Source: a plasmid
Sequence record: NZ_CP118109.1
DNA: 64,000 nt
Reading direction: 5' to 3' (one strand)
Part shown: piece after piece, positions 1-64,000 of the stretch
Position numbering within the stretch: position 1 is the stretch's first letter
How the letters are laid out: every line of letters starts with the position of its first letter
Position numbers and translations under genes: made by a program
The notes under the pieces: generated by a model
What the model saw: the letters and a program-made list of their open reading frames with translations, nothing else
Databases searched by the model: none
What the model was told of the DNA's origin: nothing

Positions 1-3000
1 TCCAGGATCGTTAGGCTCTACTCTGAATCCGGAATCTGACTTATCAAACTCTGGATTTTCAACACCTGCCAATCTACGGATAAGACCAAGCCCAGCATTA
101 GAACTCCCACCTTCATCATTGATCGCATCAACGATGCCGCTAACACCAACACGCTCTACACTAACACCGGCGCTTGTGCCGAATTTCTTATATGGGCTGC
201 TTAATCCTCCATCTTGACCATGAATCTTTTGTAACTCTCGGATCGCGGCCTCATGTCCTGTTGATTGGCTTTCGCTATCAAGGAAGAACTGCCTGTCGAA
301 CTCATAGACCTTTTTCCAATCAGAGTCCGTTCTCGCGCGATACAAGGTATTAATAAAATCCATTGCGCTGTCTATCTCTTCCGCACCGTGCTTAGATGAA
401 ATCAGCTTCTGCTCTAAATCCTGACCGAAGTCATAGATTGCTTGCCGTGCAGCTTCATTATGACCAAGGTAAGTCTTAGCTTGCTGACGCATAGCGTAGT
501 TAAGGTTGGACGCATGACCGATAACCATCTTACCTGATTTCGCCGTAAGCTCGGAACGATCATTCGCCGCAAATTGAGTAAACTCGTCTTCGCTGCTTAG
601 ATTCGGAAGTTCAAAACTTCGAGCCCCTTCATCGCCAGAGAATTTATTGATCAGCTTATCCATTCTTTCTGTACGCTGTTGTTGCTGCTCATTGTAGATC
701 CTGCCCCACTCAGCTTGAATCTTTTCGTCGCTCAGTGCTACGATATTATCGTAGTCACCGTCTGAGTCGGCTTTCATTAGGGATGCCGTCAATGCGGTTA
801 CGTGAAACTCTCCTGGTTTTATATTCTCGTCCATCATGAGTCGAGTGATCTGCATTGCATTATCATGGAACGTAGGGTAGCGAACATTCATTGTATAGAA
901 GGGCTTATCTGGATCGCTCAATTTTTCATAAATCCCCATCTTCTTTGCATCTTCTGGAGAGATGTATGTTCTCTCGCCATCCATAGCATCCGAAGTCCTT
1001 GGGTCGATCAGTTTAAAGATACCGGTACCGGACTCATTCATATTGGTTTTGAATACGCTGCTGTACGTCTGACCTTTAGAAGAAGTTACGTCTTTAACCA
1101 GTTGATTAACGTAGCCATCAATGGATCTTTGCAGGGATTCATGAGCTTCTACAGCTTCCTTGTAATTTGTAACCCCATCGTTCTTGCCGATCCTTGCAGC
1201 ACGCTCATAGATTTTGGCGATATTCTTTTGAAGCTCTCTGAAATGGATATCTCCGCCTTTTCCTTCTTGAGCTGTAAACGGAATAAAGATCTTATCTATG
1301 GCCTTCCTTCTTTCAGAGTCGGCGCCTCTTCCCACAACTTTGTCAACGTAGGTATATTCCAAATCACCAACCTTCGGGAGCTCTAACCAATAACCTTCTC
1401 CGTTCATCCCTTCTCCAAGCATTTGGGATACATGGGATCGATCAAATATGGTTCCCATAAGCGAATGCTCATTCTTGCCATACTTGCTGGTAGGAAGGTT
1501 TTTGAAATCATTAACAGACAGCGTAGGACCTTCAACGGACTCCGGATTTGCAATAGCTCCAAGGGCTGTTATCATATTTCTGGATTCCTGGGCACGATAG
1601 TTTGCTTGATTTGTCTCGAGCATCCGATTATACATGTGCTCTTTTGTAGCTTCCGCACCCATGTTGTCCAGAACTCCGTACTCACGATGTCCCCATGTAA
1701 CACCTTTTATGGCGTTTTCTCCACCTGCATAGATTGGATCGTCACCTCTAAACTCGATAACAACTCTACCTGTCTTATCAGTCATTCGAGAATAATTCTC
1801 CACTTGCGAAGCCCTAACTTCCTGAATCGCAGTCGTTAAGCCTGTGCTAGTCTTGTTATTCAAATTAATATCTGGGTGAGCGAAGAGCTGATCAAATGCG
1901 TCTGTTTTGATGCCCGCATTTGAATTAACTAGGAAACGATCCTCATTCCAGTTTAATCCGATGCCAGATTCCTCGACAGCTCTGATTGCGCGTTGCTGCT
2001 GCTCGGGAGACATCCCTTGAATATGATCAGCCAGTAGTTTGGCTTGACCTGTCATCATGGCTCCAAAGTCTTTATGCTTTCCTACATCAGGATTGTAGAT
2101 GGCTGTGATGTCATCTGATCCTGTAAGATATCTCATTAGCTCTCTTGAGACTGTAGTGTCAGTTGTTTTTTCTCCTTCAATCATGAATTTGAACGGCTGA
2201 TCTTCAGTATGAATCCCGATTCTGTTCTCATCATAATCCGTGAAAATGGTTCCTGTTTTATTTCCGTCATAGAATACTTTCTCTTCAACGCCAGACACCG
2301 TTCTTACTCCGAGCAGATCCCCTGGATTTACCGTTGTCCTTAGATGCCCATCTTCGTAGAAGGCACTATTCCAAGTAAAGGAGTCACCCTTGTCGATAAA
2401 GGTGTGATTATCTACTTTATAAGCATCCATGATTTCTTTAGTAAAGATAGCCTGCTGTTCGTACAATCTAGCTTTTGCCATGGAGTCAGATAGCTGTTTT
2501 TTAATACTCTGACTTACACTACTATCGGCAAGAAGCTGCTGAACACGATCGTCGAGCTGAGCCTGTGACATGTAGGCGACTTTCATATTAACGCCGCGCT
2601 GTGCAGGATTGGCTTTATTTCGCTCTTCCATAGCTGCCGTTGTAACAAGACTATCGAAGTATGAAGGCTTTATTCCGGCTTCAAGAAGCCCCTGCCTAGT
2701 CTTCTCATTAACGTTGTAGCTGTTGAACCACTGGACAGCATTATCACGACCGTTAAAGCTGTACGCACCAAGTGGATGATAATCCTGAATGTTCTTGAAA
2801 GACCATATTCCTCTGGAAACATTTTCGGATTTAACGCTGCCAGCATAAAGATTCAGTTCTTTGCTTGCCGCCCAATCATCAACTTCCTTAATCATTTCAT
2901 AAGCTTTGTTAGGAGAGAGATCATCAAAAGTTGCATGCCGTATATTGCTGCCACGCTGTAGGGCTCTTCCTAGCCAATCTTCCCGTATATCTCTATCAAG

Positions 3001-6000
3001 GTTTATGCGCCCCTGCTCATGCCATTCCTGAATCATAGCCGGAGCTATGCTTACGTGAGATTGCTTTAGGAAGTCAGAGTCATTGTTTGCCCAGTAATAT
3101 CCATCGTTTTGAGATAAAACATTTCGCTTGATTCCAGACAAGGTTTCGATCTCATTTCGCAAAGCCCTCTTGCTCATTAAGTCCGCTTCCTCATACTCAT
3201 CGTTCCTAATGGCATTTAAGATATTGCGCATTTCAAAGGAGTCCGTATATCCTCTAGCGATCATTTCCGCAGAAGAAATAGTTTTAGTATCTCCCCCTTC
3301 GTTGACTAGAAAAGATCGAGCGTTGAGTACTTGGTTTCCGATAACATGTGTTCCATTCTGTTGAATCAGCGGAACGATGATTTCGGATGCTTTGCTGTGC
3401 GACTCACCTGCAAGGAATTTCTCCATGACACTCGCACTGTTTTCACTCTTAAAGATCTGAATCCGCGCTTGAGTTCCTTCTTCATTCACCGAAAGATTGT
3501 ATTGAAGCCCATGCATCCCCATTTTGTCAGCAGTCGTTCTGTATGTTTCCAGAATGTGATTAACAGCCGAAGAGTTGTTGCTTCTCAATCCGGATGCATG
3601 TTCTACACCATCAAGCCGTGAAAAGATATCAACCGCACTTTCATCCATTTTTACCCGCTGATTAGCAATCCCTTGCTGTAAAATAAAGCCTTGAACTCCG
3701 TTAGTCTTCTTGATAGCAGACTGAATCATTTGCTGGTTAACAGCTTCGCTCACTTGCTGCATTTCAGCTCTGCGCCCTACGGATTTAATTTTAAGATTCT
3801 GCTGCATGATATCATGGTTGTCCATCAAGTCTTGAACCATCATACTGATGCTGTCATTAATGGCGAAGCTTCGATTAAATTCGTGGAACTTGTTTGCCAC
3901 TTTCCTATTGATTACGTTGCTCTCTTGAAGTGAAGTAATCAGGTTCCCGAGCCGTTCTTTCCTGAGATCAACGCCGTCATCCGGACTTCCGATCTGACGA
4001 TAAATTGCGTTGCGGGCAGTGGCCATCGTTTCGAAGTTTAGATATCTCTGCTCTTTTCTGGCAGTGCTTCGATCGAAATAGTGTATGCCTCTTTGCTCAA
4101 ATGGCTGTGTTGGGCGTTCAGTTGTATCTCCTCCAATTGTGCCATTCACTTCTTGATTGTAGAGCCTCCAGGCAATATCACGCTGCTGCCTAGTCCGTCT
4201 TGCTTCCATATCGCTCATATCTGGATTGATCGGAAATTGTTCTTCGATAGCTTCAATCGCTTTACTGTAATGAGGAAGCTCATCTACAAGTCGTGGCGCC
4301 ATTCGGAAGAATAGGCGCTGCTCTGTCTCGTTTAACCTACCTCCTGGTAAGCTATTGAAATTCATGCGCTCCATCATCTCTTCATGAGTGATTCGGTTAT
4401 CCATCAAACGTTTGCGAGCTTCTTCAGGATCGTCTTCAATGTGATCTATCACATTTTGGATATGTCCACCCTTTCCTTCTAAGCGCTCACGGTAAACTGC
4501 AGCGTTACTATACATACGCTTGGCTGCTTCAAAGCCTCGAGTGGTTGAGTTTCCACCAGCACCCGAAAGAGAGGTTAGGCTTTCATATCTTCGTCTGGCC
4601 AAGTCTCTTTCTTTCTGGATGCGAATTTCCCGCTGCATGTCTTTTGAAAGACCGTTCCAGTAATAGAATTTTTGCTGGACAAAATTTTCGATTTGCTGAA
4701 TTGCATCATCACCTTCACGAATGATGAATGAATTTGCCTTTGTATCTGGATTGTATAAATCCAGCGCTAATCGATTTGTCTTTAAAGTTCCATCCTCATT
4801 ATAGTCTGAGATATTTCGTAAACCCTGTACCTCGTAGAAAGACTTGCTGTTGACAGCCATACGATTAAAATCCGGTTCATCTGCTACAAACGATCCGTCT
4901 TCTGATCTTGCTTGAAAATCAAACTCCCCATTCCCGTAAGCCATTGCTCCGCCAATTGAAAATAGGCGATCTCCTTTTCTAAGCTGCCGATCACTCCAGC
5001 TTAACTGTGTAGGATGATAATTGAATCCAAAGGTGTCGATCCCAGGAAGTGATTTTGCATCCTCAATTGTTTGACTGACACCATTAAACATTCTGGAGAA
5101 AACTCCACCCAAGCCCTCTTCACCAATATCATGCGCCGCATTATGGGCCGCACCCTGATCAAAGCCAAAAGTTCTGCGCAGCTCCTGCAGCGTACCTAGA
5201 CCTCCCATTGCCGGTTTAGATTCGAATGATCTGCCAAAGCTTGTGTGCAGTCCCTTCATATTTGGATAAGATGATTGGATAACTCTCAAGAAGTCGATAT
5301 GCTTCTTCGGCCCCAAAATAGGCTCACCTATCTTTTTACTCCATTGCTCCAATGCTGGTATATCAAAATTAGTACCATTGTGAGATAAGAAGTACTTGTA
5401 GCGATTATCATGAAGGAATTTGTTATAGCGATTAATAACCCCCAGATGATCCTTTTCTCCATTCGCCTGCAGATCATTAAACCCTTGATTAATATGACGA
5501 AGATAAAATTCAAAATTCTGAATAAACTTCAAATCATCAATTGTTCCATCTGTGCGTAGAATCTGATTCACGACTTGGTTATGGCTGATATTTGTTACTC
5601 CTCGGTTTGTTTGCAGGATAGCACCTGAAACGCCGCCTTCGTTTGAGGTAGAGTAACGCATTAAGTCGATGACCGAACGCTGCTCAGAAGAGGTTAATTT
5701 CCGGAAGCTGTATGGATCTGTTTTGATCTTTTTTATCAGGCCTTTCATTTCTGTTGCTGACTTATTATCTAGGGCAAGCAGTGCATTAAATACACTCTTT
5801 GAACTAGCTTTATAGGTGCCACCTGCCTGTCTGCTAAAGCTTTGCGCTGCAATCTCAGTCACCCCGAATCCTGATCCATCGTTTTTAGATCGATCTCCCA
5901 TGGTCTCAATATCGAAAGCAACATAGGAATTGTGTCTACTGCTTGGATTCTTAGCCCTTTGGACGAACTCTTGGAATACATCAATGGCGCTTCTTGCCTG

Positions 6001-6246
6001 ATTATTGTTAGCTGTGTAAAGCTCAGGCATGACTTTGTAGCGTCCTTGTCCAATGATTGATTTTGCTGACAGCTGTGAATTATTAATCTTCTCCACCAGC
6101 TCGTTTACTTTCCCTTGTCGGCTATCTCTTTTTGCGTAATTTGGACTTGTAACAGGATTAAATGCGGTAACTGGCACCCAGGTTCCGCGGCTGTTTGGAG
6201 CAACCGCTTGGAACCCTTCTGCCATTAGAATTTCCTCAATCCCCAT
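1..6246 (-). CDS. Giant ORF (>=2082 aa, runs off window edge; start ATG 6246..6244 with RBS AAGGAAGTGAG). N-terminal DnaQ-like DEDDh 3'-5' exonuclease domain. C-terminal region has a beta-prime-like double-psi beta-barrel with RYPTFH and ADSDGDYD motifs: candidate virion-type single-chain two-barrel RNA polymerase
   Basis: Manually translated in frame over the whole 6.2 kb with no stops. Exo I AFDIETMG (~5896-5919), Exo II SHNGTNFDIPAL (~5362-5382), Exo III HNAAHD (5128-5145). RYPTFH at 865-882 and DSDGD at 754-768. The ~150 aa around the barrel align with the 51360..54992 protein (FKLIDP../FMVQDP.., RYPTFH/RNPAIA, ADSDGDY/ADNDGDE, IGHASNLNYAMRQQAKTY/IGQLTNIATRLADAVRKV). Confidence 0.6.
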   Translation of the reverse strand, partial: MGIEEILMAEGFQAVAPNSRGTWVPVTAFNPVTSPNYAKRDSRQGKVNELVEKINNSQLSAKSIIGQGRYKVMPELYTANNNQARSAIDVFQEFVQRAKNPSSRHNSYVAFDIETMGDRSKNDGSGFGVTEIAAQSFSRQAGGTYKASSKSVFNALLALDNKSATEMKGLIKKIKTDPYSFRKLTSSEQRSVIDLMRYSTSNEGGVSGAILQTNRGVTNISHNQVVNQILRTDGTIDDLKFIQNFEFYLRHINQGFNDLQANGEKDHLGVINRYNKFLHDNRYKYFLSHNGTNFDIPALEQWSKKIGEPILGPKKHIDFLRVIQSSYPNMKGLHTSFGRSFESKPAMGGLGTLQELRRTFGFDQGAAHNAAHDIGEEGLGGVFSRMFNGVSQTIEDAKSLPGIDTFGFNYHPTQLSWSDRQLRKGDRLFSIGGAMAYGNGEFDFQARSEDGSFVADEPDFNRMAVNSKSFYEVQGLRNISDYNEDGTLKTNRLALDLYNPDTKANSFIIREGDDAIQQIENFVQQKFYYWNGLSKDMQREIRIQKERDLARRRYESLTSLSGAGGNSTTRGFEAAKRMYSNAAVYRERLEGKGGHIQNVIDHIEDDPEEARKRLMDNRITHEEMMERMNFNSLPGGRLNETEQRLFFRMAPRLVDELPHYSKAIEAIEEQFPINPDMSDMEARRTRQQRDIAWRLYNQEVNGTIGGDTTERPTQPFEQRGIHYFDRSTARKEQRYLNFETMATARNAIYRQIGSPDDGVDLRKERLGNLITSLQESNVINRKVANKFHEFNRSFAINDSISMMVQDLMDNHDIMQQNLKIKSVGRRAEMQQVSEAVNQQMIQSAIKKTNGVQGFILQQGIANQRVKMDESAVDIFSRLDGVEHASGLRSNNSSAVNHILETYRTTADKMGMHGLQYNLSVNEEGTQARIQIFKSENSASVMEKFLAGESHSKASEIIVPLIQQNGTHVIGNQVLNARSFLVNEGGDTKTISSAEMIARGYTDSFEMRNILNAIRNDEYEEADLMSKRALRNEIETLSGIKRNVLSQNDGYYWANNDSDFLKQSHVSIAPAMIQEWHEQGRINLDRDIREDWLGRALQRGSNIRHATFDDLSPNKAYEMIKEVDDWAASKELNLYAGSVKSENVSRGIWSFKNIQDYHPLGAYSFNGRDNAVQWFNSYNVNEKTRQGLLEAGIKPSYFDSLVTTAAMEERNKANPAQRGVNMKVAYMSQAQLDDRVQQLLADSSVSQSIKKQLSDSMAKARLYEQQAIFTKEIMDAYKVDNHTFIDKGDSFTWNSAFYEDGHLRTTVNPGDLLGVRTVSGVEEKVFYDGNKTGTIFTDYDENRIGIHTEDQPFKFMIEGEKTTDTTVSRELMRYLTGSDDITAIYNPDVGKHKDFGAMMTGQAKLLADHIQGMSPEQQQRAIRAVEESGIGLNWNEDRFLVNSNAGIKTDAFDQLFAHPDINLNNKTSTGLTTAIQEVRASQVENYSRMTDKTGRVVIEFRGDDPIYAGGENAIKGVTWGHREYGVLDNMGAEATKEHMYNRMLETNQANYRAQESRNMITALGAIANPESVEGPTLSVNDFKNLPTSKYGKNEHSLMGTIFDRSHVSQMLGEGMNGEGYWLELPKVGDLEYTYVDKVVGRGADSERRKAIDKIFIPFTAQEGKGGDIHFRELQKNIAKIYERAARIGKNDGVTNYKEAVEAHESLQRSIDGYVNQLVKDVTSSKGQTYSSVFKTNMNESGTGIFKLIDPRTSDAMDGERTYISPEDAKKMGIYEKLSDPDKPFYTMNVRYPTFHDNAMQITRLMMDENIKPGEFHVTALTASLMKADSDGDYDNIVALSDEKIQAEWGRIYNEQQQQRTERMDKLINKFSGDEGARSFELPNLSSEDEFTQFAANDRSELTAKSGKMVIGHASNLNYAMRQQAKTYLGHNEAARQAIYDFGQDLEQKLISSKHGAEEIDSAMDFINTLYRARTDSDWKKVYEFDRQFFLDSESQSTGHEAAIRELQKIHGQDGGLSSPYKKFGTSAGVSVERVGVSGIVDAINDEGGSSNAGLGLIRRLAGVENPEFDKSDSGFRVEPNDPG

Positions 6247-6258
6247 GAACTCACTTCC

Positions 6259-9200
6259 TTACATCAGAGAATCCATATTCTCTTTGAAATAGTTATCAAT
6301 CTCGTGACTTCGATCTTCCTCGTACCTAAAGTTCACACTGGTTTCATTTCCTCCATTAGGAGCTATGCGAATATCCACATCCGTGAGTCCCTGCCCTTCC
6401 AATACAGCTCGAATGTTATCCTGCATTTCTTGATAGCCTGAGAATTGAGGCCCGTTCAGATAAACGTCGTTGCCTTCAGGTGAGATGTCAGGCAGATAAC
6501 TGGATGAGACAACATCATCTGTCCAGAAATTGAAATCACTCATATCCAATCCGGCTTCTTGAACTGCCTTCACTTTCATATCATCAAGGTCGACTTTTGG
6601 ATTCCATCCGATCCAGCCGGGGTCAGGCAGGACGAACTTGGAGAACACTTCCTCCAAGGGAGCAGGACCTTCATTTTCCATTCCCCATAATGCTTTATAG
6701 ATGCGCCGTTGGTTTTCTGGAATGACTTCTAGGATTCGCTGTCGGTCCTTTTCAGGAGCTTCAACAAAATCATCAAAGAACCATTTATCCTTGTATGGGA
6801 ATGCACTAGCCAGCTTCATTCGATCGCCATATGGGTCAGCACCGTAGACTGTGCGCTCATACATATCTTTGTAATGCATGGCCATAAGCACTTCTTGCGG
6901 CAGTTGCACTTCGTTGAATCCTTGACCCATTAACTCGATCTCTTTATTGATAGCTTTTCGCTGATCTTCCCATCCTTCAGGCTGATCAATGAATAGTCTG
7001 ATCTTCTGATCTTCCAAATCACGCTTTCGCTGCTTATTCATTTCCTGTCGAGCTTCTTCGCTCCCAAGAATAGCATCAACATCATAACCAGCTTCAGCGG
7101 CATCAACCTTGGCTTGCTCATATAAGCCACGAAACTTCATGTATTTAAGGACATCGAAGTATTCGTTAATATCATTCTCTATTCGTCTACGCTCAGGAAT
7201 CCATGCTTCGCCTGTTTCTTTCTCGTAATTCTGTCTATAAAGATTGCCGATTCCAGCTCCCAAGGCTCCAACAATACCACTGCGCAGAATATTCTTCTTA
7301 CTTGCTCCAAAGATATTTAAGAATCCGCCAACAGCTGCGCCAGCAATTGCTCCACGCATCATCGACTCATCCAGATCATGACGGATGATAGATTGGAATC
7401 CAGGGATGAGATAATCATCAATCAAGAAGTTTTCCCATGTTGCCCAGTCCTTACCGTAGACCTGATCCCTCTCATACTCCTCAAGAGCTGTACGCACCTG
7501 CAGGAACTTCGTATTCAGTGGCGACTCATAGTGAGCAATCCGCTCCCATCGTGCGCCCTTGCTAATCTCAGAATCTGAGAATCTTGAGAATACACCTGCT
7601 GCTGAGAAATCAGTTAGATTCTCTTTCATAAGTCCGCGAGCAAGAATGTCACGGTTGATATTTCCGATGTCTTCGTTATAAACGACAACCCGTGCTGTCT
7701 TGTACGTATCATTCGAAATCTGCTTACTCTCATCGCCATTGAGACCGATGGTGACTTGATCGCCAATACCCAAATACGATCGAAGAACGCCTTCTGCTTT
7801 CCCTCTTAAATCGACACCGGCTAGTCTAAAGACTTGATCGCCAAACTCTTCTGTTACAAAGCTGTAGTCGTCCAAGAATTTACGCACTGTAGCCTGTTGA
7901 TATTCAAGTTCAGCGCCCTCAAAGCGATAAGGAGTAAATTCATACTTCTGCTTTCTTTGAGCCACCTGGCGCTTAATTTCAGCCGCTTGTTTTCTCAGCT
8001 CGGCGTCCGTGCTCGTCTCCACGACATAATCACGCCAGAATTTGTATTCGTCACTCCAAGGCGCTACATCAGCCAGTATCTTAAATTTATCGAAGGCACC
8101 GTAAGCACCTGTCTCATCGGGATGAAGTTGATTGAGCTTTTCATATGTTTCTCCCGGTAGTCGGTATTCACCATTCTCTATTTTCTGATAGGGATCGCCG
8201 CTTTGGAAGTCAATGAAATAGTCTGAACCAGGCAGCCAATCTGGCATGGTGTTTCGGATTGGATTAAACTTATCCAACTGTCCATCATCACGCCGTATGA
8301 ACCGGCGCCCAATCTCGGAGAGCTGTCCTCCAAGAGAACCTGCATTCAGGGACTGGAAAGCATTCGATAGATTGTAAGCTGCATCAGCTTTCTCAATAAC
8401 TGTCTTACCTTCATAAGGATTGTATCCGAAGACTTCATCTTGCAGAATCCATTTGTATACCCCTAGAGGTTCTGACCAGTTTTCCCATGCTTCCTGCATA
8501 AGCCATCCGGCCTGTGTTGGATCTTGAAGGTCTTCTAGCTTCCGGTTCTCAAGCTCTTGCTTGTAGGCGAATCCGTCATCAAACATGGCACGAGGTTTCG
8601 TTTTAATCAGAGTATCATCGTCCGTCTTCTCAGCAATATTGAATAACTCTTCGATGGTGTAGTCTTTATTGGCCACATTTGCTGGCACGTAGATGGCTTG
8701 CCCTGTATTGACCTCTTGAGCAACATAAGCCCCTGTTTGATTCCCCTCAGCATCCTTCTGGTGAATCTGGATATAGCGAGGCGCCGAAGTATCAGCATCC
8801 CTTGTATATTGATTAGCACCATAGTCTTCAGAGTCTGCGTATACAACATTCTCCGTTCGACCGCCTGGAGAGAACCGCGTCACGATTGGCGAGTTAGGAC
8901 GATTACCAAATTCCGATGTCTGCTCCTGCATTAAGATAGGATCGCCCCAGTATTCGGGATGCATCTTCTCAGTCGGTTTAATAAGCTGACCAATCGTGGC
9001 ATTTCCGATATCTCCAAAGAAAGGTGTATTCGGGTTGAATAGTGATCCAGTAATCAGATAAGGACGATCATAGAAATGTTTCCTTTCCCAGTAGTACGGA
9101 TCCTTCATCCCGAAGGCGTAAGCCAATCCCCCTAATGGATTTCGGAAGGTTGGCAGCATATTAGCTTCTGACCATCGCTCCTCATTGGTTAGGTCTGTGT

Positions 9201-12132
9201 CACTGTCCTCCGCATCCGACATAGCAAGTCGGTAGCTGTTAGGTCGATGCTCAGTAATACGATCTCCTCGGTAGGCCGACTTAGAACCAAACGCCCACCA
9301 TCTACTCTTACGCACTTCATCCACGCCATACTGCAGGTATTCTTCATACTCTTCAGCAGAGTATGCTTCCTTCTCATCAATCGGCGTTCCGCCATATCCA
9401 AGAGCAGATGCAGCAATGTAGCCCGGACCTACAGGACCAATGCCCGGAAGATAAATGCTAGGCATAGCGGCAAAGTGATCAATCCCAGGAGTGAGCATCC
9501 TTGCCCTTTTCTCTTCCTCTGTCTTTCCACTTTCATCATCAGCCCAAGCTTCAATGAGATTCGTTCTAGCCTTATAGTTTTCCCAGCGATCAGATACACT
9601 CTGTCCTGTAGACTGCTCAACTTCCCAATCCAAATACTGAGCGTACTGTGTGCCAAGATAGATTGGAAGGAATCTCTTGAGCATTAGGGAAGACATCATC
9701 TTCAGTGGGCTTGTCATTGAGTCATCTGAGAATCCAAGCCCAAGATCACCTAGGGCATCCTGCAGACGATAGATCGGATAGTTGGCTCCAAAGATCGAAA
9801 GGTTTGTGAAGTCCTCCATGTTTCTTCGACCCGTCCGAAGTCCCATCTGTTTTGCTTTATCTCCGAAGTCCGTGAAGAACTCAAGAAATCTTCCAGAGGT
9901 AGTCGTTGATTCAAATGCCTTATTCACCGCAATATATTCATCGTTTATACGGTTGACTGGTCTTGTTCCAGAGAACTTTTGAAATAGAGGATTGGTTACA
10001 TGAAGATTAGCTTTCACATTATCCTGGAATTTCAAAGCTTCTGGCGTCTGTCCGGTCATTAGATTATTAATGTCGTTAATTGCACCTGAAGGATTCGAGT
10101 TGATCCCGATTTCTGACTTCTTGTATTGTGCATGGCTGAATAGGAACTGTGTATCTTGCCACTCTTGTTTCGTCAGCTTGTCTGCATCAAAGAGATCGTC
10201 CGTATACTGTCTGAAATCAAATGGACTCATTGTGTTCATTTGCTTCCGGTGAACAAGCTGATTGATCAGATCGATACTAAGCTGCTGATGAATGCGATCG
10301 AATCCCGTTTGAATATTGGTATATTCTCCAAGCCAAGAGGAATCCCCTACGGGTCTTTTAGAATGCAGGAAAGCATCCGGATCGCGCTCATACTTTTGCC
10401 AGAGTGATTTCAGTTCACCGCTTGCCATTCTCTTTCCATCACCTTCACCCATGAAGCGAAACACTTTCATAAAGTCATCTTGCGTGCTGAAGGTAATCTC
10501 ATTAGCCTGAACAAAATCTCTCAAGCTGGCTGGCATATCATCCATCATATTGTTAAGGGATCGGGCAGATAATCCTTTAGTGTACTTCTCAAAATAAGCC
10601 CTGACAGCATAAGAACTCTCTTGATCGATACCGCCTTGAAGGGCTTTATTAATGACATTACGTTCCCAGTCTGGATTAAAGAACTTATTAACTCTCCCTA
10701 GCGCCCCATGAATGGCAGCATCCTTATCCTGCCTTCCTAAATCAAAGACGCCAGCAAAGAAGTTTCTCTGGCCACCTTCTTCGGTCATCATGCCTGACAC
10801 TTGCCGTGTTACCTTGCCAATCGTTCCGAATCTTGATGAGGTAAGAAACATATCACGCTGCTTATTTAGTACTTCCATACCTGCATCTGTGTTGACCGCG
10901 TTATCGTCAAAGAGACGAACGAATTTACCGTTGACGTAGATTAGCGGTTCATGGGCTCTCTCTTTGACATCTAAGCCACGTTGAGCGTTGAGTCCTGGCT
11001 GAACTACATCTCGGTTAAATATGCGGAAACTGGCAATCTCACGAGCTTCTTGCATATTGATGTTATCCCGCATGTGCATGAGTCCGCCCGGCAACGTCTT
11101 GGCGGCCCACTCTTTAACGCCTCTGCGCATATCATCATATGTTTTGTAATCGGTCCAATCGATGATCTTTCCGTTTCTCTCTCTAATGTATACATTCTCA
11201 TCAAACACAGATTGGCCAAACTTTTTGTTGTACTGCATGATCTCTTCCATGTGAGCAACAAGCTTAGGATCTACCTGCATAACTCCATTCTTATTCATGG
11301 CTAAGATGTCTTCTACAGTAGCCTGTCTGTGTCCATTCATTACGCCCTTGTATCGAGCTTCTTTTCGGGTCAGCGTATCCATCTGCTCGGCAGTAAACTT
11401 ACGCATCTTGGTTTGAATGCCTTCGATCCATTCGCGGGCTTCTTCTGAATCAGCACGATAATTCCTATTTCGATAGGCGTCTTGAATACGAGTAAATTGG
11501 TCAATTGCTTCCCGATCAGAAACACCGTGCTTGCGAAGGTGGGATGCCATCTGCTCGGACGGGAGCGATCTTAGGAACCCAGGATCTCCGCTCTCCATTG
11601 CACTTTGAATAGACTTTGCATGCTTAGGCATACGTGTTTCCACTTCTTTAAGAACGTCCCGGTACCGCAATCCTTCTTGGATGTGAAACGGTACTTGCTC
11701 CGTAATCATCTGTTCTCGCTGACGGATGTAGCGCTGCATATCGTATTCTTCTGCACCGCCGCGCCGACTAAACTCTCTCATCTGTTCAGTCTGACGCTTC
11801 ACTAATTCACTTCTTCGTTCATTGAATCTCCGGATCGATCCCGGCAAATCCCTTGTCAGAGTTCTTGAAGGACGCTGCTCTTGCATGATCTCTCTAGCCG
11901 CCTGATAGGAACCTTTAACTTGGGTATCAAAAAAACGCGTGATTTGTCGGGTAGCTCCGGTACGATGCATTAAAGCTCTTGCTGCAATGACACCCCCTAC
12001 TGCGATACCTGCCTTTGCAAAAAAGGACATTTCATCATCCTCTTCATTTGATTGCAAAAAGCGGGTCATTGGACGACTGTCATTATCTAAATAGGGGGTA
12101 AACTTATTCTCATCGTATTGTTCTCGTTCCAA
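6259..12132 (-). CDS. 1957-aa protein, putative tail tape measure protein
   Basis: Position after tube and chaperone-like genes; very long, mainly helical/charged; Gly-rich hydrophobic segments near N-terminus (GIAVGGVIAARALM) and C-terminus (GAIAGAAVGGFLNIFG..GIVGALGAGIGNLY). Confidence 0.5.
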   Translation of the reverse strand: MEREQYDENKFTPYLDNDSRPMTRFLQSNEEDDEMSFFAKAGIAVGGVIAARALMHRTGATRQITRFFDTQVKGSYQAAREIMQEQRPSRTLTRDLPGSIRRFNERRSELVKRQTEQMREFSRRGGAEEYDMQRYIRQREQMITEQVPFHIQEGLRYRDVLKEVETRMPKHAKSIQSAMESGDPGFLRSLPSEQMASHLRKHGVSDREAIDQFTRIQDAYRNRNYRADSEEAREWIEGIQTKMRKFTAEQMDTLTRKEARYKGVMNGHRQATVEDILAMNKNGVMQVDPKLVAHMEEIMQYNKKFGQSVFDENVYIRERNGKIIDWTDYKTYDDMRRGVKEWAAKTLPGGLMHMRDNINMQEAREIASFRIFNRDVVQPGLNAQRGLDVKERAHEPLIYVNGKFVRLFDDNAVNTDAGMEVLNKQRDMFLTSSRFGTIGKVTRQVSGMMTEEGGQRNFFAGVFDLGRQDKDAAIHGALGRVNKFFNPDWERNVINKALQGGIDQESSYAVRAYFEKYTKGLSARSLNNMMDDMPASLRDFVQANEITFSTQDDFMKVFRFMGEGDGKRMASGELKSLWQKYERDPDAFLHSKRPVGDSSWLGEYTNIQTGFDRIHQQLSIDLINQLVHRKQMNTMSPFDFRQYTDDLFDADKLTKQEWQDTQFLFSHAQYKKSEIGINSNPSGAINDINNLMTGQTPEALKFQDNVKANLHVTNPLFQKFSGTRPVNRINDEYIAVNKAFESTTTSGRFLEFFTDFGDKAKQMGLRTGRRNMEDFTNLSIFGANYPIYRLQDALGDLGLGFSDDSMTSPLKMMSSLMLKRFLPIYLGTQYAQYLDWEVEQSTGQSVSDRWENYKARTNLIEAWADDESGKTEEEKRARMLTPGIDHFAAMPSIYLPGIGPVGPGYIAASALGYGGTPIDEKEAYSAEEYEEYLQYGVDEVRKSRWWAFGSKSAYRGDRITEHRPNSYRLAMSDAEDSDTDLTNEERWSEANMLPTFRNPLGGLAYAFGMKDPYYWERKHFYDRPYLITGSLFNPNTPFFGDIGNATIGQLIKPTEKMHPEYWGDPILMQEQTSEFGNRPNSPIVTRFSPGGRTENVVYADSEDYGANQYTRDADTSAPRYIQIHQKDAEGNQTGAYVAQEVNTGQAIYVPANVANKDYTIEELFNIAEKTDDDTLIKTKPRAMFDDGFAYKQELENRKLEDLQDPTQAGWLMQEAWENWSEPLGVYKWILQDEVFGYNPYEGKTVIEKADAAYNLSNAFQSLNAGSLGGQLSEIGRRFIRRDDGQLDKFNPIRNTMPDWLPGSDYFIDFQSGDPYQKIENGEYRLPGETYEKLNQLHPDETGAYGAFDKFKILADVAPWSDEYKFWRDYVVETSTDAELRKQAAEIKRQVAQRKQKYEFTPYRFEGAELEYQQATVRKFLDDYSFVTEEFGDQVFRLAGVDLRGKAEGVLRSYLGIGDQVTIGLNGDESKQISNDTYKTARVVVYNEDIGNINRDILARGLMKENLTDFSAAGVFSRFSDSEISKGARWERIAHYESPLNTKFLQVRTALEEYERDQVYGKDWATWENFLIDDYLIPGFQSIIRHDLDESMMRGAIAGAAVGGFLNIFGASKKNILRSGIVGALGAGIGNLYRQNYEKETGEAWIPERRRIENDINEYFDVLKYMKFRGLYEQAKVDAAEAGYDVDAILGSEEARQEMNKQRKRDLEDQKIRLFIDQPEGWEDQRKAINKEIELMGQGFNEVQLPQEVLMAMHYKDMYERTVYGADPYGDRMKLASAFPYKDKWFFDDFVEAPEKDRQRILEVIPENQRRIYKALWGMENEGPAPLEEVFSKFVLPDPGWIGWNPKVDLDDMKVKAVQEAGLDMSDFNFWTDDVVSSSYLPDISPEGNDVYLNGPQFSGYQEMQDNIRAVLEGQGLTDVDIRIAPNGGNETSVNFRYEEDRSHEIDNYFKENMDSLM

Positions 12133-12275
12133 GCTATCACCTCATTTCATATGCGTATTTCTCATACCATCTCATTAAATAAAGCGCCCAGCAGGTTTGG
12201 ATCATCCACTGCCCATCCCCATACTTTCGATTCACTCTGCGATCGTAATCGATTCGGCTCACCAACTCCCAAGCC

Positions 12276-13049
12276 TTAAACATCGAACTCGCCTCTAAGG
12301 TCGTCCTGAGTTTTAAACAAGGCTAATTCCGGGAAAGATTGATTGGCCATACTTTTACTAAGGTCAACTTTCTGATTTGAAACTTGAGACATCATGGCTT
12401 CTAGTTCTTGCTGTGACAGTTCCTTCCGGCTCACATCGCCTCTTTGTCTAGCTTCTGGTGGCTTCTCTGGATTCGCTAAAGGTGAGGCCTCAGCTCTTTG
12501 TTGTGGAGACATAGCCATAGGCATCGGAGCAGGAGTTGCTTGCGCCTGCTGCATAGCCATTAATTCCTCTTGAGAGTAGACTTGTAAAGGCACCCCTCGT
12601 AGATTTTGCAGTATCCATTCGGCTCGAGCCAAGTAATACATTGTTTTTGGTACCGGCCAGCTCGCTATTTCTTCAAGCGTATATTTAGGGAACGCTTCTT
12701 GGATCACACAATCAACCTGAAAATTATAATCCGTCATATCTTCCCGATGATAGTTTAGCAGCTGCTCTGCCTGATCTTGATTACTCAACATAGAGTTGTC
12801 TAGGATATACGAGCAAAGCGAAGTAGCATACCCATCTGTTGTTCGGAAGTTAAAACCTATAGGATAGATCGTCGCAATCTCACAAAAGATTTCCTCAGCT
12901 TCGCTAGGAGATATATCTTTCATCGACATGACAAAGTTATACTCATTGCGTCCAAGCATTCGATATACGAAGGCTTGCTCATTAATAGTGCATGCAAATA
13001 TTTCTCCGTACTGCTCTTTCCATTGTTCGATCTCTTTTTGTGTATACAT
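12276..13049 (-). CDS. 257-aa hypothetical protein (tail assembly chaperone-like position)
   Basis: ORF with RBS AGGTGA; sits between the acidic chaperone-like ORF and the tape measure candidate. Confidence 0.5.
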   Translation of the reverse strand: MYTQKEIEQWKEQYGEIFACTINEQAFVYRMLGRNEYNFVMSMKDISPSEAEEIFCEIATIYPIGFNFRTTDGYATSLCSYILDNSMLSNQDQAEQLLNYHREDMTDYNFQVDCVIQEAFPKYTLEEIASWPVPKTMYYLARAEWILQNLRGVPLQVYSQEELMAMQQAQATPAPMPMAMSPQQRAEASPLANPEKPPEARQRGDVSRKELSQQELEAMMSQVSNQKVDLSKSMANQSFPELALFKTQDDLRGEFDV

Positions 13050-13061
13050 ATTATCACCTGA

Positions 13062-13093
13062 TAAAAAATGAAGCAGAGCGAACAGCCCTGCTT
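13062..13093 (-). terminator. Hairpin AAGCAG-N11-CTGCTT followed by TTTTTTAT on the minus strand, overlapping the stop of the 151-aa gene: partial terminator/attenuator
   Basis: Stem plus T-run. Confidence 0.4.
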
Positions 13094-13547
13094 ACAATTG
13101 GATTGGCGCCGACTGGGCGACGAATGCACTTTGAGACATAATCATTTCGGACAATACACTTGGTCTTCCTGCGGAATCTGACCTAACCTCTTCGAGTGTC
13201 ATTCTGGGGTGCAGAAGACAGGTGCTGGTCATATGGTCCTCACGATCCATCGTATTTAGATCTTTGTTTTCAATAATATTTCGATACTCTGGACGAGTTA
13301 AAGTCCGCCAAATGTATACTCCGTCTGAAAATGGAGTAAAGTAAATCCTCTTATGCTCTTTCTTCCATTCTTCAACGATTCTGCGTGTTGGTCCTCCTTC
13401 AAAAACAGGAATATTCAACTCTTCTTCTGTATATTCTTCTTGCACTTTTTTAACTTCTTCTTTAGCTGCTGCTCCTGTCTCTTCATCTACAGGAAGCTGT
13501 TTTTCCTTCATATCCTCATCCATATCAAAAAGCGTTGGCTGTTCCAT
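13092..13547 (-). CDS. 151-aa acidic protein, possible tail assembly chaperone
   Basis: Small, highly acidic ORF upstream of the tape measure candidate; motif-carrying promoter region upstream. Confidence 0.5.
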   Translation of the reverse strand: MEQPTLFDMDEDMKEKQLPVDEETGAAAKEEVKKVQEEYTEEELNIPVFEGGPTRRIVEEWKKEHKRIYFTPFSDGVYIWRTLTRPEYRNIIENKDLNTMDREDHMTSTCLLHPRMTLEEVRSDSAGRPSVLSEMIMSQSAFVAQSAPIQL

Positions 13548-13572
13548 CTTTAATCCCTCTCTTAAATCATAT

Positions 13573-13586
13573 TGTAACGCATTACA
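13573..13586. promoter_or_regulatory. TGTAACGCATTACA motif copy, 26 nt upstream of the ATG of the 13547 tail-assembly operon
   Basis: 14-bp near-palindrome recurring at operon starts. Confidence 0.5.
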
Positions 13587-13604
13587 TTTTTATTATACTT
13601 GCTT

Positions 13605-14372
13605 TTATCTTACATATAAAGGACCATTTATATCTCTGGCAATGAAATTGTAGACTTCCGTGATAGGCTGACCTTCAAAAGATGTACCGATGCCGACTTT
13701 GGATAAGCCATTAAGCTGCACTCCGTTTACTGTCTCAACTGTCACATTTGCAGGAGTTCTAAAACTTCCTGCAGTTGTAAAGAACTGCGTCCCCGGATTT
13801 AGCGACTCACTGACTGCACCATAGTTGATCTTAATATCGAAGCCGTAAGGATCAGCAGGGAAAAACGTTGTATATGGATTCGTCAACCTAGATTCATCAT
13901 CGGACGTTCCCCATAAAGCAGCTTCATATTCCTCAGCGATCTGCTCAAAGCTTTCCTTGCCATACATCGTTAGAATCTCATCCAACTTGTACTTTTTGAA
14001 ATCTTCTTTCTTAATAACGCCTTCCTGCTGTGCCTGATTGACCGCATAATTAATTGCGGTTGCATTCTTCAGCACTTCTTTCAGATATCCTACGCCCTTG
14101 AAGTTGATGCTGAACTGTCCTTGAACCATTCTCTGTCCGCGGGCAACCGTATCCATCGTATAGGAATGATATCCGTAAACCGGCAGCACCTGCTCACTCA
14201 GTGCAAACTGAATGGATGTCGCTTCGTCTACCCAAATATCTCCGAAGAATAAATTAACGTCTGCTCCTGAAAAGTAATCTTCATTAAATATCTGATACTC
14301 GACTCGATTATCGGGGCGCTTATAAAGGTTCCCTTGAGGGGATGGTTTTCTCCTTGAGCTATAAATGGCCAT
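13605..14372 (-). CDS. 255-aa tail tube-family paralog (tube initiator/terminator-like)
   Basis: Shares the segment LSEQVLPVYGYHS..RGQRMVQGQFSINF with the two tube proteins (..APIYTMGSPD..RGKRGISGSLVFTQF; ..FPVRALGRST..RGMRTITGVMSFTMF). Confidence 0.5.
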   Translation of the reverse strand: MAIYSSRRKPSPQGNLYKRPDNRVEYQIFNEDYFSGADVNLFFGDIWVDEATSIQFALSEQVLPVYGYHSYTMDTVARGQRMVQGQFSINFKGVGYLKEVLKNATAINYAVNQAQQEGVIKKEDFKKYKLDEILTMYGKESFEQIAEEYEAALWGTSDDESRLTNPYTTFFPADPYGFDIKINYGAVSESLNPGTQFFTTAGSFRTPANVTVETVNGVQLNGLSKVGIGTSFEGQPITEVYNFIARDINGPLYVR

Positions 14373-14857
14373 TATTTAATCACCCTTCTCATTGGATCAA
14401 TATCCAGAGCATAAAACTCATAGACGGATTCGGTGAGTAAGCTGTTAATACTTAATGACATACCTTCTGTATAAGTTGTAACACCATAAATCGTCAGTGC
14501 ACTTTTTGCTCCAAACTCATTTGCCATTGAAATGGTGATATCAAACATAGGCATCTCATCCATAAGCATGTTGTATCCTAGCTTTTTCACTTCTTCCATT
14601 GCTTGAAGAACAATGCTTTCATCAAACATCGTAAAACTCATCACACCAGTGATCGTGCGCATCCCCCTAGTGAAACCTTTCATGGTGCTTCTTCCTAGTG
14701 CTCGAACCGGAAACTTCTCTCTGAATATAGAATATGAAATAGTGGATAATTCACCGAATACTTGCGGCCCTTTTCCGGGCATATTAATAGTGGCTACGAT
14801 ATCTGAACCGGCGTAACTGGTGAACGTATGCATGTAGCCATTGGTCGCTCTTTTCAT
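14372..14857 (-). CDS. 161-aa tail tube protein paralog
   Basis: N-terminal FTSYAGSDIVATIN motif shared with the 240-aa tube protein. Confidence 0.55.
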   Translation of the reverse strand: MKRATNGYMHTFTSYAGSDIVATINMPGKGPQVFGELSTISYSIFREKFPVRALGRSTMKGFTRGMRTITGVMSFTMFDESIVLQAMEEVKKLGYNMLMDEMPMFDITISMANEFGAKSALTIYGVTTYTEGMSLSINSLLTESVYEFYALDIDPMRRVIK

Positions 14858-14884
14858 GGTGGCACCTCTTTCCTATAAGTATGT

Positions 14885-14913
14885 AAAAAAGGGCAGCCCT
14901 TTTGGAGCTGCCC
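14885..14913 (-). terminator. Rho-independent terminator GGGCAGC-N9-GCTGCCC followed by TTTTTT (minus strand), between the two tube genes
   Basis: 7-bp GC stem plus T6. Confidence 0.6.
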
Positions 14914-14921
14914 TTTGTCCA

Positions 14922-15644
14922 TTAGAGTACCGTTCTGAACAAATCGCCTACAGTGGAAATCATACCGTCAGAGCCTTCATTGCGGAGGTTATCTTTCGGA
15001 CGAACACCTTTCAGCTTGCGGGCCACGAACGTATACGCCTTAGCAGTAATAACATCATCTACAGAGAATCCAGAACCTTCATTCAAGACTTGAATACCAT
15101 AGATCTCCATACCCATGCGTTGACCGTACTCATTGGCACCAGTGATTGTGATATTGAATGGCATCAATTGGTCAGCGTATTCTGGTACATAGAAGCCAGT
15201 TAGGTTAGAATCATCGAATGAGTTAGCCCCTGTCTTCGCATAACCAAGACGAGTCATTTCATCATCCCATGCACTAATGCCATAACCGCGTTCTGTGTTT
15301 TTCAGACCGAAGATCAAGTCATCATCCATGTTTGCTTTGTATTGCTGGAAGGTTTGCATTGCCGGTGCGCCGGAATACGTTTTTTCCATTTCGCTAAGCA
15401 GAGCATCACGGTCGAACTGAGTAAATACCAACGATCCGCTGATTCCGCGCTTACCACGGGAGAACGAGCGGGCATCTGGCGACCCCATCGTGTAGATCGG
15501 TGCGACCTCACGAGTAACGGAGTAAGTAATCGCCTGGAGTTCACCAATGAGTCGTCCATTGAATGTTGCGACGATATCTGAACCAGCGAAGGAGCTAAAC
15601 GAGCGTGTATAGTTCTCCATGCTAGTGCCTGCGTTAATAGCCAT
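14922..15644 (-). CDS. 240-aa tail tube protein (major)
   Basis: Immediately downstream of the sheath gene; SFSSFAGSDIVATFNG motif; bracketed by hairpins. Confidence 0.55.
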   Translation of the reverse strand: MAINAGTSMENYTRSFSSFAGSDIVATFNGRLIGELQAITYSVTREVAPIYTMGSPDARSFSRGKRGISGSLVFTQFDRDALLSEMEKTYSGAPAMQTFQQYKANMDDDLIFGLKNTERGYGISAWDDEMTRLGYAKTGANSFDDSNLTGFYVPEYADQLMPFNITITGANEYGQRMGMEIYGIQVLNEGSGFSVDDVITAKAYTFVARKLKGVRPKDNLRNEGSDGMISTVGDLFRTVL

Positions 15645-15694
15645 TAAATTTCACTCCTTTATATTAGTTCTGGGGCAATTAAGCCCAAGAAGTA

Positions 15695-15722
15695 TGGTTC
15701 GGCATGTTTTACTATACCGAAC
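15695..15722 (-). other. Stem-loop GGTTCGG-N14-CCGAACC between the sheath stop and the tube start (no clear T-run)
   Basis: 7-bp perfect stem. Confidence 0.35.
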
Positions 15723-15729
15723 CTGATGA

Positions 15730-18501
15730 TTATGAAGCTTTCAAAACTACAGAAGCATTGAACTTTCTCAGTTCGAACTGTGGAACGAGTTCCAGTGTAA
15801 TGAATGCATTACCAAGGACTTGATCGGCAGCGCTGGAGAAGATAACGAAGTTAAAGCGTTGAAGAACTCCATTTTCTTTCAGTGCATCGAGTCCTGCCTG
15901 AATCTCAGCAGATAGTGCATTTCGCTGAGCCAGACCGTTTGGCAATCCGATATACGGTTCAGCCTTTCTGCGAACCAACTGTACCGACAGGTGAGTGATT
16001 CGGATTGTAGAAAGACGACCATAGTCAGAGTTTGGACGAGCAGCTGTTACACCGTCTTTTACTGAAACCGCGCGATTCGTGCCTGTAGTCGAGAAGGCTT
16101 TCGTATCGAACGTTACATAGCGTCCGCCAATCAGTTGGTCATGCTGCCCTTCGGAAAGACGATAGCGAAGACCGTATACAGAAGGCAATTGCTTGTTAGT
16201 CGTTGCAACTTCGGCATTCAGTGTAGTGATCAGGGAACCGTACACCAGAGCACCCGGCGCAACGTAGTTGCCAACTTGGTCGCTTGTAAGTCCTACTTCT
16301 GGTCCAAATACAACACTCACATATCGACCAACGTCAATGGTCTCACCTTTCTCGTTGAGCACATATTCATGCGTAGCTTCGTTAAACATGCTGTGCATGT
16401 TCACATAGTCCAAACGAATACCCGCATTTTCATATGTCTTCTTCCGCTCATCTGTGATCAGGGTTTCAACACCAGTAGCGATGTCTACATATTCTTGTAC
16501 AGCCAGAAGAGTAGATTCGAGAGCAGGAGCCATACTAATAACACCGATGGTCTCATAAGTCTTCGCAGTAACAACCGCACAGTGCTGTGCCAGCTGTGTT
16601 GCAAAGTTCTTTTCAGGTGCCAGTGGATCGATAATACTGTTTGCATAAGCATCTACCAGTACGATAACGTCAACAGCATAGTTTTCCAGTCGATTGTAAA
16701 TACCTTGGCTTGTCAGCTTGATATTTCCGAAACCGTCTGATTCATAAGTGCCGCCGAGCTTTTCATAAAGCTTAGCCATATCTGCTGGCTTCGTTGGATC
16801 AAAGAGTCCGTTCTGTCCGAGCCATGGGAAACGATCTGGAGAATCAATGGCTTGAGTTGGGTCCTCTTTAATTACACCTGGGCTTTCTTCACCGAGGTAC
16901 ATTGGAGCTGTTTCAAGCAATCCTTGAACTCTTACGCTACCAAACTCATTCGGGCAGAAGAGTCGAACAACGTTGTTGTTTGGATCAGTGTTGACATATT
17001 GAACCAGTTGGCGAAGCGTGCGTACTGCTGTTAGCGCCTTAGTTTTATATCTCAACGCATTATCCTGAGAAGTCAGCTTTTTCTCGGTCGGTTTGTGGAA
17101 GATAATAATCTTCTCTACGCCTGCTGGATCTTCTGGATCAACCTGAATTTCAACTCGAACACCTCGAAGAGTCGTTGGATCGTATTGATCTGTCAGGCTT
17201 CCGTAAACCTCACCATCGTATTTACCGTAAACGAACAACTTAGGATCACTTGCGGTATTGCTGGATGTTTTATATCCTGCATACAATTGAACGCCTACCG
17301 GAACAGCGCCTGCAAAAATAGTTACTTGTTTATCAGAGATATCCAAGCCATACCCTGCTGGATCAACAACAACCTTATTTTGACCTTCCATATAGAAGAT
17401 AGAGAACTGGTCACTCATTGGAGTGTAGTTCAGGTTGTAGGGAGTATCCTGTCCAGGAACAGTTGCAGTCACTTCTGTTTTATTTGCAAAGGAAGAGTAC
17501 CAAGCGTATTCAACAGTAACCGTTACGTTGCCTGTGATATCTGGATATACTCCTTTCGCTACTTCAGCATCATAAGCTGCTGTGAAGAAGATACCGCCGT
17601 CTTTGTAATCACTAGCAGATACCGCATCTGTAAGTGGGTTTGCTGCGTTAAATCCTTTACCTACACGGTAGATCAATTCTCCTGCAGGAGTCGTGGAAGA
17701 AATCGTTGCAACCACGCCAGTAGTATTGTCTTTTACAACAACAACTGGAACGTGTCCACTTTCAAGCTTGTCCGACCAGTTTCTACGGGAAGAATAGAAA
17801 TAATGATTTTCCTGCACATCACGATTCAATGTGTAATCTGGATCGGTGTAATCAGGTATTCCGCCTTCGTCCGCTTTAGGAACCATAGTGTATACATAAT
17901 TCTCGTAATCGAATGACATCTTAACTGTGTTGCCAGGACGCATTTTGTCTGCATAGAAGTATGCTTTTTCTTGGCCAGCGATAGAAGCATCGACATTACG
18001 AATTGCATTTGCAATTACCTTGGACACGCCAGTATCTTTATCAATCTCAGACACTGTGATCTCACCAACAAAACGTCCATTTTCAGGAATGCTCAGATTA
18101 GCAGAGAATGCGGTATTTCCTTTTGCATAATCAAGGAACTGCTCAGTAGCGCGGGCAAGGTCTTTCGCATTCAAGACTGTTTGAGCGGATTTACCGTCTA
18201 CACGAATCAAGCGAATGTCATCGTTGCCAGCTAGAATAGATTCGTACATGCCTCGAACCAGAGAGGAACCATTCGGTTCTTTTGTAGTGCGATCAAGCAT
18301 GCCACCAAATAGCTTGTCCACTTCTTTGATGCCGAGTTCACGGACAGATACTGGTTCACCAGTTGGACCATCCACTGCACTGCCGATAATCAGTTTGGAC
18401 TGAGTAGTCGCAGTTTGCTGAGAGCTGCCGGTAAATAATTGACCGTCTTCATAGGTTACTTTAACACCAGGCAGATTTTCGTACTTTTCAGTAGTTGCCA
18501 T
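15730..18501 (-). CDS. 923-aa contractile tail sheath protein
   Basis: N-terminus ENLPGVKVTYEDGQ...KLFGG...IRLIRVDG resembles the sheath N-terminal PG(V/I)..E...FG..LR(V/L)(V/I)R pattern (T4 gp18-like); size and position before the tube. Confidence 0.6.
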   Translation of the reverse strand: MATTEKYENLPGVKVTYEDGQLFTGSSQQTATTQSKLIIGSAVDGPTGEPVSVRELGIKEVDKLFGGMLDRTTKEPNGSSLVRGMYESILAGNDDIRLIRVDGKSAQTVLNAKDLARATEQFLDYAKGNTAFSANLSIPENGRFVGEITVSEIDKDTGVSKVIANAIRNVDASIAGQEKAYFYADKMRPGNTVKMSFDYENYVYTMVPKADEGGIPDYTDPDYTLNRDVQENHYFYSSRRNWSDKLESGHVPVVVVKDNTTGVVATISSTTPAGELIYRVGKGFNAANPLTDAVSASDYKDGGIFFTAAYDAEVAKGVYPDITGNVTVTVEYAWYSSFANKTEVTATVPGQDTPYNLNYTPMSDQFSIFYMEGQNKVVVDPAGYGLDISDKQVTIFAGAVPVGVQLYAGYKTSSNTASDPKLFVYGKYDGEVYGSLTDQYDPTTLRGVRVEIQVDPEDPAGVEKIIIFHKPTEKKLTSQDNALRYKTKALTAVRTLRQLVQYVNTDPNNNVVRLFCPNEFGSVRVQGLLETAPMYLGEESPGVIKEDPTQAIDSPDRFPWLGQNGLFDPTKPADMAKLYEKLGGTYESDGFGNIKLTSQGIYNRLENYAVDVIVLVDAYANSIIDPLAPEKNFATQLAQHCAVVTAKTYETIGVISMAPALESTLLAVQEYVDIATGVETLITDERKKTYENAGIRLDYVNMHSMFNEATHEYVLNEKGETIDVGRYVSVVFGPEVGLTSDQVGNYVAPGALVYGSLITTLNAEVATTNKQLPSVYGLRYRLSEGQHDQLIGGRYVTFDTKAFSTTGTNRAVSVKDGVTAARPNSDYGRLSTIRITHLSVQLVRRKAEPYIGLPNGLAQRNALSAEIQAGLDALKENGVLQRFNFVIFSSAADQVLGNAFITLELVPQFELRKFNASVVLKAS

Positions 18502-18503
18502 TT

Positions 18504-19139
18504 TTATTCATCCTCCTTAAAGGGTTGCTGACTTGTTTTCTGAGCGTCAAGGTCATTTGTTCTGACCGCGATCTGCTCGATGCGATTAAGGAATTTTGGA
18601 GTTATCTTCTCAAATCGCATAATATATTGAATCGGACGTATGGGCACATTGACCCTTGTGTCCGAACTCACCTGATCTTCAAGCTGCTGTAAGAACGTTA
18701 GTTCATGAACACCGTTCTGTTTGAAATATCCTTTGTACATAAAGATAAAATCTTCTAGCTCTCCTGCTAATTCATCTGCTTCCTCAGCAGTCAGAGCATG
18801 CACATCGAACTGAATAGTGAATAGAAACATTTGGCCCCATAGCTCCACTATTTCACCCGGAACATATGGATGATGAATTTGTGCTCGTAGACGAGGCTTC
18901 CGATCTTTGTAGTCAGGGTCGATTACTCGGCCGATCAGCCGAAATGTAATGAGAGGAACTTCAGCCTCGTCTTTCACTGGAAAGTGTCTTTTAATTGACC
19001 CTTTCTTCTCCGCCCTTTTCCAGAGCTTATTCATTTCATCAATGAATCCTAGAAAGGTAATGGGTTTATCTGCACGGAGACGATTATCCAAGTACGGATC
19101 TTTCGTTGGATCATAGCCAGTTGGGTAATTCAGATTCAT
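18504..19139 (-). CDS. 211-aa hypothetical structural protein (baseplate/neck region)
   Basis: ORF tightly packed in the structural operon. Confidence 0.45.
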   Translation of the reverse strand: MNLNYPTGYDPTKDPYLDNRLRADKPITFLGFIDEMNKLWKRAEKKGSIKRHFPVKDEAEVPLITFRLIGRVIDPDYKDRKPRLRAQIHHPYVPGEIVELWGQMFLFTIQFDVHALTAEEADELAGELEDFIFMYKGYFKQNGVHELTFLQQLEDQVSSDTRVNVPIRPIQYIMRFEKITPKFLNRIEQIAVRTNDLDAQKTSQQPFKEDE

Positions 19140-20176
19140 GTTCTCACCCTTACTTGAGAAGTCTGTGTCATTGCATAGACTGAGAAAATAGGAACGATCT
19201 CGATTTCAATGTTGATGACTCCCCTCAGTCTATCCGGTTCCAGTGTGTAATCGTATCTCTTGATTCGCTGAGCATCCATATGGCTTTCTGCAATCGATTG
19301 AATGATTGCTTCGGCTTCGGAAATGATGTACTCAATACCGATCCTCCCTACGTATTCTTGAAGATGATCAGCAATTTCTTGAATAAGAAACTGCGCAATG
19401 CGTAGATTAGAAATATGCTTGCTTGCACTGCTGGATGTAGCGACTGCACAACTTGAGGAGGAACAGACGACTCCTTTTTTTAAGCTATCTTTAAAACAGA
19501 CGATTCCAGCAGCACTTAGCTCCTGCATATCCTCTTTTGATAGCTCCTGCTTTAATTCCACATTTAGTGTCTTATTAACAGGGCTCTTTTCTGGATTCAA
19601 TGAAGCTACAAGCCCGGCGTATACCGCTGCCGCATGATGATCTTTCATTTGATCAAACACGACTGAAAAGTATTTGCCAAGCTCCTCATCACCGTTCTCA
19701 GTTGTCTGCGTAAGAGACTTAATATCTGAATAGATGGCTCGGATGCTTTCCATTGAATCCAAGTCTTTAACGTCGAAGAATCCATGTATTAGCTGACCTT
19801 GATACTCTTTATCCTGGGCAAATTGGATGAATTTTTGGATGGCCTCCGGATGAGTATTGAAGTATACTCCGTCGATGTATATGAGATCGAATGGGAATTT
19901 AAGGAGTGCACTAAGCGATGTTTGTAACGCATTACGTTCAACTCTCATTAAATAGGCTCCCACTTGACCACCTAGATATAAATCTTTGAAGCGCTCTATT
20001 AATGGTCCTTCGCCAAAGACTTTCTCTGCTAAAGTTACACTGGTGATTGCAATAGGATCATAAAGTGATCCTTTGGTAGATTCCCCAAGAACGATGATTC
20101 GTTTACCTATCGCCAGGTTTACACTGGAATAGATATGAGGAAGTTGAAAATAATCAATATTTGGTGAGGGCTGCAT
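19136..20176 (-). CDS. 346-aa hypothetical structural protein
   Basis: ORF in operon, overlapping starts and stops. Confidence 0.45.
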   Translation of the reverse strand: MQPSPNIDYFQLPHIYSSVNLAIGKRIIVLGESTKGSLYDPIAITSVTLAEKVFGEGPLIERFKDLYLGGQVGAYLMRVERNALQTSLSALLKFPFDLIYIDGVYFNTHPEAIQKFIQFAQDKEYQGQLIHGFFDVKDLDSMESIRAIYSDIKSLTQTTENGDEELGKYFSVVFDQMKDHHAAAVYAGLVASLNPEKSPVNKTLNVELKQELSKEDMQELSAAGIVCFKDSLKKGVVCSSSSCAVATSSSASKHISNLRIAQFLIQEIADHLQEYVGRIGIEYIISEAEAIIQSIAESHMDAQRIKRYDYTLEPDRLRGVINIEIEIVPIFSVYAMTQTSQVRVRT

Positions 20177-20636
20177 TGTCTCCCGCCTCCCCCATTGAAT
20201 GCTTCAGATAAGTCACCCAGAACTCCACTCGACCGCCTTTGCCGTAAAGTGGCTCAGCTACACTTATACTGTGCTTTTGCATAATGCGAACCGGCATGCC
20301 CTTGTCCCATTGGACTTCGAGAATAAGATCATTCTCTTTCGGATTAATATCGTGTTCTAAGTAGTAGACATACTGCTTAGGAACCATGCTACCAAATGCA
20401 GCGGATCTATTCGTATTTGGCAGTGACTCCGGAAAAGAACTAAGTGTTCTTCTGGTTCTCACTTTCTCCATTGATACGACATAGGAAGTCCCGAAGCATT
20501 TAGGACAATTGCTGGTTGGCTCACCGCTTCGTTCAGAATAGCAAGCGCATCGGAATCGTGGATCACGACGAACATAAACGACATTGTGAGCATATTCATC
20601 GAAAAATTTCGCTAAATCTTCTCTAAGGTCTCTCAT
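20154..20636 (-). CDS. 160-aa protein with Cys4 zinc-ribbon (CACY..CPKC)
   Basis: ORF; CxC...CxxC motif. Confidence 0.45.
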   Translation of the reverse strand: MRDLREDLAKFFDEYAHNVVYVRRDPRFRCACYSERSGEPTSNCPKCFGTSYVVSMEKVRTRRTLSSFPESLPNTNRSAAFGSMVPKQYVYYLEHDINPKENDLILEVQWDKGMPVRIMQKHSISVAEPLYGKGGRVEFWVTYLKHSMGEAGDNAALTKY

Positions 20637-21451
20637 TATTCAAGACCTCTGTCGTCTGGTGTCGCGCCGTTATTTACTTTCATCGAAGCGCTAACTGGCG
20701 TTGCGTATCCGCGCTTATTACGTCCCATCATAGCGTCCATCCAGAACTTATGATCTCCAGACAAGGTTTCAAGTGTCTGCTTGATCAGGTTGATCGGAAC
20801 AGTTGCACTTGAGTTGCCGCTTGAAGTAGTAGAAGAAGATCCTCCCGGAACAATTCGGAAATCGCCCAGCTGAACCTCGTCTCCCCCATTAACACTAATG
20901 GTTTCATTTGGGTTCCCGATGTTTTGCTGATCCATGACAGTAACAAGCAAAGAGGATAATAGATTAATCGCTGCTTCATATACGACAAACTTCTGAGTAG
21001 GGTAATAAGAAGTATCACGCTCTTCTAGTAAGTCATATCTATTGTTGTTCGCATCGATAATCATATCTTGAAGCTGATGAGCTTTTTGGCCGGCATCTCG
21101 CAGGGCAACGTATAATTCGTATACGGTGAAATAACTCATCAACTGACGAAGCAATGGTCTTAGCTCTACCGGCTTAGCATACAATGGGCTGAACTCTGTA
21201 CTGATTACGGAGACACTAGGCTCTTCTAAAGCGTCACCATCTGCATTCTTAACCCCGTCCACCACAACAGTGTAGTTGTGATTCAGGAGTATAGAATCTA
21301 CTGGTTTAACTACAAGCTTTCGAATCCCTCGACCCGCCGATTTCGCATCTTCAAGCGTAATCTCCGTTCCGTCATCCAGAATGACAAAGAAATTTACATT
21401 CATTCCGAACATACTAGGAGGAATATAGTCTTTGTATCCAATGTCCATCAT
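20636..21451 (-). CDS. 271-aa hypothetical structural protein
   Basis: ORF in operon. Confidence 0.45.
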   Translation of the reverse strand: MMDIGYKDYIPPSMFGMNVNFFVILDDGTEITLEDAKSAGRGIRKLVVKPVDSILLNHNYTVVVDGVKNADGDALEEPSVSVISTEFSPLYAKPVELRPLLRQLMSYFTVYELYVALRDAGQKAHQLQDMIIDANNNRYDLLEERDTSYYPTQKFVVYEAAINLLSSLLVTVMDQQNIGNPNETISVNGGDEVQLGDFRIVPGGSSSTTSSGNSSATVPINLIKQTLETLSGDHKFWMDAMMGRNKRGYATPVSASMKVNNGATPDDRGLE

Positions 21452-22044
21452 TTCACCACCTTTTCTAAAGTTCGCAGCAGCGTCCCGTTCGGATGTATAA
21501 ATTCGAACTGATAGGACCCCGGATACAATGATGTATGCCAGTGACCTTGCGCATCTGTCGATATCGTATCGATCAGCGTCTTTTTATCCTGACTCCATAT
21601 GCGAACGACTGCGAGCTTCACAGGCCCGCCCGCCATTACGACCGTTGTCGGAAGTCCTGAAGGAGTAAGAATAGTAAGATCAGATACTGCTACTTTTTGG
21701 GTAGGTGTAGACGATGAATCATTACTGGAGCCAATGACTCTAAATCGCTCTAAGACTGTATATAATTCTCCATCAATTGTTGCTTCGTAAGTGATTACAT
21801 AATGCCCGGTATTAAAGCTTTCAGGCACAGTAAAACTCTTCATATATAAGCCATTTTTTGCTTCTTCAAGTGTAACATGGGCCACTTGAGTAAGACCATT
21901 TGAGCTATAATACTCAACGATTGCAGTGGGAAAGAAATCGGCAGGAATGGGCATGCTTTCTTCATCATAGGTCAATAATTCTAAGATAATCTCTTGGTTC
22001 TTCGCATATTCTCCAATGTGCTTCATGGCGATGCCTTCCTTCAC
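21448..22044 (-). CDS. 198-aa hypothetical structural protein
   Basis: ORF with RBS GAAGGAAGG. Confidence 0.45.
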   Translation of the reverse strand: MKEGIAMKHIGEYAKNQEIILELLTYDEESMPIPADFFPTAIVEYYSSNGLTQVAHVTLEEAKNGLYMKSFTVPESFNTGHYVITYEATIDGELYTVLERFRVIGSSNDSSSTPTQKVAVSDLTILTPSGLPTTVVMAGGPVKLAVVRIWSQDKKTLIDTISTDAQGHWHTSLYPGSYQFEFIHPNGTLLRTLEKVVK

Positions 22045-22060
22045 TCATTTTTATGTATAT

Positions 22061-22078
22061 CCCCTCATAATCGAGGGG
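22061..22078 (-). other. Stem-loop CCCCTC-N6-GAGGGG between the fibre gene and the next gene
   Basis: 6-bp stem, weak T context. Confidence 0.3.
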
Positions 22079-22086
22079 AAATTGTG

Positions 22087-23463
22087 CTACTCTACGTTGT
22101 TGACTTGATACTTGATTGTTACCAAGTCGCCTGTAATAAGAGTCGTTCCGTCGCCAACATCGAAGTTGATCGACAAGCCGCCAGCAACTTCTGCATAGTT
22201 GAGCCCTTCATGCTGCAAGCCACCGTTGATATAAACGTCAAGCGTCATGTCTCCGACTTGATAAGGAGGCAGATCCTCTACGTTGAAGTCAGCAAGCTGT
22301 ACAACAGATTCTCCGCCGTTTGCGACATAAACTGCTTTAGGGTGACGGTGAATATCTTTACCTGCCTTAAGCGTTCCATCTTCATTCAGAGCGCGATCCA
22401 GGCGAGCATCGATGGTTTCTGCGGTACCGCGTGCTGCTGTGACTTCTGTTTCCAGATCAGTCGCACGCCCAGCGAGTGCTTCTTCGGCCGCCTCAGCTCT
22501 TTCCTTCTCATCTGCTACTTGCTTAGCAAGAGCAGCAGCGTCAGCTTCAAGACGATCATTCAGTGCCTCATGTTCGCCAGTAAGCGTGGATACCCGAGCA
22601 GCATCTACTTCAACTTGAGTTGTAGTTCCGCCGTTTGAGATTCCAGTAAGAGCCTCAAAGATTTCAGCTAGTACTGCTTCAACCGTAGCGCCTGCGAAGT
22701 GTCCAGCTTCATCCTGTACGCCAATGGTGCTTGCACCTTTGCCAGCTTCATTACTTGCGAAGTCAGTACGAATTGCCTGATCAGCAGCAATACGAGCTTG
22801 AATCTCATCTGCGATTTGCTGAACAATTGCTTTAGGCAAGTTGCCGTTACCATCGCGATCCAGAGAGAACCCTGCGCCGTAAAGGTCTTGTGCCAGCTGG
22901 TTGATGTTCAGGTGAGCTGTTGCATCAGCCGTACCTTCAGCAAACTTCTCGTTCGCTGCGAACATCTCCGAAACCGTCTGAAGGTTGAAGCGTTTCAGGT
23001 ATTGCCAGTCGATCTTCTGTCCTTCAGGCATTGTGAATGGAACTTCACCTGCGCCGTCAGGAGAGTAGAATTTCAGAACGAAGACGCCGCCTTCGAAAGT
23101 CATTCGACCGAATACTTCTTGGTCTTTATCATCCAGAACCGGTTCGCCGGTTACAACGTCACGGAGGATTACTTTATTCTTTGGCGCATCAACGATAACG
23201 CCTTCACCGGAAAGTGGGTCAGACAACACGTTTGGCACGGTTGCCGGAATGATTTCAGAGACATCCAGATTGGCTACGCCGGATACATCTGTCGCAATGA
23301 CTTGAATGTAGTCGGCAACTTTCTTGCCTTCTAGTGCCGTCTGATAATGCTCTTCCCAGTTAACCGCCAGTTTCGACTCAGCAATGGCTGCATCATCGGC
23401 AATATGGCTGTTTTTCAATACGGCATCTCTAATTTGTTCACCACGAAAACGAGTAATTGCCAT
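22087..23463 (-). CDS. 458-aa tail fibre-like protein with central Ala/Glu-rich coiled coil
   Basis: N-terminal AITRFRGEQIRDAVLKNSHIADDAAIAESKL resembles Bacillus phage fibre N-termini; long heptad-like ALAKQVADEKERAEAAEEALAGRATDLETEV segment. Confidence 0.5.
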   Translation of the reverse strand: MAITRFRGEQIRDAVLKNSHIADDAAIAESKLAVNWEEHYQTALEGKKVADYIQVIATDVSGVANLDVSEIIPATVPNVLSDPLSGEGVIVDAPKNKVILRDVVTGEPVLDDKDQEVFGRMTFEGGVFVLKFYSPDGAGEVPFTMPEGQKIDWQYLKRFNLQTVSEMFAANEKFAEGTADATAHLNINQLAQDLYGAGFSLDRDGNGNLPKAIVQQIADEIQARIAADQAIRTDFASNEAGKGASTIGVQDEAGHFAGATVEAVLAEIFEALTGISNGGTTTQVEVDAARVSTLTGEHEALNDRLEADAAALAKQVADEKERAEAAEEALAGRATDLETEVTAARGTAETIDARLDRALNEDGTLKAGKDIHRHPKAVYVANGGESVVQLADFNVEDLPPYQVGDMTLDVYINGGLQHEGLNYAEVAGGLSINFDVGDGTTLITGDLVTIKYQVNNVE

Positions 23464-23477
23464 GTGTGTTTCACTCC

Positions 23478-23771
23478 TTAAAGGATTAATATATAGTCAC
23501 AAATCACAGCATCCTCTGATTCCAATGGAAAGTTAAACCTGAACTTCTGACTACTCAGCTCTATATAATCGTTGTCTTCGCCCTCATGCATTCTCATGCC
23601 GTTTAGACTGACGAATAGTGTCCCTGAGACAAAAGCATTCTTTGTGAGAAAGGTCTGGCTGTCCACGGAATCCGGAATAGGTGATTCATTTCTAACTGAT
23701 GTCATTTGGTTCGTCACCCGAACCGGCATTGCATTTCCGCCCTTCTTTCTGATCTCAGCCATCTCACTCAA
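23478..23771 (-). CDS. 97-aa hypothetical protein
   Basis: ORF in operon. Confidence 0.4.
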   Translation of the reverse strand: MSEMAEIRKKGGNAMPVRVTNQMTSVRNESPIPDSVDSQTFLTKNAFVSGTLFVSLNGMRMHEGEDNDYIELSSQKFRFNFPLESEDAVICDYILIL

Positions 23772-23777
23772 CCTCTC

Positions 23778-24923
23778 TTAGTTTTTTTCAGAAACGACAT
23801 AGACCGTTTCTTCATCAATACTCTTCGGATCAACCTCTTGGCTAAACTCAATGATGATGCTAGATAAGTCTGTGACCATCAAGGAGCCGTTCTTTGGCTT
23901 AACTGAGCTTACGGCCAATACTGGCGCTATCTCTTCAAGCTGAGCTGCGAAGTAATCTCTTAGGGTATCGATCTCAGATGCTGGCGTGGTTTCCCTGCCC
24001 ACGAGTACATCCTGTTTTACAGCGTTGGCAATTCTGAACTCTATTGCATCCTCAGCTTGCAGCGGCTCTACAAACATCATGAAATATTTATCTACTTCAC
24101 GATAGTCTCCATCCGTCACTGTTGGTCCTGAGCAAGGCTGCAATTTCATACCATTCAAGTAGACACTTAACTGCCCGATGCCTGGCGTGTATGGCTTATC
24201 CATGCGGAATAGCACTTCCCCACCCTCAGCCTGTAGCGTTTTAACATGGTCAATGTTAACCGTCTCTTTTTCAGGAGGAGGCTCGGTCTCATCAATTCCA
24301 TCATAGTGATAACGAATCGGATTCGAATAAGCACTTTTCACTCCTTGAATATTGACCGCTCTAATTCGGGCATAGTAGGTAACCCCTTTTTGGTAATCAA
24401 TATCAGGCACCACCTGTGTATCAAAGATCAAACCCGTATTCTGGTGTGGCCAAACCAATACATCGAATGTATTGCTCTTGGATATCTCCAGCTCGTAGTG
24501 ATCTGCTCTGTCTACCGGCAGCCAGGTGAATTTAACATCACCTGTGATTTCGGATAGATCTGTAGGCGATGTGATTAGAGGACGTGCCATTCGAGTCTCA
24601 TTACCGGTTACAAATTCAAACTTGTAACTTTGTAGAAGCGGACGCTCGGTAATATCCCGAATGCCACCTTCTCCCCCGCCAACCAGCTCCACTTGATAAT
24701 GCGTTAGTGGTTCGAGTCTTCTGGCTGGCAGGATTTTAAGTAGCTTGTCTTTATATGCAACGCTGATCTCTTCGCCCTTCTGTGTCTTCAGGTTTAAGAG
24801 CATGACGTTATTTGTATTAATGGATTCTTTAAAGATATCGAATAGAAAAGTGACCTCAATATCGCTATCGAGATCAACTTTCTGACTTAGATGCACCGGA
24901 AACGTTCGAAGGACCAGACTCAT
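23778..24923 (-). CDS. 381-aa baseplate/fibre-associated protein with FN3-like segment
   Basis: FTWLPVDRADHYELEISKSNTF resembles a fibronectin type III strand pattern. Confidence 0.4.
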   Translation of the reverse strand: MSLVLRTFPVHLSQKVDLDSDIEVTFLFDIFKESINTNNVMLLNLKTQKGEEISVAYKDKLLKILPARRLEPLTHYQVELVGGGEGGIRDITERPLLQSYKFEFVTGNETRMARPLITSPTDLSEITGDVKFTWLPVDRADHYELEISKSNTFDVLVWPHQNTGLIFDTQVVPDIDYQKGVTYYARIRAVNIQGVKSAYSNPIRYHYDGIDETEPPPEKETVNIDHVKTLQAEGGEVLFRMDKPYTPGIGQLSVYLNGMKLQPCSGPTVTDGDYREVDKYFMMFVEPLQAEDAIEFRIANAVKQDVLVGRETTPASEIDTLRDYFAAQLEEIAPVLAVSSVKPKNGSLMVTDLSSIIIEFSQEVDPKSIDEETVYVVSEKN

Positions 24924-25231
24924 GATGTCGTCACCTGCAATTTATAATCTACAAGGATTGTGGAGTTTTTAGGCGGCGGCTCAGTGAAGGTAATCTCCTT
25001 GCCGTTAACAACATAGTCGTAATCCGCTCCGCGTCTAAGTCTCATCCCATTCCGAAAGACCTTGTAAGAGTTCTTAATAGGGTTATTCGCTAAAACGAAT
25101 ATCTTATTAACTCCATCTACTGCGCCAAAGGGCTGTTCGCCATCCACGTCGTTTTCGCCGCTGAAATCCGGCATTGTTCCGACCTTCATGCGATACTTAG
25201 GATGAGTAGGGTGCTTGGTTACATGAGCCAT
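24920..25231 (-). CDS. 103-aa hypothetical protein
   Basis: ORF in operon. Confidence 0.4.
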   Translation of the reverse strand: MAHVTKHPTHPKYRMKVGTMPDFSGENDVDGEQPFGAVDGVNKIFVLANNPIKNSYKVFRNGMRLRRGADYDYVVNGKEITFTEPPPKNSTILVDYKLQVTTS

Positions 25232-25244
25232 GTTCTTTCCTCCT

Positions 25245-25757
25245 TTACTTCCACATTAGACAGTAATCATATACAGCTGGTCTTACTGTTCCGGTGTATT
25301 TGCAGTCAATTCGAATTTGTACAAACTTCGTGGGCGTACTCAGGTAAACAGCAACATCTGTTGTCATCTTCTGCCACGGTGAACTTGTATTCACACGATA
25401 GTAGTAATCGACAGATGCACCATTCGCTACGTCCACCTCTTGATTCGCAAGCAAATATAACTCATCTGTTGTTGCTGGTAGCTCATGGAGCACAGAGATC
25501 CATGAGTCTGCTTTAATGGAGTTCGTTAGAGTATCCAGAATTGCAGTACTCGATGGATCTTTGTACACCTCATCCACAAACGGCTCTGCAAAGTAGAGCT
25601 TATATGGAGAGCACAGCAACAGCATGTCATATCGCTCGTACATGGTTTTCAGCTTAATCGCTTCCGAAATGTTTTTCTGCATCGTATTCAAGTGAAAGTC
25701 GTGCAGTACTTGTCCATCCAGAAAGGCGATCCGCTTCATGTAGTTAGGTGTAGCCAT
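25245..25757 (-). CDS. 170-aa hypothetical protein
   Basis: ORF in operon. Confidence 0.4.
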   Translation of the reverse strand: MATPNYMKRIAFLDGQVLHDFHLNTMQKNISEAIKLKTMYERYDMLLLCSPYKLYFAEPFVDEVYKDPSSTAILDTLTNSIKADSWISVLHELPATTDELYLLANQEVDVANGASVDYYYRVNTSSPWQKMTTDVAVYLSTPTKFVQIRIDCKYTGTVRPAVYDYCLMWK

Positions 25758-25774
25758 GCTGTCACCGTCCTATT

Positions 25775-27520
25775 TTAGATTGTCATTGACCAGGTTACTC
25801 TCATGCCTGTGCTTGCGTCTTTAGTAACAGGACCGATACCGGAGATATTAGACATCTTTCCTTCTTCCTGCTCAGCAAACATACCTACTTGATAGATTAC
25901 GTGTGTAGTTTCGCTGTACTGGTACACTACATTCACGCTGTCTGTATCTTGAAGAGAGACTTTGAACGTAATTTGTTTCCCGTCAGCGGACACATCATAA
26001 CCAGTGCCTTCAACCTGAGCCACACCGTTCAGCGTTACGGCAAGGATGAATTTACCCTCAGAATCTTTAGTAGCAGCCTTATTGAGAGTGTAAGTCGTTA
26101 CAGCAGAAGATACGTTCAGTGTTTCTGTTTTCTCCACGTTCATTGGGCCTGGAACTCCTTTAGGGAAGTCAGCTACAAATTGAACGGTAGTACCACTGTT
26201 TACTCGATATTCGAATGTCAACAGTCCTGGAGTTTCTACGACTGGAGGCTTCTTCGAAGGATCAAGAGCATCTACTCCTTGCGGTGCGAGACTGAATTGG
26301 ATAATGCCTTTGCCAGAGTTAACGATCCATACATCGCCTTTGCCGATGCTAAGGCCTTTGTCTACGATCTTGTACTCTTTAACGGTGTTATCCAATGCTT
26401 GATGCTTAACGGATACAAGTTCCATGATTGGTGCGTCTGCCATTTCAAAAGTCAGATGGCTATTGTCCAGCTGATCTTGGAAACGAACGATCACCTTCAC
26501 TCCCTCCGCTGGCGCTTCAGCAAACACGACATTCGATCCTTCCAATGTAACTGTTACGTCTGTTGCATCAGTTTCCAGTTTAGCGCTTAGAATTTTAAGC
26601 ACTTTATTTTCTGGATTCAGCGGGAACGATGTTGCTGCTCCGTCACCCGTTACCGTAATGACTTTCTCAGAGAAAGTAATCGGCTTGGTCGGGAAGACTT
26701 CCACTTCCGGATCGCCCATGCTAATTAGCGAAGGATACTGAATCAACTGACGAGCTCCAGCGTATTCTCCATCCATTTTGATTCGAAGCTTATCAGATTC
26801 AGCGAACTCAACCGGCTTATTTTCTGGATGCCCTTCTGGCTTTCCGCCGAGCCCCATAAAGCCCAAGGAGTAGAACAGCTTGAATTGATAATCTGCTTTG
26901 ACGTTCGTCTTAGCTGCAGCAAAGTAAACCTTACCAAGCTTGTAGTCGATACCGTACTGCTTGTTCTCTTCCGAAGGAACATCTGCAAGCGTATATGCTT
27001 CTCCGCCCACAGTAATTGTCTCTGAACCCGCTACGACCTCAGCATATTCGGAAGCTACTTTCCGGAACTTCACTGTAACTGTATTTTTAGGTGCAACCGC
27101 AAATTTCAATGTTGCAGCGTCAGGGTCTTTAATCGATACGTCTTTATTTAACACAAGGGCTTGGCCATCAGCCTCTACAGAAATGACACTCAAGAGCCGT
27201 GTGATATCCGGAATAACAAGATCTGTGCTTGTATTAGCGGAACCTACATCAGTCGTGTAGGTTCCTTCGGATTCACAGGCAATTGAGAGATCAAATTCGT
27301 AAACGCCTTTTGCATTTGGTGCAAGCGCCGTTTCACCCTTGTCTGTTTGCTTCGCACGAGTCTTGCCAGCCGGATCAGCCATCATTTGTGCAATGATGTT
27401 ATTCAGGCTATGAACGGCAATGTTTTTCTTCTCTTTTGTGAAGAAAACACCCTCATGATCGTTATACATTTCAAGTTTAACGCGGCCCTTAGCGTTTAGG
27501 TTAGTTTCATCTCTAAACAT
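25775..27520 (-). CDS. 581-aa hypothetical structural protein
   Basis: ORF; beta-rich composition. Confidence 0.45.
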   Translation of the reverse strand: MFRDETNLNAKGRVKLEMYNDHEGVFFTKEKKNIAVHSLNNIIAQMMADPAGKTRAKQTDKGETALAPNAKGVYEFDLSIACESEGTYTTDVGSANTSTDLVIPDITRLLSVISVEADGQALVLNKDVSIKDPDAATLKFAVAPKNTVTVKFRKVASEYAEVVAGSETITVGGEAYTLADVPSEENKQYGIDYKLGKVYFAAAKTNVKADYQFKLFYSLGFMGLGGKPEGHPENKPVEFAESDKLRIKMDGEYAGARQLIQYPSLISMGDPEVEVFPTKPITFSEKVITVTGDGAATSFPLNPENKVLKILSAKLETDATDVTVTLEGSNVVFAEAPAEGVKVIVRFQDQLDNSHLTFEMADAPIMELVSVKHQALDNTVKEYKIVDKGLSIGKGDVWIVNSGKGIIQFSLAPQGVDALDPSKKPPVVETPGLLTFEYRVNSGTTVQFVADFPKGVPGPMNVEKTETLNVSSAVTTYTLNKAATKDSEGKFILAVTLNGVAQVEGTGYDVSADGKQITFKVSLQDTDSVNVVYQYSETTHVIYQVGMFAEQEEGKMSNISGIGPVTKDASTGMRVTWSMTI

Positions 27521-27540
27521 TGTCTGTTATCCCCCTATTC

Positions 27541-29601
27541 TTAGAATCCGCCTTTAAAAGCGTCCCCGTTTTTATTCAGTAGCTTAATTGTCCAAGTGAC
27601 ACGGATTCCTGTCGTAACATCTTTCACGGTATCGCCAACACGTACTAAGGAGTAAGCGTCAACTGGGAATCCAGTAAATCCCTCAATTTCATCATCCTTA
27701 CGTGGCCCGTTGAACAATCCCATTTCACGAATCGTCACGTTGTATGCCGGTACTTGCTCAGGGAACTCAGCGATGAAGCTTACTGTTCCTTTATCAAGCT
27801 GGTACCAAGGATAAGCTGTTCCCGCTTTTGGCTTCTCAATGACAGCTCGTGCATAGCCTGTCTCGAATCCTGGAAGTTCCTCAGAAGTATAGTAAATATC
27901 GTAGTTCACGATAGCAGTGCCTTCTGCATCCAGAGTGCTAATGACGATCGATTTCTTATCTTCCGAAAGTTTGAACTTTCCAGTGTTAAATTCATCGTCT
28001 GTTGCTACCAGTGCTAGTTCTTTTCCTGTATTAGCATCAAATACAGTTACTTCTTTCAAGACAGCTGGTGCATTGTACACCTTGCCAGCAGTAGTATAGC
28101 GGTAGTCAGCTGTAATGACTGCGTCTGCTGCAGGAGCATTTGAGAAGGTAATCACGCCTTTGCTGTGACCGAATCCAGTGGTAACGACTTCACCGTTAAC
28201 TTTAAGAACAAGCGATGAGCCTACTACATTCGTATTGGCAAGGTTAAACACCGACACTGTGCCATCGCCTGTACCTACAGCTTCACCGGTTACATTGGAA
28301 GTTACGGTTTGATTCGTCAGTGTTGCAGCTGCTTTCAAATCGTATCTTTCGCCGGTGATATCATAAGTGATGTGCAATCCACTCAGCGTTTTATTAAATT
28401 CAAGCGTTCCTTTTTTCTCATCAAGGAAGTACTTGCCGTCTGCAAGATCAGCTCGATCTTCAACTCGCTCGAAAGTTTCATCTTCATAAGAAACCTCAAG
28501 ACTCTCAGGAACAACAGGGAAATGCTCCAGCTGCGCCGCATAAGGAGGGTTTGTTGAAGTGCTGTATGACGTAATGGTTTGGAACGATTTTGTGAAGTTT
28601 TCAAACTCATGCGCCAAGCCGTTCATTGCTTCAGTAAGACCATCTGAACGAAGTCCAGTAATCACTACATTTGCTCCCTCAGTAATCGAAGGATCTTTTC
28701 CTGTAAAGCGAAGTTCAACTTCATGAGAAGTTTCGCGATCAAGATCTGCAAATACTTTTTCGGCAGCAACCGGTTCTGCAAGGGAAGAATCGTAGGTCTC
28801 AATGGTCTCTTTCAAAGCACCATCAACATAAACTCCGATTTGTCCACCCGTATTGGATTTTTCGTATTTCACAACAAGGCGCCCTAGCTTCTCAGTGAGC
28901 TTCAATGAAGCATTCTCTGTAGTTGCTGCTGCCTTGCCTTCAGCTACCTCAAATCCGCCAGCCATTGCGATGCGCGCATCTTCGAAATCAATTGCACGAT
29001 CTTTCCCGTCACCCAATCCAATGAACATATTGGTTTGAGCACTATAAATCTCAGATGTAATAGGAATCGCACCAGAAGAAGATTTTGTAGAAATGCTGAA
29101 TGCTTTCTTGCCTACCTGCTCAGACACTTCTTCTTTCAGATATACCGTTTTTGGACGGTAACTGTAAGTGATATTAAACTGACTGTCGTCTACTGCTTTC
29201 CAGAAAACATTCGGCGCGAAGTTGAGTTGATCTACCCCATCCACTGCACTAGAAATGTTATCAGTCAAGCCAATATGGAATTTCTGTGTGACACCATTCG
29301 TTGCTTTTGGTGTGCGGTTTTTGTAAAGAGTACGATCCGGATCGCCAGAGAACGCACGGAGCATAATTTCTTCGGCACCATCGACAACCAAGTTTGGTTG
29401 ATCCGCAAGCACGCCTAAGCTGTTGCCAGCCTCGTCGATTCTTTCGATCATGATATGACCCTTCGTTTCAAATTCGAAAGTATCATTCAATCCTCCATTG
29501 GCTTTTGGAGAAATTGCGGACTGAAATCTTTTCATGTAAGATTCCTTCTTAGGTCCATCTGGAAGCTTGCTCAGCAATGCATTGATTGCTTTTAAATTCA
29601 T
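27541..29601 (-). CDS. 686-aa hypothetical structural protein (start moved to MNLKAINALL, TAATG-coupled to upstream stop)
   Basis: Track ORF 27541..29658; the internal ATG at 29601 has RBS AAGGAG and overlaps the stop of the upstream gene by 1 nt. Confidence 0.45.
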   Translation of the reverse strand: MNLKAINALLSKLPDGPKKESYMKRFQSAISPKANGGLNDTFEFETKGHIMIERIDEAGNSLGVLADQPNLVVDGAEEIMLRAFSGDPDRTLYKNRTPKATNGVTQKFHIGLTDNISSAVDGVDQLNFAPNVFWKAVDDSQFNITYSYRPKTVYLKEEVSEQVGKKAFSISTKSSSGAIPITSEIYSAQTNMFIGLGDGKDRAIDFEDARIAMAGGFEVAEGKAAATTENASLKLTEKLGRLVVKYEKSNTGGQIGVYVDGALKETIETYDSSLAEPVAAEKVFADLDRETSHEVELRFTGKDPSITEGANVVITGLRSDGLTEAMNGLAHEFENFTKSFQTITSYSTSTNPPYAAQLEHFPVVPESLEVSYEDETFERVEDRADLADGKYFLDEKKGTLEFNKTLSGLHITYDITGERYDLKAAATLTNQTVTSNVTGEAVGTGDGTVSVFNLANTNVVGSSLVLKVNGEVVTTGFGHSKGVITFSNAPAADAVITADYRYTTAGKVYNAPAVLKEVTVFDANTGKELALVATDDEFNTGKFKLSEDKKSIVISTLDAEGTAIVNYDIYYTSEELPGFETGYARAVIEKPKAGTAYPWYQLDKGTVSFIAEFPEQVPAYNVTIREMGLFNGPRKDDEIEGFTGFPVDAYSLVRVGDTVKDVTTGIRVTWTIKLLNKNGDAFKGGF

Positions 29602-31667
29602 TATGAGTCCACTCCTTTTAGGGTATTGACGCCAAGTATAAATTCCCCGATTGGCCATCCTTCATCAAATCCGTTGCCTAGTGCGTACTGCACTTTCTCC
29701 TTACCGCTAATTTTAAAGAAGTCAGCTGGCTGTGGATGAATGAACGGCATTACACTATCAGAAGCAAGACGTTTTCGTTGATCTCTTATATTTGGCATAT
29801 AGACCGGATAGATGCTGTCGTTAGAATCAAAGCTAATTGCCTCATTCGTTGATCCAGCGAGGTCTTTCCGGATTTGTATATCATCTTGAATCAAAACATC
29901 GTAGTATTCACTTAACCGCTTTTGATAATCTGCGATGATTTGATAAGTGGAGCTTATACTTAATTGTGTTTGATCGATTAGGTTGGCAGAATGCCCAAGA
30001 GTCACATTTAGCCTTTCATCCAAAGCAACGTTTGTGACTTCATTAGCTTTATGCCGTGTAGTCTCGATCCATTTAAAGGATTCATGCAGATTCACATCTA
30101 CACTATCTTTAAAGGCAATCTGAGGCTCAAAATGAGCTTCTAAGCCTTCCAACATTTCGACCACCCAATCCTCTGAGTGGGTCGCTTTAATCGCCATATA
30201 GCCCTGATTCAGACGCTCTCCGATGCCTGCAAAATTGTCGAATGCTTCAACAATTTCATAGTCCACTAGAACGTGAGCCTTTTCTTGTATGCGGCCTATA
30301 AGCTTATCTACCAACTGAACAAAATAATCGTCGATATGAGGCAAAAAGTCTCCGTTTATCAGCTCTTTAACAAGATCCTTAACAATCATGTATTGCATTA
30401 CATCATCATCATGATAGATATCATATCTGACTATGCCATGAGACTTCTTCTTAGACAGATCCGCCTCATCCTCAACTTCCAGATAGAGACTAGCCGCCAA
30501 CTGATCAAGCGCTAGATAAGGGAATAAAGCATCGGTAATAAAGAGCTTCATAAGCATTAGCAGCTCTTCTTCAGGCTCCGCTATCAAAGCCTCAAGGATT
30601 TCATTCTTAAAGTAGTTGAGCTCTGTTTTTGTAGACTCCAAATGGACATAGTCCATCTGTTCTTGCAGAGCAGGCTCTAGTATCAATTGTACTGTACCAT
30701 TAGCTTTTAGAACAAAGTCGTCAGAAGGCATCAGATCATGTGCTGACTTCAATACTTCATGCTTTATATCGAAATCAGTGCTATCACCTAAATAAATCGC
30801 TTGATTTTCGCCGTTTTCTAAGAAGACTTCAATCCTGGACTTTTTAATGATTTTATCGATCGCGTCTTCAAGGAAAACTTCAAGAACAAACGTCACGATA
30901 TCATCTGTCCGATTCTTGATCTGGTCGGACACGCGGTGTAGCCTCATGAGCTCTGAGAACTCTTTCTGTGAGGACATAAAGCTTTCTTTGAACTCATGTC
31001 CTAGCTCCTTGCTGATCAGCTGAAATACTTCCTGAAGTGCAGCTTCCATCTGCTCATGTACACTTTCCATACCGTTAGCTCGAACAATGAATTGCTCGGA
31101 TGTGTCTGTCGTCATTTCATCCTCATGATTCATAAGGAAGTCATGTCTGGTTCGATCCTTGCGGAGCGTTGATTGAAGCGCGTCATCTACTATGAGACTA
31201 ACAAGACTCTCAACTTCTCCTTCTCGAACCATTGTCAGGATATCAAGAAGATCGTAAAGCATTTCATAAACTAAAAGCTCATTTTGATCGTCCTTGAGTT
31301 CTGAATAGATCCAATCACTTCTGTACCCGACATCTGATATTCCACGGATTCGATACTGATTGAGTCTTTTCACTTCACCCGGCTGCGGATTTAACCCAAG
31401 TGTTAGCCAATAGGATTCCGAAACACTGTCGATCGGTGAATCCAGAACGGCTTTAACACGGAATATAGCGCCTTCTACGCTGTCTGCTTCAAGGCCGGTA
31501 TCAACGCGCTTTTGTGTCACTATTGATGCGCTATCGCCTTCGGCTTGAACTACACGAAGACGATAGACACCTTCACTACCCGGAAAAGAAACTTGCCTGA
31601 ATAGCCGCTCTTTCATCGGATTTCCTGCATCAATAGTGAAAGGCATGACGCTCATTTCTTCATTCAT
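29601..31667 (-). CDS. 688-aa hypothetical structural protein
   Basis: ORF in operon. Confidence 0.45.
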   Translation of the reverse strand: MNEEMSVMPFTIDAGNPMKERLFRQVSFPGSEGVYRLRVVQAEGDSASIVTQKRVDTGLEADSVEGAIFRVKAVLDSPIDSVSESYWLTLGLNPQPGEVKRLNQYRIRGISDVGYRSDWIYSELKDDQNELLVYEMLYDLLDILTMVREGEVESLVSLIVDDALQSTLRKDRTRHDFLMNHEDEMTTDTSEQFIVRANGMESVHEQMEAALQEVFQLISKELGHEFKESFMSSQKEFSELMRLHRVSDQIKNRTDDIVTFVLEVFLEDAIDKIIKKSRIEVFLENGENQAIYLGDSTDFDIKHEVLKSAHDLMPSDDFVLKANGTVQLILEPALQEQMDYVHLESTKTELNYFKNEILEALIAEPEEELLMLMKLFITDALFPYLALDQLAASLYLEVEDEADLSKKKSHGIVRYDIYHDDDVMQYMIVKDLVKELINGDFLPHIDDYFVQLVDKLIGRIQEKAHVLVDYEIVEAFDNFAGIGERLNQGYMAIKATHSEDWVVEMLEGLEAHFEPQIAFKDSVDVNLHESFKWIETTRHKANEVTNVALDERLNVTLGHSANLIDQTQLSISSTYQIIADYQKRLSEYYDVLIQDDIQIRKDLAGSTNEAISFDSNDSIYPVYMPNIRDQRKRLASDSVMPFIHPQPADFFKISGKEKVQYALGNGFDEGWPIGEFILGVNTLKGVDS

Positions 31668-31692
31668 GATGGTCCCTGCCTTTCACGCTATA

Positions 31693-32241
31693 TTATTCTT
31701 GAGTTTTTGCTGCAGCTTTAGTGGTGCGCTTAGCTGTTGTTTTTGGCGCTTCTTCCTTGACTTCTTCTTTAACTTCTTCCTTAACTTCTTCAGGAGCTTC
31801 AGCAGTTGTTGCCGCAGCAGCCATGACGTTCATTTGAACGATCTCAGGCTCTCCTGCTTCTTTGGCATTAGGAAGATCGGCATTGCCAGCCAAGAGCTGA
31901 TCTGCACGATCAACGGCCATCGAAGGTTCTGGATGAACGAATTTGCCATCCAACGTTTTACGAACCTCTTTTGTATTTGTTTTAAATACATCAGTAAACT
32001 TCGTCTTCCAGTTCTCAATAACAGAAGCCGGAAGTTCCCCCTCATATAACACTAAAGCTGGCGTCTTACACAACACAGCATGAACGATGTTTTTCATCGT
32101 CTCAGGCTTGGTCTCGTCATATGATAATGACCGTGTAGGATTAGCCAGCGTAAGATAAGTGTTAGTGAGGGGATCAAAGTAGCTAGTTTTGCGCGGTGCT
32201 AAACCGAACGTCACTTGTACAGCCATATTTGATCCCTCCAT
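31693..32241 (-). CDS. 182-aa protein with C-terminal (EEVK)n repeat, possible head decoration/auxiliary protein
   Basis: ORF adjacent to the capsid candidate; low-complexity EEVKEEVKEEVKEEAPKTTAKRTTKAAAK tail. Confidence 0.45.
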   Translation of the reverse strand: MEGSNMAVQVTFGLAPRKTSYFDPLTNTYLTLANPTRSLSYDETKPETMKNIVHAVLCKTPALVLYEGELPASVIENWKTKFTDVFKTNTKEVRKTLDGKFVHPEPSMAVDRADQLLAGNADLPNAKEAGEPEIVQMNVMAAAATTAEAPEEVKEEVKEEVKEEAPKTTAKRTTKAAAKTQE

Positions 32242-32283
32242 TAAAGTTTAGTTTAGTTTCTTATACTATACCCAACCAGCAGA

Positions 32284-33369
32284 TTAAGAGATAACCCGAA
32301 CTGTTTGAGGATTTGGATAACTGCGTTCGAATGCAAGGTTACGAGCTGTTGCTACTGCCTTACCTTCGTTCAATACGCCGATACCATAACGCTCTTTAAC
32401 TTTGATCGTTTGGATATCACGCATCGGATCGTCGAACTGTTCTGTAGACAATGGGTCTTTTACGAGTACGATACCGATATTGGATTTGTCCACAACGTAC
32501 ATATCGAATTTCTTCTCTTCGTAGTTGAATGGAGCAAACGGCGTAAAGTTGATGTTGATGCTGAATGGAATACGTCCTTGTACGCTGTCTGGGTTGATTT
32601 GCAGGTTCGTGATTTGGGAACCGCCCAGTGCTGCATGAGACAGAGATTGCATCAGATCATTTTTGAAGAATACGCTCCAAGTCAGTGGATGCATGATGAT
32701 ATCTGTAGGATTGAAGCCGTTAGCCATAACCGCTACGAACATGTCGATCATATCTTCTGTGCTCAGTGTATTATTCAGGTTGCCATCGATATCGCGGCCA
32801 GTTGTACCTGCTTCCGTATATTTCGTACGAATATCGTTATCATATACGATGTGACCATGCTTAGAGAATTGGTTGAAGATTTTTTCTTCTTTAAGGCGAG
32901 CCATTGCTTCGCCCGCTTTACGAACCAAGATCCCGATTACGTCCCACTGGGAGTCGTTGATCATTTCGTCTGTAACGCGGACCACCATACCAGATTTACC
33001 AACTTTGACTTCTTGCGTGCGGTGCATTTGGAAGTCAACAGTTTCTTCTAGGTACGATTGGCTTTCCCCGATATCATGCGCACGCATTGCGCCGATAGAC
33101 GGGAACTCGATAGAACGTCCTTCTGTTAGACGTACTGTTTGCATCAGGGTGGAGCCCAAATACATAGGCTCAGCTGCTTCACGCATCATACCAGTAATAA
33201 CGCGCGGGATAAGAATGGAAGCATCTTGTGTAGTGAGTGCTTCTTTTACGCCGACAAGGTCACCTTTCGGGATTTGCGTCCAGTCCTCTTCAAGGTTGAG
33301 TTGACGCTGCATTCTCTCGTAGACTTTCACAGCCTCCGGAGACAATTGCATTTCATTTAAGTTCATCAT
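32284..33369 (-). CDS. 361-aa putative major capsid protein (HK97-fold-like)
   Basis: Size and position after the scaffold-like gene; no diagnostic motif, composition consistent. Confidence 0.45.
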   Translation of the reverse strand: MMNLNEMQLSPEAVKVYERMQRQLNLEEDWTQIPKGDLVGVKEALTTQDASILIPRVITGMMREAAEPMYLGSTLMQTVRLTEGRSIEFPSIGAMRAHDIGESQSYLEETVDFQMHRTQEVKVGKSGMVVRVTDEMINDSQWDVIGILVRKAGEAMARLKEEKIFNQFSKHGHIVYDNDIRTKYTEAGTTGRDIDGNLNNTLSTEDMIDMFVAVMANGFNPTDIIMHPLTWSVFFKNDLMQSLSHAALGGSQITNLQINPDSVQGRIPFSININFTPFAPFNYEEKKFDMYVVDKSNIGIVLVKDPLSTEQFDDPMRDIQTIKVKERYGIGVLNEGKAVATARNLAFERSYPNPQTVRVIS

Positions 33370-33400
33370 TAGTGGCTAGGCCCCTTTCTGTGATTACGAA

Positions 33401-34627
33401 TTATTTATGAAGCAGGATACGAACCGCACCGATCGAACCTTTGAAGTCCCAACCTGTTGGGATACCAGGGATTTGACCTGTTGCTTTGTACGTTGCCGTT
33501 ACATTTTTAGGAGTAGCGCCAGCAGTGTTATCAACCGTTACAACAACCAAGCCAAGCTCAGCATTTACGTAATCAGGTTCAATAACTTGTCCATCGAATT
33601 TAACTTCGACAGTTCCGGCTACAGCTGGAAGGTGTTCCAAGCGGAAATCATGACGACCTTTTTGTCCCGGCTGAATTGTACCGATAACTTCATCTTCGTA
33701 TGGCACTTCGATATTGGAACCGTTTGTTAGGCCAGGAATACCTTGTGGCTTGTACTGTCCTTTATCCCAGTTCGCATAAGTTTTTTCGTAAGGGTAGCCA
33801 GGGAAGCCATCTTGAGCACCAATATCTTCTGGACGGAATCCAGAGTTATTAATGTGCTTGTCATCAGAGCGTTGATCTTCTTGGCTCCATCCAACCCATT
33901 TCAACCAGCCTTGTGGAGGCATGTTCGTTTCAACGGACCAGATTTGACCGATAGTTTGATCGCGCATGATACTTTCTTGTTCCATCAAGGCTTTCAATTC
34001 ATCAAGAGTAGTCGCTGCCTTGATTTGCTCACGAATTTGATCAAAGTCGGCTACGATTAGACGTCCGTTTTCATCAGACATTACAAAGTCGCCGTTTTTC
34101 GCAGGACGAGATGGATTCGCATCGTAGAAAGAACCCCAATGGATTTCTTCTGCGTCTGCTTTCACTGGAATGTATGGAAGCTCAATGTAGATTGTATTTT
34201 CAATTGTCGGCTGCATGCCGTTGAAACCATCTACAAATTCTTCATACAAGTTACCGTAAGCTACGCCAATTGCTTTATTGGCTGCACGAGTGTAAGTGGA
34301 GCCGTCTGTTTTATGAACGTCCGTTACATCCTTACCGCCGTTAGCTAGTGTAAGAACTGGAAGCAATGTGCCGCTGTCGAAATCTTTAATTACGCCGTCT
34401 TGTCTTTCGTTAAAGTTATCGGTTGCCGCAGCAACTGCGCGACCTTTAGGAATTACAACCCAGCCATCGCCACCGAAATGATACCGGAATAGACGTTTTA
34501 GACGAGGGTCAATTGCAAATTTCTCGCCGGGACTGTCATGAGTACCTGCTTGAAGCTTGGTATTTGTACGATTGTACTGATCTGGTGTGTCTCTAAGAGG
34601 ACCTGTATTGCCAGAGAATAATGCCAT
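33401..34627 (-). CDS. 408-aa head protein candidate (capsid or vertex/decoration)
   Basis: ORF between the scaffold-like and capsid candidates. Confidence 0.4.
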   Translation of the reverse strand: MALFSGNTGPLRDTPDQYNRTNTKLQAGTHDSPGEKFAIDPRLKRLFRYHFGGDGWVVIPKGRAVAAATDNFNERQDGVIKDFDSGTLLPVLTLANGGKDVTDVHKTDGSTYTRAANKAIGVAYGNLYEEFVDGFNGMQPTIENTIYIELPYIPVKADAEEIHWGSFYDANPSRPAKNGDFVMSDENGRLIVADFDQIREQIKAATTLDELKALMEQESIMRDQTIGQIWSVETNMPPQGWLKWVGWSQEDQRSDDKHINNSGFRPEDIGAQDGFPGYPYEKTYANWDKGQYKPQGIPGLTNGSNIEVPYEDEVIGTIQPGQKGRHDFRLEHLPAVAGTVEVKFDGQVIEPDYVNAELGLVVVTVDNTAGATPKNVTATYKATGQIPGIPTGWDFKGSIGAVRILLHK

Positions 34628-34661
34628 TGAATAGTCAACTCCTTAAATTGGTATACATATT

Positions 34662-36104
34662 TTAGTGTTTTTTGCTTTTAAACATGCCACTAAATAGATT
34701 TACAGCATCTTGTCCTGTCATCGTCTTCGGTGTCTCGGACTCATCTGTATGAACACCAGGGTTTGTTACACTACCTGGAACCGGCTTAAGAGTTTTAGAT
34801 TCTGCAAGAAGATCACTTCTCGTATTTTCCAATGACTCTTTACTACGTGTTGCATGAGCATCGACTGCTTCTTGGTGATCAACACCTACAACATCAGGTT
34901 TGTTAAGCTGACGCTTCATCTGAACAACACTTTCTGCAAGAGATCGATGAGCTGCCTCATTCAATGTCGCATTCTCTTGTGTCAGTCGAGAAACCTCGGC
35001 TTGTGCTTCAGATAGCTTTGCTCCCATGCGCTGATTTTCCATTACGAGATTTGTAATGGTTTGCTGCATCTCTGTCAGATTAACTGCCGGAGCTGGAGGA
35101 GTTGCAGGAGCAGGTGGATTGCTTTCCGTTGTTTGTGCAACTGGATCAGCATTCGTAGCTGCAGGAGGTGTTTGCTCTCCTTCTTTCGTACCAGCTACTG
35201 GATTTGTGTCTGGCTCAGCTGGAGGTGTCTGCTCTCCTTCTTTGGTTCCTGTAACAACTGTAGTTTCTGGATTTTCCTCATTTGGATTAGGCATTGTTGT
35301 ACTCCCTTCCTCAAATCTAAGCAAGTTTTCAAAGGCTTTCTTTTGTCCTTCGTTTAACTGCTCATATAGGTTAGTACCTGGGCTATCTACGTGCTGTAGC
35401 AACCCTTCGGCTAGTTGAAAGATGTTCATTTGAACGGATTCCTGAGAAGACCCGCTTGAGTTGCTTCCTTCATCCTCGTAAACTGCAGTAACACCTGTGT
35501 TGCCGGCATATTCGTCAGCAGGGACATTAACATATGAAACTTCACGTCCATATGTTGTTCCAATAATGAAATGAGCTGTCTGATCCTCGTATTCTTGTCC
35601 GGGATAGTGCTCACACCACTCTTGAGTGCGGTCTGATCCGCAAATGTTGCAAGTAACTTTATCTGTACTCGCCCCGATAGATACTGTTTGGTATCGACCA
35701 TCAAGCACCTTCTCGATTGCGACCGGATCGGTGATCTCTACGGTGAACATAAGCCCTGGCTTACCCGACATCGTCACATCATGGTACTCTGCCTTGATGA
35801 TCCGTCCGATTGGCTCACCGTCAACATCATTGTGGTGAGTCAGTACCGGCTTCGGCCGTGGTGACGTCCAGCTTTCAAGACCTGCAGACAATCCTTCTTT
35901 GGTGTAATACGTATAGTTACGAGTACGACCAACGTGGATTGCTTCAATGGTAACAATCAGCTTTTTGGGTTTTCCTTTGGCTGATTCATTCAACACCTGG
36001 ACTGATTCTCGTTTGATCTTTCCGATCGTTCCTAAATTCTCGTTAAAGGCTTTAGGCACCAGTGTTTTTTGTTCATGTTCTGTAAGCGTGTATACATTCC
36101 TCAC
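34662..36104 (-). CDS. 480-aa scaffold-like/prohead core protein with Pro-rich repeats and coiled coil
   Basis: Tandem TKEGEQTPPA repeats, PAPATPPAPA, then a helical Q/E-rich segment. Confidence 0.4.
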   Translation of the reverse strand: MRNVYTLTEHEQKTLVPKAFNENLGTIGKIKRESVQVLNESAKGKPKKLIVTIEAIHVGRTRNYTYYTKEGLSAGLESWTSPRPKPVLTHHNDVDGEPIGRIIKAEYHDVTMSGKPGLMFTVEITDPVAIEKVLDGRYQTVSIGASTDKVTCNICGSDRTQEWCEHYPGQEYEDQTAHFIIGTTYGREVSYVNVPADEYAGNTGVTAVYEDEGSNSSGSSQESVQMNIFQLAEGLLQHVDSPGTNLYEQLNEGQKKAFENLLRFEEGSTTMPNPNEENPETTVVTGTKEGEQTPPAEPDTNPVAGTKEGEQTPPAATNADPVAQTTESNPPAPATPPAPAVNLTEMQQTITNLVMENQRMGAKLSEAQAEVSRLTQENATLNEAAHRSLAESVVQMKRQLNKPDVVGVDHQEAVDAHATRSKESLENTRSDLLAESKTLKPVPGSVTNPGVHTDESETPKTMTGQDAVNLFSGMFKSKKH

Positions 36105-38350
36105 TTAGCTTCACCCCCTTCGTCATGGATTGTTAGATCACATTCGCAGTTCGTGTGAAACGGAGGAATGCGATAGAATATAGCCATCTCATCGTAGGAC
36201 GATAACTCTACCAGTGAGATAATCTCCTGCGATTTTTCATAGCAGGTTGAACAGCTTCCAGGCTCATGAAGAGCTTTTACGCTAGAGACTCCACTTCTGC
36301 CCAGCGCCAGAACATATCCGTAATGATATGTCTTAATCACTGTCGTCTTGGCAATAGCCTTAATGCGATGCCTTACAGATTCAAACACGCTGCGCGTGAT
36401 TAGAATTGCTTTGTTTTCATCATCTACACCTTTGAGCTTTTCATTTAATACGTGATGTATCGTTTCTTCCATCAAATCAAAAGAATCTTGTGTAAATTCA
36501 GATACCAGTCGAAGCGATTGCGATAAGTTAATACCAGGCGATTTAGATAGCTTTAATTGAGTAGCAGCTTTCTTTGCTCCTTCAAGGAGTACGCTTCTTG
36601 CTTCTTTCTGAATAACTTGATCCATTTTGTCTTTGCTGAAATGTATCGCAGAAAGGGCTTCAGATGGTGAAGTCATTGGAAACCTGTTACGGGTCTTCGT
36701 CCGCTGAATCTCACCAATCACATCCTCCTCCATCATAGAGAAGACTTTACTCATCTCTTTATGAAGGGATTGCACAGTCTCAATAGGAAGTTCAAATTCC
36801 GATTGAATCTGGTCGTATTGGTCTTTTTCTTTCAGCGAAATTCCAATCACTTTGTCGTACATTTCCTTCAAGGATTCTGTACTGCTTTTTGGTCCGGATC
36901 GTGTTCCATTTTGATTGGTTGGCTGTTGCTTATTGTTTGTTTCCGCACTGCCGGATGCCGCGACTGCTGCTTGATCAAGAGTCGCTTGATGCTCTGCTTG
37001 CTGCATCCCAATCATTTGGAAGTGTAATCGACCTTCATCGGTTACGGGGTCCATTCCGATATTCTTACGGGTTTCATCCCACGTCTGAACGTTATGCTCA
37101 AATTTAAAGATCTCATGTGTTTCGACCTTGATACGCATTTCTTGTTCAATTTCATTGAAGACGAAGTTAACTCTAAAATCAGGGTTGGCCATAGGATCAT
37201 AGCCGCCTTCAACCAGAAGTTCTTCGATAATGAATTGATCAATGTACATTTGGATCGTTTTCTGCCAACCTTTCACTCGGTCAGCTTTATTTCCACCCAT
37301 AGCGTCCGCTGTATTTCGATTGGCTGTATCTCCCCGACCGAAATCGACTTGAGACATACCAAGCCCCGAGAACACTCGGTTTTCGAAATAATCCAGATAA
37401 GGACGGCCATCAATGGCTGTTATATTTACAGCTTCTACTTTATGGCGTTCTGGAAGGACGATCGCACCATCCGTCGGTAAATCTTCGATAACAGATCGAA
37501 TAGCTTCAAGCTCTTCATCCGTTGCCTCATATCCCGGCTGTGCAACACCTACCGTATAAGCCAGAAGCGGAAAGATGTGTCGATACAGCAGGAGTGCCGC
37601 ATTCTCTTCAACCTTTCGCAAAAGCCTTACATCATCTATAACAGGAGCAAGAAACGGAATACCAAATGCTTCGCCTGCTGGACGATTCACAGGAATGTGA
37701 ATCATATCCTGCACCTGAAAATCTACTGTGTCTCCGCCTGATCCTGAATCCTGCGTATAGCTGGATACATTACCTTGATCATCCCGCGTAATTGAGATCG
37801 TCGCCGGTGGAAGTCTAAAATATCCGGCTACGGGATCTTTGGCTGGAAGGACTGCTGTTGCGGGAAGACCCGGAGGTAAACCCACTCCATTTTTTGCCCT
37901 GGCTTTGACAATGAAAGAGTTGTGAAATCTTACAACATCATCTGCGATTCCATGAAATAGCTCGTCTGTAGGTACTTGTGTAGCAATCGCCATCATATCC
38001 AGCCTTGTCTTGAGATACTGCAGAGCTTCATCACTACGACTCTTAAATGCATAGCCGCCTTTCATGATTAGCTCACTGTATTTCAGGACTGTCTGTGTTA
38101 GATAACTATCACGCTCTATGGCGGTTGCAATGGCTGCAAAGTCCGATTTCGGAGTTTCAGCATCACTACCACCTGAGCTGTTTTTGACTGCATATCCTAC
38201 TCGCTTGACTTGAGTCGCTTTTGGATCACGATTGACAGTGATGCCGCTACTGGAGCTGCCGCCCGTTGGAGTCGTTGCGTTCTTTAGGCCAATACGTGAT
38301 AAGACATTCATAAAAAGCTTAGCCAAGAAACACATCTCCTTTCCGAGCAA
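36101..38350 (-). CDS. 749-aa putative portal protein
   Basis: Large ORF two genes downstream of the large terminase and upstream of scaffold/capsid candidates; possible TTG start with RBS AAGGAG. Confidence 0.4.
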   Translation of the reverse strand: MLGKEMCFLAKLFMNVLSRIGLKNATTPTGGSSSSGITVNRDPKATQVKRVGYAVKNSSGGSDAETPKSDFAAIATAIERDSYLTQTVLKYSELIMKGGYAFKSRSDEALQYLKTRLDMMAIATQVPTDELFHGIADDVVRFHNSFIVKARAKNGVGLPPGLPATAVLPAKDPVAGYFRLPPATISITRDDQGNVSSYTQDSGSGGDTVDFQVQDMIHIPVNRPAGEAFGIPFLAPVIDDVRLLRKVEENAALLLYRHIFPLLAYTVGVAQPGYEATDEELEAIRSVIEDLPTDGAIVLPERHKVEAVNITAIDGRPYLDYFENRVFSGLGMSQVDFGRGDTANRNTADAMGGNKADRVKGWQKTIQMYIDQFIIEELLVEGGYDPMANPDFRVNFVFNEIEQEMRIKVETHEIFKFEHNVQTWDETRKNIGMDPVTDEGRLHFQMIGMQQAEHQATLDQAAVAASGSAETNNKQQPTNQNGTRSGPKSSTESLKEMYDKVIGISLKEKDQYDQIQSEFELPIETVQSLHKEMSKVFSMMEEDVIGEIQRTKTRNRFPMTSPSEALSAIHFSKDKMDQVIQKEARSVLLEGAKKAATQLKLSKSPGINLSQSLRLVSEFTQDSFDLMEETIHHVLNEKLKGVDDENKAILITRSVFESVRHRIKAIAKTTVIKTYHYGYVLALGRSGVSSVKALHEPGSCSTCYEKSQEIISLVELSSYDEMAIFYRIPPFHTNCECDLTIHDEGGEAK

Positions 38351-38383
38351 GTCACTTTATCTTAAATAATTATATATTAAAAA

Positions 38384-38397
38384 TGTAAGGCGTTACA
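38384..38397. promoter_or_regulatory. TGTAAGGCGTTACA motif copy upstream of the portal-candidate operon
   Basis: Same motif family. Confidence 0.5.
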
Positions 38398-38403
38398 CTT
38401 GTG

Positions 38404-39672
38404 CTAGACTGCGTATCCATTAGTCTCCAAATAACTAATTGCCCATTCTTCATCGATATTGCTTGCCTCTTGCAAATCCTCTAATATCCTCAAGAATCTT
38501 CTGATTTCCTCTTTTTTCTGAATAAGCTGGTATTGTTGACTATAGAAAATTGCCTCTTGCTGATAGAAACGAGTCATATCTGTAATGGATGAATCGTACT
38601 GATTTTTACTTTGCGATAGAGAACCGACAATGATTTCAGCCAGTGCATTCATGGATTCATTTGTATCCGATTGATTATAGAGCCAGTTCTTAACTCCGAC
38701 ACCGGATTTGGATTCCAGCTGCTGATAGAACCACTGCTGCTTTGAAACAAAGGATTCTTTCTGATCGTCAATCAGTGCATACTGCCCCTTCAATGAAGTC
38801 AGCTTGTCTTTTATGTTGCGGAAGGACAGTAGAACATAAGCAGCGACCGAAGACTTATCAGCAAGGGGTGCTACCTGTAGGATCATCCCTTTAAGATCAT
38901 CCTTCATGACAACAGCTGGATTCGTTATAAGAAACTGCATCTGATCAAGCAATTGAGAATACATTGCATATCGGTTTCGGTGTACATATGAAGTATCCGA
39001 TAGGGATACATGCAATGCTTCCATCTGTTGACGAGTCAGGTCTTGGTCATAAATCTGCCGCTCCAGTGAAGAGATTGTCGAGTTCGTTATGTCTTCCTCA
39101 TGGTTCTCCTCATCCGAATACGCAGACTGAATCTCATCTGTTAGCCGATTAAAGACTTGCTCTGCTTCAATCCATTGATTAATCATATTGGCTTCTGATT
39201 CTTCGACAGCACTAACCTCTGCGTTGCCTGTAATCTGAGTACGGTAGTGTCCGTCCACAAATTCAAACTGCATCGAGCAGGATGCCTTCATTCGGTATAG
39301 GATCGTGTAAATTTCAGCATCACCAGAAGCCCGCGGACCGCACAATATATCTTCTTGCTCAATAATTCTGCTCTGATCTCCTGATTCGAGGATTCCCTTA
39401 TACTCAAAGAAGCTAGGGGTTTGATTTCGATCTTCGATCATCTTCATTAAGACATTCATTCGCTCAACTAATTCTGAATAGCCCTTCAGAACACTTGTAA
39501 TTGTAAAATCCTCTGAACGAATAATCTTTTGCACAGTTGCCGGATTAATTCGAAAGAAGCGATCTTTCTTCGGCATCTTCAGATCCGGCCGATAGTTAAC
39601 CTGATTCCGTTCATAGGATGTATCTATACCACGCTGCCCAAAGATATCTTCCGACATGTTAATGACCTCCAT
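38404..39672 (-). CDS. 422-aa acidic hypothetical protein
   Basis: ORF with RBS GGAGG; between the large terminase and the portal candidate. Confidence 0.45.
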   Translation of the reverse strand: MEVINMSEDIFGQRGIDTSYERNQVNYRPDLKMPKKDRFFRINPATVQKIIRSEDFTITSVLKGYSELVERMNVLMKMIEDRNQTPSFFEYKGILESGDQSRIIEQEDILCGPRASGDAEIYTILYRMKASCSMQFEFVDGHYRTQITGNAEVSAVEESEANMINQWIEAEQVFNRLTDEIQSAYSDEENHEEDITNSTISSLERQIYDQDLTRQQMEALHVSLSDTSYVHRNRYAMYSQLLDQMQFLITNPAVVMKDDLKGMILQVAPLADKSSVAAYVLLSFRNIKDKLTSLKGQYALIDDQKESFVSKQQWFYQQLESKSGVGVKNWLYNQSDTNESMNALAEIIVGSLSQSKNQYDSSITDMTRFYQQEAIFYSQQYQLIQKKEEIRRFLRILEDLQEASNIDEEWAISYLETNGYAV

Positions 39673-39683
39673 AAAATATGTAA

Positions 39684-39705
39684 GGCGCAGAGATTAGTCT
39701 GCGCC
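39684..39705 (-). other. Stem-loop GGCGCAG-N8-CTGCGCC just upstream of the RBS of the 38404..39672 gene, embedding a TGTAAGGCGC half-motif
   Basis: 7-bp stem. Confidence 0.35.
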
Positions 39706-39821
39706 CCAGGGAAAGAGAGTTTGATGAGCCTAGCCAGAAAGGATACAGGGGATTTTTGCCTTCCACCAGGCGGCCCAATGGCCACAAGGGACAACGCATT
39801 ACTTCAGGCATTCCAGAGGAT

Positions 39822-41582
39822 TCAAAACTTAGCTCTTGTCGGACGATTCTTCGCATTACCGCGACCCCATATATTCGATCCGCCTCTACTTCTTTTTCCA
39901 CCATATCCAAGTTGAACTTTCTCCCAGTGCCAGTTCGGGTTGTCCCTCGCTTCACGCTCTGGTTTTTTGTTTTGGATATTGAATATATCACGTTGACCGC
40001 CGAATACTTGCTCTGCGATCTTCTCTTCTGATGTGTTATGCGATACGAAAGCACGAGTGGCTACATTGAACTTCTCCAAGACCTTCGCGATCTCAGGAAA
40101 CTCTAATGTAAATCCAAGGATCGTCAGCATGAATGCATCCAGTGCATGCTCATTTTCTGACGTATAGATCGGCTTACCGTTTTGTGAGATACGGATAACT
40201 TGGTAATCCATCATTTGCTTCCACACCATATCATCGAATGGTGAAAGAACGATTCGATCTCGTTCCAATAGGATAGCTGTTTGGTTAACCATGAAGTTTT
40301 TCGCATCTTTCTTATCGACTTCACGAGTCGCTGGATCACGCACTTCAAAGGTTTGTGCGAACTGAATCCGCTTCACCTTTTTATCTAGCTGTGTATATGG
40401 ATTATCTCGGCCGTGAAGACGAAGAGCCTCAACTTGATACTCCCCGCTACCAGCATCTACATAGACAAAGGCAGGGTTATATATGTCATTTAGCTCAATA
40501 ATTCGTTTTACCGCATTATCGAACGTAAAATCGCTCCGAGGTATTTCTGATCTTAGGCAGACTCTGAATTTCTTCAGCTGTTCATCAAACTCCGTAACGA
40601 TAATCTGAGTCGCTGCACCGTATTTATCCCAGTCCACTCCGATGATCCGGAGAGCTTTCGGTGCTGGGTTATTTATAGTATAAGGCCCGTAATAAACAAT
40701 GTCATCTAGGTTGATGCCTTGCTTCTGATACTGCTCACGCTCATACGTATTCAGAGAGCGATAACTATAATGATATTGGCTTTTTGCTCGTTCTACCGCG
40801 TCTTTATTAAATACTCCGACGGTTTCTTCTCCGAACTCTGCCTCAACCTCGTGGATATAACCCTGTTGAGTCATTGTCGCACGCATTTCGCCTTCCATCC
40901 GTTCATCAAAGTCAGGGTTGACGTGAGAAGGGAAGTGATAGGCAATATAACCCGTATCTGGATTCGTACAGATATCATAAAAGAAGTCACGTTTACCTGT
41001 AGGTGTAGAGCTTACCCAAATACCGATACGTTTCGGATCTTCGAGTGCAATGGCGGTTACAGCATCAATACCGTCACGAGACATATAATCAACCTCATCA
41101 AGGAACAACCAGTCTGCCCGCTGACCCCGGACGGATGCACCGGCTTGGCTGCCGGCATTCGCACCAGCTGTAAAGCCCATGATCTTCGATCCATTACCGA
41201 AGGATGCAATAAACGGATTCTTGGTTATGGTGACTGAGGCACTTAGCTCTTCGCAATCTCGAACTAACTCCTGCAGACGCATGAAGATCAAGCGAACCTG
41301 ATGTTCGTAAGGCGTTGCAATAAGTAGACGACTATTCTTATGATGAAACGCGTACCAAAGACAGAATACAACCATGGTCTCTGTCTTGCCAACCCGTCGT
41401 CCCATTCGGGCGGCAACACGCCGGTCGCCATTCATGATCCCTCGGATCATCTTTCGCTGATACCAACGTGCCTTCCAAGCATTCCCCTTCGGGTCTTTCA
41501 GCTTCCAGTACGCCCACTTAATCGGATCAGAGCGAATCTCTCGCTCCATTTCAAATAACTGTCTTTCTTCGACACTTTGCAT
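39822..41582 (-). CDS. terL: 586-aa terminase large subunit
   Basis: Walker A GRRVGKT, Walker B WLFLDE, nuclease-domain acidic motifs (VDAGSGEYQ); basic Gly/Arg-rich C-terminal tail. Confidence 0.75.
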   Translation of the reverse strand: MQSVEERQLFEMEREIRSDPIKWAYWKLKDPKGNAWKARWYQRKMIRGIMNGDRRVAARMGRRVGKTETMVVFCLWYAFHHKNSRLLIATPYEHQVRLIFMRLQELVRDCEELSASVTITKNPFIASFGNGSKIMGFTAGANAGSQAGASVRGQRADWLFLDEVDYMSRDGIDAVTAIALEDPKRIGIWVSSTPTGKRDFFYDICTNPDTGYIAYHFPSHVNPDFDERMEGEMRATMTQQGYIHEVEAEFGEETVGVFNKDAVERAKSQYHYSYRSLNTYEREQYQKQGINLDDIVYYGPYTINNPAPKALRIIGVDWDKYGAATQIIVTEFDEQLKKFRVCLRSEIPRSDFTFDNAVKRIIELNDIYNPAFVYVDAGSGEYQVEALRLHGRDNPYTQLDKKVKRIQFAQTFEVRDPATREVDKKDAKNFMVNQTAILLERDRIVLSPFDDMVWKQMMDYQVIRISQNGKPIYTSENEHALDAFMLTILGFTLEFPEIAKVLEKFNVATRAFVSHNTSEEKIAEQVFGGQRDIFNIQNKKPEREARDNPNWHWEKVQLGYGGKRSRGGSNIWGRGNAKNRPTRAKF

Positions 41583-41591
41583 AATATCACC

Positions 41592-41822
41592 CTAATTTGC
41601 TCGATAGAGGTTGTTTAGGGTGTGGTATCCCTTTTGAGAAAGATTGACTTCAAATCCTCTTTCTCTTTTCCTCATGTGAAGCAACCCTTCGTCAGCTGCT
41701 TGGGTCCAATTCATTTGATCGTGTAGCCCATGCGTCTGCAAATGCTTCAGTGGAACCCATTGATCGTTCCTACGACCATGAAGAAGGATCTTATTTAATG
41801 ATTGATTAGATTTTAAAAACAT
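41592..41822 (-). CDS. 76-aa hypothetical protein
   Basis: ORF directly upstream of terL. Confidence 0.35.
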   Translation of the reverse strand: MFLKSNQSLNKILLHGRRNDQWVPLKHLQTHGLHDQMNWTQAADEGLLHMRKRERGFEVNLSQKGYHTLNNLYRAN

Positions 41823-41887
41823 CCTAATTCAGCACCCCTTCACTATTCATGAAGTTTGCATGAGTGCACCTCCTAGGCAGGATGTTC

Positions 41888-42283
41888 TTAATTATTCATT
41901 CCGTCTGCAATTCCGCCAATTAAAGAGCCACCTAAAGCAGCCGCTCCGTAAGTTAAAGCTTTTGATTTTCCACTTCCAAAAGCTTTTCCGTGATAACCTT
42001 TAACTGACTGGCTAAAAGACGATGCTTTTCTCATTGCCGCATCGCCAACAGTAGCTCTGGCTCTTTGTCCGTCTGTTACTGGAACCCCTGATGCATTGCT
42101 ATATCGAATATCATCATGGGCTCTTCTAGTAAACTCTCTCACCGGCTTTTTCATGCCACGCAAAGCAGCTTTTGTTCCGAATTGTGCTCCCGCAGCAAGC
42201 GTACCTCCTACGATAGCCCCACCGACAAGACCCGATCCAATACCATCATCCACGCGGTTATATGGATTGTTTGATTGCATCAT
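41888..42283 (-). CDS. 131-aa Gly/Ala-rich small protein (paralog D), glycine-zipper-like
   Basis: MMQSNNPYNRV N-terminus and ...GGSLIGGIADGMNN C-terminus, paralogous to the 42295..42642 product; RBS GAGGTGA. Confidence 0.5.
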   Translation of the reverse strand: MMQSNNPYNRVDDGIGSGLVGGAIVGGTLAAGAQFGTKAALRGMKKPVREFTRRAHDDIRYSNASGVPVTDGQRARATVGDAAMRKASSFSQSVKGYHGKAFGSGKSKALTYGAAALGGSLIGGIADGMNN

Positions 42284-42294
42284 TGTTATTCACC

Positions 42295-42642
42295 TCAATC
42301 ACTCATATAGTCAATTCCTGCCCCAATTCCTCCACCAAGCACAGCAGCACCAGCATAAAACCCTGCTTTCTTCCAGCCACCGCCAAACACCTTGCCATAA
42401 CCTCGCTCTACTTTTCCGCCGACTCCGACTGCTTTAGCAGTCTTCTTGGTGGATCCGTACTCCGGTAATAGAGGTGTGGAATCTTTTTTGGCTGATCTAG
42501 CTGCACTTATAAGTGAAGCTCCTTTTGCTCCTGCATGAACTACACCCATGCTCGCCGCCCCAGCCAAAGCCCCATAGGCTGCGCCATTGTAAACAGGGTC
42601 GTGGTTACTGACTCTCTGATAGGGTTCATTGCTTCTCATCAT
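42295..42642 (-). CDS. 115-aa Gly/Ala-rich small protein (paralog C)
   Basis: MMRSNEPYQRV ... GGGIGAGIDYMSD; RBS GGGAGGTGA. Confidence 0.5.
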   Translation of the reverse strand: MMRSNEPYQRVSNHDPVYNGAAYGALAGAASMGVVHAGAKGASLISAARSAKKDSTPLLPEYGSTKKTAKAVGVGGKVERGYGKVFGGGWKKAGFYAGAAVLGGGIGAGIDYMSD

Positions 42643-42659
42643 CTTTACTCACCTCCCTC

Positions 42660-43094
42660 TCAGTAGGCTTTAGATGCCCCGCGCGCATGCCTGTACATAA
42701 TGGCAGAAGCCGTGTTTCTCGCATTGGATGCATTCTGCATACCCGTCTGTTGCATATACATTTGCCCTTCATTCTGCGCGAAGCCGCCTCCAAACATAGA
42801 GGACTTCTGACGAATACCAGCCTTAGCCGCATCGGTCATCCGGATGATCTCAGGCGTCATAGATACGCCTGCCATAACCCCCATTGTAAGGAACCCACCG
42901 GGCATAAGGTTCCACGCGGCGTTAGTCAAAGCTGCTTTACCAATTGCGACAGCTGCATTCTCTCCATCTTTAATCCGAGAAACAGCATCAACTGCAACCA
43001 TCCCGGCACCGAATGCACGGGCTATCTTTCCTTCTTTTCTTATCTGATTGACGCCTTGACCAGGCGGCAACGCTTGTGTTGTCATATTGGACAT
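42660..43094 (-). CDS. 144-aa Gly/Ala/Met-rich small protein (B)
   Basis: ORF; low-complexity G/A/M-rich. Confidence 0.45.
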   Translation of the reverse strand: MSNMTTQALPPGQGVNQIRKEGKIARAFGAGMVAVDAVSRIKDGENAAVAIGKAALTNAAWNLMPGGFLTMGVMAGVSMTPEIIRMTDAAKAGIRQKSSMFGGGFAQNEGQMYMQQTGMQNASNARNTASAIMYRHARGASKAY

Positions 43095-43098
43095 CTAC

Positions 43099-43458
43099 CT
43101 AGCCTCCATGCCTTAAATTGTGCAGGGCAAATACTAGGTCGCCTCTCGCAGCCAGATCTTGATTGCCGGCAGGATCGCCTAGATATCCCATGCCATCCGA
43201 TCTTGTCCCAGGAAGCGACATAATCCCCCGATCATCCATAGCATCCATTGCATTTCGATTACCTGCTTCGGACTGTCCATTTATAACCTGATATCCGCCG
43301 TAAGCTCCCATTCCTGTAAGGGCTACCGCCTTTCCTTTTCTGGATAGTCCAAATCCTGTATACAGGTTATTGATGCTTCGCTGAGTGTTCTTCTCAAACA
43401 TCGAAGGGACTTGTTTCCCTATATATTTGCCCACGTTTACAGCGCCTCTGACATACAT
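43099..43458 (-). CDS. 119-aa Gly-rich small protein (A)
   Basis: ORF; Gly-rich. Confidence 0.45.
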   Translation of the reverse strand: MYVRGAVNVGKYIGKQVPSMFEKNTQRSINNLYTGFGLSRKGKAVALTGMGAYGGYQVINGQSEAGNRNAMDAMDDRGIMSLPGTRSDGMGYLGDPAGNQDLAARGDLVFALHNLRHGG

Positions 43459-43469
43459 GTTCTCACCTC

Positions 43470-44210
43470 CTATTCGATAGGTTCGACTTCAATTGGCGTG
43501 ATATCGATCGGCTCGTTATTGCCTCTCATCTTCTCGTAATATCTTCGTTCCGCCTCATCCTCATTTTCCATGTGAGCGTCCATATCATCGTTTACCTTGA
43601 CCATCTGTGAAGCTCTCGAAGCCGGATCAAGTTCAACTGTAACCTTCGTCCCTTGCTTATCACGGCGCGTACTGTTCAAGAGCTGCAGTGTCTTGTTCTT
43701 GCTGTTTCTCAGCTTCTCTTTATACTCGACTACGGGATGCAATTCTTTCTTCACTAGCGCATCTCCGTCTTCTGTCATACCCACCACGTTCTCTATGATG
43801 AAGTCCGCATCGATTGCCATCTTGTTATCACATCTAAGCAGGGATACATCAATATCAACGAGTTCTTTAACCATGATGAGATCGACCGTATTTTTCGGAT
43901 CCTCTCGATCAATCTTGAGGTCTGTGCAGTATCGGTCAAAGAGATCTTCAATCGCAGCAATCTCAATAGGACACTTCTCGCCAAAGGGTGCCATTTGCAT
44001 TTGCATGAGAGGGCAAGACTCACGATAAGGGCAGGATTCTGCTTTACAGATGATTGGCACGGATGCATATAGCCCATGCTTTGTACTGCGAAGCCTGCGG
44101 GCGACATCTATCGCCTGTATAGCGGCAGGATTCTGTGTCCAAGCCGTAGGATTCAGGTTTTGAGAGACGACCATCTTCCCGGCTTCGGTACGAGGTCCAG
44201 TATTAGACAT
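43470..44210 (-). CDS. 246-aa protein with Cys cluster (CKAESCPYRESCP...CPIE), possible terminase small subunit or DNA-binding packaging protein
   Basis: Position at the head of the packaging module; no diagnostic motif. Confidence 0.35.
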   Translation of the reverse strand: MSNTGPRTEAGKMVVSQNLNPTAWTQNPAAIQAIDVARRLRSTKHGLYASVPIICKAESCPYRESCPLMQMQMAPFGEKCPIEIAAIEDLFDRYCTDLKIDREDPKNTVDLIMVKELVDIDVSLLRCDNKMAIDADFIIENVVGMTEDGDALVKKELHPVVEYKEKLRNSKNKTLQLLNSTRRDKQGTKVTVELDPASRASQMVKVNDDMDAHMENEDEAERRYYEKMRGNNEPIDITPIEVEPIE

Positions 44211-44213
44211 AGG

Positions 44214-44579
44214 TCACTCTCCCTCTGGAATGACGCCACAAATCTCCATGACATTCTTCCATTTCTCTTCTGTGCTATGTCCATCCCAGTTAGGCTTGAT
44301 CTCTGGCAGTGTGCCGACATCAAAGCTGTCTGGAATATGGAATGTAATCGATCCGTTGTTGATGGAAATGACACGAAGCCATCCTTCCCAATTATTATCT
44401 GTATCGTAGTACCATCCACATGGATAATAATCAGGTGTAACCTCCGACATTCCCCAAGCATTGCGAACAGTGTCATTCATATAGTTAGCCAGCAATAACG
44501 CCAGCATATTTCTTTCCCAGTAGGCTCCGTCCTTTGTTTCCTCCAGACTCATGCCCTCTTTCCAAACATATGGCTTCAT
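44214..44579 (-). CDS. 121-aa hypothetical Trp-rich protein
   Basis: ORF with RBS AGGAGG. Confidence 0.45.
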   Translation of the reverse strand: MKPYVWKEGMSLEETKDGAYWERNMLALLLANYMNDTVRNAWGMSEVTPDYYPCGWYYDTDNNWEGWLRVISINNGSITFHIPDSFDVGTLPEIKPNWDGHSTEEKWKNVMEICGVIPEGE

Positions 44580-44602
44580 AACTTTTCCTCCTTGTAAGTA
44601 CG

Positions 44603-44630
44603 AAAAAAGGGGTAGATCTAATGACCCCTT
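44603..44630 (-). terminator. Terminator AAGGGGT-N11-ACCCCTT followed by TTTTTT on the minus strand, downstream of the actin-like operon
   Basis: Stem plus T6. Confidence 0.5.
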
Positions 44631-44796
44631 GACCCCGATCGGTACTGTTTGGGCAGTCTATCCCCTTAGCTTAATTGTACAGGCTCTGGTATTTTCAGGA
44701 CATTTGCGCCTATGAATGCACAAAAAAATAGAGCCCCATGAAGGGACCCTATCTTGTGTAATTCTATTTGATTTCATTTAATTCCGCTAGAAAGCG

Positions 44797-44973
44797 TTAT
44801 TTTCCTTCGTTTTGCTCCGATTCAATAGCTTTCGATAATAATCGTCTGGCTTCTGTTGCCCAATCACCTGGCTTGATCTTATCGAAATGATCTTTAATAT
44901 CTGTATCGACATCACGAATGATGACTTGGACTTTCGGCACCTTCCGTGCTTTCGTCTCTCTTTCTTCAGCCAT
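44797..44973 (-). CDS. 58-aa small basic/acidic protein translationally coupled (TAATG) to the actin-like gene; candidate ParR/AlpR-type DNA-binding adaptor
   Basis: ATG overlaps the stop of the upstream gene; MAEERETKARKVPKVQVIIRDVDTDIKDHFDKIKPGDWATEARRLLSKAIESEQNEGK; below the 60-aa cutoff of the ORF track. Confidence 0.5.
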   Translation of the reverse strand: MAEERETKARKVPKVQVIIRDVDTDIKDHFDKIKPGDWATEARRLLSKAIESEQNEGK

Positions 44974-46166
44974 TACGCTGCCTCGCTTTCGAATATATCT
45001 TTGATGAATCTTTCATAAACCTGCTCAAAGTTCAGACTGCCATCTTCCTGTTCCTTGACTTGGTTCATTGCCGCACGAATATAGAATCCATATACGTTCG
45101 CCATTTGCGGGTCGTCCACTACGGAGAAGGCTTGTACCTTACGCTTCGCAAACTCTTCTTTCAAGAAGTCTTGGAAGATATGTGCGCCCCCGCCTGAAAG
45201 CAAGATGATCTTCACACGGTTCGCATGCTGACCCCAAGACGTAATAACCTCATTTGCGATGACTGCAGAGATCTCCTTCGCGGCTTCTTCTACAAGATGA
45301 TACAGATTATGAGAAGCGCCATTGAACTCGATTTCTTCTCCACGAACGACTGAATCTAGTTCGTCATCCGTTGGGCTGTAAGCAACCCCAAACTCGTTAT
45401 CAAAGTGAATAGCCATACTCACTTTGAGTCGCTTGTACAGCTCAGCAGTCGCAAGTGTCGATCCATAAGTTCCCTCTTCCTCTACATATACGCCTTCGGA
45501 GAATAATGCATAATCTGTAGTGAGGTGCCCGATATCAACGATAGCAGTCAAAGCTCTGTAGAGCGTAGTCGTCAAAAGACCTTCTTTTGTGAAAGCGAAT
45601 TGTGTAGATGTTACACTTCCCTCTGGCTGTCTCAAGATTTCATATCCAATAACATTAATTTTCTTAGTGATTGTTTTTCCATAACCAAGGTAGATCACAA
45701 TTTCAAAACTTTGGTTTATGTACTCTTCCAACCGTGTGCGAATACCTTTATCGAAATCCTCATTCGGCAGACCAGTTGTTAAGTAGACATTATATTCTCC
45801 ATCTTCATGAGGAACACATAGTGCAAGATTGGTTTCAAACATAACTCTGAATGATGGATCGGATGCACGGTCATGATTGGTTGTCCGACTTGTAACCAGA
45901 AGCTTATTACTCTTCATTGCCTGTTCGCCTACATGATAGAAACCGTCAGTAGTCTTCACCATCAAGCGAGATTCATCGACTTCTGTGTGCTTAAAGGAAT
46001 TAGCGAACTTTTCATTTGTAGGCATGACAGTACTCGGTATGACACCGAACATGCCTAAGCTCGACATGCGCTTGCTTCCATTAAAACCAATATCAATTGC
46101 TGCAAGCTCAAAATCAAATAAGTCTTCTAGCTTTAACTTCAAATCTTTCACTTTTTTCACCGCCAT
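44973..46166 (-). CDS. 397-aa actin-like ATPase (ParM/Alp family)
   Basis: Actin-fold phosphate-1 LAAIDIGFNGSK, phosphate-2 IVDIGHLTTDYALF, adenosine motif ILLSGGGA; RBS GGAGG. Confidence 0.7.
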   Translation of the reverse strand: MAVKKVKDLKLKLEDLFDFELAAIDIGFNGSKRMSSLGMFGVIPSTVMPTNEKFANSFKHTEVDESRLMVKTTDGFYHVGEQAMKSNKLLVTSRTTNHDRASDPSFRVMFETNLALCVPHEDGEYNVYLTTGLPNEDFDKGIRTRLEEYINQSFEIVIYLGYGKTITKKINVIGYEILRQPEGSVTSTQFAFTKEGLLTTTLYRALTAIVDIGHLTTDYALFSEGVYVEEEGTYGSTLATAELYKRLKVSMAIHFDNEFGVAYSPTDDELDSVVRGEEIEFNGASHNLYHLVEEAAKEISAVIANEVITSWGQHANRVKIILLSGGGAHIFQDFLKEEFAKRKVQAFSVVDDPQMANVYGFYIRAAMNQVKEQEDGSLNFEQVYERFIKDIFESEAA

Positions 46167-46187
46167 GATTGTTTTCCTCCTAATTCG

Positions 46188-46213
46188 ACATGTTATATCA
46201 TATTATAACATGT
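46188..46213. promoter_or_regulatory. Perfect 10-bp inverted repeat ACATGTTATA-N6-TATAACATGT, 22-47 nt upstream of the actin-like gene start: candidate operator/centromere-like site
   Basis: Read directly from the sequence. Confidence 0.5.
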
Positions 46214-46742
46214 TCTGATGTATTCTCTCGTAAACGATCATAACATATTTAATAGATACCAAGCAACCCTTAATTTGGACAACAAAAAAAGCAGCAGGTG
46301 TGCCGCCCGCCGCTTTTCGAACAAGTGAAGCTGTATGAGGTTGGAGATCTCACGTATCCTTCGCTGAGTTATATTTTAAGCCATTTGGCAAAAAATATCA
46401 AGAACGTATGTTCTCTTTTTGTGATTTCTTTTCACAGAAAAGGCTTCAAGACCGTTGCCAACGTTTCAACATATGATTTCAACACTGGAGGTGTAATTTT
46501 AACAGATAGAGGGTGGCAGTCCTATGACCTGTTGGCTATTTACTTGAAGCCCTTTTCTCTAAAAAGAGTATTGGCATACTCCGGATTATTTTTTTGTAGG
46601 AGGTGTCGTGAGCCCATGCTAAGCATCACGATTAATCCGGAGCAAACCATACTGTGTCCAGTCAGCTATTTTGAGGAGAGCTGCTGCAGTCATCTGCCAA
46701 GTCGGGTCTGTGTTCTCGACTTGAGTTTATTCTATACGATAA

Positions 46743-46756
46743 TGTAATGCATTACA
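46743..46756. promoter_or_regulatory. TGTAATGCATTACA perfect palindrome copy at the edge of a 640-bp ORF-free region
   Basis: Same motif family. Confidence 0.45.
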
Positions 46757-46854
46757 ATATGATTATATATTATTTCACGCGTTTTCTCTCTTTTTTTCTT
46801 TGACGCTTTTGATTTTGCTCTATGATGTACGTTTCCTCTTGATGTGTCGCTTTC

Positions 46855-47712
46855 TTATCCGTTATTACCTGGGGTGCTGTTGCCGATGTCACTAGCAGCA
46901 ATAGTATCGCCAAGGAGCATTTGTCTCGCCTCTTCAGTCGTTTGAAAACTCGCATTTAATCTCCGTCCTCTTCCATGTCTTATTCCATTGAATTTCCGCG
47001 CCCTTGCAAGGTCACATTCGATCTGTAAAGCAATTTGCTCTGCATCCATAAATAGCTCTCCATAACTAGATGGAGCTCTTGGAGAAGGCATGATAAAGGT
47101 CTGGACTTCATGATTTCCGATTCGTGGTTTTATTCGATGACCAAAAAACTTCTTAAACGTGTTATCCAGCAATGCTGTATATGTGGACACCATAATAACA
47201 TCAGCATAGATCATAACTTGTTCCAGCCAGCTTGAATGGATCATCATAGAGTCTGCTTCATCGAATATAACCAAGCAATCGTTTAGTTCTTGTGGTGAAT
47301 ATTCCCCGATCTTCATCTCGAAAGATATCGTCCTACCATTTTCCAAGGAGAACCCATTGGATGTATAATCGTATTGGATTCCATCCTGAATAAGGCGTGA
47401 CCTTATCATATCTCTATGGGCTTGTGATGAAGCAACATACCGATCAAATACAACAACGTTCTTGTTTGACCTGATTACCTTTTCACTTAAGGCAGTAGTC
47501 TTCCCTGCTCTCCTGTGAGCAACGACCGCAATATGGCCGTTATCGCACTCATGGAACAGTCTCCAGCGTTCTTGATAGTCAGACTCTTGGACGACGATAG
47601 GTTCTCCTGTTGCCCTTGATACCCTTTGCAAATATTCCATCAATAGCTCCAAGTGTTGTCCCTCCCTTCTCAAGCTCTCTGAAACGAGGAACAACCTCAC
47701 CTTCGTACTCAA
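46855..47712 (-). CDS. 285-aa P-loop NTPase (Walker A AHRRAGKTT, Walker B LVIFDEAD)
   Basis: Motifs; true start may be downstream (overlaps next ORF by 130 nt). Confidence 0.5.
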   Translation of the reverse strand: MSTKVRLFLVSESLRREGQHLELLMEYLQRVSRATGEPIVVQESDYQERWRLFHECDNGHIAVVAHRRAGKTTALSEKVIRSNKNVVVFDRYVASSQAHRDMIRSRLIQDGIQYDYTSNGFSLENGRTISFEMKIGEYSPQELNDCLVIFDEADSMMIHSSWLEQVMIYADVIMVSTYTALLDNTFKKFFGHRIKPRIGNHEVQTFIMPSPRAPSSYGELFMDAEQIALQIECDLARARKFNGIRHGRGRRLNASFQTTEEARQMLLGDTIAASDIGNSTPGNNG

Positions 47713-47887
47713 TAGGATTGTGCCATTCTAACAGTGGGCGATAAAATTTCTGATCAGGCTCGTCCTCACGATAGTACCAGACTGCTTTTCCATCCTCATG
47801 ACGACTTGCATCAATACCTATGTCAGATATGACATATAGTCCACCTTTGTAGTGCTGCCACCTTGATCCGATCTTCGGGGTTCTCAT
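47579..47887 (-). CDS. 102-aa DUF1653-like protein
   Basis: GSRWQHYKGGLYVI ... VWYYRED matches the DUF1653 signature. Confidence 0.5.
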   Translation of the reverse strand: MRTPKIGSRWQHYKGGLYVISDIGIDASRHEDGKAVWYYREDEPDQKFYRPLLEWHNPIEYEGEVVPRFRELEKGGTTLGAIDGIFAKGIKGNRRTYRRPRV

Positions 47888-48084
47888 ATACTTTCACCTC
47901 CTAGGTCAGACACGTCCAGCTTAGTTTCAAAGGTTATATACTTCATGGGCTGTGCCCTTACAATGTCTAGCTGCCAAGCTCCTGATTCGCAATACATGAT
48001 AATCCTGTCGCCTTCTGCAACTATAGACTCTAAGCCAGGGAAGCTTTCGTCTAAAGCCTTCAGGACTTGATTTGCTATTTTCAT
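47884..48084 (-). CDS. 66-aa hypothetical protein
   Basis: ORF coupled to its neighbours. Confidence 0.4.
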   Translation of the reverse strand: MKIANQVLKALDESFPGLESIVAEGDRIIMYCESGAWQLDIVRAQPMKYITFETKLDVSDLGGESI

Positions 48085-48467
48085 AACTGCAGGTCCTCCC
48101 TAGCCAATTGCCAATCTCTCGCAAGCAAGTCTTCGTCTGTAAGGCTATAGCTTTTCCATCTCTGCAGCTCTTCTTTGAACATCAGGCGACCTTCGATATA
48201 CCTGTACCTTTTTCCAAGCTGTCCGCTTCTCTTTAACTTGTATCCGTTCGTAAGCATACGTATGGCAATACTAGTATCGAATGATTCCATATACTGAATA
48301 TCCACTTCTTCTGGAATAATCATGAGTGGTCTGCCTTGACCGAATCTCATTTTCCATTTGTCCGCCATTTCTTTTGCTTCTTTAAACGGCATCGAACTTG
48401 GTATCTGCATTATATAGATACCGTTAAGAGAATAAACATTATCGATGTACTTCTGCATCAGCTCCAC
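48081..48467 (-). CDS. 128-aa MELM-family small protein
   Basis: N-terminus MELMQKYIDN shared with five other ORFs in the window. Confidence 0.45.
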   Translation of the reverse strand: MELMQKYIDNVYSLNGIYIMQIPSSMPFKEAKEMADKWKMRFGQGRPLMIIPEEVDIQYMESFDTSIAIRMLTNGYKLKRSGQLGKRYRYIEGRLMFKEELQRWKSYSLTDEDLLARDWQLAREDLQL

Positions 48468-48777
48468 TTTCGCGAAACCTCCTTATCTTGTATGAGGCGC
48501 CATAGAAGTCTGGATTAGGAAGCATCATCAATTGGAATGTCCTCATAATGTTTTCCCTGTTGGCTTTCAACGTTTTACAATTTCTTATCTTCTTATCCGT
48601 GAAGTAATAGAATATGTCTCCGCCATCAGTTTCTCTACATCTCACACTGAATAGATGATCACCTGATTCAGCGATCTCTCCGGGTTGAATGTAGTAGACA
48701 ACGTCTGCAAGATTAAGCCACTTGCTTCTCGACAGTTCCTCTTTCCATTTCTCTGAATAGACCTTCATCAATTCCAA
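48439..48777 (-). CDS. 112-aa MELM-family small protein
   Basis: N-terminus MELMKVYSEK. Confidence 0.45.
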   Translation of the reverse strand: MELMKVYSEKWKEELSRSKWLNLADVVYYIQPGEIAESGDHLFSVRCRETDGGDIFYYFTDKKIRNCKTLKANRENIMRTFQLMMLPNPDFYGASYKIRRFRESGADAEVHR

Positions 48778-49122
48778 CTAGGCCCCCGCCTTCCTCTTAG
48801 CCTTCATCTTTTGTTTCAAGCGGCAGGAATCACATGCCCTCTTTGTGCTGTTGTTCTCTTTCCCGCATATTGTGCATAGTCCATTTGCTAAACGATATGA
48901 TCGCTTCGCTCTGGCATAGTGCACAACGCATAGTCCTTTTGAGATGGGCTTCTTATGGCACCCTTCTTCGATACACTCCGTATGCTCGTACATCGGTCTC
49001 CCTGTTCCTGCTAACACAATGGTGGGATCGTTATGCCGCTTAATTCTTCTGTAATGCTTCCAGCAGTGCCCTTTTGCGATAACTTCTTTTCCACAACGAG
49101 GAAATTCGCATATGGCTTTCAT
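48778..49122 (-). CDS. 114-aa Cys-rich zinc-finger repeat protein
   Basis: Repeats of C..GC..(5-8)..GLC..HY.R (CEFPRCGKEVIAKGHCWKHYRR; CIEEGCHKKPISKGLCVVHYARAKR). Confidence 0.5.
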   Translation of the reverse strand: MKAICEFPRCGKEVIAKGHCWKHYRRIKRHNDPTIVLAGTGRPMYEHTECIEEGCHKKPISKGLCVVHYARAKRSYRLANGLCTICGKENNSTKRACDSCRLKQKMKAKRKAGA

Positions 49123-49322
49123 TTCATTACGTCTTCCTGCTGATAGACTATAGATTGTTGCGCTTCTCCCACCGTCTGCAAGCTATCTCCTTGAACATAG
49201 ACCGCATACGTATTTCGATCTATTGAATCCATCTCAATCCCAATGATTGAGATTCCCTCCTTAAGATGAAGCGCTTGCTCGAGCACTTCTTTCGTCACAA
49301 CAATCTTTCCTTGCTTTTTCAT
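49119..49322 (-). CDS. 67-aa hypothetical protein
   Basis: ORF coupled to its neighbours. Confidence 0.4.
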   Translation of the reverse strand: MKKQGKIVVTKEVLEQALHLKEGISIIGIEMDSIDRNTYAVYVQGDSLQTVGEAQQSIVYQQEDVMK

Positions 49323-49696
49323 TATTTGCTTGCCTCCAATTTATGTTCGTCTTCTTCTGCGCGCTTTTTAAGATAATGCCTCCTGCATAGCTTTCTTGCT
49401 AGAGCTGGTTTGCTGCACCCCTCTTCAATACATTCGCAATCGTTATTGGACTTGCCACCGATCATGTATTGATTACATCCCATTTCTTTTCTTCGATTCT
49501 TTGCATAGCAATTAGGGCAGAGGCCGAGCGCTTTCACTTTGTTAATACCACATGCTGAGCAAGACTTTGGTCTATCATAATCTTGCTTCTCGTATGTTGG
49601 GTCTCCGTATAGCCATTTCCTCCGATAGTGTTTTGCACAAAGCCCTGTTGATCTAACATGCTCGTTGCATCCTTCAATCGCGCATTCTTTTGACAT
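49322..49696 (-). CDS. 124-aa Cys-rich zinc-finger repeat protein (paralog of 48778..49122)
   Basis: Three CxxGC...GLCxxHYxR-type repeats. Confidence 0.5.
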   Translation of the reverse strand: MSKECAIEGCNEHVRSTGLCAKHYRRKWLYGDPTYEKQDYDRPKSCSACGINKVKALGLCPNCYAKNRRKEMGCNQYMIGGKSNNDCECIEEGCSKPALARKLCRRHYLKKRAEEDEHKLEASK

Positions 49697-49729
49697 TACA
49701 TAGCTCTCCTCAGTACATGCGTGTTTGTA

Positions 49730-50260
49730 TTATTTTTTGTTTACGAATCCCGTTGCTACGTTTAAACCTATTAGCATATCAGGGTTCACGCCTTCATCAA
49801 ATACAACAGGAGTATCTTGGTCAAACCCTTTCACACTTGCATCGAAAACCGACATAATGCGATCATATTTTGATTGTTCTTTTAATGCCTCTGCAATACT
49901 TCTGTGTCTTACAACAACGATACCTTCGATATCTTTAGCAAACTCAATCAAAGCAGTTGTTTTTCCGACTTGTCTGAGATATTCATCGACATAAATATAA
50001 TTATGATTTTCGGCAGCGTGAAGTAATTTATTCTTGATCGTCATGAGCATCATGGGCCTCAAAGCTTCTCGCAGATCGTCCGACTTCTTCTCTTCTTTTT
50101 TAATTAAATCAAATGACTTTTCAATCGTGCCGCTATCTCCTTCGTGTTTTTCAATAGCTAACATAATCTGCCCATTTGTAGGATACTGTTCGAATGGTCC
50201 TTCTGTTTTGATATAACCGCCGTCTTTTGATATGTGTATTAAGAATGTTTCTTTTAACAT
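49730..50260 (-). CDS. 176-aa protein with C-terminal P-loop (QVGKTTALIEF) and VVFDEG
   Basis: Walker A/B-like motifs; first gene of the minus operon leaving the divergent control region. Confidence 0.45.
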   Translation of the reverse strand: MLKETFLIHISKDGGYIKTEGPFEQYPTNGQIMLAIEKHEGDSGTIEKSFDLIKKEEKKSDDLREALRPMMLMTIKNKLLHAAENHNYIYVDEYLRQVGKTTALIEFAKDIEGIVVVRHRSIAEALKEQSKYDRIMSVFDASVKGFDQDTPVVFDEGVNPDMLIGLNVATGFVNKK

Positions 50261-50287
50261 GGATAATCATTCCTTTTTTATTTTTTT

Positions 50288-50365
50288 ATTTTCTATACTC
50301 AAATTGTAATGCGTTACATTTTATTTGACAACAATTAAATTTTCTATAGGGGGCAATTTTCTATA
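50288..50365 (+). repeat. Three direct copies of ATTTTCTATA (50288, 50339, 50356) in the divergent control region
   Basis: Exact 10-mer repeats. Confidence 0.5.
50305..50318. promoter_or_regulatory. TGTAATGCGTTACA motif copy in the divergent control region
   Basis: 45 nt upstream of the minus gene start at 50260; followed on the plus strand by TTTTATTTGACA. Confidence 0.5.
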
Positions 50366-50389
50366 AAAAAATTTTTGCGTGGGGTACCT

Positions 50390-50450
50390 AGTTGTTTATT
50401 GTTGGCTGATGGTAGCGTTCGACGCCCCACCCCCTCAACAATAAGCAACC
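50390..50450. promoter_or_regulatory. Inverted pair AGTTGTTTATTGTTGG / TCAACAATAAGCAACC with a nested GTGGGG...CCCCAC dyad, ahead of the membrane-protein/polymerase operon
   Basis: Imperfect 16-bp inverted repeat with ~30-bp spacer. Confidence 0.4.
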
Positions 50451-50503
50451 ACATTAGGGTTGGCAGTGATCCCAATCAAACTGCACATCGAAAGGAGTCT
50501 ATC

Positions 50504-50992
50504 ATGACTAACACATTATCAGCTATTGCTAACACTATGGGAGAGGACGCTGTTCTTAAGACTGCATCAGCTTTAGGTATTGCATGGAGAGTAACAAAGA
50601 ATGTAGCAGGCTTCGTATATAAGAACCTTATACATAAGCCTATTGTTAAGGCAGCTAATGTAATACGTAAGCATAAGTGGGAAACAGCTGCTACAGCAGC
50701 CTCTGCTGTAGTAGGTGGTGTAGCCACTACTAGCGTATGTGGTGCAGGGTTGATGGCTGCTGCTGTAGCTATGGTTGCTGTACTCACTATCCATTTCCTT
50801 ATTGCTAAGCGTAAGAAGCAGGCTATGGACTGGCGTAGAGCTATCTTATCAGCCATGGTATGCGGTCTTATAGCAGGGTTCCTGCCTGTAATATCTGTAT
50901 ACCTAACGATGTGGGCATGCATTGGTCTTGACTATGCATGGCTTGCATCTGCATATACGTATCTCTACACTGCTGCTTTGTTCGTGATCTAA
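50504..50992 (+). CDS. 162-aa predicted membrane protein (3 hydrophobic segments)
   Basis: RBS AAAGGAG 6 nt before ATG; strong NNT/NNA optimal-codon bias shared with the polymerase gene downstream. Confidence 0.55.
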   Translation: MTNTLSAIANTMGEDAVLKTASALGIAWRVTKNVAGFVYKNLIHKPIVKAANVIRKHKWETAATAASAVVGGVATTSVCGAGLMAAAVAMVAVLTIHFLIAKRKKQAMDWRRAILSAMVCGLIAGFLPVISVYLTMWACIGLDYAWLASAYTYLYTAALFVI

Positions 50993-51343
50993 TAGGTCAT
51001 GGACATGGCATGGTATAGATGCATAGGGAGTACACGATAACGGTGGATGATCCCCTATGTAGGCTATACCCTCTACCCTACCTTATATGGTGGCATGGGT
51101 GGCAGTACTATGGTTAGCCATATTGTGCCTATGTATATGGGCATATGGGTGTGTAGGTGCACTCTATCATATACAGCCCCTGTGTAGTACGCATGGTCCG
51201 GGTCAGCCGCCCCCATGTGTAGTATGCAGGGGTCTTTTTATTTATTTACACATAGCTCCCTGTATAGGTGCCCTATATAGACCCCCCTCTATATGGACCC
51301 CCCTATATAGGGAGCTGTATGTAAGTACAGCACATTTAACCCC
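50993..51343 (+). repeat. 350-bp ORF-free GC-rich array of about 10 degenerate CCC(C)TRTRTAGG-like words immediately upstream of the polymerase gene
   Basis: cccctatgtagg, ccttatatggtgg, cctatgtatatggg, cccctgtgtag, ccccatgtgtag, ccctgtatagg, ccctatatag, cccctctatatgg, cccctatataggg; T-run at ~51230. Confidence 0.5.
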
Positions 51344-51359
51344 AAGGAGGAATCACTCT

Positions 51360-54300
51360 ATGTCAACTGATTCAAAGAAAGCTATGTCGTCCGTCCCTAT
51401 GTCCAACAAACAAACTAAAACAAACAAAAAGGAGCAATCTACAATGACTAACAACAAACAAGCACAAATCAACAAGCAACTGGCTGAGGTAAACCGTCTT
51501 TTCAACAAAGCTATCAAAGGTAACAAACTAGAGGCGCAAATGTCTGATTACAAGTCTACTTCTGTAGTATTGGATGCTATTGCTGAGTTCCCAGGATTGG
51601 GCGTTAAAACAAAGAATTATGAGGCTATCACAGCTGCTATCGCTAGTGGTAAGGATATCCGTACTGTTATGGAGAACCCGGAGCTTACTGGTGTTCCTAA
51701 GAATCAATATCGCTTCTTCCGTGCATTCATGGAAGAGAAAGGTGCAGAGATTCCTGCTATGGTGATTGCACCTACTCGTAAGCGTGTACGTACTGTATCT
51801 GTCGATCTATTGAAACATTCCCGCAACGAAGCTGGTGAAGTGGTGCTCAACGCGGAAGTCAGCTATCAATCTCAGTCTCAGCTTGCTGATGCATTCGGTA
51901 AATTGGTTCCAGCTACAGATAGCAATGATCTACACTTGGATGCGACTCACATTGTCTATATCGATTTGAATATCGCTGATCAAGAGAATCAAGAAATGAA
52001 AGACTTGCAAATCGAGATCGTCCGTAATGGATTCTATTACACAGTGGAAGGCGTTACACGCAAAGCTAACTTCTTTATTCAGACAGCAAATCAAACTCGT
52101 CAATTGCAAGGTATCTATATTGCAGAGGACTTCATGACGATTCCTCAAGCATTCCGCAAGCTTGGTCATAGCTTCCTGTCTTATTGCAAACTGGATAAGG
52201 CTACTGGTGTCTATACACTGGATATCACGAAGTATCTGAAACGTCCAGGTCTGTCTGGTACAAGCTCTGTGCCATCTAAGGTAGTAACCTTCCCTAATGC
52301 TCATATCGACAAGCTGCCTAACATGAGAACAGGAGAATACTTGGTTAACTCTGATCGTCACTCTATGGCAGTGATTGATGATCGCTTTGCTAAGATCAAG
52401 AATGGTAAGTTCAAAGCATTCTATAACAACCGTGTAGTCACTGTATCTGCGGTTGATGGTACATTCACAGCTACATGGAAAGAAGGACGCATGACTAAAG
52501 AAGAAGTCCTGCCTATGAACTATCTGAAGCTTGGCGTAGGCGATGGCTTGGTTCTAGCTTCCGAGTCGATCTACTGGGCATTGAAGGCTGAGTTTGGCAA
52601 TGATTCCGATGCATGGCAAGTACGTATCACCCCATTCGTTAAAGGCTTGATGGTATTCGTGCCAGGCTTGCGTCAATACTATGATGCAGATATCGTTGCA
52701 TTCAAGTCTGCTGTGAAAGGTGACTTCCGTTTGCTTGCTGATAGCGAAGGTAAGATTGACTTTGGTATTGAGCTGCGTATTGCACGCTTTGCTAAGCGTC
52801 CTGCTATGAAGTCTGAGTATGTAGAGCTTCCATATCAGTTTGCACATGTATCCAGCATTACAGCAGAGCAAATGATTGATGTTGCTCAACCACGCCTGGA
52901 TGAAGCTAAGAGTGTACTTACTAATCCTGCACTGATTCAAAAGTATGCAGGGGTTGCTCACTTGGAGAAGCTGAACAAGCTGACTCTTGCACAAGCTGAG
53001 TTTCTACGTGATCGCTCCCTTGTTTCTGTATTTGCTAACTTCATGCACTATGCTCCATTCACATTCCAAGATGCTTACATGCAAACAAGAGCACTGAGAC
53101 TGATGGGGCAGCAAGTAGACAAATGGGTTGCTGGTACGATTCCTGTAGAAGGCGAGTATCGCTTCATGGTTCAAGATCCATATGCATTGCTTCAAGCTGT
53201 GGAAGATGAGAATGGAGATATGATTGTCCCTGATCACGTTGGTCTTAAGCCACACCAAACATTCATGACAGCACGCGATAACCAACACTTTGTAGAGGGC
53301 CCTGTTGCATCCTTCCGTAACCCTGCTATTGCTAAAGGTGAAGGACGTATCTTGAATGGTGTAGCTCCACAAAACTATGTGACTGCTTCTGCTAAAGGCG
53401 CATTCAACTCTGTATGTGTAATGAGCTGCCATGACTTGGATACATTCGCTGAAGGCGGAGCTGATAACGATGGTGATGAAACATTCATTACACAAGTACG
53501 TGCTATCGTTAATGGCATCATGGGTAAAGATGGTCAATCTAAGTTCTTGGCTATGCTTGACCTGCATGTAGATAAAGATGGTGAGTGGTCTTCTGGATGC
53601 CCGTTCCCTATGGAATCTGATGAGAAGCTTGCATTTGATGCTCCTTGCGTATCACACGATGGACAATTCAAAGTGAAGTTCACTGCCGATCAATATAATG
53701 ATGCATTCATTCAAGCTGTACATGAGCTAAGCAAAGAGTATGTCATTCGTACACTGACTCCTAACAAGATCGGTCAACTGACTAACATTGCTACTCGTCT
53801 TGCTGATGCTGTACGTAAAGTAGGATATATGTATGCAGAGAATACCAATGAGTTTGGTCAAAAGACTGAACGTTCAGATGCTGAGAAACAAGAGCTGATT
53901 AGAGAGATCGCTCGTATGGAAGATATGATCGACTTGATTCGTCTGGCTCAAGGATGGGAGATTGACCGTGCTAAGCATGGTGGTGCATATGAGGAAGCAT
54001 TGGCTGCTGAATTGGAGTTCATCAACAATCCTCCAAGATATGCAGGATTCCAAGAGTCACCTAAATCCAAGCGTCAATGGATCAAGCAAGCATGGCTCGC
54101 ACATCACAAAGGTGCTGAGGGTGGAGTAGACACAGGTTCTGTAATGTCCCGTGTGCATAACCACATGAAAGCATTCGTACAAGAGAATGTAATCGACAAG
54201 TCCGAAGAGATCATGAACGATGTAGAGAACAACAACCTGATTCATATCCTGAGAGCTGAGTATGTTATTGATCCAGTTATCTATGACAGAATCGCTAACT

Positions 54301-54992
54301 CTATTCGTTCCATTCGCTCTATCTATACAAACGACATCAAGAACGCTCGTCAGAAGCATGAAGAGTTCATCAAGCTTGCTGAGCTGAAATATGGTGAGGC
54401 TGATCCTGCACTGGCGATGGCTAAAGAGAAGATCGAGCGTATCTATAGAGATGATTGCGATGCGATCACCTATAAGAGTCAAATGACACTTGGCGCTTTG
54501 GAGTTCTCTTTCTCTGCGACTGATATCGGCTATGTTGCATACATGGTGACATACACTGAGAGAGGTCAAGATAACAATCGTTCGATCAGCTTCCCTTGGG
54601 TCGTGGCTAAGAAGCAATTCTTGGAGCTGTGTGCTGCTATCTCTAATCGTGAGATTGTGAAGAACCCTTATGTTGTCCCTGCATCTGATATCAAGGCAAA
54701 CTTCCGTATTGGGGCTGATTCAACTGGTCGTGTGTTTGATGGAGAGAGAATGGCACCTGTCATTGCGAATGCAGGTATGGTAACAGTGGAGTATATGTAT
54801 AACGAAGTTACTGAAAGCTACATGTATGTTGTTTATGTTCCAGTAGGCAGCAGAAATGTATATGTAGGCGACTTCTACCAAGATCAAGTTGGATTCTTGA
54901 CTGGTGCAACACGTTTCAATCTTACAGTGTCCAATGCTGAAGCTAAAGGCAGAACTATGAGTCTGACGATCTCCAGCATCGAACGCATGTAA
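51360..54992 (+). CDS. 1210-aa single-chain two-barrel (YonO/RDR/crAss gp66-like) RNA polymerase candidate
   Basis: Beta-prime DPBB signature VASFRNPAIAKGEGRIL ... GGADNDGDETF (compare NRAPTLHRLG ... NADFDGDQM); RBS AAGGAGG 9 nt upstream of ATG 51360 (alternative ATG 51444 also has an RBS); the track N-terminal extension from 51087 translates a repeat array and is rejected. Confidence 0.65.
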   Translation: MSTDSKKAMSSVPMSNKQTKTNKKEQSTMTNNKQAQINKQLAEVNRLFNKAIKGNKLEAQMSDYKSTSVVLDAIAEFPGLGVKTKNYEAITAAIASGKDIRTVMENPELTGVPKNQYRFFRAFMEEKGAEIPAMVIAPTRKRVRTVSVDLLKHSRNEAGEVVLNAEVSYQSQSQLADAFGKLVPATDSNDLHLDATHIVYIDLNIADQENQEMKDLQIEIVRNGFYYTVEGVTRKANFFIQTANQTRQLQGIYIAEDFMTIPQAFRKLGHSFLSYCKLDKATGVYTLDITKYLKRPGLSGTSSVPSKVVTFPNAHIDKLPNMRTGEYLVNSDRHSMAVIDDRFAKIKNGKFKAFYNNRVVTVSAVDGTFTATWKEGRMTKEEVLPMNYLKLGVGDGLVLASESIYWALKAEFGNDSDAWQVRITPFVKGLMVFVPGLRQYYDADIVAFKSAVKGDFRLLADSEGKIDFGIELRIARFAKRPAMKSEYVELPYQFAHVSSITAEQMIDVAQPRLDEAKSVLTNPALIQKYAGVAHLEKLNKLTLAQAEFLRDRSLVSVFANFMHYAPFTFQDAYMQTRALRLMGQQVDKWVAGTIPVEGEYRFMVQDPYALLQAVEDENGDMIVPDHVGLKPHQTFMTARDNQHFVEGPVASFRNPAIAKGEGRILNGVAPQNYVTASAKGAFNSVCVMSCHDLDTFAEGGADNDGDETFITQVRAIVNGIMGKDGQSKFLAMLDLHVDKDGEWSSGCPFPMESDEKLAFDAPCVSHDGQFKVKFTADQYNDAFIQAVHELSKEYVIRTLTPNKIGQLTNIATRLADAVRKVGYMYAENTNEFGQKTERSDAEKQELIREIARMEDMIDLIRLAQGWEIDRAKHGGAYEEALAAELEFINNPPRYAGFQESPKSKRQWIKQAWLAHHKGAEGGVDTGSVMSRVHNHMKAFVQENVIDKSEEIMNDVENNNLIHILRAEYVIDPVIYDRIANSIRSIRSIYTNDIKNARQKHEEFIKLAELKYGEADPALAMAKEKIERIYRDDCDAITYKSQMTLGALEFSFSATDIGYVAYMVTYTERGQDNNRSISFPWVVAKKQFLELCAAISNREIVKNPYVVPASDIKANFRIGADSTGRVFDGERMAPVIANAGMVTVEYMYNEVTESYMYVVYVPVGSRNVYVGDFYQDQVGFLTGATRFNLTVSNAEAKGRTMSLTISSIERM

Positions 54993-55629
54993 TAGGCGAG
55001 CCACCTATATCTGTAGTCGGCATGTTCCTAGGCATGTCGGCTACTCCTTTATTATAGCACACCCTTCGGGTAGGTGCTAACGCCATCGACAGCTCCACGC
55101 TTCCACCCTAAGACGCCCTGCCCTTTGCAGATGACGAATCATACTACTTGTAGGATGCTTTCGTTAGACGCGAAGGCAGGATGCTTATATGGGACATGCA
55201 TGGACGGCAACTTACGGCAATACAGCTAGACAGCTGAATCATATGAATATAACGTCCGGTGGGGGAGGAAGCTGCTTCGCAACGTGGACGCTGATCTATA
55301 TGAGCAAGCTCTTTCCCTATGTTGTCGATGGCTGTTATCACCTATCCGAATCGTGTGTAATCTCAAGTGTGACGCTACTTTATGTACGATGACTTATATC
55401 ACAGAGAGCTACATCCTGCTGTATATCATACTTCGGATGCTATATTCCCTATTTCGTATATCATATGCTACTGAAAGTGGTGAACCCTCATCCGAAAATT
55501 TTCTTCATCCTGCGTATGATTATCTTATGTGCTCTATAGTGTATGACGATGTAATAGATAGTGCAGACGATGGTCGCTAACGCTCCTGTGGCATTGTGAA
55601 TGTTTAACTTGAACGAGGAGGTTATCTAT
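54993..55629 (+). other. 637-bp apparently non-coding spacer downstream of the polymerase gene, with related word composition (cacctatatctgtag, cttatatggg), a GGCATGT/GTCGGC duplicated segment and a small ACCC-TTC-GGGT hairpin
   Basis: No ORF with a credible RBS or codon usage; composition unlike neighbouring coding DNA. Confidence 0.4.
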
Positions 55630-55968
55630 ATGAGTAACAAATTGCTAACTGAAGGACGTAGCTTATTCGACCATAGTTTATCTAAGGAGGAAGTACGTAA
55701 TCGCAACCTAGACGTATTTGCCTTTATGATGGATATGCTTAGACTATATACAGAAAGAAGTATCTCTGGTAGTCAGCTCTGCATGCTACATGCTAGTTAC
55801 CATAGTGTGAATATGAAGTATACTATGGGCAAGAAAGAGTTCCAGTATCGTCTTGTCGTGTTGATCAATGCTGGCTTTATAGATAGAGAGACTATAGAGA
55901 AAGATGATGTGCTCTCTCCTACTGAGCTTGGTATGAATAGATATGATGCTGTATGTACTGTAGCTTAA
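55630..55968 (+). CDS. 112-aa small protein, possible winged-helix regulator (paralog 1)
   Basis: RBS GAGGAGG; C-terminal SPTELGMNRYD shared with the next ORF. Confidence 0.45.
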   Translation: MSNKLLTEGRSLFDHSLSKEEVRNRNLDVFAFMMDMLRLYTERSISGSQLCMLHASYHSVNMKYTMGKKEFQYRLVVLINAGFIDRETIEKDDVLSPTELGMNRYDAVCTVA

Positions 55969-55988
55969 CTATATAGGAGGTTAATCAT

Positions 55989-56279
55989 ATGAATCGCTAT
56001 GATGAAGACTATAGTAGAATGGAGATACGCCTTCGCAATATGGAGGCGTTCTCTGCTGTAAAGAAGATGATTGAGCATGGAGATGTAGATGAAGCACCGT
56101 TGAATACTATAGTGTCTATGTATCCTTTGTTTGAGATGGATATAGATATGCCTCTTCATGAGCTTGAGTATCGTATTCGTCTTCTGCATAATGCTGATTA
56201 TGTTTATATACGTAATGGAGCTTATGGTTCTGAGATGGTATCCATAACTGAGTTAGGATTAAGGAGATATACTTCTTAG
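55989..56279 (+). CDS. 96-aa small protein (paralog 2, ITELGLRRYTS)
   Basis: RBS AGGAGG. Confidence 0.45.
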   Translation: MNRYDEDYSRMEIRLRNMEAFSAVKKMIEHGDVDEAPLNTIVSMYPLFEMDIDMPLHELEYRIRLLHNADYVYIRNGAYGSEMVSITELGLRRYTS

Positions 56280-56363
56280 GTATCTATAGTCTTATCTTCT
56301 ATGTGTTCTTATACTGTATATTGTTTATATAGTGAGCTATAGTATTAATGGTATGCGTCTTGG

Positions 56364-56400
56364 ATTTTTTTCTTTTTGCCGATCCTTGCGGAACGGCACT
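56364..56400 (+). promoter_or_regulatory. Conserved element TTTTTTCTTTTTGCCGATCCTTGCGGAACGGCAC (T-run followed by a 7-bp-stem/3-nt-loop hairpin), copy 1, 40 nt upstream of the 56440 start
   Basis: Near-identical second copy at 58556. Confidence 0.45.
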
Positions 56401-56439
56401 AAAACCTTTTTAAAACCCTATACATTGGAGTGGTATTCT

Positions 56440-56649
56440 ATGAAGTTTGATGTCAAATTTAAAGAACGCATTACAGGTGTTCCATTACAGCTAATTGACG
56501 CTTTTATGATATCTTCCCGCTCTGAACCTTGTATGATCTGCAAAGAACCAACTGTTTTCATTGATTACTGTTCCGAAGGACGGCTTTGTTCTGATGAATG
56601 CGATTCTGTATTCTATTCTAAGGTTGAAGAATCTGGGGGTGTCTTATGA
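56440..56649 (+). CDS. 69-aa Cys-rich small protein (CMICKEP...CSEGRLCSDEC)
   Basis: RBS GGAGTGG; zinc-ribbon-like Cys spacing. Confidence 0.45.
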   Translation: MKFDVKFKERITGVPLQLIDAFMISSRSEPCMICKEPTVFIDYCSEGRLCSDECDSVFYSKVEESGGVL

Positions 56650-56825
56650 GTCCTATACTCTGGACTTCGATAGTTATCTCTTTAGCATCTATTGTCATTA
56701 ATGTATTTAACATTCTTGCCATACGCCGATCACATAAGCGTATGGATGAAGCTTACAACAGAGAGGGTCAAGCTCTTGATAATCTAAGTAGAGAGCTTGA
56801 TAAGCTTATTAAGAAAGGAAGATAG
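56646..56825 (+). CDS. 59-aa small membrane protein (ATGA-coupled)
   Basis: MSPILWTSIVISLASIVINVFNILAIRRSHKR..; below the track cutoff; verified stop at 56823-56825. Confidence 0.45.
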   Translation: MSPILWTSIVISLASIVINVFNILAIRRSHKRMDEAYNREGQALDNLSRELDKLIKKGR

Positions 56826-56826
56826 T

Positions 56827-57024
56827 ATGAGTCAAGAGATTACCCATGAGTATGTATCAGCTGAGATAACTAGGCTGATTGGTGAATATGATTTCCCGCT
56901 GGTTGCCCTGCAAGATGTAAAGAATAGGCTTAGCGATAGTGATGATCCACACTATGCAGCACAGCAGCTACGTTATCTTAATAATCTCATTAATGCTGGT
57001 CATGCTATAAGAAAGCATCAATAG
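56827..57024 (+). CDS. 65-aa hypothetical protein
   Basis: ATG 2 nt after the previous stop. Confidence 0.45.
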   Translation: MSQEITHEYVSAEITRLIGEYDFPLVALQDVKNRLSDSDDPHYAAQQLRYLNNLINAGHAIRKHQ

Positions 57025-57035
57025 GAGGTATTGTT

Positions 57036-57296
57036 ATGGGTGCTAAGCCTATAAAGCGCCATACTCTTACTAAAGACAACGTTAAACACTTCTCGCGTAT
57101 TCAGAGGACTGGCAATGTTTTGCCTCAGCCGGCTCGTATTGTTGTCGATAAAGAATACTGGGAAGATGTTGGTGGCTGGCGAGGATGGGAAACCACTCCT
57201 ATATATGATAAAGTGTTTCATGACTGGGAATATGCATACGCTGTCTATGATGAGATCCTGCGCAGAGCGGATCCTGGTAGTGTAAAAGAGCGTTAA
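57036..57296 (+). CDS. 86-aa hypothetical protein
   Basis: RBS AGGAGG. Confidence 0.45.
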   Translation: MGAKPIKRHTLTKDNVKHFSRIQRTGNVLPQPARIVVDKEYWEDVGGWRGWETTPIYDKVFHDWEYAYAVYDEILRRADPGSVKER

Positions 57297-57309
57297 TGAG
57301 GTGTATATA

Positions 57310-57549
57310 ATGGAGCTTATGTCTCCTTACTTTGAACGAACTATTATTACTGCAGATCGACTGATCCGTGGCCAATTTTATTCTTTCTATTACCAAGAAC
57401 AATATTACATTGCTGTTTTCCTTAGCTCTAGACATGAAAATCAAGTTTTAACCTTTAACGCATACACTATCGATAACAAGTATTGCAGAATATCGATGAT
57501 GTTTGCGCCAGAAGAGATAGATCGATTAAGTATTTACTATAGGGAGTGA
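57310..57549 (+). CDS. 79-aa MELM-family protein
   Basis: MELMSPYFER; RBS TGAGGTG. Confidence 0.5.
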   Translation: MELMSPYFERTIITADRLIRGQFYSFYYQEQYYIAVFLSSRHENQVLTFNAYTIDNKYCRISMMFAPEEIDRLSIYYRE

Positions 57550-57555
57550 TATATC

Positions 57556-57792
57556 ATGGAGCTTGTTACTCCTTACCTTAGAGCTATGTTTGAATATGCT
57601 ATAGGTGATGAATATGTATTTGTCACCTTAACTAATGATTATTATCTTGGTATGATCGCGGCTGCCACCGAAGAAGGTGTCACTCTTACATTTGCCCATG
57701 TCTCCTATGGTGGTCGTGATCACATGCTTCATGAAGTTAATTCTTGCTCTATTCCACTATCTAACATAAAGGAGTACTGGGAATGGAATTAA
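57556..57792 (+). CDS. 78-aa MELM-family protein
   Basis: MELVTPYLRA; RBS GGGAGTGA. Confidence 0.5.
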   Translation: MELVTPYLRAMFEYAIGDEYVFVTLTNDYYLGMIAAATEEGVTLTFAHVSYGGRDHMLHEVNSCSIPLSNIKEYWEWN

Positions 57793-58091
57793 TGAATGCT
57801 TATTTAGAGAATACCGGTCCTACCTTTTCTCCGCCAATAATGAATCGCATTACATTTCAGGATGCCGACTTCTATGTAGGTGATTTTGTACGTGTGATAC
57901 ATTATCATGACATAGATTTAGAAAACAAGACTTTATCCAGGTCCTATACAACTGGAGTTATTCAAGAGATCAACGAAGATTTACTTTCTAAATACGTTGT
58001 GATTCACGATGAAAGTACTTCTAATCAACACTATATTCGAGAGTTTGACATAGTAGGTATTATGTATCCCCCATTTTGGAGTGGACCATGA
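57783..58091 (+). CDS. 102-aa MELM-family protein
   Basis: MELMNAYLEN; start overlaps the previous gene. Confidence 0.5.
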   Translation: MELMNAYLENTGPTFSPPIMNRITFQDADFYVGDFVRVIHYHDIDLENKTLSRSYTTGVIQEINEDLLSKYVVIHDESTSNQHYIREFDIVGIMYPPFWSGP

Positions 58092-58318
58092 TGGAGCTAA
58101 TGTCTGCCTATAAAGAGAATACTGATAAGTATTTTAATGGTGTAGTCGATGCCTATAACTATTGCTATGGTTATGTCTCCCTCTACCCTAGTGTGTATAC
58201 TGATGATCCTCAGTATAAGCTTGGTTATGAGTATGGTGAGAAGCTATATCATAGCGATAAAGAGTTAGGTATTCTATATAGTGATGATCGCTTATTTGAA
58301 TTACATGGAGGCCTATAA
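58091..58318 (+). CDS. 75-aa MELM-family protein
   Basis: MELMSAYKEN; TGATG-coupled. Confidence 0.5.
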   Translation: MELMSAYKENTDKYFNGVVDAYNYCYGYVSLYPSVYTDDPQYKLGYEYGEKLYHSDKELGILYSDDRLFELHGGL

Positions 58319-58557
58319 TGATCAATCAAACTAAATTCACAGTTAATGATGTTCCGCTTAAGACTAAGAAGGAGGCTGTACGTGCTTTATGTGCCACAGC
58401 CAACTTCAATTGTTTGCATATAGAAGAATTATGGTGTTACAAAGAAGTTTGTGAATTATTTAGCATTACTCCTGATGATTATTGGAATGACGAAGCAGAG
58501 CTTGATGAAGAACATCTTATGCATGCTGGTAATGATAATTGGAAGCCTCGTATTTAA
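58318..58557 (+). CDS. 79-aa hypothetical protein
   Basis: TAATG-coupled. Confidence 0.45.
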   Translation: MINQTKFTVNDVPLKTKKEAVRALCATANFNCLHIEELWCYKEVCELFSITPDDYWNDEAELDEEHLMHAGNDNWKPRI

Positions 58558-58593
58558 TTTTTTTCTTTTGCCGATCCTTCGGAACGGCGCTAC
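58556..58593 (+). promoter_or_regulatory. Conserved element TTTTTTCTTTTGCCGATCCTTCGGAACGGCGC, copy 2, 28 nt upstream of the 58620 start
   Basis: Same ~34-nt element; T-run precedes rather than follows the hairpin, so it is not a canonical terminator. Confidence 0.45.
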
Positions 58594-58619
58594 ATACTAC
58601 ATTTTAGGAGGATACATAC

Positions 58620-58853
58620 ATGCCTGAGAAAACATACATTCCATGTGTATTAAAAAACAATAGAGATGGTCGCATTATCAACCAGTCTTTTACACCACGC
58701 CAGCTGTTAACAGATTTTTATGACGAGAACGAGCTTGCTGAAGCTATGGTTGCATCTGCTTGCAATTGTCAGCCTATTGGTGAGACTTATGATACAGACT
58801 GCAACTGTTTTGAGGAATGGGAGAATTACAGTATTGTTATAGGAATTGAGTAA
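58620..58853 (+). CDS. 77-aa Cys-containing small protein
   Basis: RBS TAGGAGG. Confidence 0.45.
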   Translation: MPEKTYIPCVLKNNRDGRIINQSFTPRQLLTDFYDENELAEAMVASACNCQPIGETYDTDCNCFEEWENYSIVIGIE

Positions 58854-58862
58854 CTTATCGCT

Positions 58863-58895
58863 CTCGGGAGCCTAACGGCTCCGGGGGCTTTTTGA
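58863..58895 (+). terminator. Terminator GGAGCC-TAAC-GGCTCC followed by GGGGGCTTTTT
   Basis: Hairpin plus T5. Confidence 0.6.
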
Positions 58896-58921
58896 ATTTA
58901 TACATATGGAGGTTATTTATA

Positions 58922-59365
58922 ATGCGTATACATAACGAAAACTTTGAACATGTGATTTCTATGATGTTTTATGGCTACAAAGCATCTTCACACAATCCTG
59001 AGTGCTTCAGCTCTTCTGATCTTCGTATTGAGATGTGGGCAGAAGCATGCTGTAATGACATCATCAACAAGATGCGTGATCAAGGCTATGATCCTGCTCT
59101 TATCGTACCGGTTATCAGCAAGCCTGAAATTGATTTGAAATACTATCCAGATGCTAATCCTGCTTTAAAACAAGAGCTTGATGATGAGTTTGGCGGCTTT
59201 GTGGTTAATAACGATTTATACATGCTTGGTCTTCGCGCTTGGTATGCTGATGGTCATGAATATATCTCTCAGTTTGGCACACCATGCGATGATGAGAATG
59301 ACGGTCCATTTGGTGGCGCCTTTGCTTCTGAAGGCGATTACTACAACTATGTCGGTGCCTTGTAG
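58922..59365 (+). CDS. 147-aa hypothetical protein
   Basis: RBS TGGAGG; followed by a terminator. Confidence 0.45.
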   Translation: MRIHNENFEHVISMMFYGYKASSHNPECFSSSDLRIEMWAEACCNDIINKMRDQGYDPALIVPVISKPEIDLKYYPDANPALKQELDDEFGGFVVNNDLYMLGLRAWYADGHEYISQFGTPCDDENDGPFGGAFASEGDYYNYVGAL

Positions 59366-59392
59366 GAGCCTAACGGCTCCGAGGTCTTTATG
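59365..59392 (+). terminator. Second copy of the GGAGCC-TAAC-GGCTCC hairpin, overlapping the stop of the 58922 gene
   Basis: Identical hairpin, weaker T tract. Confidence 0.45.
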
Positions 59393-59418
59393 ATATTATT
59401 ATGTTATCCGATATATAA

Positions 59419-59432
59419 TTTAACGCATTACA
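59419..59432. promoter_or_regulatory. TTTAACGCATTACA degenerate motif copy 27 nt upstream of the 59459 start
   Basis: 13 of 14 identical to the copy at 13573; same downstream TTTTA context. Confidence 0.4.
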
Positions 59433-59458
59433 TTTTAACTAGATTGGAGACTATACAT

Positions 59459-59863
59459 ATGAATACTATGCAAGTTGTAGAACTTTTAGATTCTATTTTA
59501 CCTCTCTACCCTGCCGCTCAGAATATCTCCCGCAGTCTTTTGATGGACATACTTGAATCAGAAGGCATCTTTATTTATGAGCCTGACTATTCAGTTACTA
59601 AAGCTAAATCTTTACTGTTTGAATACTTAGATAATACATACCGTTACAACTTTGATGCTTATGGCAATCTCGTCTCCCCTGAAAAGATTATGCATTCAGC
59701 CGCAGGTTATTATATTGGCTATGACTCTTATGATTTTGAACTTGATGTCTGCCTTCACCACGATCGTATATCTGGATACTATAAGGATATAGATAAAGCT
59801 AAGATGGCTTTACGTGTAGGAGTCCATTATATGATGCCACCTAGGTTATCTTTTTCTATGTAA
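59459..59863 (+). CDS. 134-aa hypothetical protein
   Basis: RBS TTGGAGA; the TGTAAYGCRTTACA-like motif lies 27 nt upstream. Confidence 0.45.
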   Translation: MNTMQVVELLDSILPLYPAAQNISRSLLMDILESEGIFIYEPDYSVTKAKSLLFEYLDNTYRYNFDAYGNLVSPEKIMHSAAGYYIGYDSYDFELDVCLHHDRISGYYKDIDKAKMALRVGVHYMMPPRLSFSM

Positions 59864-59874
59864 TGTCTTTCATT

Positions 59875-59900
59875 GCCGCTCGTTATTGGGCGGCTTTTAT
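59875..59900 (+). terminator. Terminator GCCGCT-N8-GGCGGC followed by TTTTATTAT
   Basis: Hairpin plus T-run. Confidence 0.55.
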
Positions 59901-60026
59901 TATGTTCATTATTTATTTCATTACATTAATAATTTAATTAGTGAAATAAATCATTAAGCGTATTTATTATGCTAATATGATCAATGAACCGCATTTTCCG
60001 CTTATGAAAGGAGTTCTTTTAGCAAA

Positions 60027-60497
60027 ATGATTCTACATAGAAATGGTGAAGAATATCCCGTATCCTTCCTTCCTTTAACCAAAGCAGATGTCAAATTTAT
60101 GAATAAAACTGGATGGGAGCCTTCTTTTGACTGGAATATTTATTTTAACGCTCCTAAAGTAGAAGTGTATAAAATGGTTGTTACAGGTGATCCTAGTGGT
60201 ACAATACAAGGCGCCATTGCACTGGAAAAGAAAGAAGATCATGTTTTTATGCTTTTAATCGAAAGCTCACCCCGTAATAGGGATCCGATTAATAAACAGT
60301 TTTCTCATATTGGAGCTCATTTATTTGCATTTTGCTGTAAACGAAGCATGGAACTAGGTCACGAAGGTTTTATTGGCCTGAAAGCTAAGACTAAACTGGT
60401 CAATTATTTCTCATCTTTAGGTGCGGTTCCTATAAGTGGCCAAGATATGATTGTATCTGAGACTACCGCTCAGCATTTGGTTAATGTATACTTATAA
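60027..60497 (+). CDS. 156-aa hypothetical protein (weak GNAT-like pattern)
   Basis: RBS AAAGGAG; weak acetyltransferase-like C-terminal pattern only. Confidence 0.4.
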   Translation: MILHRNGEEYPVSFLPLTKADVKFMNKTGWEPSFDWNIYFNAPKVEVYKMVVTGDPSGTIQGAIALEKKEDHVFMLLIESSPRNRDPINKQFSHIGAHLFAFCCKRSMELGHEGFIGLKAKTKLVNYFSSLGAVPISGQDMIVSETTAQHLVNVYL

Positions 60498-60511
60498 GAG
60501 AGGTGATTAAC

Positions 60512-60694
60512 ATGGACAAAGAAATACTTGATCGACGCTTCAAAGAATTAGAAAAAGCCGCTGATCGACACACTAACGGTCATTATGTTGAACAAACATT
60601 GCCTGGAGTTGACACTTCTAATGTCAGTGCCTTTATCAGAAATAGAAAAGAAATTAATAAACGAATACAAGCAACGATTAAAGCTCGCCAATAG
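60512..60694 (+). CDS. 60-aa hypothetical protein
   Basis: RBS GAGGTGA 5 nt upstream of the ATG; terminator overlaps the stop. Confidence 0.45.
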   Translation: MDKEILDRRFKELEKAADRHTNGHYVEQTLPGVDTSNVSAFIRNRKEINKRIQATIKARQ

Positions 60695-60710
60695 GTGAGC
60701 TTTTTTATTT
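60683..60710 (+). terminator. Terminator GCTCGCC-AATA-GGTGAGC followed by TTTTTTATTT
   Basis: Hairpin plus T6. Confidence 0.6.
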
Positions 60711-60729
60711 CATACAAGGACGTGGTCGA

Positions 60730-60984
60730 ATGGATTTAATGTTTGGTTATGATCGCCGCTATGATAGTCTTCTCTCCCCTGGCAAGATCAACACGGTTAC
60801 TGTTATCAATGGAACTCAATATACTGGTGAATGTTTTATCGACCCTAACCTCCCTTATGTTGTCCGCATGAATAATGCTGAAAAGCGTACTGCTGAAGGT
60901 GAGATTACTTTCGATGTGAATTGCCAGTTTTCTTATGAATCAATCATTCGTGTGGACTCTGCGCTTATCAGCGCTGCCGTATAG
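60730..60984 (+). CDS. 84-aa hypothetical protein
   Basis: ORF. Confidence 0.4.
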   Translation: MDLMFGYDRRYDSLLSPGKINTVTVINGTQYTGECFIDPNLPYVVRMNNAEKRTAEGEITFDVNCQFSYESIIRVDSALISAAV

Positions 60985-60995
60985 TAAAGGAGCAT

Positions 60996-61427
60996 ATGAT
61001 ATTGGAAATACGAAATGGGAATCCAATTATAGGACAGCGTGTTGACGTTTATGTGAATCTGAATAAGAAAGGTGTATTCAGTATTCTTGATCGTCAGCCT
61101 AAGAGTCCTACATATAATAAAGTATTGGCTTATGCAGAGCGAGTCACCATTAGGTCGGCTCGTTCTCGTATTATTCAGAGCAAATATGATTCTATTCAAG
61201 AGAAGAAACAACGAGCTGTTTGTGCTGTCTTCTCCGGAACTCTTGTTGCTATTGATTCAGACAAGTCTGCAGATCTTAATGTTCAAGTAAGATATAATCC
61301 TTACCGTTCTCGAGAATTTCATACTCTTGATGGATCCGTAATTGATCAAGCTGAGCTTATTCATTTTGAGGATCAATGCGGTTGGATTAGCACTGCCAAT
61401 CAGAATGATTCTATGCTATTGTTTTAA
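60996..61427 (+). CDS. 143-aa hypothetical protein
   Basis: RBS AAAGGAG. Confidence 0.45.
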   Translation: MILEIRNGNPIIGQRVDVYVNLNKKGVFSILDRQPKSPTYNKVLAYAERVTIRSARSRIIQSKYDSIQEKKQRAVCAVFSGTLVAIDSDKSADLNVQVRYNPYRSREFHTLDGSVIDQAELIHFEDQCGWISTANQNDSMLLF

Positions 61428-61444
61428 AGGTAAATTATTCTATT

Positions 61445-61828
61445 TTGAGGGGACGGATTCTTTTGACAGTAAGCAATTTAGATTTAGATTATTTCCTGCA
61501 TGACTTGATTGATGAATACCTAAATCATGGTCTAACTTCCCACGATGGAGCTACTGTAATAACTGTTGATCCAATTCATAAGTATTTCGAAGAAGTTGTA
61601 AATAAGCTCATTCCATTCATAGAATATGACATCATAGATCGCCTGGATTATATTGTTTTGACCAGAAAAGATAATGGTGATGATGAGATTGTTATTTTCG
61701 AGAAGCGCAATATGTTCAGAGCATTTCCAGACTCGCCTGCCAAATTTAATTATAAATTATTAAGCGTTCCAATATATCGATATGAGATATCAACAGTAAC
61801 TGTCGATATTGGCGAGATGGATGAATAG
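61445..61828 (+). CDS. 127-aa hypothetical protein (non-ATG start, TTG)
   Basis: No in-frame ATG near the 5' end; RBS GAGGGG. Confidence 0.35.
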   Translation: MRGRILLTVSNLDLDYFLHDLIDEYLNHGLTSHDGATVITVDPIHKYFEEVVNKLIPFIEYDIIDRLDYIVLTRKDNGDDEIVIFEKRNMFRAFPDSPAKFNYKLLSVPIYRYEISTVTVDIGEMDE

Positions 61829-61838
61829 TTTTACCTTC

Positions 61839-61868
61839 GGCTGCCACTTAGGCAGTCTTTTTTTATTT
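61839..61868 (+). terminator. Terminator GCTGCC-ACTTA-GGCAGT followed by CTTTTTTTATTT
   Basis: Hairpin plus T7. Confidence 0.6.
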
Positions 61869-61891
61869 CTAATTCAAAGGAGATTTTCTAC

Positions 61892-62125
61892 ATGCAACCA
61901 CCTATTCTACACCCAGTAAACAAAGTTCTCATGATTCCAGGACGACTATACAACATCAAGGACACCAAAGAAAGAAACATTCAGGCGTCTTTTTCTAAAC
62001 GAGAAGGTGAAAACTTTCACTTTGATTATGCTATCTCTTTCGATTTAGCTTCTGGGACTACTCTTCTCATTGATCTTCTTCTTCATGAGGATGAAATTAT
62101 CTCTTGTGAGCAATATCATTTCTAG
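61892..62125 (+). CDS. 77-aa hypothetical protein
   Basis: RBS AAAGGAG. Confidence 0.45.
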   Translation: MQPPILHPVNKVLMIPGRLYNIKDTKERNIQASFSKREGENFHFDYAISFDLASGTTLLIDLLLHEDEIISCEQYHF

Positions 62126-62211
62126 GCTATCTAACGATAGCAAGGGCTTTATGAGGACTGTCTATATAGCAGTCCTTTTTCTTATTCAATCATAAACTGG
62201 AGGTTTTACCT

Positions 62212-62466
62212 ATGAAAACTAAATCACTTGCTATCGCATTCTTTATCACTCTCTGTACTACTATTGGCATTATTGCATGGCAGCCTGATCCTGCATATGT
62301 TGACTATGTTGTTGATTCTGGCGATACACTTTGGAGTATTGCTGAGCAAAGTGACATTGATACAGATAAACGTGCCATCGTCGCCTATATGATTGATAAA
62401 AGCAACTTACATAATCCAGGTGATCTTAAGCCAGGTATGATCGTTCGTATACCAATGCAAAAATAA
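62212..62466 (+). CDS. 84-aa secreted/membrane-anchored LysM-domain protein
   Basis: N-terminal hydrophobic signal/anchor, then YVVDSGDTLWSIAEQ ... LKPGMIVRIP LysM signature; RBS TGGAGG. Confidence 0.6.
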   Translation: MKTKSLAIAFFITLCTTIGIIAWQPDPAYVDYVVDSGDTLWSIAEQSDIDTDKRAIVAYMIDKSNLHNPGDLKPGMIVRIPMQK

Positions 62467-62543
62467 GGGGGGCCTCTCCCCTATTCTGTCTGCGGTAATC
62501 AAACCGTACTGATGAGCTGTACTAGCAGCGAAACAGAATATGA

Positions 62544-62762
62544 TTGGAGGTTATAATCATAGATATAAACCAGACGTATAATACAATTGCTGTTATCATA
62601 TTCGAGCTGTTTCTTTTCCTATGCTTTATCATCGCTATTCCCGCTCTCAGAAATCCTAAAATCCCGCTAAAGCGCAAGTTTGAGGTTATAGGAGCAATTA
62701 TACTTATGATGTTCTTTATTTATTCGGCTTATCTAATGGAGCTATCTGAATCCGCTCAATAG
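62544..62762 (+). CDS. 72-aa putative membrane protein (doubtful; no ATG start)
   Basis: Track ORF starts at TTG; hydrophobic. Confidence 0.25.
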   Translation: MEVIIIDINQTYNTIAVIIFELFLFLCFIIAIPALRNPKIPLKRKFEVIGAIILMMFFIYSAYLMELSESAQ

Positions 62763-62895
62763 TATTTCATATGATTTATAAGATATTTCATATGATTTAA
62801 GTCTTATATCATATGCGATAACAGTTATATCGTATGATATATTATATAATTCCTATTTCATATGATATATTAAATACTTATACGATGCGATTAGG
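62763..62895 (+). repeat. Iteron-like array: six ~16-bp copies of TAT(T/A)TC(A/G)TATG(A/C)(T/G)ATA with a CATATG/CGTATG core, ~20-bp phasing
   Basis: tatttcatatgattta x2 exact, tatatcatatgcgata, tatatcgtatgatata, tatttcatatgatata, cttatacgatgcgatt. Confidence 0.55.
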
Positions 62896-62973
62896 TAATT
62901 AAGCTTGGCTCTTTCATTTATCAGGACGTGTTTTCGTACTATTGATTAGTACTATTAATATGCTTAACACAAT

Positions 62974-62981
62974 TGTATAAT
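62974..62981 (+). promoter_or_regulatory. TGTATAAT extended -10-like element ahead of the 63017 gene
   Basis: TG directly adjoining a consensus TATAAT; no convincing -35. Confidence 0.35.
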
Positions 62982-63016
62982 TCTAGCAAACTACTAGAAG
63001 GAGGAATTATATGTAG

Positions 63017-63253
63017 ATGCCAAAAGATCCTAAGATTCAGAAGGAAATTGAAAGAATAAATAACGCCTACGATTTAATACTTGGTATGATAGGTGGCGAG
63101 CTTTATCAGCGAGGACTCGATTTTGAAATTCGCGAGTATCTTCTCGGAGTTCCTATGCTAGTTGTTTTTAATGAAGAAGGCACAGTAATAGATCGAAAGT
63201 TTGAATACGAGTTTGATGAATACTATAACGAGTTAGAATCAACCACAAATTAA
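63017..63253 (+). CDS. 78-aa hypothetical protein
   Basis: RBS AAGGAGG; preceded by an ATG-TAG start-stop minimal ORF at 63011-63016. Confidence 0.45.
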   Translation: MPKDPKIQKEIERINNAYDLILGMIGGELYQRGLDFEIREYLLGVPMLVVFNEEGTVIDRKFEYEFDEYYNELESTTN

Positions 63254-63259
63254 ACCTAA

Positions 63260-63290
63260 GCCTGTTCCTTAATGGAGCGGGCTTTTTTAT
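63260..63290 (+). terminator. Terminator GCCTGTTCC-TTAAT-GGAGCGGGC followed by TTTTTTATT
   Basis: 9-bp stem (two G-U pairs) plus T6. Confidence 0.55.
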
Positions 63291-63304
63291 TAGGAGGAAG
63301 ACTT

Positions 63305-63451
63305 ATGAAAAATGTATTTATTTTCGACGATCCGGAGTTCCAGCAGATGCACTGGGATTTCGATCCGACTGGCTATGAGCAAGACATTCATACATACAAA
63401 CCATGTGGATGCATAGATGACCATTTCTGTTTAGAATGCGTCCCTTTCTAA
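63305..63451 (+). CDS. 48-aa Cys-rich small protein (CGCIDDHFCLECVPF)
   Basis: RBS TAGGAGG; below the track cutoff. Confidence 0.4.
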   Translation: MKNVFIFDDPEFQQMHWDFDPTGYEQDIHTYKPCGCIDDHFCLECVPF

Positions 63452-63462
63452 GGAGACTAATT

Positions 63463-63735
63463 ATGTTTAATTACACTAGCTTAGATGATCACATCTATTG
63501 TTTACAGCGCACCCCTCTCCCCGCCCAGCTCAGTATTGATTTAATCAGAGCTGATACATTCTATCTTCAAGATAAGGATGACGAATGCCGTCAAATCCTA
63601 GGTGAGATCGAACAAAAGTGTGCTGAACTAAACATCAAGATTTATCGTCCGATGCCGATCAGCTTTAAAGCAGCCGACTGGTATCGACAACAAGCTTTAG
63701 AAGCATATCAAACTCAAATAGATTGGAGCGAATAA
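63463..63735 (+). CDS. 90-aa hypothetical protein
   Basis: ATG 11 nt after the previous stop. Confidence 0.45.
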   Translation: MFNYTSLDDHIYCLQRTPLPAQLSIDLIRADTFYLQDKDDECRQILGEIEQKCAELNIKIYRPMPISFKAADWYRQQALEAYQTQIDWSE

Positions 63736-63736
63736 A

Positions 63737-63988
63737 ATGTTAACTGCTGTCGCACAAGAGAAAATGACCGATGATCAAGCCAAACAATACCTTGATAATA
63801 TGTCCGCTTATATCGAGAATGCTTCATTTGATATCGAAACTGAAAGTAATTTGCTTACTCATTGGGTGTCCGAACAGATCAAAGATATTCCTGAAAGCGC
63901 ACTCAAATTAATGCTCGTTGACTTATTTGTCAAAAATCAGCATCTCAAACAAGAATGCATCAGACAATCAGCATCCCTCTTTTTCTAA
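63737..63988 (+). CDS. 83-aa hypothetical protein
   Basis: Coupled start. Confidence 0.45.
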   Translation: MLTAVAQEKMTDDQAKQYLDNMSAYIENASFDIETESNLLTHWVSEQIKDIPESALKLMLVDLFVKNQHLKQECIRQSASLFF

Positions 63989-64000
63989 GTCGGCTTGGCG

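What the first reader, a model, noticed from the sequence alone, without database searches (positions are those of the whole stretch)
1..6246. Giant tail-operon ORF carries a DnaQ-like exonuclease domain and a beta-prime-type DxDGD barrel: candidate virion-packaged two-barrel RNA polymerase
The ORF after the tape measure candidate stays open for all 6246 nt on the minus strand and runs off the window, so it is more than 2082 aa. I translated it by hand. The first ~330 aa contain all three DEDDh motifs: AFDIETMG, SHNGTNFDIPAL and HNAAHD. About 1800 aa further on there is RYPTFHDNAMQITRL ... EFHVTALTASLMKADSDGDYDNIVAL. This matches the multisubunit polymerase beta-prime barrel (NRAPTLHRLGIQAF ... 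[22 protein letters not shown]), including the Mg-binding aspartate triad. The same ~150-aa block is recognisably paralogous to the 1210-aa early-region protein at 51360..54992. A huge barrel-type polymerase encoded in a structural late operon, directly after the tape measure, is the architecture of virion-packaged injected polymerases such as N4 gp50 and crAss-like phi14:2 gp66 (established knowledge). An N-terminal 3'-5' exonuclease fusion and this gene neighbourhood in a Gram-positive contractile-tail phage have not, to my knowledge, been described.
Basis: partly seen in the sequence, partly recalled or inferred. Interest (0 to 1): 0.95.

Follow-up and report, generated by a model that had tools for sequence, protein, structure and literature searches.

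The report
Exonuclease-fused two-barrel RNA polymerase, tail module
A 2,259-residue protein in the tail-gene cluster of a ~215-kb Paenibacillus phage-like replicon joins an RNase T-type exonuclease to a single-chain version of the cellular RNA polymerase core, so it is probably a polymerase carried in the virus particle; that kind is known from a few other phages, but this family and this fusion appear undescribed.

Summary
The minus-strand ORF from 6246 to 1 is open and all the quoted motifs are present. The full protein has 2,259 residues and is intact in two independent assemblies.

The two domain calls are supported:
- Residues ~100-400 match RNase T-type DEDDh exonucleases.
- The catalytic residues of both domains are invariant in 19 homologues.

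Other points:
- Virion packaging is inferred, not shown. The gene sits between orthologues of Bacillus phage 0305phi8-36 gp145 and gp147, at the position of gp146, a protein found in virions by mass spectrometry.
- The claimed specific paralogy with the 1,210-residue early protein is not supported by BLASTP or hhalign. That protein is instead an RdRP/YonO-type (PF05183) polymerase.
- Sequence similarity to beta' is marginal on its own (p about 0.05).
- The precedents are P23-45 gp96, crAss gp66 and the phiKZ virion polymerase.

I rate this a new variant of a known kind. The family is small (about 89 clusters), has no relative in isolated phages, and the exonuclease fusion is conserved. Interest 0.68.

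The parts
1..6246 (-). Giant ORF, residues 1-2082 of a 2259-aa protein; the last 177 residues lie beyond the window
   Evidence: Open frame; full-length identical protein P0001; intact in two independent assemblies
6250..6260 (-). Ribosome-binding site AAGGAAGTGAG ahead of ATG 6246; overlaps the stop codon of the upstream gene
   Evidence: Sequence read directly
5047..5949 (-). DEDDh (RNase T / DnaQ-like) 3'-5' exonuclease domain, residues ~100-400, with an insertion of roughly 100 residues between Exo I and Exo II
   Evidence: Invariant D112 E114 D295 H368 D373; Pfam RNase_T E 5e-4 on this protein, RNase_H_2 2e-6 and Rv2179c-like 2e-5 on homologues; AF2 pLDDT 80-90 here, Foldseek best hits RNase T/3'hExo, probability 1.0, TM(target) 0.55-0.66
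5896..5919 (-). Exo I motif AFDIETMG (D112, E114)
5350..5385 (-). Exo II motif SHNGTNFDIPAL (D295)
5128..5145 (-). Exo III motif HNAAHD (H368, D373), the 'h' type
2800..5046 (-). Middle region, residues ~401-1149: mixed alpha/beta, conserved within the family, no recognisable fold
   Evidence: AF2 pLDDT mostly 60-90, but no PDB match outside the exonuclease domain; no Pfam or PHROG hit
1147..2799 (-). Beta/Rpb2-like half of the polymerase core (residues ~1150-1700), including the first double-psi barrel
2062..2193 (-). FKFMIEGEKTTD...KHKDFG segment with invariant K1353, E1359, K1360, T1362, H1391: candidate basic residues of the beta-like barrel
   Evidence: Invariant columns; beta-strands 193-217 of the model. 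The assignment to the active site is inferred
733..891 (-). Beta'-like catalytic barrel MNVRYPTFH...KADSDGDYDNIVAL (residues 1786-1838)
   Evidence: Invariant R1789 P1791 F1793 H1794 A1826 D1827 D1829 G1830 D1831; best local alignment to E. coli RpoC falls on R425-D464; PF00623 sub-threshold in 5 of 19 members
754..768 (-). DSDGD metal-binding aspartate triad (D1827, D1829, D1831)
469..558 (-). Long helix after the catalytic barrel (residues 1897-1926; invariant K1903 K1906 G1910 N1916): candidate bridge helix
   Evidence: Model helix 748-777; invariants. The assignment is inferred
385..414 (-). EQKLISSKHG (residues 1945-1954; invariant Q1946 I1949 K1952 H1953): candidate trigger-loop segment with histidine
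   Evidence: Invariants. The assignment is inferred by analogy with beta'
6259..12132 (-). Upstream 1957-aa giant ORF, orthologue of 0305phi8-36 gp145 (a virion protein by mass spectrometry)
   Evidence: BLASTP E 2e-106 and 1.5e-62; annotation of gp145
51360..54992 (+). 1210-aa early-region RdRP/YonO-type two-barrel polymerase (FRNPAIAKGEG ... GGADNDGDE): candidate non-virion polymerase
   Evidence: Homologues carry PF05183; weak PDB hits to plant RDR2; tblastn hit to an Enterocloster phage gene annotated as RdRP; counterpart of 0305phi8-36 orf99 (PMC2147016)

Best explanation
The ORF encodes a 2259-residue multidomain protein of the tail/ejection module of a ~215-kb 0305phi8-36-like myovirus, kept here as a plasmid-like replicon of Paenibacillus urinalis. 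Its C-terminal ~930 residues are a single-chain two-barrel nucleotide polymerase. A beta/Rpb2-like half is followed by a beta'/Rpb1-like half with an intact RxPxxH...ADxDGD magnesium site, a bridge-helix-like helix and a trigger-loop-like KHG segment. Its N-terminus carries an intact DEDDh 3'-5' exonuclease. Most likely mechanism: the protein is assembled into the virion through its conserved C-terminal hydrophobic and terminal segment, at the position that 0305phi8-36 gp146 occupies. It is ejected into the cell ahead of or with the DNA and acts as a DNA-dependent RNA polymerase on the incoming genome. This makes the first round of transcription independent of the host. The early-encoded RdRP/YonO-type polymerase at 51360-54992 then takes over, giving a two-polymerase relay as in P23-45, N4 and phiKZ. 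The exonuclease probably trims nucleic-acid 3' ends in that complex, for example a backtracked or mis-extended RNA 3' end, or a template or DNA end. Shown here: the open frame, domain folds by prediction, conservation of catalytic residues, synteny, and family distribution. Inferred: RNA (not DNA) synthesis, DNA template, virion location, timing, and the exonuclease substrate.
Against: There is no experimental evidence for virion location, polymerase activity or exonuclease activity. Sequence methods alone do not connect the module to RNAPs. The family profile finds no PDB RNAP and scores E. coli RpoB/RpoC no better than shuffled sequences. Pfam PF00623 hits are below threshold. The 53-aa block aligns to the correct place in RpoC, but 49 of 1000 shuffles score as well. 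The case therefore rests on a predicted structure built from only 16 sequences. gp146 of 0305phi8-36 and the Moorella phage counterpart lack any DxDxD motif, so the virion evidence transfers by position, not by homology of the polymerase part. A folded polymerase core of about 930 residues is hard to place inside a tail tube. The position two residues before the first aspartate (N458 in beta') is variable in the family (K/N/R/A/E/G), so sugar specificity is uncertain. No shared early-promoter motif was found.
Confidence: 0.55

Rival explanations
1. The protein is a late-expressed, non-packaged polymerase. It is encoded in the structural operon for regulatory reasons and acts in the infected cell (for example on late genes), not as an injected enzyme.
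For: Virion presence has not been tested. The polymerase module has no homologue in the virion-verified gp146. A folded ~100-kDa core does not fit the classical picture of a tail-tube-filling tape measure.
Against: It sits in a conserved position between two virion-protein orthologues in every locus examined. It has a conserved hydrophobic C-terminal segment and a terminal motif shared weakly with gp146. An early-encoded second polymerase already covers the intracellular role. All known giant polymerase fusions of this kind are virion proteins (PMC10770324).
Confidence: 0.17
2. The two-barrel core is a DNA polymerase or primase (PolD-like chemistry) and the DEDDh domain is its proofreader. It repairs, completes or primes the injected genome rather than transcribing it.
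For: DEDDh exonuclease fusions are typical of DNA polymerases, and one source names a homologue 'DNA polymerase III epsilon subunit-like'. The residue equivalent to beta' N458, which reads the ribose hydroxyls (established knowledge), is not conserved in the family. Two-barrel DNA polymerases exist (PolD; PMC7281927).
Confidence: 0.1
3. The protein is chiefly a structural tape-measure or ejection protein. The polymerase-like and exonuclease-like parts are catalytically irrelevant relics or scaffolds.
For: It occupies the position annotated 'hypothetical tape measure protein' in 0305phi8-36 (PMC2147016). Relatives at this position in 0305phi8-36 and the Moorella phage do without the polymerase module.
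Against: Every catalytic residue of both domains is invariant across homologues that are only 24-35% identical overall, and the aspartate triad is kept in 79 of 80 distant members. Relics do not hold such patterns. About 1,200 of the 2,259 residues are predicted to form globular enzyme folds, not an extended helix.
Confidence: 0.05

Closest known systems
Thermus phage P23-45 gp96 (tape-measure-fused virion two-barrel RNAP) with gp64 non-virion RNAP (PMC10770324)
   Different: In gp96 the polymerase is N-terminal and is followed by ~3,800 residues of tape measure, the phage is a siphovirus, and there is no exonuclease. Here the polymerase is in the C-terminal half, an exonuclease is N-terminal, and the tail is contractile. 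The two polymerases of this element are not detectably related by sequence or profile (hhalign probability 0.09), whereas gp96 and gp64 cluster together.
crAss-like phage phi14:2 gp66 (virion-packaged two-barrel RNAP, PDB 6VR4)
phiKZ / AR9 jumbo-phage multisubunit virion and non-virion RNAPs
   Different: Those enzymes are split into four or five polypeptides and are not part of a tail-module giant protein. Here both halves are fused in one chain with an exonuclease.
YonO (SPbeta) / eukaryotic RdRP family PF05183
   Same: Single-chain two-barrel RNAP with a DxDGD motif in Bacillus-group phages.
   Different: The giant ORF gives no PF05183 hit and no profile similarity to the window's own PF05183-type protein. 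It is the 1210-aa early ORF that belongs to this family.
Bacillus phage 0305phi8-36 gp146 ('hypothetical tape measure protein', virion protein by mass spectrometry)
   Same: Same position between gp145 and gp147 orthologues, similar size, DIETTG / HLARAD exonuclease-like motifs, a hydrophobic segment near the C-terminus, and a weakly alignable C-terminus.
   Different: gp146 has no DxDxD motif and no profile similarity to the polymerase module. Its exonuclease motifs lie in the middle (~residue 1160), not at the N-terminus.
RNase T / DnaQ (DEDDh exonucleases)
   Same: Exo I DxE, Exo II D and Exo III Hx4D motifs, and the predicted fold.
   Different: It has an insertion of roughly 100 residues between Exo I and Exo II, it is fused to a polymerase of the two-barrel class, and it falls below the Pfam thresholds.
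Phage N4 gp50 virion RNAP
   Same: A giant injected polymerase that begins a multi-polymerase transcription relay (established knowledge).
   Different: gp50 is a T7-like right-hand polymerase and is unrelated in fold.

Membership tests
Two-barrel (double-psi beta-barrel) RNA polymerase superfamily | Two double-psi beta-barrel domains forming one active site, homologous to beta/Rpb2 and beta'/Rpb1 | tested here: met
Two-barrel (double-psi beta-barrel) RNA polymerase superfamily | DxDxD magnesium-binding aspartate triad in the beta'-type barrel | tested here: met
   D1827, D1829 and D1831 are invariant in 19 homologues and present in 79 of 80 family members. The local alignment register matches RpoC D460/462/464.
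Two-barrel (double-psi beta-barrel) RNA polymerase superfamily | Conserved basic residues contributed by the beta-type barrel | tested here: inconclusive
   Invariant K1353, K1360 and H1391 and near-invariant K1390 lie in beta-strands of the beta-like half. No superposition on a solved active site could be made, and the block does not align to RpoB by sequence.
Two-barrel (double-psi beta-barrel) RNA polymerase superfamily | Bridge helix and trigger loop after the catalytic barrel | tested here: inconclusive
   A 30-residue helix (1897-1926) and the EQKLISSKHG segment, with invariant residues, are at the expected place. Their identity is inferred, not superposed.
Two-barrel (double-psi beta-barrel) RNA polymerase superfamily | Templated RNA synthesis | not testable with these tools
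   Needs biochemistry.
RdRP / YonO family (Pfam PF05183) | Significant match to the PF05183 profile or to family members | tested here: not met
   The giant ORF gives no PF05183 hit and hhalign probability 0.09 against the window's PF05183-type protein family. The 1210-aa early ORF does meet this feature through its homologues.
DEDDh 3'-5' exonucleases (DnaQ / RNase T superfamily) | Exo I (DxE), Exo II (D) and Exo III (Hx4D) motifs in order | tested here: met
   D112/E114, D295 and H368/D373 are invariant.
DEDDh 3'-5' exonucleases (DnaQ / RNase T superfamily) | RNase H-like exonuclease fold | tested here: met
   AF2 pLDDT 80-90 over the domain. The best PDB matches are RNase T, 3'hExo and the Pol epsilon exonuclease domain, with probability 1.0 for RNase T and 3'hExo but 0.14-0.35 for the Pol epsilon chains; E values are only 3.5e-3 and weaker. 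Pfam RNase_T scores 21.1 bits, below the cut-off of 24.
Virion-packaged (injected) phage RNA polymerases | Protein present in purified virions | not testable with these tools
   Positional evidence only: the 0305phi8-36 gene at the same position encodes a virion protein by mass spectrometry.
Virion-packaged (injected) phage RNA polymerases | Gene in the late structural module, and a further polymerase for later genes | tested here: met
   structural module; second polymerase.
Tape measure proteins | Long, mostly extended alpha-helical protein following the tail chaperone genes, with length proportional to the tail | tested here: not met
   The position is compatible. However, about 1,200 of the 2,259 residues are predicted to form globular enzyme domains and the rest is mixed alpha/beta. 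There is no tape-measure Pfam or PHROG hit. The tail length is unknown.

The most novel reading that the evidence does not exclude
The DEDDh domain and the two-barrel core work as one machine. Either this is a proofreading RNA polymerase, in which a dedicated exonuclease trims the transcript 3' end, a role that Gre/TFIIS-assisted active-site cleavage plays in cellular enzymes. Or it is a bacterial-virus two-barrel DNA polymerase with a classical proofreader, which would be the first PolD-like replicative chemistry outside archaea. In either case it is delivered from the virion.
Probability: 0.12. Interest if true: 0.92.

Novelty: new variant of a known kind. Interest (0 to 1): 0.68.

Why it matters
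Virion-delivered two-barrel RNA polymerases are known from only a few lineages (phiKZ-like, crAss-like, P23-45-like). This would add a fourth, in contractile-tailed ~200-kb elements of Bacillus, Paenibacillus and Alicyclobacillus, some of which sit in tractable hosts (B. subtilis, B. velezensis, B. licheniformis).

The predicted core is closer to multisubunit beta/beta' than to the RdRP/YonO clade, yet it is one polypeptide. It is therefore a useful data point for how RNAP subunits fuse and split during evolution.

I did not find the conserved fusion to an intact DEDDh exonuclease described for any two-barrel RNAP. It raises a testable question about 3'-end editing or template processing at the moment of genome entry.

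The result also reinterprets the 'tape measure' position of the 0305phi8-36 lineage, whose protein carries unannotated exonuclease motifs.

Tried and rejected
- Megablast of the ORF against INPHARED phages and PLSDB plasmids: no match.
- tblastn of the full protein against 50,697 phage records: no match at E<=1e-3. No isolated phage therefore has a BLAST-detectable homologue.
- PHROGs: nothing beyond a sub-threshold exonuclease hit.
- phmmer and profile hmmsearch against PDB sequences: no polymerase hit, only weak PolB-exonuclease matches.
- Family profile against E. coli RpoB/RpoC with 400 shuffled decoys: no better than the decoys.
- Smith-Waterman of the 53-aa catalytic block against RpoC: correct register, but p about 0.05. 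The beta-like block does not find RpoB.
- Pfam on four distant members with canonical ADFDGD: a single sub-threshold PF00623 hit.
- BLASTP and hhalign of the giant ORF against the early 1210-aa protein: no similarity, so I rejected the 'recognisable paralogy'.
- Family profile against 0305phi8-36 gp145, gp146 and gp147: no significant hit, so gp146 is treated as a positional counterpart only.
- Search for a shared early-promoter motif in plus-strand intergenic regions at 50-64 kb: nothing convincing. Sigma-70-like sites are not enriched (49 against 54.6 expected), which is uninformative either way.
- Literature searches for this family or for an exonuclease-RNAP fusion: nothing found. This is absence in the held library, not proof of absence.
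- The PolD-like reading was considered and given low weight, because no PolD chain appears among the top fold matches.


Full report
**Observation.** The minus-strand frame from 6246 to 1 is open for 2082 codons. It begins at an ATG preceded by AAGGAAGTGAG, immediately after the stop codon of a 1957-aa ORF. All of the quoted motifs are there and I verified their coordinates: Exo I AFDIETMG (residues 110-117), Exo II SHNGTNFDIPAL (288-299), Exo III HNAAHD (368-373) and MNVRYPTFH...KADSDGDYDNIVAL (1786-1838). A protein search returned the complete protein, P0001. It has 2259 residues, is 100% identical over the window part, and is recorded as a hypothetical protein of a Paenibacillus urinalis 'plasmid' of 214,846 bp. 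The same protein is encoded on contigs from two different sequencing runs, so the long frame is not an assembly artefact.

**Context.** The minus strand from ~41.6 kb down to 1 is a myovirus structural module. In order it encodes terminase, portal, protease-like protein, major capsid protein, sheath and a sheath paralogue, tube-like proteins and two small conserved proteins, followed by the giant ORFs. Fetching the flank shows three giant ORFs in a row, of 1957, 2259 and 2145 residues. The third matches a phage hub/lysin family and a glucosaminidase domain and is followed by baseplate genes. The closest isolated phages by sheath protein are Moorella phage MTATph1 and Bacillus phage 0305phi8-36.

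In 0305phi8-36 the same order is annotated:
- sheath and tube;
- two chaperonins;
- gp145 (1930 aa, virion protein by mass spectrometry);
- gp146 (2537 aa, 'hypothetical tape measure protein', virion protein by mass spectrometry);
- gp147 (hub with cell-wall hydrolase domains).

BLASTP shows that the window's 1957-aa protein is the orthologue of gp145 (E 2e-106) and the 2145-aa protein is the orthologue of gp147 (E 5.5e-58). The ORF under study aligns with gp146 only weakly, over the last ~145 residues (E 0.12). This agrees with Hardies et al. 2007, who could align only the last 60 residues of gp146 with its counterparts in related prophages (PMC2147016). The ORF is therefore the positional counterpart of a protein known to be in virions.

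**The polymerase module.** Nineteen homologues (24-78% identity, 2233-2693 aa) come from contigs of about 20 to 217 kb, most of them 190-217 kb, including Bacillus subtilis, B. atrophaeus, B. velezensis, B. licheniformis, Alicyclobacillus and metagenomes.

The following are invariant in their alignment:
- R1789, P1791, F1793, H1794, A1826, D1827, D1829, G1830 and D1831;
- K1353, E1359, K1360, T1362 and H1391 in an upstream beta-rich segment;
- K1903, K1906, G1910, N1916 and Q1946, I1949, K1952, H1953 downstream.

An AlphaFold2 model of residues 1150-2082, built on 16 sequences, reached mean pLDDT 82.5 and pTM 0.78. Foldseek against the PDB gave 375 matches at E<=1e-3, and the top 50 are all largest or second-largest subunits of RNA polymerases. 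They include bacterial beta', eukaryotic Pol I/II/III, vaccinia Rpo132, and the non-virion polymerases of phages AR9 and phiKZ.

No PolD chain appears in the top lists. Both halves of a two-barrel core are therefore predicted, in the order beta-like then beta'-like. The model resembles multisubunit-type enzymes more than the RdRP/YonO clade.

**Limits of the sequence evidence.** Without the model the case would be thin:
- The family profile finds no polymerase in PDB sequences.
- It scores E. coli RpoB and RpoC no better than shuffled decoys.
- Pfam PF00623 (Rpb1 domain 2) is hit below threshold in 5 of 19 members, with best E 7.6e-4, and in one of four distant members.
Its score of 38 is reached by 49 of 1000 shuffles.

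The strength of the case lies in the conservation pattern and the predicted fold, not in pairwise similarity.

**The exonuclease.** D112, E114, D295, H368 and D373 are invariant. Pfam gives sub-threshold RNase_T on this protein (E 5e-4). On homologues it gives RNase_H_2 (13 of 19 members, best 2e-6), DNA_pol_B_exo2 and Rv2179c-like. One source calls a homologue 'DNA polymerase III epsilon subunit-like'. An AlphaFold2 model of residues 1-1150 (9 sequences, mean pLDDT 71.8, 80-90 over residues ~100-390) finds RNase T as its best PDB match, followed by the DNA polymerase epsilon catalytic domain (probability only 0.14-0.35) and 3'hExo. For the RNase T and 3'hExo chains the probability is 1.0 and the target TM-score 0.48-0.66, but E values are only 3.5e-3 and weaker. 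Residues ~400-1150 are predicted to be folded but match nothing.

**Family and distribution.** An exhaustive profile search of 1.84 billion representative proteins found only 89 clusters. Most of them are proteins of 2050-3120 residues with the module at the same relative place. Of 80 full-length members, 79 have DxD[GAS]D, many as the canonical ADFDGD. In addition, 57 match the N-terminal profile and most show a [FYLW]D[IL]E[TS]xG Exo I motif near the N-terminus. The exonuclease-polymerase fusion is therefore a conserved trait. Seven IMG/VR viral contigs (70-216 kb) carry a relative, each flanked by giant ORFs on both sides. No record among 50,697 deposited phage genomes has a tblastn-detectable homologue.

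In the relatives that have been isolated, the middle giant gene lacks the polymerase but keeps exonuclease signatures:
- 0305phi8-36 gp146 has DIETTG, QNVADAD and HLARAD motifs near residue 1160 and no DxDxD.
- Moorella phage CDS0027 matches the family's Exo I region (E 8e-7 in a five-sequence search) and is followed by a transposase gene.

The exonuclease seems to be the older tenant of this position and the polymerase a lineage-specific addition.

**The early-region protein.** The plus-strand ORF most plausibly starts at 51360, giving 1210 aa. The 1301-aa reading adds an implausible cysteine- and leucine-rich extension. It contains FRNPAIAKGEG and GGADNDGDE. Its homologues carry Pfam PF05183 (RdRP), and one is named 'RNA dependent RNA polymerase'. 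Its profile weakly hits plant RDR2. Its best phage match is a gene annotated as RdRP in an Enterocloster phage. It corresponds to orf99 of 0305phi8-36, already proposed to be a DNA-directed RNA polymerase of the YonO type (PMC2147016; PMC7824862). BLASTP and hhalign find no specific relationship between it and the giant ORF. 'Recognisably paralogous' is therefore not supported; the two are members of different branches of one superfamily. Homologues of both proteins occur on contigs of identical length (213,157 and 208,156 bp), which suggests they travel together.

**Mechanism.** The best-supported reading has these steps, each inferred:
- The protein is built into the particle at the gp146 position through its conserved C-terminus, which carries a hydrophobic ILGGSALALTGLIGY segment and a terminal DNTxxLxRxWYRDKV motif beyond the window.
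- It enters the cell with the DNA.
- It transcribes the first genes independently of the host.
- The early PF05183-type enzyme then continues.

This is the relay shown experimentally for P23-45, where a two-barrel polymerase is fused to the tape measure protein and transcribes pre-early genes, including the gene of a second two-barrel polymerase (PMC10770324).

The role of the exonuclease is open. Trimming of a transcript or template 3' end within the entry complex is my leading guess.

Virion location, template, product and timing are all untested. I give the full statement a confidence of 0.55, and the narrower claim 'intact two-barrel polymerase core plus DEDDh exonuclease' about 0.9.

**Rivals.**
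- A non-packaged late polymerase (0.17).
- A proofreading two-barrel DNA polymerase or primase (0.10). This is suggested by the exonuclease fusion and by variability at the position of beta' N458, but it is disfavoured by the fold matches.
- A structural protein with dead enzyme relics (0.05). This is contradicted by the invariance of all catalytic residues.

**Novelty and score.** The kind is known: an injected two-barrel RNA polymerase embedded in a giant virion protein, with a second polymerase for later genes. What is new:
- the family itself, which has no isolated phage and which I did not find in the literature I searched; DSDGD is also absent from the viral RNAP survey table of PMC10770324;
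- its occurrence in a contractile-tailed 0305phi8-36-like lineage of Bacillales;
- a core that looks like fused beta/beta' rather than RdRP-like;
- the conserved DEDDh fusion.

I rate it a new variant of a known kind, with interest 0.68.

Noticed in passing
window 62759-62869: Four to five tandem repeats of ~21-28 nt with core TATTTCATATGAT(T/A)TA, in a 37% GC stretch. They look like iterons, partition sites or operators of a plasmid-like prophage.
   Followed up: no
window 44973-46166 (-): The ORF matches PHROG 691 'partition protein' (E 3e-39). NCBI labels the replicon a plasmid. Together these suggest the ~215-kb element is maintained as a phage-plasmid.
   Followed up: no
window 50302-50321, 38381-38400, 57847-57857, 59425-59435 and others: The motif GCRTTACATTT occurs 13 times with up to 1 mismatch, against 2.7 expected; no shuffle in 100 reaches 13. 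At 50302-50321 and 38381-38400 two copies face each other as a near-palindrome (TGTAATGCGTTACA). The first of these lies in the divergent region between the late and early gene blocks. It is a possible operator or promoter element.
   Followed up: partly
L003 16624-24237 (Bacillus phage 0305phi8-36 orf146): The annotated 'hypothetical tape measure protein' gp146 contains DEDDh-like motifs by eye (TYLDIETTG, QNVADAD, HLARAD) near residue 1160. It also has a hydrophobic segment near the C-terminus. The record does not annotate an exonuclease domain.
   Followed up: partly
L011 11513-18869 (Moorella phage MTATph1 CDS0027-0031): The middle giant gene of the three is only 1309 aa. It is followed by a transposase gene and three small ORFs before the hub/lysin gene, so it may be interrupted by an insertion sequence. 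CDS0027 matches the Exo I region of the family profile.
   Followed up: partly
window 51087-51359 (+): The mechanical ORF for the RdRP-like gene starts at 51087 and adds 91 residues rich in Cys, Leu and Pro that look non-coding. The database protein starts at 51360 (P0102, 1210 aa).
   Followed up: yes
window 13605-15644 (-): Three adjacent ORFs (240, 161 and 255 aa) hit phrog_9206, labelled 'major head protein'. They sit directly after the sheath gene, where 0305phi8-36 has its tube and tube paralogue. The PHROG label is probably wrong for them, and they are more likely tail tube paralogues.
   Followed up: partly
window 58867-58901 and 59365-59399; ORFs 58892-59365 and 59390-59863 (+): Two adjacent 157-aa ORFs of equal length are each preceded by a copy of the same GGAGCCTAACGGCTCC hairpin with a T-rich tail. 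Each copy overlaps the start of the ORF downstream of it, and the second copy sits at the 3' end of the first ORF. This looks like a tandem gene duplication that includes a terminator-like hairpin.
   Followed up: no
window 46000-64000: Intrinsic-terminator-like sites are enriched (23 against 9.9 expected), whereas sigma-70-like promoter matches are not (49 against 54.6), and none exceeds 10 of 12 positions.
   Followed up: no

Follow-up and report, generated by a model that had tools for sequence, protein, structure and literature searches.

A recurring 14-bp palindrome at predicted sigma-A-type promoters of a jumbo phage-plasmid is probably the operator of a dimeric regulator

Why does one short palindrome recur at the operon starts of a plasmid-borne phage? 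In a 64,000-nucleotide stretch of plasmid NZ_CP118109.1 (hereafter the window), which is part of a 0305phi8-36-like jumbo phage, a sequence-only reading had singled out the 14-bp palindrome TGTAAYGCRTTACA as a candidate phage-specific promoter or operator. Our analysis retains the operator of a dimeric regulator, on the grounds of conservation and of the three registers that the palindrome takes relative to predicted promoters, and sets aside recognition by a phage polymerase. We propose that a dimeric, sequence-specific DNA-binding protein probably uses the palindrome as its operator to control promoters of the host sigma-A type across the jumbo phage-plasmid, likely as a master repressor. 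We found no description of the motif in the searchable literature.

Recurrence and placement of the palindrome

The recurring palindrome is real. Exact matches to TGTAAYGCRTTACA occur three times in the window (Table 1) versus 0.00 expected from 100 dinucleotide shuffles, matches with up to two mismatches occur ten times versus 0.61 expected, and the motif is conserved in relatives. Its core, AACGCATTA, is the commonest 9-mer of the whole window. Variation falls in the central YGCR, between invariant arms, and all copies have GC at the centre. The five intergenic copies originally counted are five if one mismatch is allowed, not as exact matches: the portal copy carries a G at the Y position and the copy at 59419 a T at position 2. 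Five of the seven copies with at most one mismatch are intergenic, with intergenic DNA comprising 6.3% of the window (binomial p = 2e-5). The concentration in intergenic DNA is also seen in a complete Paenibacillus element, where 21 of 25 copies with at most one mismatch (versus ~0.15 expected from shuffles) are intergenic, and the earlier reading rightly placed the copies at operon starts. Since the genes between 6.2 and 50.26 kb lie on the minus strand, the distances to start codons given there apply on that strand. The A of the ATG at 13547 is 26 nt past the palindrome, and the ATG at 59459 is 27 nt past its own copy.

The two intragenic copies at 19923 and 30389 are probably not functional. 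Promoter-like hexamers were not seen near the 19923 copy, and conservation of both in a relative is uninformative because 83%-identical coding sequence would give the same result. The degenerate sites previously listed at 39679-39690 and 39793-39802 are half-sites only, and nothing supports them.

Table 1. Palindrome copies, predicted promoter elements and associated features of the window.
Feature	Position	Strand	Remarks
Palindrome, exact	13573..13586	-	After-the--10 register: TATAAT-N5-palindrome-RBS-ATG; upstream of tail-chaperone-like gene 13092-13547
Predicted sigma-A-type promoter	13592..13620	-	-35-like TTTATA (13620-13615), 17-nt spacer, -10 TATAAT (13597-13592); read from sequence
Palindrome, one mismatch	19923..19936	.	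In coding region
Palindrome, one mismatch	30389..30402	.	In coding region
Predicted -10 hexamer TATAAT, portal promoter	38369..38374	-	9 nt downstream of palindrome
Palindrome, one mismatch	38384..38397	-	Over -35 and upstream spacer of predicted portal-operon promoter
Predicted, apparently non-coding transcript, ~430 nt	46286..46722	-	From the promoter that includes palindrome 46743-46756; ends at terminator 46318-46286
Palindrome, exact (perfect dyad)	46743..46756	-	-35 region of predicted promoter TTGTAA (46757-46752)-N17-TAGAAT (46734-46729)
Predicted sigma-A-type promoter	50303..50331	-	TTGTCA (50331-50326)-N17-TACAAT (50308-50303); operon starting 50260; promoter scan, 10/12 matches
Palindrome, exact	50305..50318	-	Over spacer and -10 of leftward promoter, divergent region
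YonO/RdRP-like two-barrel RNA polymerase gene	51360..54992	+	DNDGD motif; homologous to 0305phi8-36 ORF99
Palindrome, weakest intergenic copy, TTTAACGCATTACA	59419..59432	+	-10 TATAAT (59414-59419) overlaps by 1 nt, then RBS and ATG 59459

Three registers relative to predicted promoters

Relative to predicted sigma-A-type core promoters, assigned here by hexamer matches, the palindrome occupies three registers: over the -35, over the -10, and just after the -10. In the first, of the form TTGTAA/GTGTAA-N17/18-TATAAT, the left arm with its preceding T makes the -35-like TTGTAA; the portal promoter, the tRNA promoters and the window's small-RNA promoter belong here. In the second, the right arm followed by AT makes the -10-like TACAAT, as in the TTGTCA-N17-TACAAT of the divergent region (50305) and in the small-RNA promoter of distant relatives. 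The third is the commonest layout (TATAAT, a gap of -1 to 8 nt, palindrome, RBS and start codon) and places the palindrome over the predicted transcription start.

The association with -10 hexamers is well above background. Among intergenic copies of the Paenibacillus element, 12 of 20 have a -10 of at least 5/6 match within -1 to 8 nt upstream, versus 9.5% of control positions (p = 3e-8), and 6 of 20 have a perfect TATAAT upstream versus 1.2% of controls (p = 1e-7); several copies in that element are without clear neighbouring hexamers. In the window, four of the intergenic copies adjoin or contain TATAAT, TAGAAT or TACAAT, and the remaining one is overlapped by TATAAT; all of these hexamers have the A at position 2 and the T at position 6 expected of a sigma-A-type -10. 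Against the -35 consensus TTGACA, expected 16-18 nt upstream of the -10, matches are good at 50305 (TTGTCA, N17) and at the tRNA and small-RNA promoters (TTGTAA, N17), and weak elsewhere (3-4/6; TTTATA, GTGTAA). The earlier remark that the two tightest sites leave no room for sigma-A is correct in that no -35/-10 pair fits downstream of the palindrome, but misleading, since the -10 lies upstream of or inside it: TATAAT immediately precedes the palindrome in both cases (13597-13592, minus strand; 59414-59419, plus strand).

The predicted ~430-nt transcript, whose 5' end was placed from the -10, lies upstream of a ParM-like gene (44973-46166). Relatives encode a ~75-nt version of this small RNA with the same terminator sequence. 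A 149-aa plus-strand ORF in the small-RNA region has no homologs and no domains.

Because the commonest layout sets the palindrome between the -10 and the RBS, it would be at least partly transcribed, and one could imagine a 5'-UTR hairpin or a protein-binding site in mRNA that governs stability or translation. We consider action at the RNA level extremely improbable. The predicted RNA stem is barely stable (-0.5 to -1.3 kcal/mol); where the gap is -1 to 3 nt, transcription would begin within the palindrome itself; and in the -35 and -10 registers the palindrome is not transcribed at all. Neither the non-coding transcript region nor the palindrome as structured RNA matched Rfam. Likewise, an intrinsic terminator or structured RNA would feature a stable stem-loop with a covarying stem, whereas the arms here are conserved in sequence, invariant and without covariation.

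Conservation across the element family

Relatives of the window are carried as ~200-260 kb ParM-bearing plasmids in complete genomes of Paenibacillus, Bacillus and Alicyclobacillus. A relative of 83% identity has kept four of the five intergenic copies. At 13573-13586 the flanks are unusually well conserved in that relative; TTTATA-N17-TATAAT is found there and in the Paenibacillus plasmid, and the same layout precedes the orthologous tail-chaperone-like gene in L019 (N5) and the Paenibacillus plasmid (N8). The 50305-50318 copy is retained in the 83% relative, together with both promoter hexamers, and in L040 (N18). The copy at 59419-59432 has no counterpart ahead of the orthologous gene in the 83% relative; its overlapping TATAAT/palindrome layout recurs at 112935 of the Paenibacillus plasmid.

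Conservation reaches furthest at the portal promoter. The palindrome-N9-TATAAT arrangement precedes the portal gene in the window, L001-L004, L013, L020/L052, L026/L035, L029 and a B. halotolerans plasmid. The palindrome is kept in more than 10 elements of all three host genera, down to ~50% portal identity. A 5-genome alignment shows an invariant TATAAT behind a spacer whose sequence is not conserved. Across elements from hosts of 37-53% G+C the motif stays the same. In L013 the two outermost bases are altered symmetrically, to CGTAATGCATTACG.

The register itself can shift between lineages. At the small-RNA promoter the palindrome lies over the -35 in the lineage of the window and over the -10 in L002-L004 and L013, where the promoter reads TTGATT/TTGCTT/TTGCAG-N17-TACAAT (TACACT in L003) with the palindrome at -22 to -9.

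A proposed operator of a dimeric regulator

Overall, a dyad is repeated in promoter regions far above chance and overlaps the -35, the -10 or the predicted start, as the sites of a multi-site operator do. Invariant arms, a variable centre and the symmetric outer change in L013 are typical of a dimer reading double-stranded DNA. Positions at and downstream of the -10 leave only repression plausible and therefore favour an operator, and the lineage shift of register would be expected of an operator, but neither of a polymerase promoter nor of an activator with fixed geometry. The sequence data show the motif, its enrichment, its conservation and its geometry relative to promoter hexamers; from these we infer that a protein binds the palindrome, that the phage encodes this protein, and that its effect is repressive. 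We propose that a dimer would dock on the palindrome core, GTAAYGCRTTAC, and compete with RNA polymerase at the core promoter; such competition at overlapping sites makes a master repressor the most likely role, either for silencing in the prophage/plasmid state or for temporal shut-off. Putative targets include the portal, tail-assembly, tRNA, small-RNA, replication, nucleotide-metabolism and lysis operons. Stable carriage as ParM plasmids is a state that needs genome-wide silencing and fits a repressor.

No HTH, PadR or sigma domain was recognizable in the window ORFs tested (Pfam, PHROGs), and the cognate regulator was not found among them. The Paenibacillus and B. licheniformis elements do encode an RTP/PadR-like protein; that of the Paenibacillus element resembles a replication-terminator protein, and different repeats accompany its own gene.

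Alternatively, the palindrome could bind a phage activator or dual-function switch protein that replaces the -35 contact at portal- and tRNA-type promoters and represses where the palindrome overlaps the -10 or start site, in an early-to-late switch for which phi29 p4 and P1 Lpa are models. The -35-register promoters do combine a consensus TATAAT with a weak -35-like hexamer (GTGTAA or TTGTAA). Moreover, the distance from palindrome to -10 (N9 at portal promoters, N7-N8 at tRNA and small-RNA promoters) is rigid across independent promoters despite diverging spacers, which suits a protein that replaces the -35 contact. The same spacing, however, needs no further explanation if the left arm also serves as the -35 hexamer, and TTGTAA with a 17-nt spacer is by itself a usable -35 (4/6). 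At most copies the position, over or beyond the -10, makes activation implausible, and the small-RNA promoter changed register between lineages. We regard an activator or switch as rather unlikely, and prefer the repressor operator.

A phage polymerase promoter as an alternative

The element encodes a YonO-like polymerase, and the palindrome, perhaps extruded as a hairpin, might be the promoter of this single-chain enzyme. The sequence-only reading had spoken of two phage polymerases; we found a single polymerase-like gene in the window (51360-54992), for which we take M92 as the start because the N-terminal 91 residues of the longest ORF are odd. YonO matches the L040 ortholog of this gene. 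The 1957-aa ORF is a virion structural protein.

Several points suit a polymerase promoter. No palindrome-type promoter faces the polymerase gene, and its operon is without a good palindrome copy while many other operons have one, an absence that a phage-polymerase promoter predicts and that is odd for a silencing repressor. The promoter sequence of YonO was reported as undetermined in 2017 (PMC5467207), and Hardies et al. suggested that the homologous ORF99 in 0305phi8-36 targets a phage-specific motif (PMC2147016). Nevertheless, we find such a promoter very unlikely. A polymerase promoter should be asymmetric, at a fixed distance and independent of host -10 and -35 elements; a perfect palindrome gives no direction, and this one is TATAAT-linked, standing upstream of, inside and downstream of the consensus at variable distance. 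As RNA the hairpin is barely stable (-0.5 kcal/mol). In SPbeta, where a YonO start site has been mapped upstream of yonK (PMC5467207), the 1.7-kb region with that start (the yonK-yonN interval) is without a copy even at 3 mismatches.

The motif of 0305phi8-36 also speaks against a polymerase promoter at the palindrome. It is likewise a recurring intergenic element, a 21-bp "phage-specific promoter" in a related jumbo phage with a YonO-like polymerase (PMC2147016). We recovered it as a hairpin with a variable, covarying stem and a conserved core, CGTTCGCACG, ahead of TTTWTGTA and then the RBS; no TATAAT accompanies it, and it shares no sequence with the palindrome. The 0305phi8-36 genome holds no copies of TGTAAYGCRTTACA, and a CGTTCGCACG-type core is absent from the most frequent 9-, 10- and 12-mers of the window.

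Comparison with known operators

The LexA (Cheo) box, CGAAC-N4-GTTCG, and the CcpA cre site, TGWAANCGNTNWCA, are, like the palindrome, 14-bp dyads of 5-N4-5 form that overlap promoters. The arms of the LexA box differ from those of the palindrome; cre shares the outer arms, but cre and other LacI-family sites have an obligatory central CG where the palindrome has GC/TGCA. In the phage-plasmid P1, the C1 operators are of the multi-site master-repressor type but are asymmetric 17-mers rather than dyads.

The palindrome also resembles the PadR operator on the B. subtilis padC promoter, CATGTAAATAGTTACATG, a repressor site bound by a winged-helix dimer (PMC5728393; PMC3506622). Its arms (TGTAA/TTACA) and 4-bp centre spacing are identical to those of the palindrome (PMC5728393), and TGTAA-N4-TTACA fits exactly the PadR pattern of inverted ATGT/ACAT 8 bp apart, TGNA-N6-TNCA (PMC5728393; PMC3506622). 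The PadR site also has outer C and G specificity bases (C6/G23); these are not conserved at the palindrome, whose flanks are A/T-rich and variable. There is no PadR-family gene in the window; 0305phi8-36 encodes a PadR-like protein, ORF208.

SPBRE, the site of MrpR (SroF) in SPbeta with 10 ChAP-seq peaks (PMC10516654), is also a short motif that overlaps promoters in many regions of a large phage genome in the prophage or plasmid state. It differs in being non-palindromic, about AAAATATGTATAT, and is read by a monomeric integrase-fold protein (bioRxiv 10.1101/2025.11.27.690993), in contrast to a 14-bp perfect dyad in 25 copies.

A copy in SPbeta

SPbeta carries an annotated 'palindrome' (77856-77871), between aimP/aimX and yopM, of identical sequence, TGTAATGCATTACA. 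It is distinct from the MrpR site, and we found no function described for it in the literature searched. The copy lies in the over--10 register (TTTACT-N17-TACAAT), at -22 to -9 of the yopM (sro) promoter. Only two copies occur in 134 kb, the second with one mismatch 84 bp upstream; the two lie on either side of aimX and extend over the -10 of the sro (yopM-yopR) repressor operon.

This identity raises the possibility that the palindrome is the site of a host-encoded Bacillales regulator co-opted by these elements and by SPbeta. Constancy of the motif across host G+C speaks for such a factor, as does the finding that our comparison of SPbeta with the clade detected no phage regulator common to both. 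This box is not known to us from any B. subtilis regulator, however; cre differs at its critical central CG, and the Zur, TnrA and Rex boxes differ in spacing. Twenty-five copies per element are also more typical of a self-encoded master regulator, and we judge a host regulator improbable.

Alternatively, though this is also unlikely in our view, the palindrome could mark an undescribed regulator shared or exchanged between 0305phi8-36-like phage-plasmids and SPbeta-type arbitrium phages. If so, one factor would feed into the SPbeta lysis-lysogeny switch as a missing input and would also silence a ~200-kb phage-plasmid globally. In a variant of this shared regulator, it may be a host Bacillales factor through which the elements sense cell state.

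A recurrent intergenic palindrome

The exact 14-bp palindrome, TGTAAYGCRTTACA, occurs at 13573, 46743, and 50305, compared with 0.00 copies expected from dinucleotide shuffles of the window, and allowing up to two mismatches returns 10 matches versus 0.61 expected. Its core, AACGCATTA, is the commonest 9-mer of the entire window. By the gene map made in this analysis, intergenic DNA makes up only 6.3% of the window but holds five of the seven copies that have no more than one mismatch (p = 2e-5). Both the exact copies and the intergenic bias bear out the recurrence described in the sequence-only reading. Three of its five copies are exact; the remaining two, at 38384 and 59419, each carry one mismatch (see Table). 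The minus strand encodes all genes from 6.2 to 50.26 kb, and the plus strand encodes the genes beyond 50.5 kb; read on the proper strand, the distances to start codons given in that reading are right. The half-sites it placed near 39.7 kb are nothing beyond half-sites. A literature search on the motif sequence itself found nothing relevant.

Table. Coordinates and layout of palindrome copies, promoters, and related features.
Feature	Position	Strand	Sequence or layout
Palindrome copy, one mismatch	38384		TGTAAGGCGTTACA
Palindrome copy, one mismatch	59419		TTTAACGCATTACA
Palindrome copies, one mismatch each	19923, 30389		Within genes
Register A promoter	46743	minus	TTGTAA-N17-TAGAAT
Register A portal promoter			GTGTAA, spacer 18 nt
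Register B promoter	50305	minus	TTGTCA-N17-TACAAT (promoter scan)
Register C promoter	13573	minus	TTTATA-N17-TATAAT-N5-palindrome-RBS-ATG
Register C promoter	59419		TATAAT overlaps palindrome by one base
Hairpin motif of 0305phi8-36 (L005-L009)	e.g., record positions 181417, 189535, 193197, 207009
tRNA arrays in relatives	L002:2374-2462; L003:1653-2046; L004:436-1548; B. halotolerans L066:~5000-5300

To the right of the window, where exact-protein look-up gained only 1.8 kb of sequence, a two-mismatch copy (TGTAAGGCAATACA) lies about 2.2 kb past the end, at 6212-6225 of L060, a Logan contig (SRR23401452); it is 33 nt upstream of a YAcAr-domain gene, and the putative regulon therefore extends past the window. 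Within the window, TATTTCATATGA occurs three times at 62763-62866 (62763, 62784, and 62854), inside a 254-nt ORF-free gap, and could represent iterons or another operator set.

Distribution among jumbo phage-plasmids

By its large terminase, portal, sheath, and a 1957-aa virion protein, the window belongs to the same lineage as Bacillus phage 0305phi8-36 and Moorella phage MTATph1. Megablast of 6 kb around the portal gene gave no match among GenBank phages, where relatives are distant and detected at the protein level. Relatives sharing 48-60% portal identity exist as complete, ParM/StbA-encoding plasmids of 200-260 kb, hosted by Paenibacillus rhizovicinus, B. thuringiensis, B. halotolerans, and B. 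(para)licheniformis, and the family thus lives as jumbo phage-plasmids; a 198-kb contig of Alicyclobacillus shizuokensis is a further relative. Elements of the 0305phi8-36 type are among the largest phage-plasmids of Bacillales and, to our knowledge, almost nothing is known of how they are silenced and switched on.

The palindrome is found at orthologous positions of 13573, 38384, 46743, and 50305 in an 83%-identity relative, of which 58 kb were put together from L011, L001, and L010; no copy lies upstream of its ortholog of the gene at 59459. The arrangement palindrome-N9-TATAAT precedes the portal gene in the window, related sequences L001-L004, the Alicyclobacillus contig, several more IMG/VR contigs, and the B. 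halotolerans plasmid, and the sequence of the 9-nt spacer is not conserved. In the Alicyclobacillus element, the outermost two bases are altered symmetrically, giving CGTAATGCATTACG. The complete Paenibacillus element harbors 25 copies with at most one mismatch (10 exact; about 0.15 in shuffles), 21 of them intergenic. No copy was found in 0305phi8-36 or in the first 50 kb of MTATph1, so the motif is specific to a sub-clade. The elements that have it include NZ_CP048288, NZ_CP114067, NZ_BCQV01000007, and the B. licheniformis plasmids, and carrier strains include Paenibacillus rhizovicinus 14171R-81 and Bacillus halotolerans B13; plasmids of the pBtic235 type may lack it. Of the 44 loci recovered by an IMG/VR scan for palindrome-N8-11-TATAAT, roughly half were chance or unrelated matches; these include a high-G+C group with two GTAACGCGTTAC copies flanking a TATAAT, which we judged unrelated.

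At the left end of the window, a minus-strand frame that stays open for at least 2086 codons begins near 6258 and continues past the end, which is why the ORF list is empty for positions 1-6258; by synteny with ORF146 of 0305phi8-36, it is probably the tape-measure gene. The linear Paenibacillus record, NZ_CP048288.1, repeats about 17 kb at both ends (10730 and 222500), suggesting that its termini are redundant. Its products include an AgrB/AgrD quorum-sensing pair (133872-134524), a GGDEF protein, and a RemA-like protein, all possible inputs to a lysis-lysogeny decision.

Three registers on predicted host-type promoters

The palindrome overlaps or adjoins predicted sigma-A-type promoters in three registers. 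In register A, it covers the -35 and upstream spacer. This layout is clearest in L002, L003, and L004, where the palindrome is followed by 8 nt, TATAAT or TATATT, and arrays of 1, 5, and 10 tRNA genes. Their alignment reveals an invariant block, T-TGTAATGC-TTAC ... TATAAT, that corresponds to a -35-like TTGTAA and a consensus -10 with 17 nt between them. Given the rigid N8/N9 spacing and the weak -35-like hexamer of register A promoters, the putative bound protein may act there as an activator or in a dual role.

In register B, the palindrome covers the spacer and -10. At 50305, the -10 consists of the right arm of the palindrome plus AT, and both hexamers are kept in the 83% relative and, with N18, in L040. 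The promoter upstream of the ParM-like gene, which occupies register A at 46743, is in register B in L002-L004 and the Alicyclobacillus contig (TTGATT/TTGCTT/TTGCAG-N17-TACAAT; TACACT in L003); the palindrome has thus shifted by 13 nt on this promoter between lineages with its overlap maintained. The arms themselves resemble promoter hexamers (TTGTAA is near TTGACA, and TACAAT is near TATAAT), so the palindrome can be built into either one.

In register C, the palindrome lies just after the -10. The layout seen at 13573 (Table) recurs before the orthologous tail-chaperone-like gene in the 83% relative and in L019 (56% protein identity), both with N5, and in the Paenibacillus element with N8. 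Register C dominates in the latter, with gaps of -1 to 8 nt, upstream of the dnaN region, an amidase, the dnaE operon, an S8 peptidase, and others. Of 20 intergenic copies there, 12 have a -10 hexamer matching at least five of six positions at -1 to 8 nt upstream, compared with a rate of 9.5% at control positions from ORF-free DNA (p = 3e-8); for a perfect TATAAT, the figures are six of 20 and 1.2% (p = 1e-7). That the palindrome instead acts as an RNA element is at odds with a stem worth only -0.5 kcal/mol and with its predicted absence from the transcript in registers A and B.

The phage polymerase

The product of a 1301-aa ORF (51087-54992, plus strand) is an RNA polymerase of the YonO/RdRP-like two-barrel type; it carries a DNDGD motif and aligns with ORF99 of 0305phi8-36; SPbeta YonO matches its ortholog in L040. 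The true start is probably M92 at 51360, or 51444, because codons 1-91 of the longest ORF are rich in Cys/Trp and appear spurious. The sequence-only reading counted two phage polymerases, the second of which was not found in the window.

Could the palindrome be the promoter of such a polymerase? In favor of this reading, the polymerase operon itself lacks a good copy; no palindrome-type promoter faces it in the window or its relatives. The reading is not supported, however, by a palindrome that lacks polarity and whose distance from TATAAT varies, on one side or the other. The identical palindrome is present in SPbeta, yet none occurs in the 1.7-kb yonK-yonN interval, in which the mapped YonO start site falls (PMC5467207). 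In 0305phi8-36, the candidate polymerase motif is an unrelated hairpin with a covarying stem, the conserved core CGTTCGCACG, TTTWTGTA, and an RBS. It was published as a 21-bp phage-specific promoter (PMC2147016), and our recovered version resembles a terminator-plus-start module. Setting host-polymerase promoters apart from the targets of the YonO-like polymerase narrows the search for the promoter of that enzyme class. The 0305phi8-36 intergenic region between ORF207 (ParM-like) and ORF208 (PadR-like) carries an inverted pair, TTGTACTACAT ... ATGTAGTACAA.

A candidate operator and the search for its regulator

Dyad symmetry, invariant arms, a variable center, and variable spacing to the hexamers characterize the site. 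Because it overlaps promoters in three registers, often at or after the -10 and directly before the RBS, the pattern is that of an operator at which a dimeric DNA-binding protein would compete with RNA polymerase. Of the two earlier interpretations, the evidence supports the operator but not the phage-polymerase element. As the elements persist as plasmids, the simplest reading is that one master repressor would silence the element genome-wide through palindromes on host-type core promoters. The C1 operators of P1 are one analogue of such silencing. A single master repressor has a counterpart in SPbeta MrpR acting on SPBRE (PMC10516654). We propose that the palindrome is a multi-copy operator of a phage master regulator, a known type of element. 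Approximately 25 promoters under this one 14-bp putative operator would define a regulon of structural, tRNA, replication, nucleotide-metabolism, and lysis operons, and the site offers a direct handle for finding the master regulator of jumbo phage-plasmids.

No HTH, PadR, or sigma domain turned up when about 70 window ORFs were scanned against Pfam and PHROG, and none of the regulators examined in the window and clade emerged as the cognate binding protein. Binding by a host-encoded factor is a less likely alternative. The palindrome conforms to TGNA-N6-TNCA, the PadR recognition code defined from structures, as which the B. subtilis padC operator CATGTAAATAGTTACATG is also read (PMC5728393; PMC3506622), and the relative 0305phi8-36 encodes the PadR-like ORF208. 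However, the PadR site has outer C/G contacts that are not conserved here, and the window has no PadR gene.

Several individual candidates were set aside. The 149-aa ORF at 46298-46747 was rejected on testing as a homolog of ORF208. A 126-aa RTP/PadR-family protein of the Paenibacillus element (PF02334, E = 5e-44), conserved on B. licheniformis plasmids, is more likely a replication-terminator protein because its gene adjoins a RepO-like gene and has its own upstream repeats (TGAACAT/ATGTTCA). The MerR-like 226-aa protein of the same element is not conserved on sister plasmids. Among SPbeta regulators, YopM, YopN, YopO, YopS, YopB, YonR, AimR, YopP, YopQ, and YopR gave no convincing match in the clade sequences examined, the best being a marginal one to YopN (E = 0.003).

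An identical site in SPbeta

SPbeta (NC_001884.1) carries the exact TGTAATGCATTACA at 77857-77870, where the record labels it only "palindrome." It spans -22 to -9, covering the -10, of a TTTACT-N17-TACAAT promoter that serves yopM, with which the sro repressor operon begins. Another copy, with one mismatch, lies 84 bp upstream beside the AimR site at 77773-77786, and the two (L058:27773-27870 in SPbeta sequence) bracket the aimX hairpin. There are no further copies in the 134-kb genome, for an expectation of 0.04 per 50 kb. SPBRE, the MrpR site, is AAAATATGTATAT-like and was rejected as the same element; the literature searched holds no description of a function for the SPbeta palindrome. Because SPbeta is a well-developed model, this exact match within its arbitrium/sro control region can be tested at low cost. 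The palindrome points to a candidate site in the SPbeta switch and, in a group of jumbo phage-plasmids that is itself unstudied, marks out the putative regulon.

Neighboring genes and an sRNA locus

The minus-strand promoter at 46743 is predicted to drive an apparently noncoding transcript of about 430 nt (46286-46722) that ends at a terminator (46318-46286) before the ParM-like partition gene. The equivalent sRNA gene in distant relatives (L002:2630-2700 and equivalents) is about 75 nt long with the identical terminator sequence GCGGGCGGCACACC(C/T)GCTG. Rfam searches of noncoding stretches, this sRNA included, gave no match; a role in partition or copy control is possible. Between the sRNA/ParM locus and a P-loop gene, relatives carry arrays of 1 to 10 tRNA genes; in the window, which lacks tRNA genes altogether, eight protein genes (46855-50260) occupy the corresponding stretch.

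The divergent control region (50261-50503) is 84-90% identical to the 83% relative, and in it repeats of TTTTCTATA(G/A) surround a G-rich block; it is separated from the polymerase gene by a conserved gene (50504-50992) for a membrane protein of ~162 aa on the plus strand. On the minus strand, the operon under the 50305 copy includes a gene with a weak Tad2-like (anti-Thoeris) domain match (48081-48467) and encodes two Cys-rich proteins of 124 and 114 aa (49322-49696 and 48778-49122) that resemble the zinc-finger part of HNH endonucleases.

Follow-up and report, generated by a model that had tools for sequence, protein, structure and literature searches.

A terminase-proximal array of small Gly/Ala-rich genes in a Paenibacillus urinalis phage-plasmid and its probable relation to virion proteins of phage 0305phi8-36

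The locus and its genes

The window analysed here, a 64-kb stretch (64,000 nucleotides) of sequence record NZ_CP118109.1, belongs to a 215-kb Paenibacillus urinalis element that is labelled "plasmid" and is a jumbo phage-plasmid. Four small genes lie there between two conserved anchors, a homolog of gp112 from phage 0305phi8-36 on one side and the large terminase gene on the other:

43470..44210, minus strand: w246, 246 aa, gp112 homolog, four cysteines invariant; the module's conserved anchor on the left
43458..43099, minus strand: w119, family A, 119 aa; NCBI PUW25_25420, 'hypothetical protein'
43094..42660, minus strand: w144, family B, 144 aa; NCBI PUW25_25415, 'hypothetical protein'
42642..42295, minus strand: w115, family C copy 1, 115 aa; NCBI PUW25_25410, 'hypothetical protein'
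42283..41888, minus strand: w131, family C copy 2, 131 aa; NCBI PUW25_25405, 'hypothetical protein'
41942..41926, minus strand: weak terminator-like match inside w131 (terminator scan)
41822..41592, minus strand: w76, a small ORF with a basic product, placed between array and terL
39822..41582, minus strand: terL, 586 aa, large terminase; right-hand anchor of the module
39681..39708, minus strand: terminator-like hairpin directly 3' of terL

The first-pass annotation saw in the array four consecutive, well-punctuated ORFs with good ribosome-binding sites, and this description is borne out: the gaps within the array measure 4-17 nt, each ATG is preceded at 6-9 nt by a GGAGG-type Shine-Dalgarno sequence, and the NCBI gene calls coincide exactly with all four ORFs. 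Measured against a relative of 88% identity (L003), pN/pS is 0.20 for w119, 0.21 for w144, 0.45 for w115 and 0.53 for w131, with 0.11 for terL. The comparison with related phages that had been suggested as a check finds homologs of the array in all related loci, which, together with these ratios, disposes of the possibility that the region is non-coding in relatives. The four ORFs are real genes, conserved, syntenic and under purifying selection.

The gene upstream of the array had been taken for a putative small-terminase-like gene; w246 is a clear homolog of gp112 (38% identity, E = 3e-38), and Pfam Terminase_4 is touched by only one of 12 members of its family, w246 itself, below the cut-off (E = 0.089; 13.6 bits against 24.7). 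No PHROG, NCBIfam or PDB match was obtained for w246, and its status as a putative small terminase, for which a match to a small-terminase family above threshold would be expected, is unproven. The placement of the array between this gene and terL is correct as far as the two flanks go, but a fifth small gene, w76, intervenes before terL; conservation of w76 extends no further than the closest relative, L003 (73% identity, pN/pS 0.18), and its exact sequence is absent from the protein collection searched. The closest annotated relatives of terL itself are found in Moorella phage MTATph1 (44%), Bacillus phages Edson and WH1 (39-40%) and 0305phi8-36 (34%). The terminator scan found no strong site inside the array, and the hairpin after terL, combined with the single weak match within w131, would fit co-transcription of the array with terL. 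Genes for the portal (36101-38350), protease/scaffold (34662-36104) and major capsid (32284-33369) proteins follow just downstream of the terL region; no lysin was recognised among the neighbouring genes scanned.

Three families of shared composition

The Gly/Ala-rich character attributed to the four proteins is pronounced. Their combined glycine and alanine content is 27-36%, against 13.1 +/- 3.2% (maximum 22.7%) in the 40 other ORFs of the window, which makes all four extreme outliers; the array is also the region of highest GC content in the 64 kb, and its products are all basic, with pI values of 9.6-10.3. Common ancestry does not extend as far as common composition. The last two proteins, w115 and w131, are paralogs, as had been proposed (31% identity over 128 aa; Smith-Waterman z = 7.7; a score reached by none of 1000 composition-preserving shuffles). 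The same shuffle tests detect no similarity beyond chance for any other pair among the four, and we accordingly reject the view that all four genes are paralogs: the array consists of three unrelated families in the order A, B, C, C, and the impression of four alike proteins holds for their Gly/Ala-richness but not for their descent.

Their description as glycine-zipper-like likewise applies in part. Strict GxxxGxxxG runs are present in w115 and in w131, each of which has 12-13 zipper registers of small residues, but no hydrophobic segment and no strict glycine-zipper segment was found in w119. In the other three proteins, w144, w115 and w131, hydrophobicity of the Gly/Ala-rich segments is no more than marginal; their best 19-mers have approximate insertion energies of +4.1 to +6.7 kcal/mol (Hessa central-position scale, without positional weighting), whereas the most hydrophobic ORF segments of the same window reach 0 kcal/mol or less. 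The zipper segments are thus too weakly hydrophobic for ordinary insertion by the translocon, which argues against plain integral membrane proteins.

Families A and B and their counterparts in 0305phi8-36

Family A is represented by w119, with the conserved motifs R.INNL(Y/W)TG and SLPGT..DG.GY and, at its extreme C-terminus, GDLVFALHNLRHGG (43102-43143). BLASTP aligns this small basic protein (pI 9.6) with gp114 at 41% identity over 54 aa, and the family A profile (A2) retrieves gp114 with E = 1.2e-3 at Z = 5e7, or 5.8e-10 among 24 syntenic candidates, and also matches the Moorella and Edson homologs. The similarity to gp114 includes a C-terminal GDLVFA(L/M)HN(L/M)R motif, and across ~34 non-redundant loci family A lies between the gp112 homolog and terL, directly before a gp115-type gene. 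Judged from sequence and position, w119 is a homolog of gp114, although at 119 aa it is much shorter than the 248 aa of its counterpart in 0305phi8-36.

Family B, represented by w144, combines a Gly/Ala-rich, marginally hydrophobic N-terminal half with a conserved C-terminal half, FGGGFxQNEGQ...HARGAxKxY (42663-42794). An expanded profile of 82 members matches gp115 (E = 9.6e-15), the Edson protein (5.6e-29) and the Moorella protein (4.9e-33; all at Z = 5e7), the similarity to gp115 including the motif GG(N/G)(F/Y)xDxQxAATMRQ...EAR; these matches identify w144 as an ortholog of gp115. It is the most conserved of the families, with 73 representative clusters in an exhaustive search, and is predicted, in a low-confidence model, to be all-helical. 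AlphaFold2 gave a pLDDT of 49.6 for w144 (17-sequence alignment) and 48.0 for w119 (7-sequence alignment). In Edson, WH1 and the loci L025-L030, L037 and L040, terL comes directly after family B, while in the window's own subclade the family C genes and w76 intervene.

Variation within family C

In w115 an N-terminal SNEPYQRV (42610-42633) is followed by a Gly-zipper segment, a short basic linker, FGGGWK and a C-terminal Gly-zipper segment ending in IDYMSD; w131 likewise has SNNPYNRV (42251-42274) and two Gly-zipper segments, and its linker, residues 38-99 (41987-42172), is hypervariable. The pattern SNxPYxRV is kept across 20 aligned family C members despite a mean column identity of 22%, and a degenerate DNA pattern matched only contigs of the same lineage. 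Selection differs along the protein, with pN/pS of 0.21-0.45 in the conserved termini and ~1.0 in the linker, which is evolving neutrally and is rich in indels. As a whole, w131 is a divergence hot spot among near-identical neighbours: in one relative its identity is 47%, against 92-98% for the genes around it. Where family C is present it occurs in 1-4 tandem copies, giving a range of 0-4 across related loci. Its link to gp116 is weak: the profile gives E = 3.6e-4 among 24 sequences, but 8.6 of the 12.2 bits are compositional bias, and the sole feature that the two share is their position after a gp115-type gene.

A conserved late-gene module

The position of the array had been thought an unusual place for non-packaging genes, a view that comparison does not bear out for this lineage. 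Among ~34 non-redundant loci from Paenibacillus, Bacillus, Alicyclobacillus, Oceanobacillus, Moorella and metagenomes, nearly all have A and then B upstream of terL, and within the interval between the gp112 homolog and terL these two are accompanied on their flanks by further small Gly/Ala-rich genes, whose number varies. Such a position is a hallmark of the lineage and not an oddity. In 0305phi8-36 the corresponding order is gp112-gp113-gp114-gp115-gp116-terL (gp117), and a further family, D, matches gp113 (E = 5e-11). According to GenBank notes for this relative, whose terL is only ~34% identical to that of the window, gp113, gp114 and gp116 are virion proteins identified by mass spectrometry; gp115 carries no virion annotation in the same record. 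On gene order and similarity, the array represents, in this element, a late-gene module that is conserved in the 0305phi8-36 lineage, a group of jumbo myoviruses and phage-plasmids in Bacillota.

Resources outside this lineage contributed little. The region had no megablast match in collections of phages and plasmids, and none of the four proteins had a hit in Pfam, PHROGs or NCBIfam; among annotated phages, tblastn detected MTATph1 of Moorella alone, with weak similarity. At E <= 1, Pfam returned no consistent family for 20 family C and 12 w246-family members, and none of its glycine-zipper, holin or bacteriocin families matched the former. PHROG scans of gp112-gp116 and of distant family B members yielded nothing useful, and profile searches of PDB sequences with families A, B and the w246 family returned noise only. 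Three candidate fusion partners were considered: P0094 proved a false positive, being a cadherin-repeat protein, the N-terminus of P0042 is of low complexity, and in P0095 an HExxH motif lies within an N-terminal domain for which Pfam, PHROG and PDB gave no match. The comparative-genomics paper on 0305phi8-36 does not discuss these ORFs, and our literature search found no paper on WH1, MTATph1 or KLEB27-3. The main outcome is three uncharacterised, lineage-restricted families, absent from Pfam, PHROGs and NCBIfam, which are here tied to the only experimental datum available, the virion proteome of 0305phi8-36.

Discussion

Since their counterparts in 0305phi8-36 have mostly been found in virions, the products of the array are probably small virion proteins, head-internal or ejected, rather than packaging enzymes. 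The earlier suggestion of internal or ejected head proteins is made plausible, as regards virion association, by the relationship of w119 to gp114, but it is weakened by w144, whose ortholog gp115 lacks a virion annotation. Our preferred reading, to which we would tentatively assign a probability of about 0.45, is that the four genes encode late-expressed small virion proteins that enter the head by means of conserved motifs at their termini and may be set free when a host is infected.

From the observations above we infer that the proteins reside inside the head, are loaded by way of their termini, are released when infection begins and act on membranes, and these steps could be connected as follows. 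The four proteins would be minor virion components carried inside the head, docked in or targeted to the prohead by their terminal motifs: the C-terminal GDLVFALHNLRHGG of family A, the C-terminal HARGAxKxY of family B, and the N-terminal SNxPYxRV of family C with its flanking Gly-zipper segments. The invariance of the terminal motifs in alignments A1, A2 and A4, together with the neutral centre of family C, counts in favour of this reading. The marginal hydrophobicity of the zipper segments might leave the proteins soluble enough for packaging and yet permit close oligomeric packing of helices; once the proteins had left through the tail alongside the DNA, these segments may insert into or perturb the single host membrane, although it is composition only that suggests membrane activity. 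The unconstrained, indel-rich linker of family C could serve as a spacer or as a host-facing variable region. Against virion proteins of this kind stand gp115, without its virion annotation, and the compositionally biased link between family C and gp116; against ejection in particular, we know of no need for ejected channel-forming proteins in contractile-tailed phages.

Much of the same evidence would suit proteins that are structural and not ejected, that is, minor head, portal-proximal or neck parts that line the capsid, for example, or stabilise the DNA ends, with the zippers serving helix packing. The virion annotation of gp113, gp114 and gp116 agrees with this, as do the location of the genes beside terL, portal and protease, a basic pI compatible with DNA contact, and terminal motifs suited to fixed protein-protein docking. 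We nevertheless think it unlikely, because a fixed role accords poorly with a family C copy number that varies from 0 to 4, with a family D that some loci have and others lack, and with a neutral linker, and because no similarity to any solved virion protein was seen. The missing virion annotation of gp115 could instead be taken to mean that some or all of the products are non-virion factors of morphogenesis or packaging, such as a chaperone of prohead initiation or of the portal, and family B might even be an atypical, small-terminase-like partner of TerL; it is the most conserved family, predicted to be all-helical and co-oriented with terL, which it directly precedes in Edson, WH1 and several other loci, and no confirmed small terminase has been identified in the lineage. 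This is quite unlikely, however, given that family A, gp113 and gp116 are virion-annotated in 0305phi8-36, that in its hydrophobic, Gly/Ala-rich half family B does not resemble known small terminases, that w144 matches no terminase small-subunit family in Pfam, PHROGs or NCBIfam and nothing in the PDB, and that family C genes and w76 separate B from terL in the window's subclade.

Glycine zippers are typical of oligomeric membrane channels, and family C has a basic loop with a somewhat hydrophobic Gly-zipper segment on either side, which could be read as a hairpin resembling the glycine-zipper domain of a pinholin. The array might then encode membrane proteins of the infected or lysogenic cell, holin- or antiholin-like or acting in superinfection exclusion, and the speed at which w131 evolves might stem from its being an interface of conflict. 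Insertion energies of approximately +4 to +7 kcal/mol, against 0 or less for the most hydrophobic segments of the window, make this improbable, as do the absence of any holin or glycine-zipper family match (Pfam, PHROG, NCBIfam; E <= 1, 20 family members), the embedding of the genes in a late head and packaging operon with no lysin among the scanned neighbours, and the virion annotation of the syntenic 0305phi8-36 relatives. Chance open frames in a GC-rich, low-complexity stretch would account for the composition and the lack of a database family, but this explanation is refuted by conservation and selection: strong ribosome-binding sites, pN/pS of 0.2-0.5, identical independent gene calls and motifs kept across dozens of loci, with 73 clusters of family B, leave it next to no probability.

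A bolder form of the preferred reading, which we regard as doubtful, would make these proteins capsid-loaded, membrane-active 'pilot' peptides of a contractile-tailed jumbo phage-plasmid from Gram-positive bacteria. Family C would then be a modular cargo, brought by SNxPYxRV and its zippers into the head and then to the host membrane, with the linker, almost wholly different between phages that are otherwise 92-98% identical, as the surface on which an arms race with host defences or superinfection exclusion is fought. If this were true, the concepts of the ejection protein and of T4 capsid targeting would extend to a lineage and an envelope type where they have not been described. If the proteins are head-loaded at all, small internal or ejected proteins would not be confined to podoviruses and T4-like phages, the terminal motifs would offer a ready-made capsid-targeting tag for the under-studied jumbo phages and phage-plasmids of Bacillota, and the family C hot spot would mark an interface of phage-host conflict.

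Comparison with known systems

Podovirus ejection (pilot) proteins include gp14, gp15 and gp16 of T7 and gp7, gp20 and gp16 of P22; gp6.7 and gp7.3 are small T7 virion proteins. Proteins of the ejection class are internal, some having predicted membrane-inserting helices, and leave the capsid to exert their effect in the host envelope; their evolution is rapid, and it is often their size and synteny, not their sequence, that reveal them (PMC8954989). The same review confines the classical examples to podoviruses of Gram-negative hosts and finds them absent from phi29-like phages of Gram-positive hosts (PMC8954989). Here, by contrast, we are dealing with a contractile-tailed jumbo phage of monoderm Bacillota and with far smaller proteins, and our PHROG, Pfam and PDB searches detected no homology to podovirus ejection proteins. 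Glycine-zipper systems, among them the Pfam Gly-zipper families, pinholins and two-peptide bacteriocins, resemble w115 and w131 in their strict GxxxGxxxG runs, but the segments of family C are too polar for classical transmembrane helices by our simple insertion-energy estimate, and none of the array proteins has the hydrophobicity or the family match expected of a holin or glycine-zipper membrane protein.

The internal proteins of T4 offer another parallel. They are small and basic, come from tandem, highly diverse genes and have in common only a short conserved stretch at the N-terminus, which serves to load them into the core of the prohead; they are then injected together with the DNA (PMC3012670). 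Family C resembles IPI, IPII and IPIII in its conserved N-terminal motif, hypervariable body and variable copy number, and the 47% identity of w131 between neighbours of 92-98% echoes the diversity of T-even internal proteins, which share only their capsid targeting sequence (PMC3012670). It differs in having a conserved C-terminus and two Gly-zipper segments as well, and the IP genes of T4 are not adjacent to the terminase; no PHROG, Pfam or PDB match connected any of the four proteins with the T4 targeting sequence or internal proteins. The other close system is the gp113-gp116 block of 0305phi8-36. A gp113-type gene (family D) is absent anywhere in the 64-kb window, and two family C genes, of marginal similarity, stand where gp116 is found, but both arrays consist of small Gly/Ala-rich proteins, w119 corresponding to gp114 and w144 to gp115, in the same position and orientation between a gp112 homolog and terL.

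An array of three unrelated small-protein families

Four small genes occupy the minus strand between w246, a homolog of gp112 of Bacillus phage 0305phi8-36, and the large terminase gene, terL, with a fifth small ORF on the terL side:

43458..43099, minus strand: w119, 119 aa (family A)
43094..42660, minus strand: w144, 144 aa (family B)
42642..42295, minus strand: w115, 115 aa (family C)
42283..41888, minus strand: w131, 131 aa (family C)
41822..41592: w76, the fifth small ORF, between w131 and terL

The four genes are separated by gaps of 4-17 nt, each begins with ATG behind a GGAGG-type Shine-Dalgarno sequence, and NCBI's own gene calls for the source record agree on these four CDSs (PUW25_25420, PUW25_25415, PUW25_25410 and PUW25_25405), all labelled "hypothetical protein". 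Relative to L003, a related locus of 88% identity, pN/pS is 0.20 for w119, 0.21 for w144, 0.45 for w115 and 0.53 for w131 (terL, 0.11), and all four are therefore under purifying selection. These results bear out the first-pass annotation, which had described four consecutive genes with ribosome-binding sites, and exclude a non-coding artefact. The Gly/Ala-richness it reported is equally evident, Gly+Ala amounting to 27-36% of residues against 13.1 +/- 3.2% (maximum 22.7%) in 40 other ORFs of the window; the GC content of the window peaks in this stretch, and every one of the four products is basic (pI 9.6-10.3).

The last two genes had been taken for paralogs, and w115 and w131 are indeed 31% identical over 128 aa (z = 7.7; 0 of 1000 composition-preserving shuffles scored as well). 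Only this pair is related beyond chance, shuffle tests giving no such similarity for the other pairs, and so the array comprises three unrelated families.

A consensus-match scan of the minus strand found one weak terminator-like match within the array, in w131 (41942..41926), and a hairpin directly 3' of terL (39708..39681); as consensus matches only, these would fit transcription of array and terL as one late unit. A second terminator-like hairpin lies upstream of a ParM-like gene (46286-46318, minus), and transcription units around the array may be bounded by the two hairpins. Immediately past the w131 stop come a perfect AGGAGGTG Shine-Dalgarno (41874..41867, minus) and then a mini-ORF of four codons, MQTS-stop (41861..41847, minus). 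This may be a remnant of a third family C gene start (compare MMQSN/MMQTN), or it may serve to couple translation.

A conserved slot in the 0305phi8-36 lineage

The position of these genes had been thought unusual and their conservation in related phages had been raised as a check. Across approximately 34 non-redundant loci, the interval from the gp112 homolog to terL (1.3-3.3 kb) nearly always contains family A followed directly by family B, which makes the location a hallmark of the lineage rather than an oddity; the flanking small genes vary by subclade.

Gene order ahead of terL (D, gp113-type family)
Paenibacillus-type subclade: [D] A B C(x1-4) [small ORF] terL
Bacillus-type subclade: X Y A B terL
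0305phi8-36: D A B gp116 terL

Distant relatives have, next after family B, a gene from another small family (L015 7963-8271; L024 7228-7617; Moorella CDS0253, L011 8299-8622), whose C-terminal part is a Gly-rich hydrophobic stretch and then HG(K/R)PN.ELY; the slot thereby accommodates a still wider range of small Gly-rich genes.

The order in 0305phi8-36 is gp112, gp113, gp114, gp115, gp116, terL (gp117), and three of these products, gp113, gp114 and gp116, bear the GenBank note "identified as virion protein by mass spectrometry", gp112 and gp115 being entered as "hypothetical". At the head of the module, w246 (43470-44210, minus) is 38% identical to gp112 (E = 3e-38). The C-termini of w119 and gp114 align (41% over 54 aa), and the family A profile matches gp114, Edson 1140, WH1 gp118 and Moorella CDS0251 at E 1e-3 to 2e-6 (Z = 5e7), or 1e-9 to 1e-12 among 24 syntenic candidates. 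The family B profile, derived from an exhaustive search, matches gp115 (E = 1e-14), Edson 1130 (6e-29) and Moorella CDS0252 (5e-33); gp116 matches the family C profile only marginally, with strong compositional bias. Family D corresponds to gp113 (E = 5e-11), has the C-terminus ...RDLVG(V/I)P(L/F)I and precedes family A in many relatives (L004 6775-7122, L005 6785-7129, L014, L022, L023, Moorella CDS0248); none was found in the 64-kb window or in L003, the closest relative. Its C-terminal motif bears a loose likeness to the GDLVFAL motif of family A.

The gp112-family gene heads the module in all relatives, and its product carries four invariant cysteines (C55, C60, C66 and C80; CK..xCPY...C...KCPIE), suggesting a putative zinc ribbon. 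The label "small-terminase-like" previously given to w246 found no family match above threshold and denotes at most a possible identity.

A plasmid record that is a jumbo phage-plasmid

All four proteins match, at 100% identity, genes of a record of 214,846 bp that is labelled a Paenibacillus urinalis plasmid. Since genes for terL (39822-41582), portal, protease/scaffold and major capsid protein share the window with one for a ParM-like partition protein (44973-46166, minus; phrog_691, E = 3e-39), this "plasmid" is a jumbo phage-plasmid, and it belongs to the 0305phi8-36 lineage. Its nearest terL relatives are Moorella phage MTATph1 (44%), Bacillus phages Edson and WH1 (39-40%), KLEB27-3 (36%) and 0305phi8-36 (34%); contigs resembling it, ~170-265 kb long, come from Paenibacillus sp. 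TCA20 and UNC496MF, Alicyclobacillus shizuokensis, Oceanobacillus profundus, one Bacillota MAG and many IMG/VR entries.

No interruption affects terL in the window. Its counterpart in Edson and WH1 is a CDS of 974 aa, with an insertion directly after the Walker-A GRRVGK (L002 5630-8554, L012 3630-6554) that looks like an intein; in L005 (8374-10049) the ORF ends after 323 aa and a LAGLIDADG-like ORF follows, and terL is seemingly fragmented in L006, L016 and L022 also. Elsewhere in the window, gene orientation and GC skew switch at ~50300, beyond which a 1301-aa plus-strand ORF (51087-54992) has a strongly hydrophobic start (MVAWVAVLWLAILCLCIWA).

Anatomy of the families

None of the four proteins has a match in Pfam, PHROGs or NCBIfam, profile searches of PDB sequences were without result, and AlphaFold2 models are helical with low confidence (pLDDT 48-50). 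Family A is marked by the invariant motifs R.INNL(Y/W)TG, SLPGT..DG.GY and, at the extreme C-terminus, GDLVFALHNLRHGG. Family B combines a Gly/Ala-rich N-terminal half (DAY.R.K.GE..VA.GKA..TNA.W...PGG) with a conserved C-terminal half (FGGGF.Q.EGQ..M.Q.G..N...AR..A...M..HARGA.K.Y) and is rare, with just 73 representative clusters in 1.84 billion proteins, nearly all of 130-170 aa. A distant member, P0095 (569 aa), is fused to a 440-aa N-terminal domain with a HELGH (HExxH, zincin-like) motif and no match in Pfam, PHROG or PDB; other members have N-terminal extensions of 60-160 aa.

A family C unit opens with [S]N(E/Q/N)PY(Q/N)(R/K)V and a Gly-zipper segment, continues through an indel-rich linker of ~20 to >150 residues, and closes with FG.G(W)K and a C-terminal Gly-zipper ending (I/A)D.M.(D/N); some ORFs of 264-297 aa are two fused units. 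Among 2.9 million viral contigs, matches to a degenerate DNA pattern for NQPYQRVD are confined to this lineage. Selection constrains the termini (pN/pS 0.21-0.45), and the linker evolves neutrally (~1.0). Identity between the TCA20 element and the window is 98% for w246, 97% for A, 92% for B and 94% for w115, against 47% between w131 (41888-42283) and its counterpart P0027, with 12/62 in the linker; this hot spot points to putative recombinational replacement or diversifying selection. As far as these searches show, neither it nor the family C architecture has been described.

Glycine-zipper character had been ascribed to all four; family C units carry such segments, and w119 lacks any segment that is hydrophobic or a strict glycine zipper. 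Approximate insertion energies of the zipper segments are +4 to +7 kcal/mol, against <=0 for the most hydrophobic ORF segments of the window, so that insertion by the translocon as ordinary helices is improbable.

Interpretation

The best-supported reading is that the four genes are Paenibacillus versions of the gp113-gp116 module, whose sole experimental attribute is that, in 0305phi8-36, three of the four members are associated with the virion. They are annotated only as hypothetical proteins, fall in no curated family and are akin to these virion-annotated proteins, a group already recognised but uncharacterised. The proteins have conserved termini around a free or variable centre, are basic and marginally hydrophobic, vary in copy number and include a divergence hot spot; from these features we infer that they would enter the prohead via their terminal motifs and may exit with the DNA. 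This is the favoured explanation but is held at somewhat less than even confidence, the function being drawn from second-hand proteomics of a distant relative. A fixed structural role is a rival explanation, as is a non-virion accessory role in assembly or packaging, above all for family B; hydrophobicity, context and the virion data speak against a role in the cell membrane.

By analogy with podovirus ejection proteins, which are reported only for Gram-negative hosts (PMC8954989), the Gly-zipper segments suggest possible oligomerisation or membrane perturbation. T-even internal proteins are diverse and have only a capsid targeting sequence in common (PMC3012670), and family C resembles them in following the same logic.
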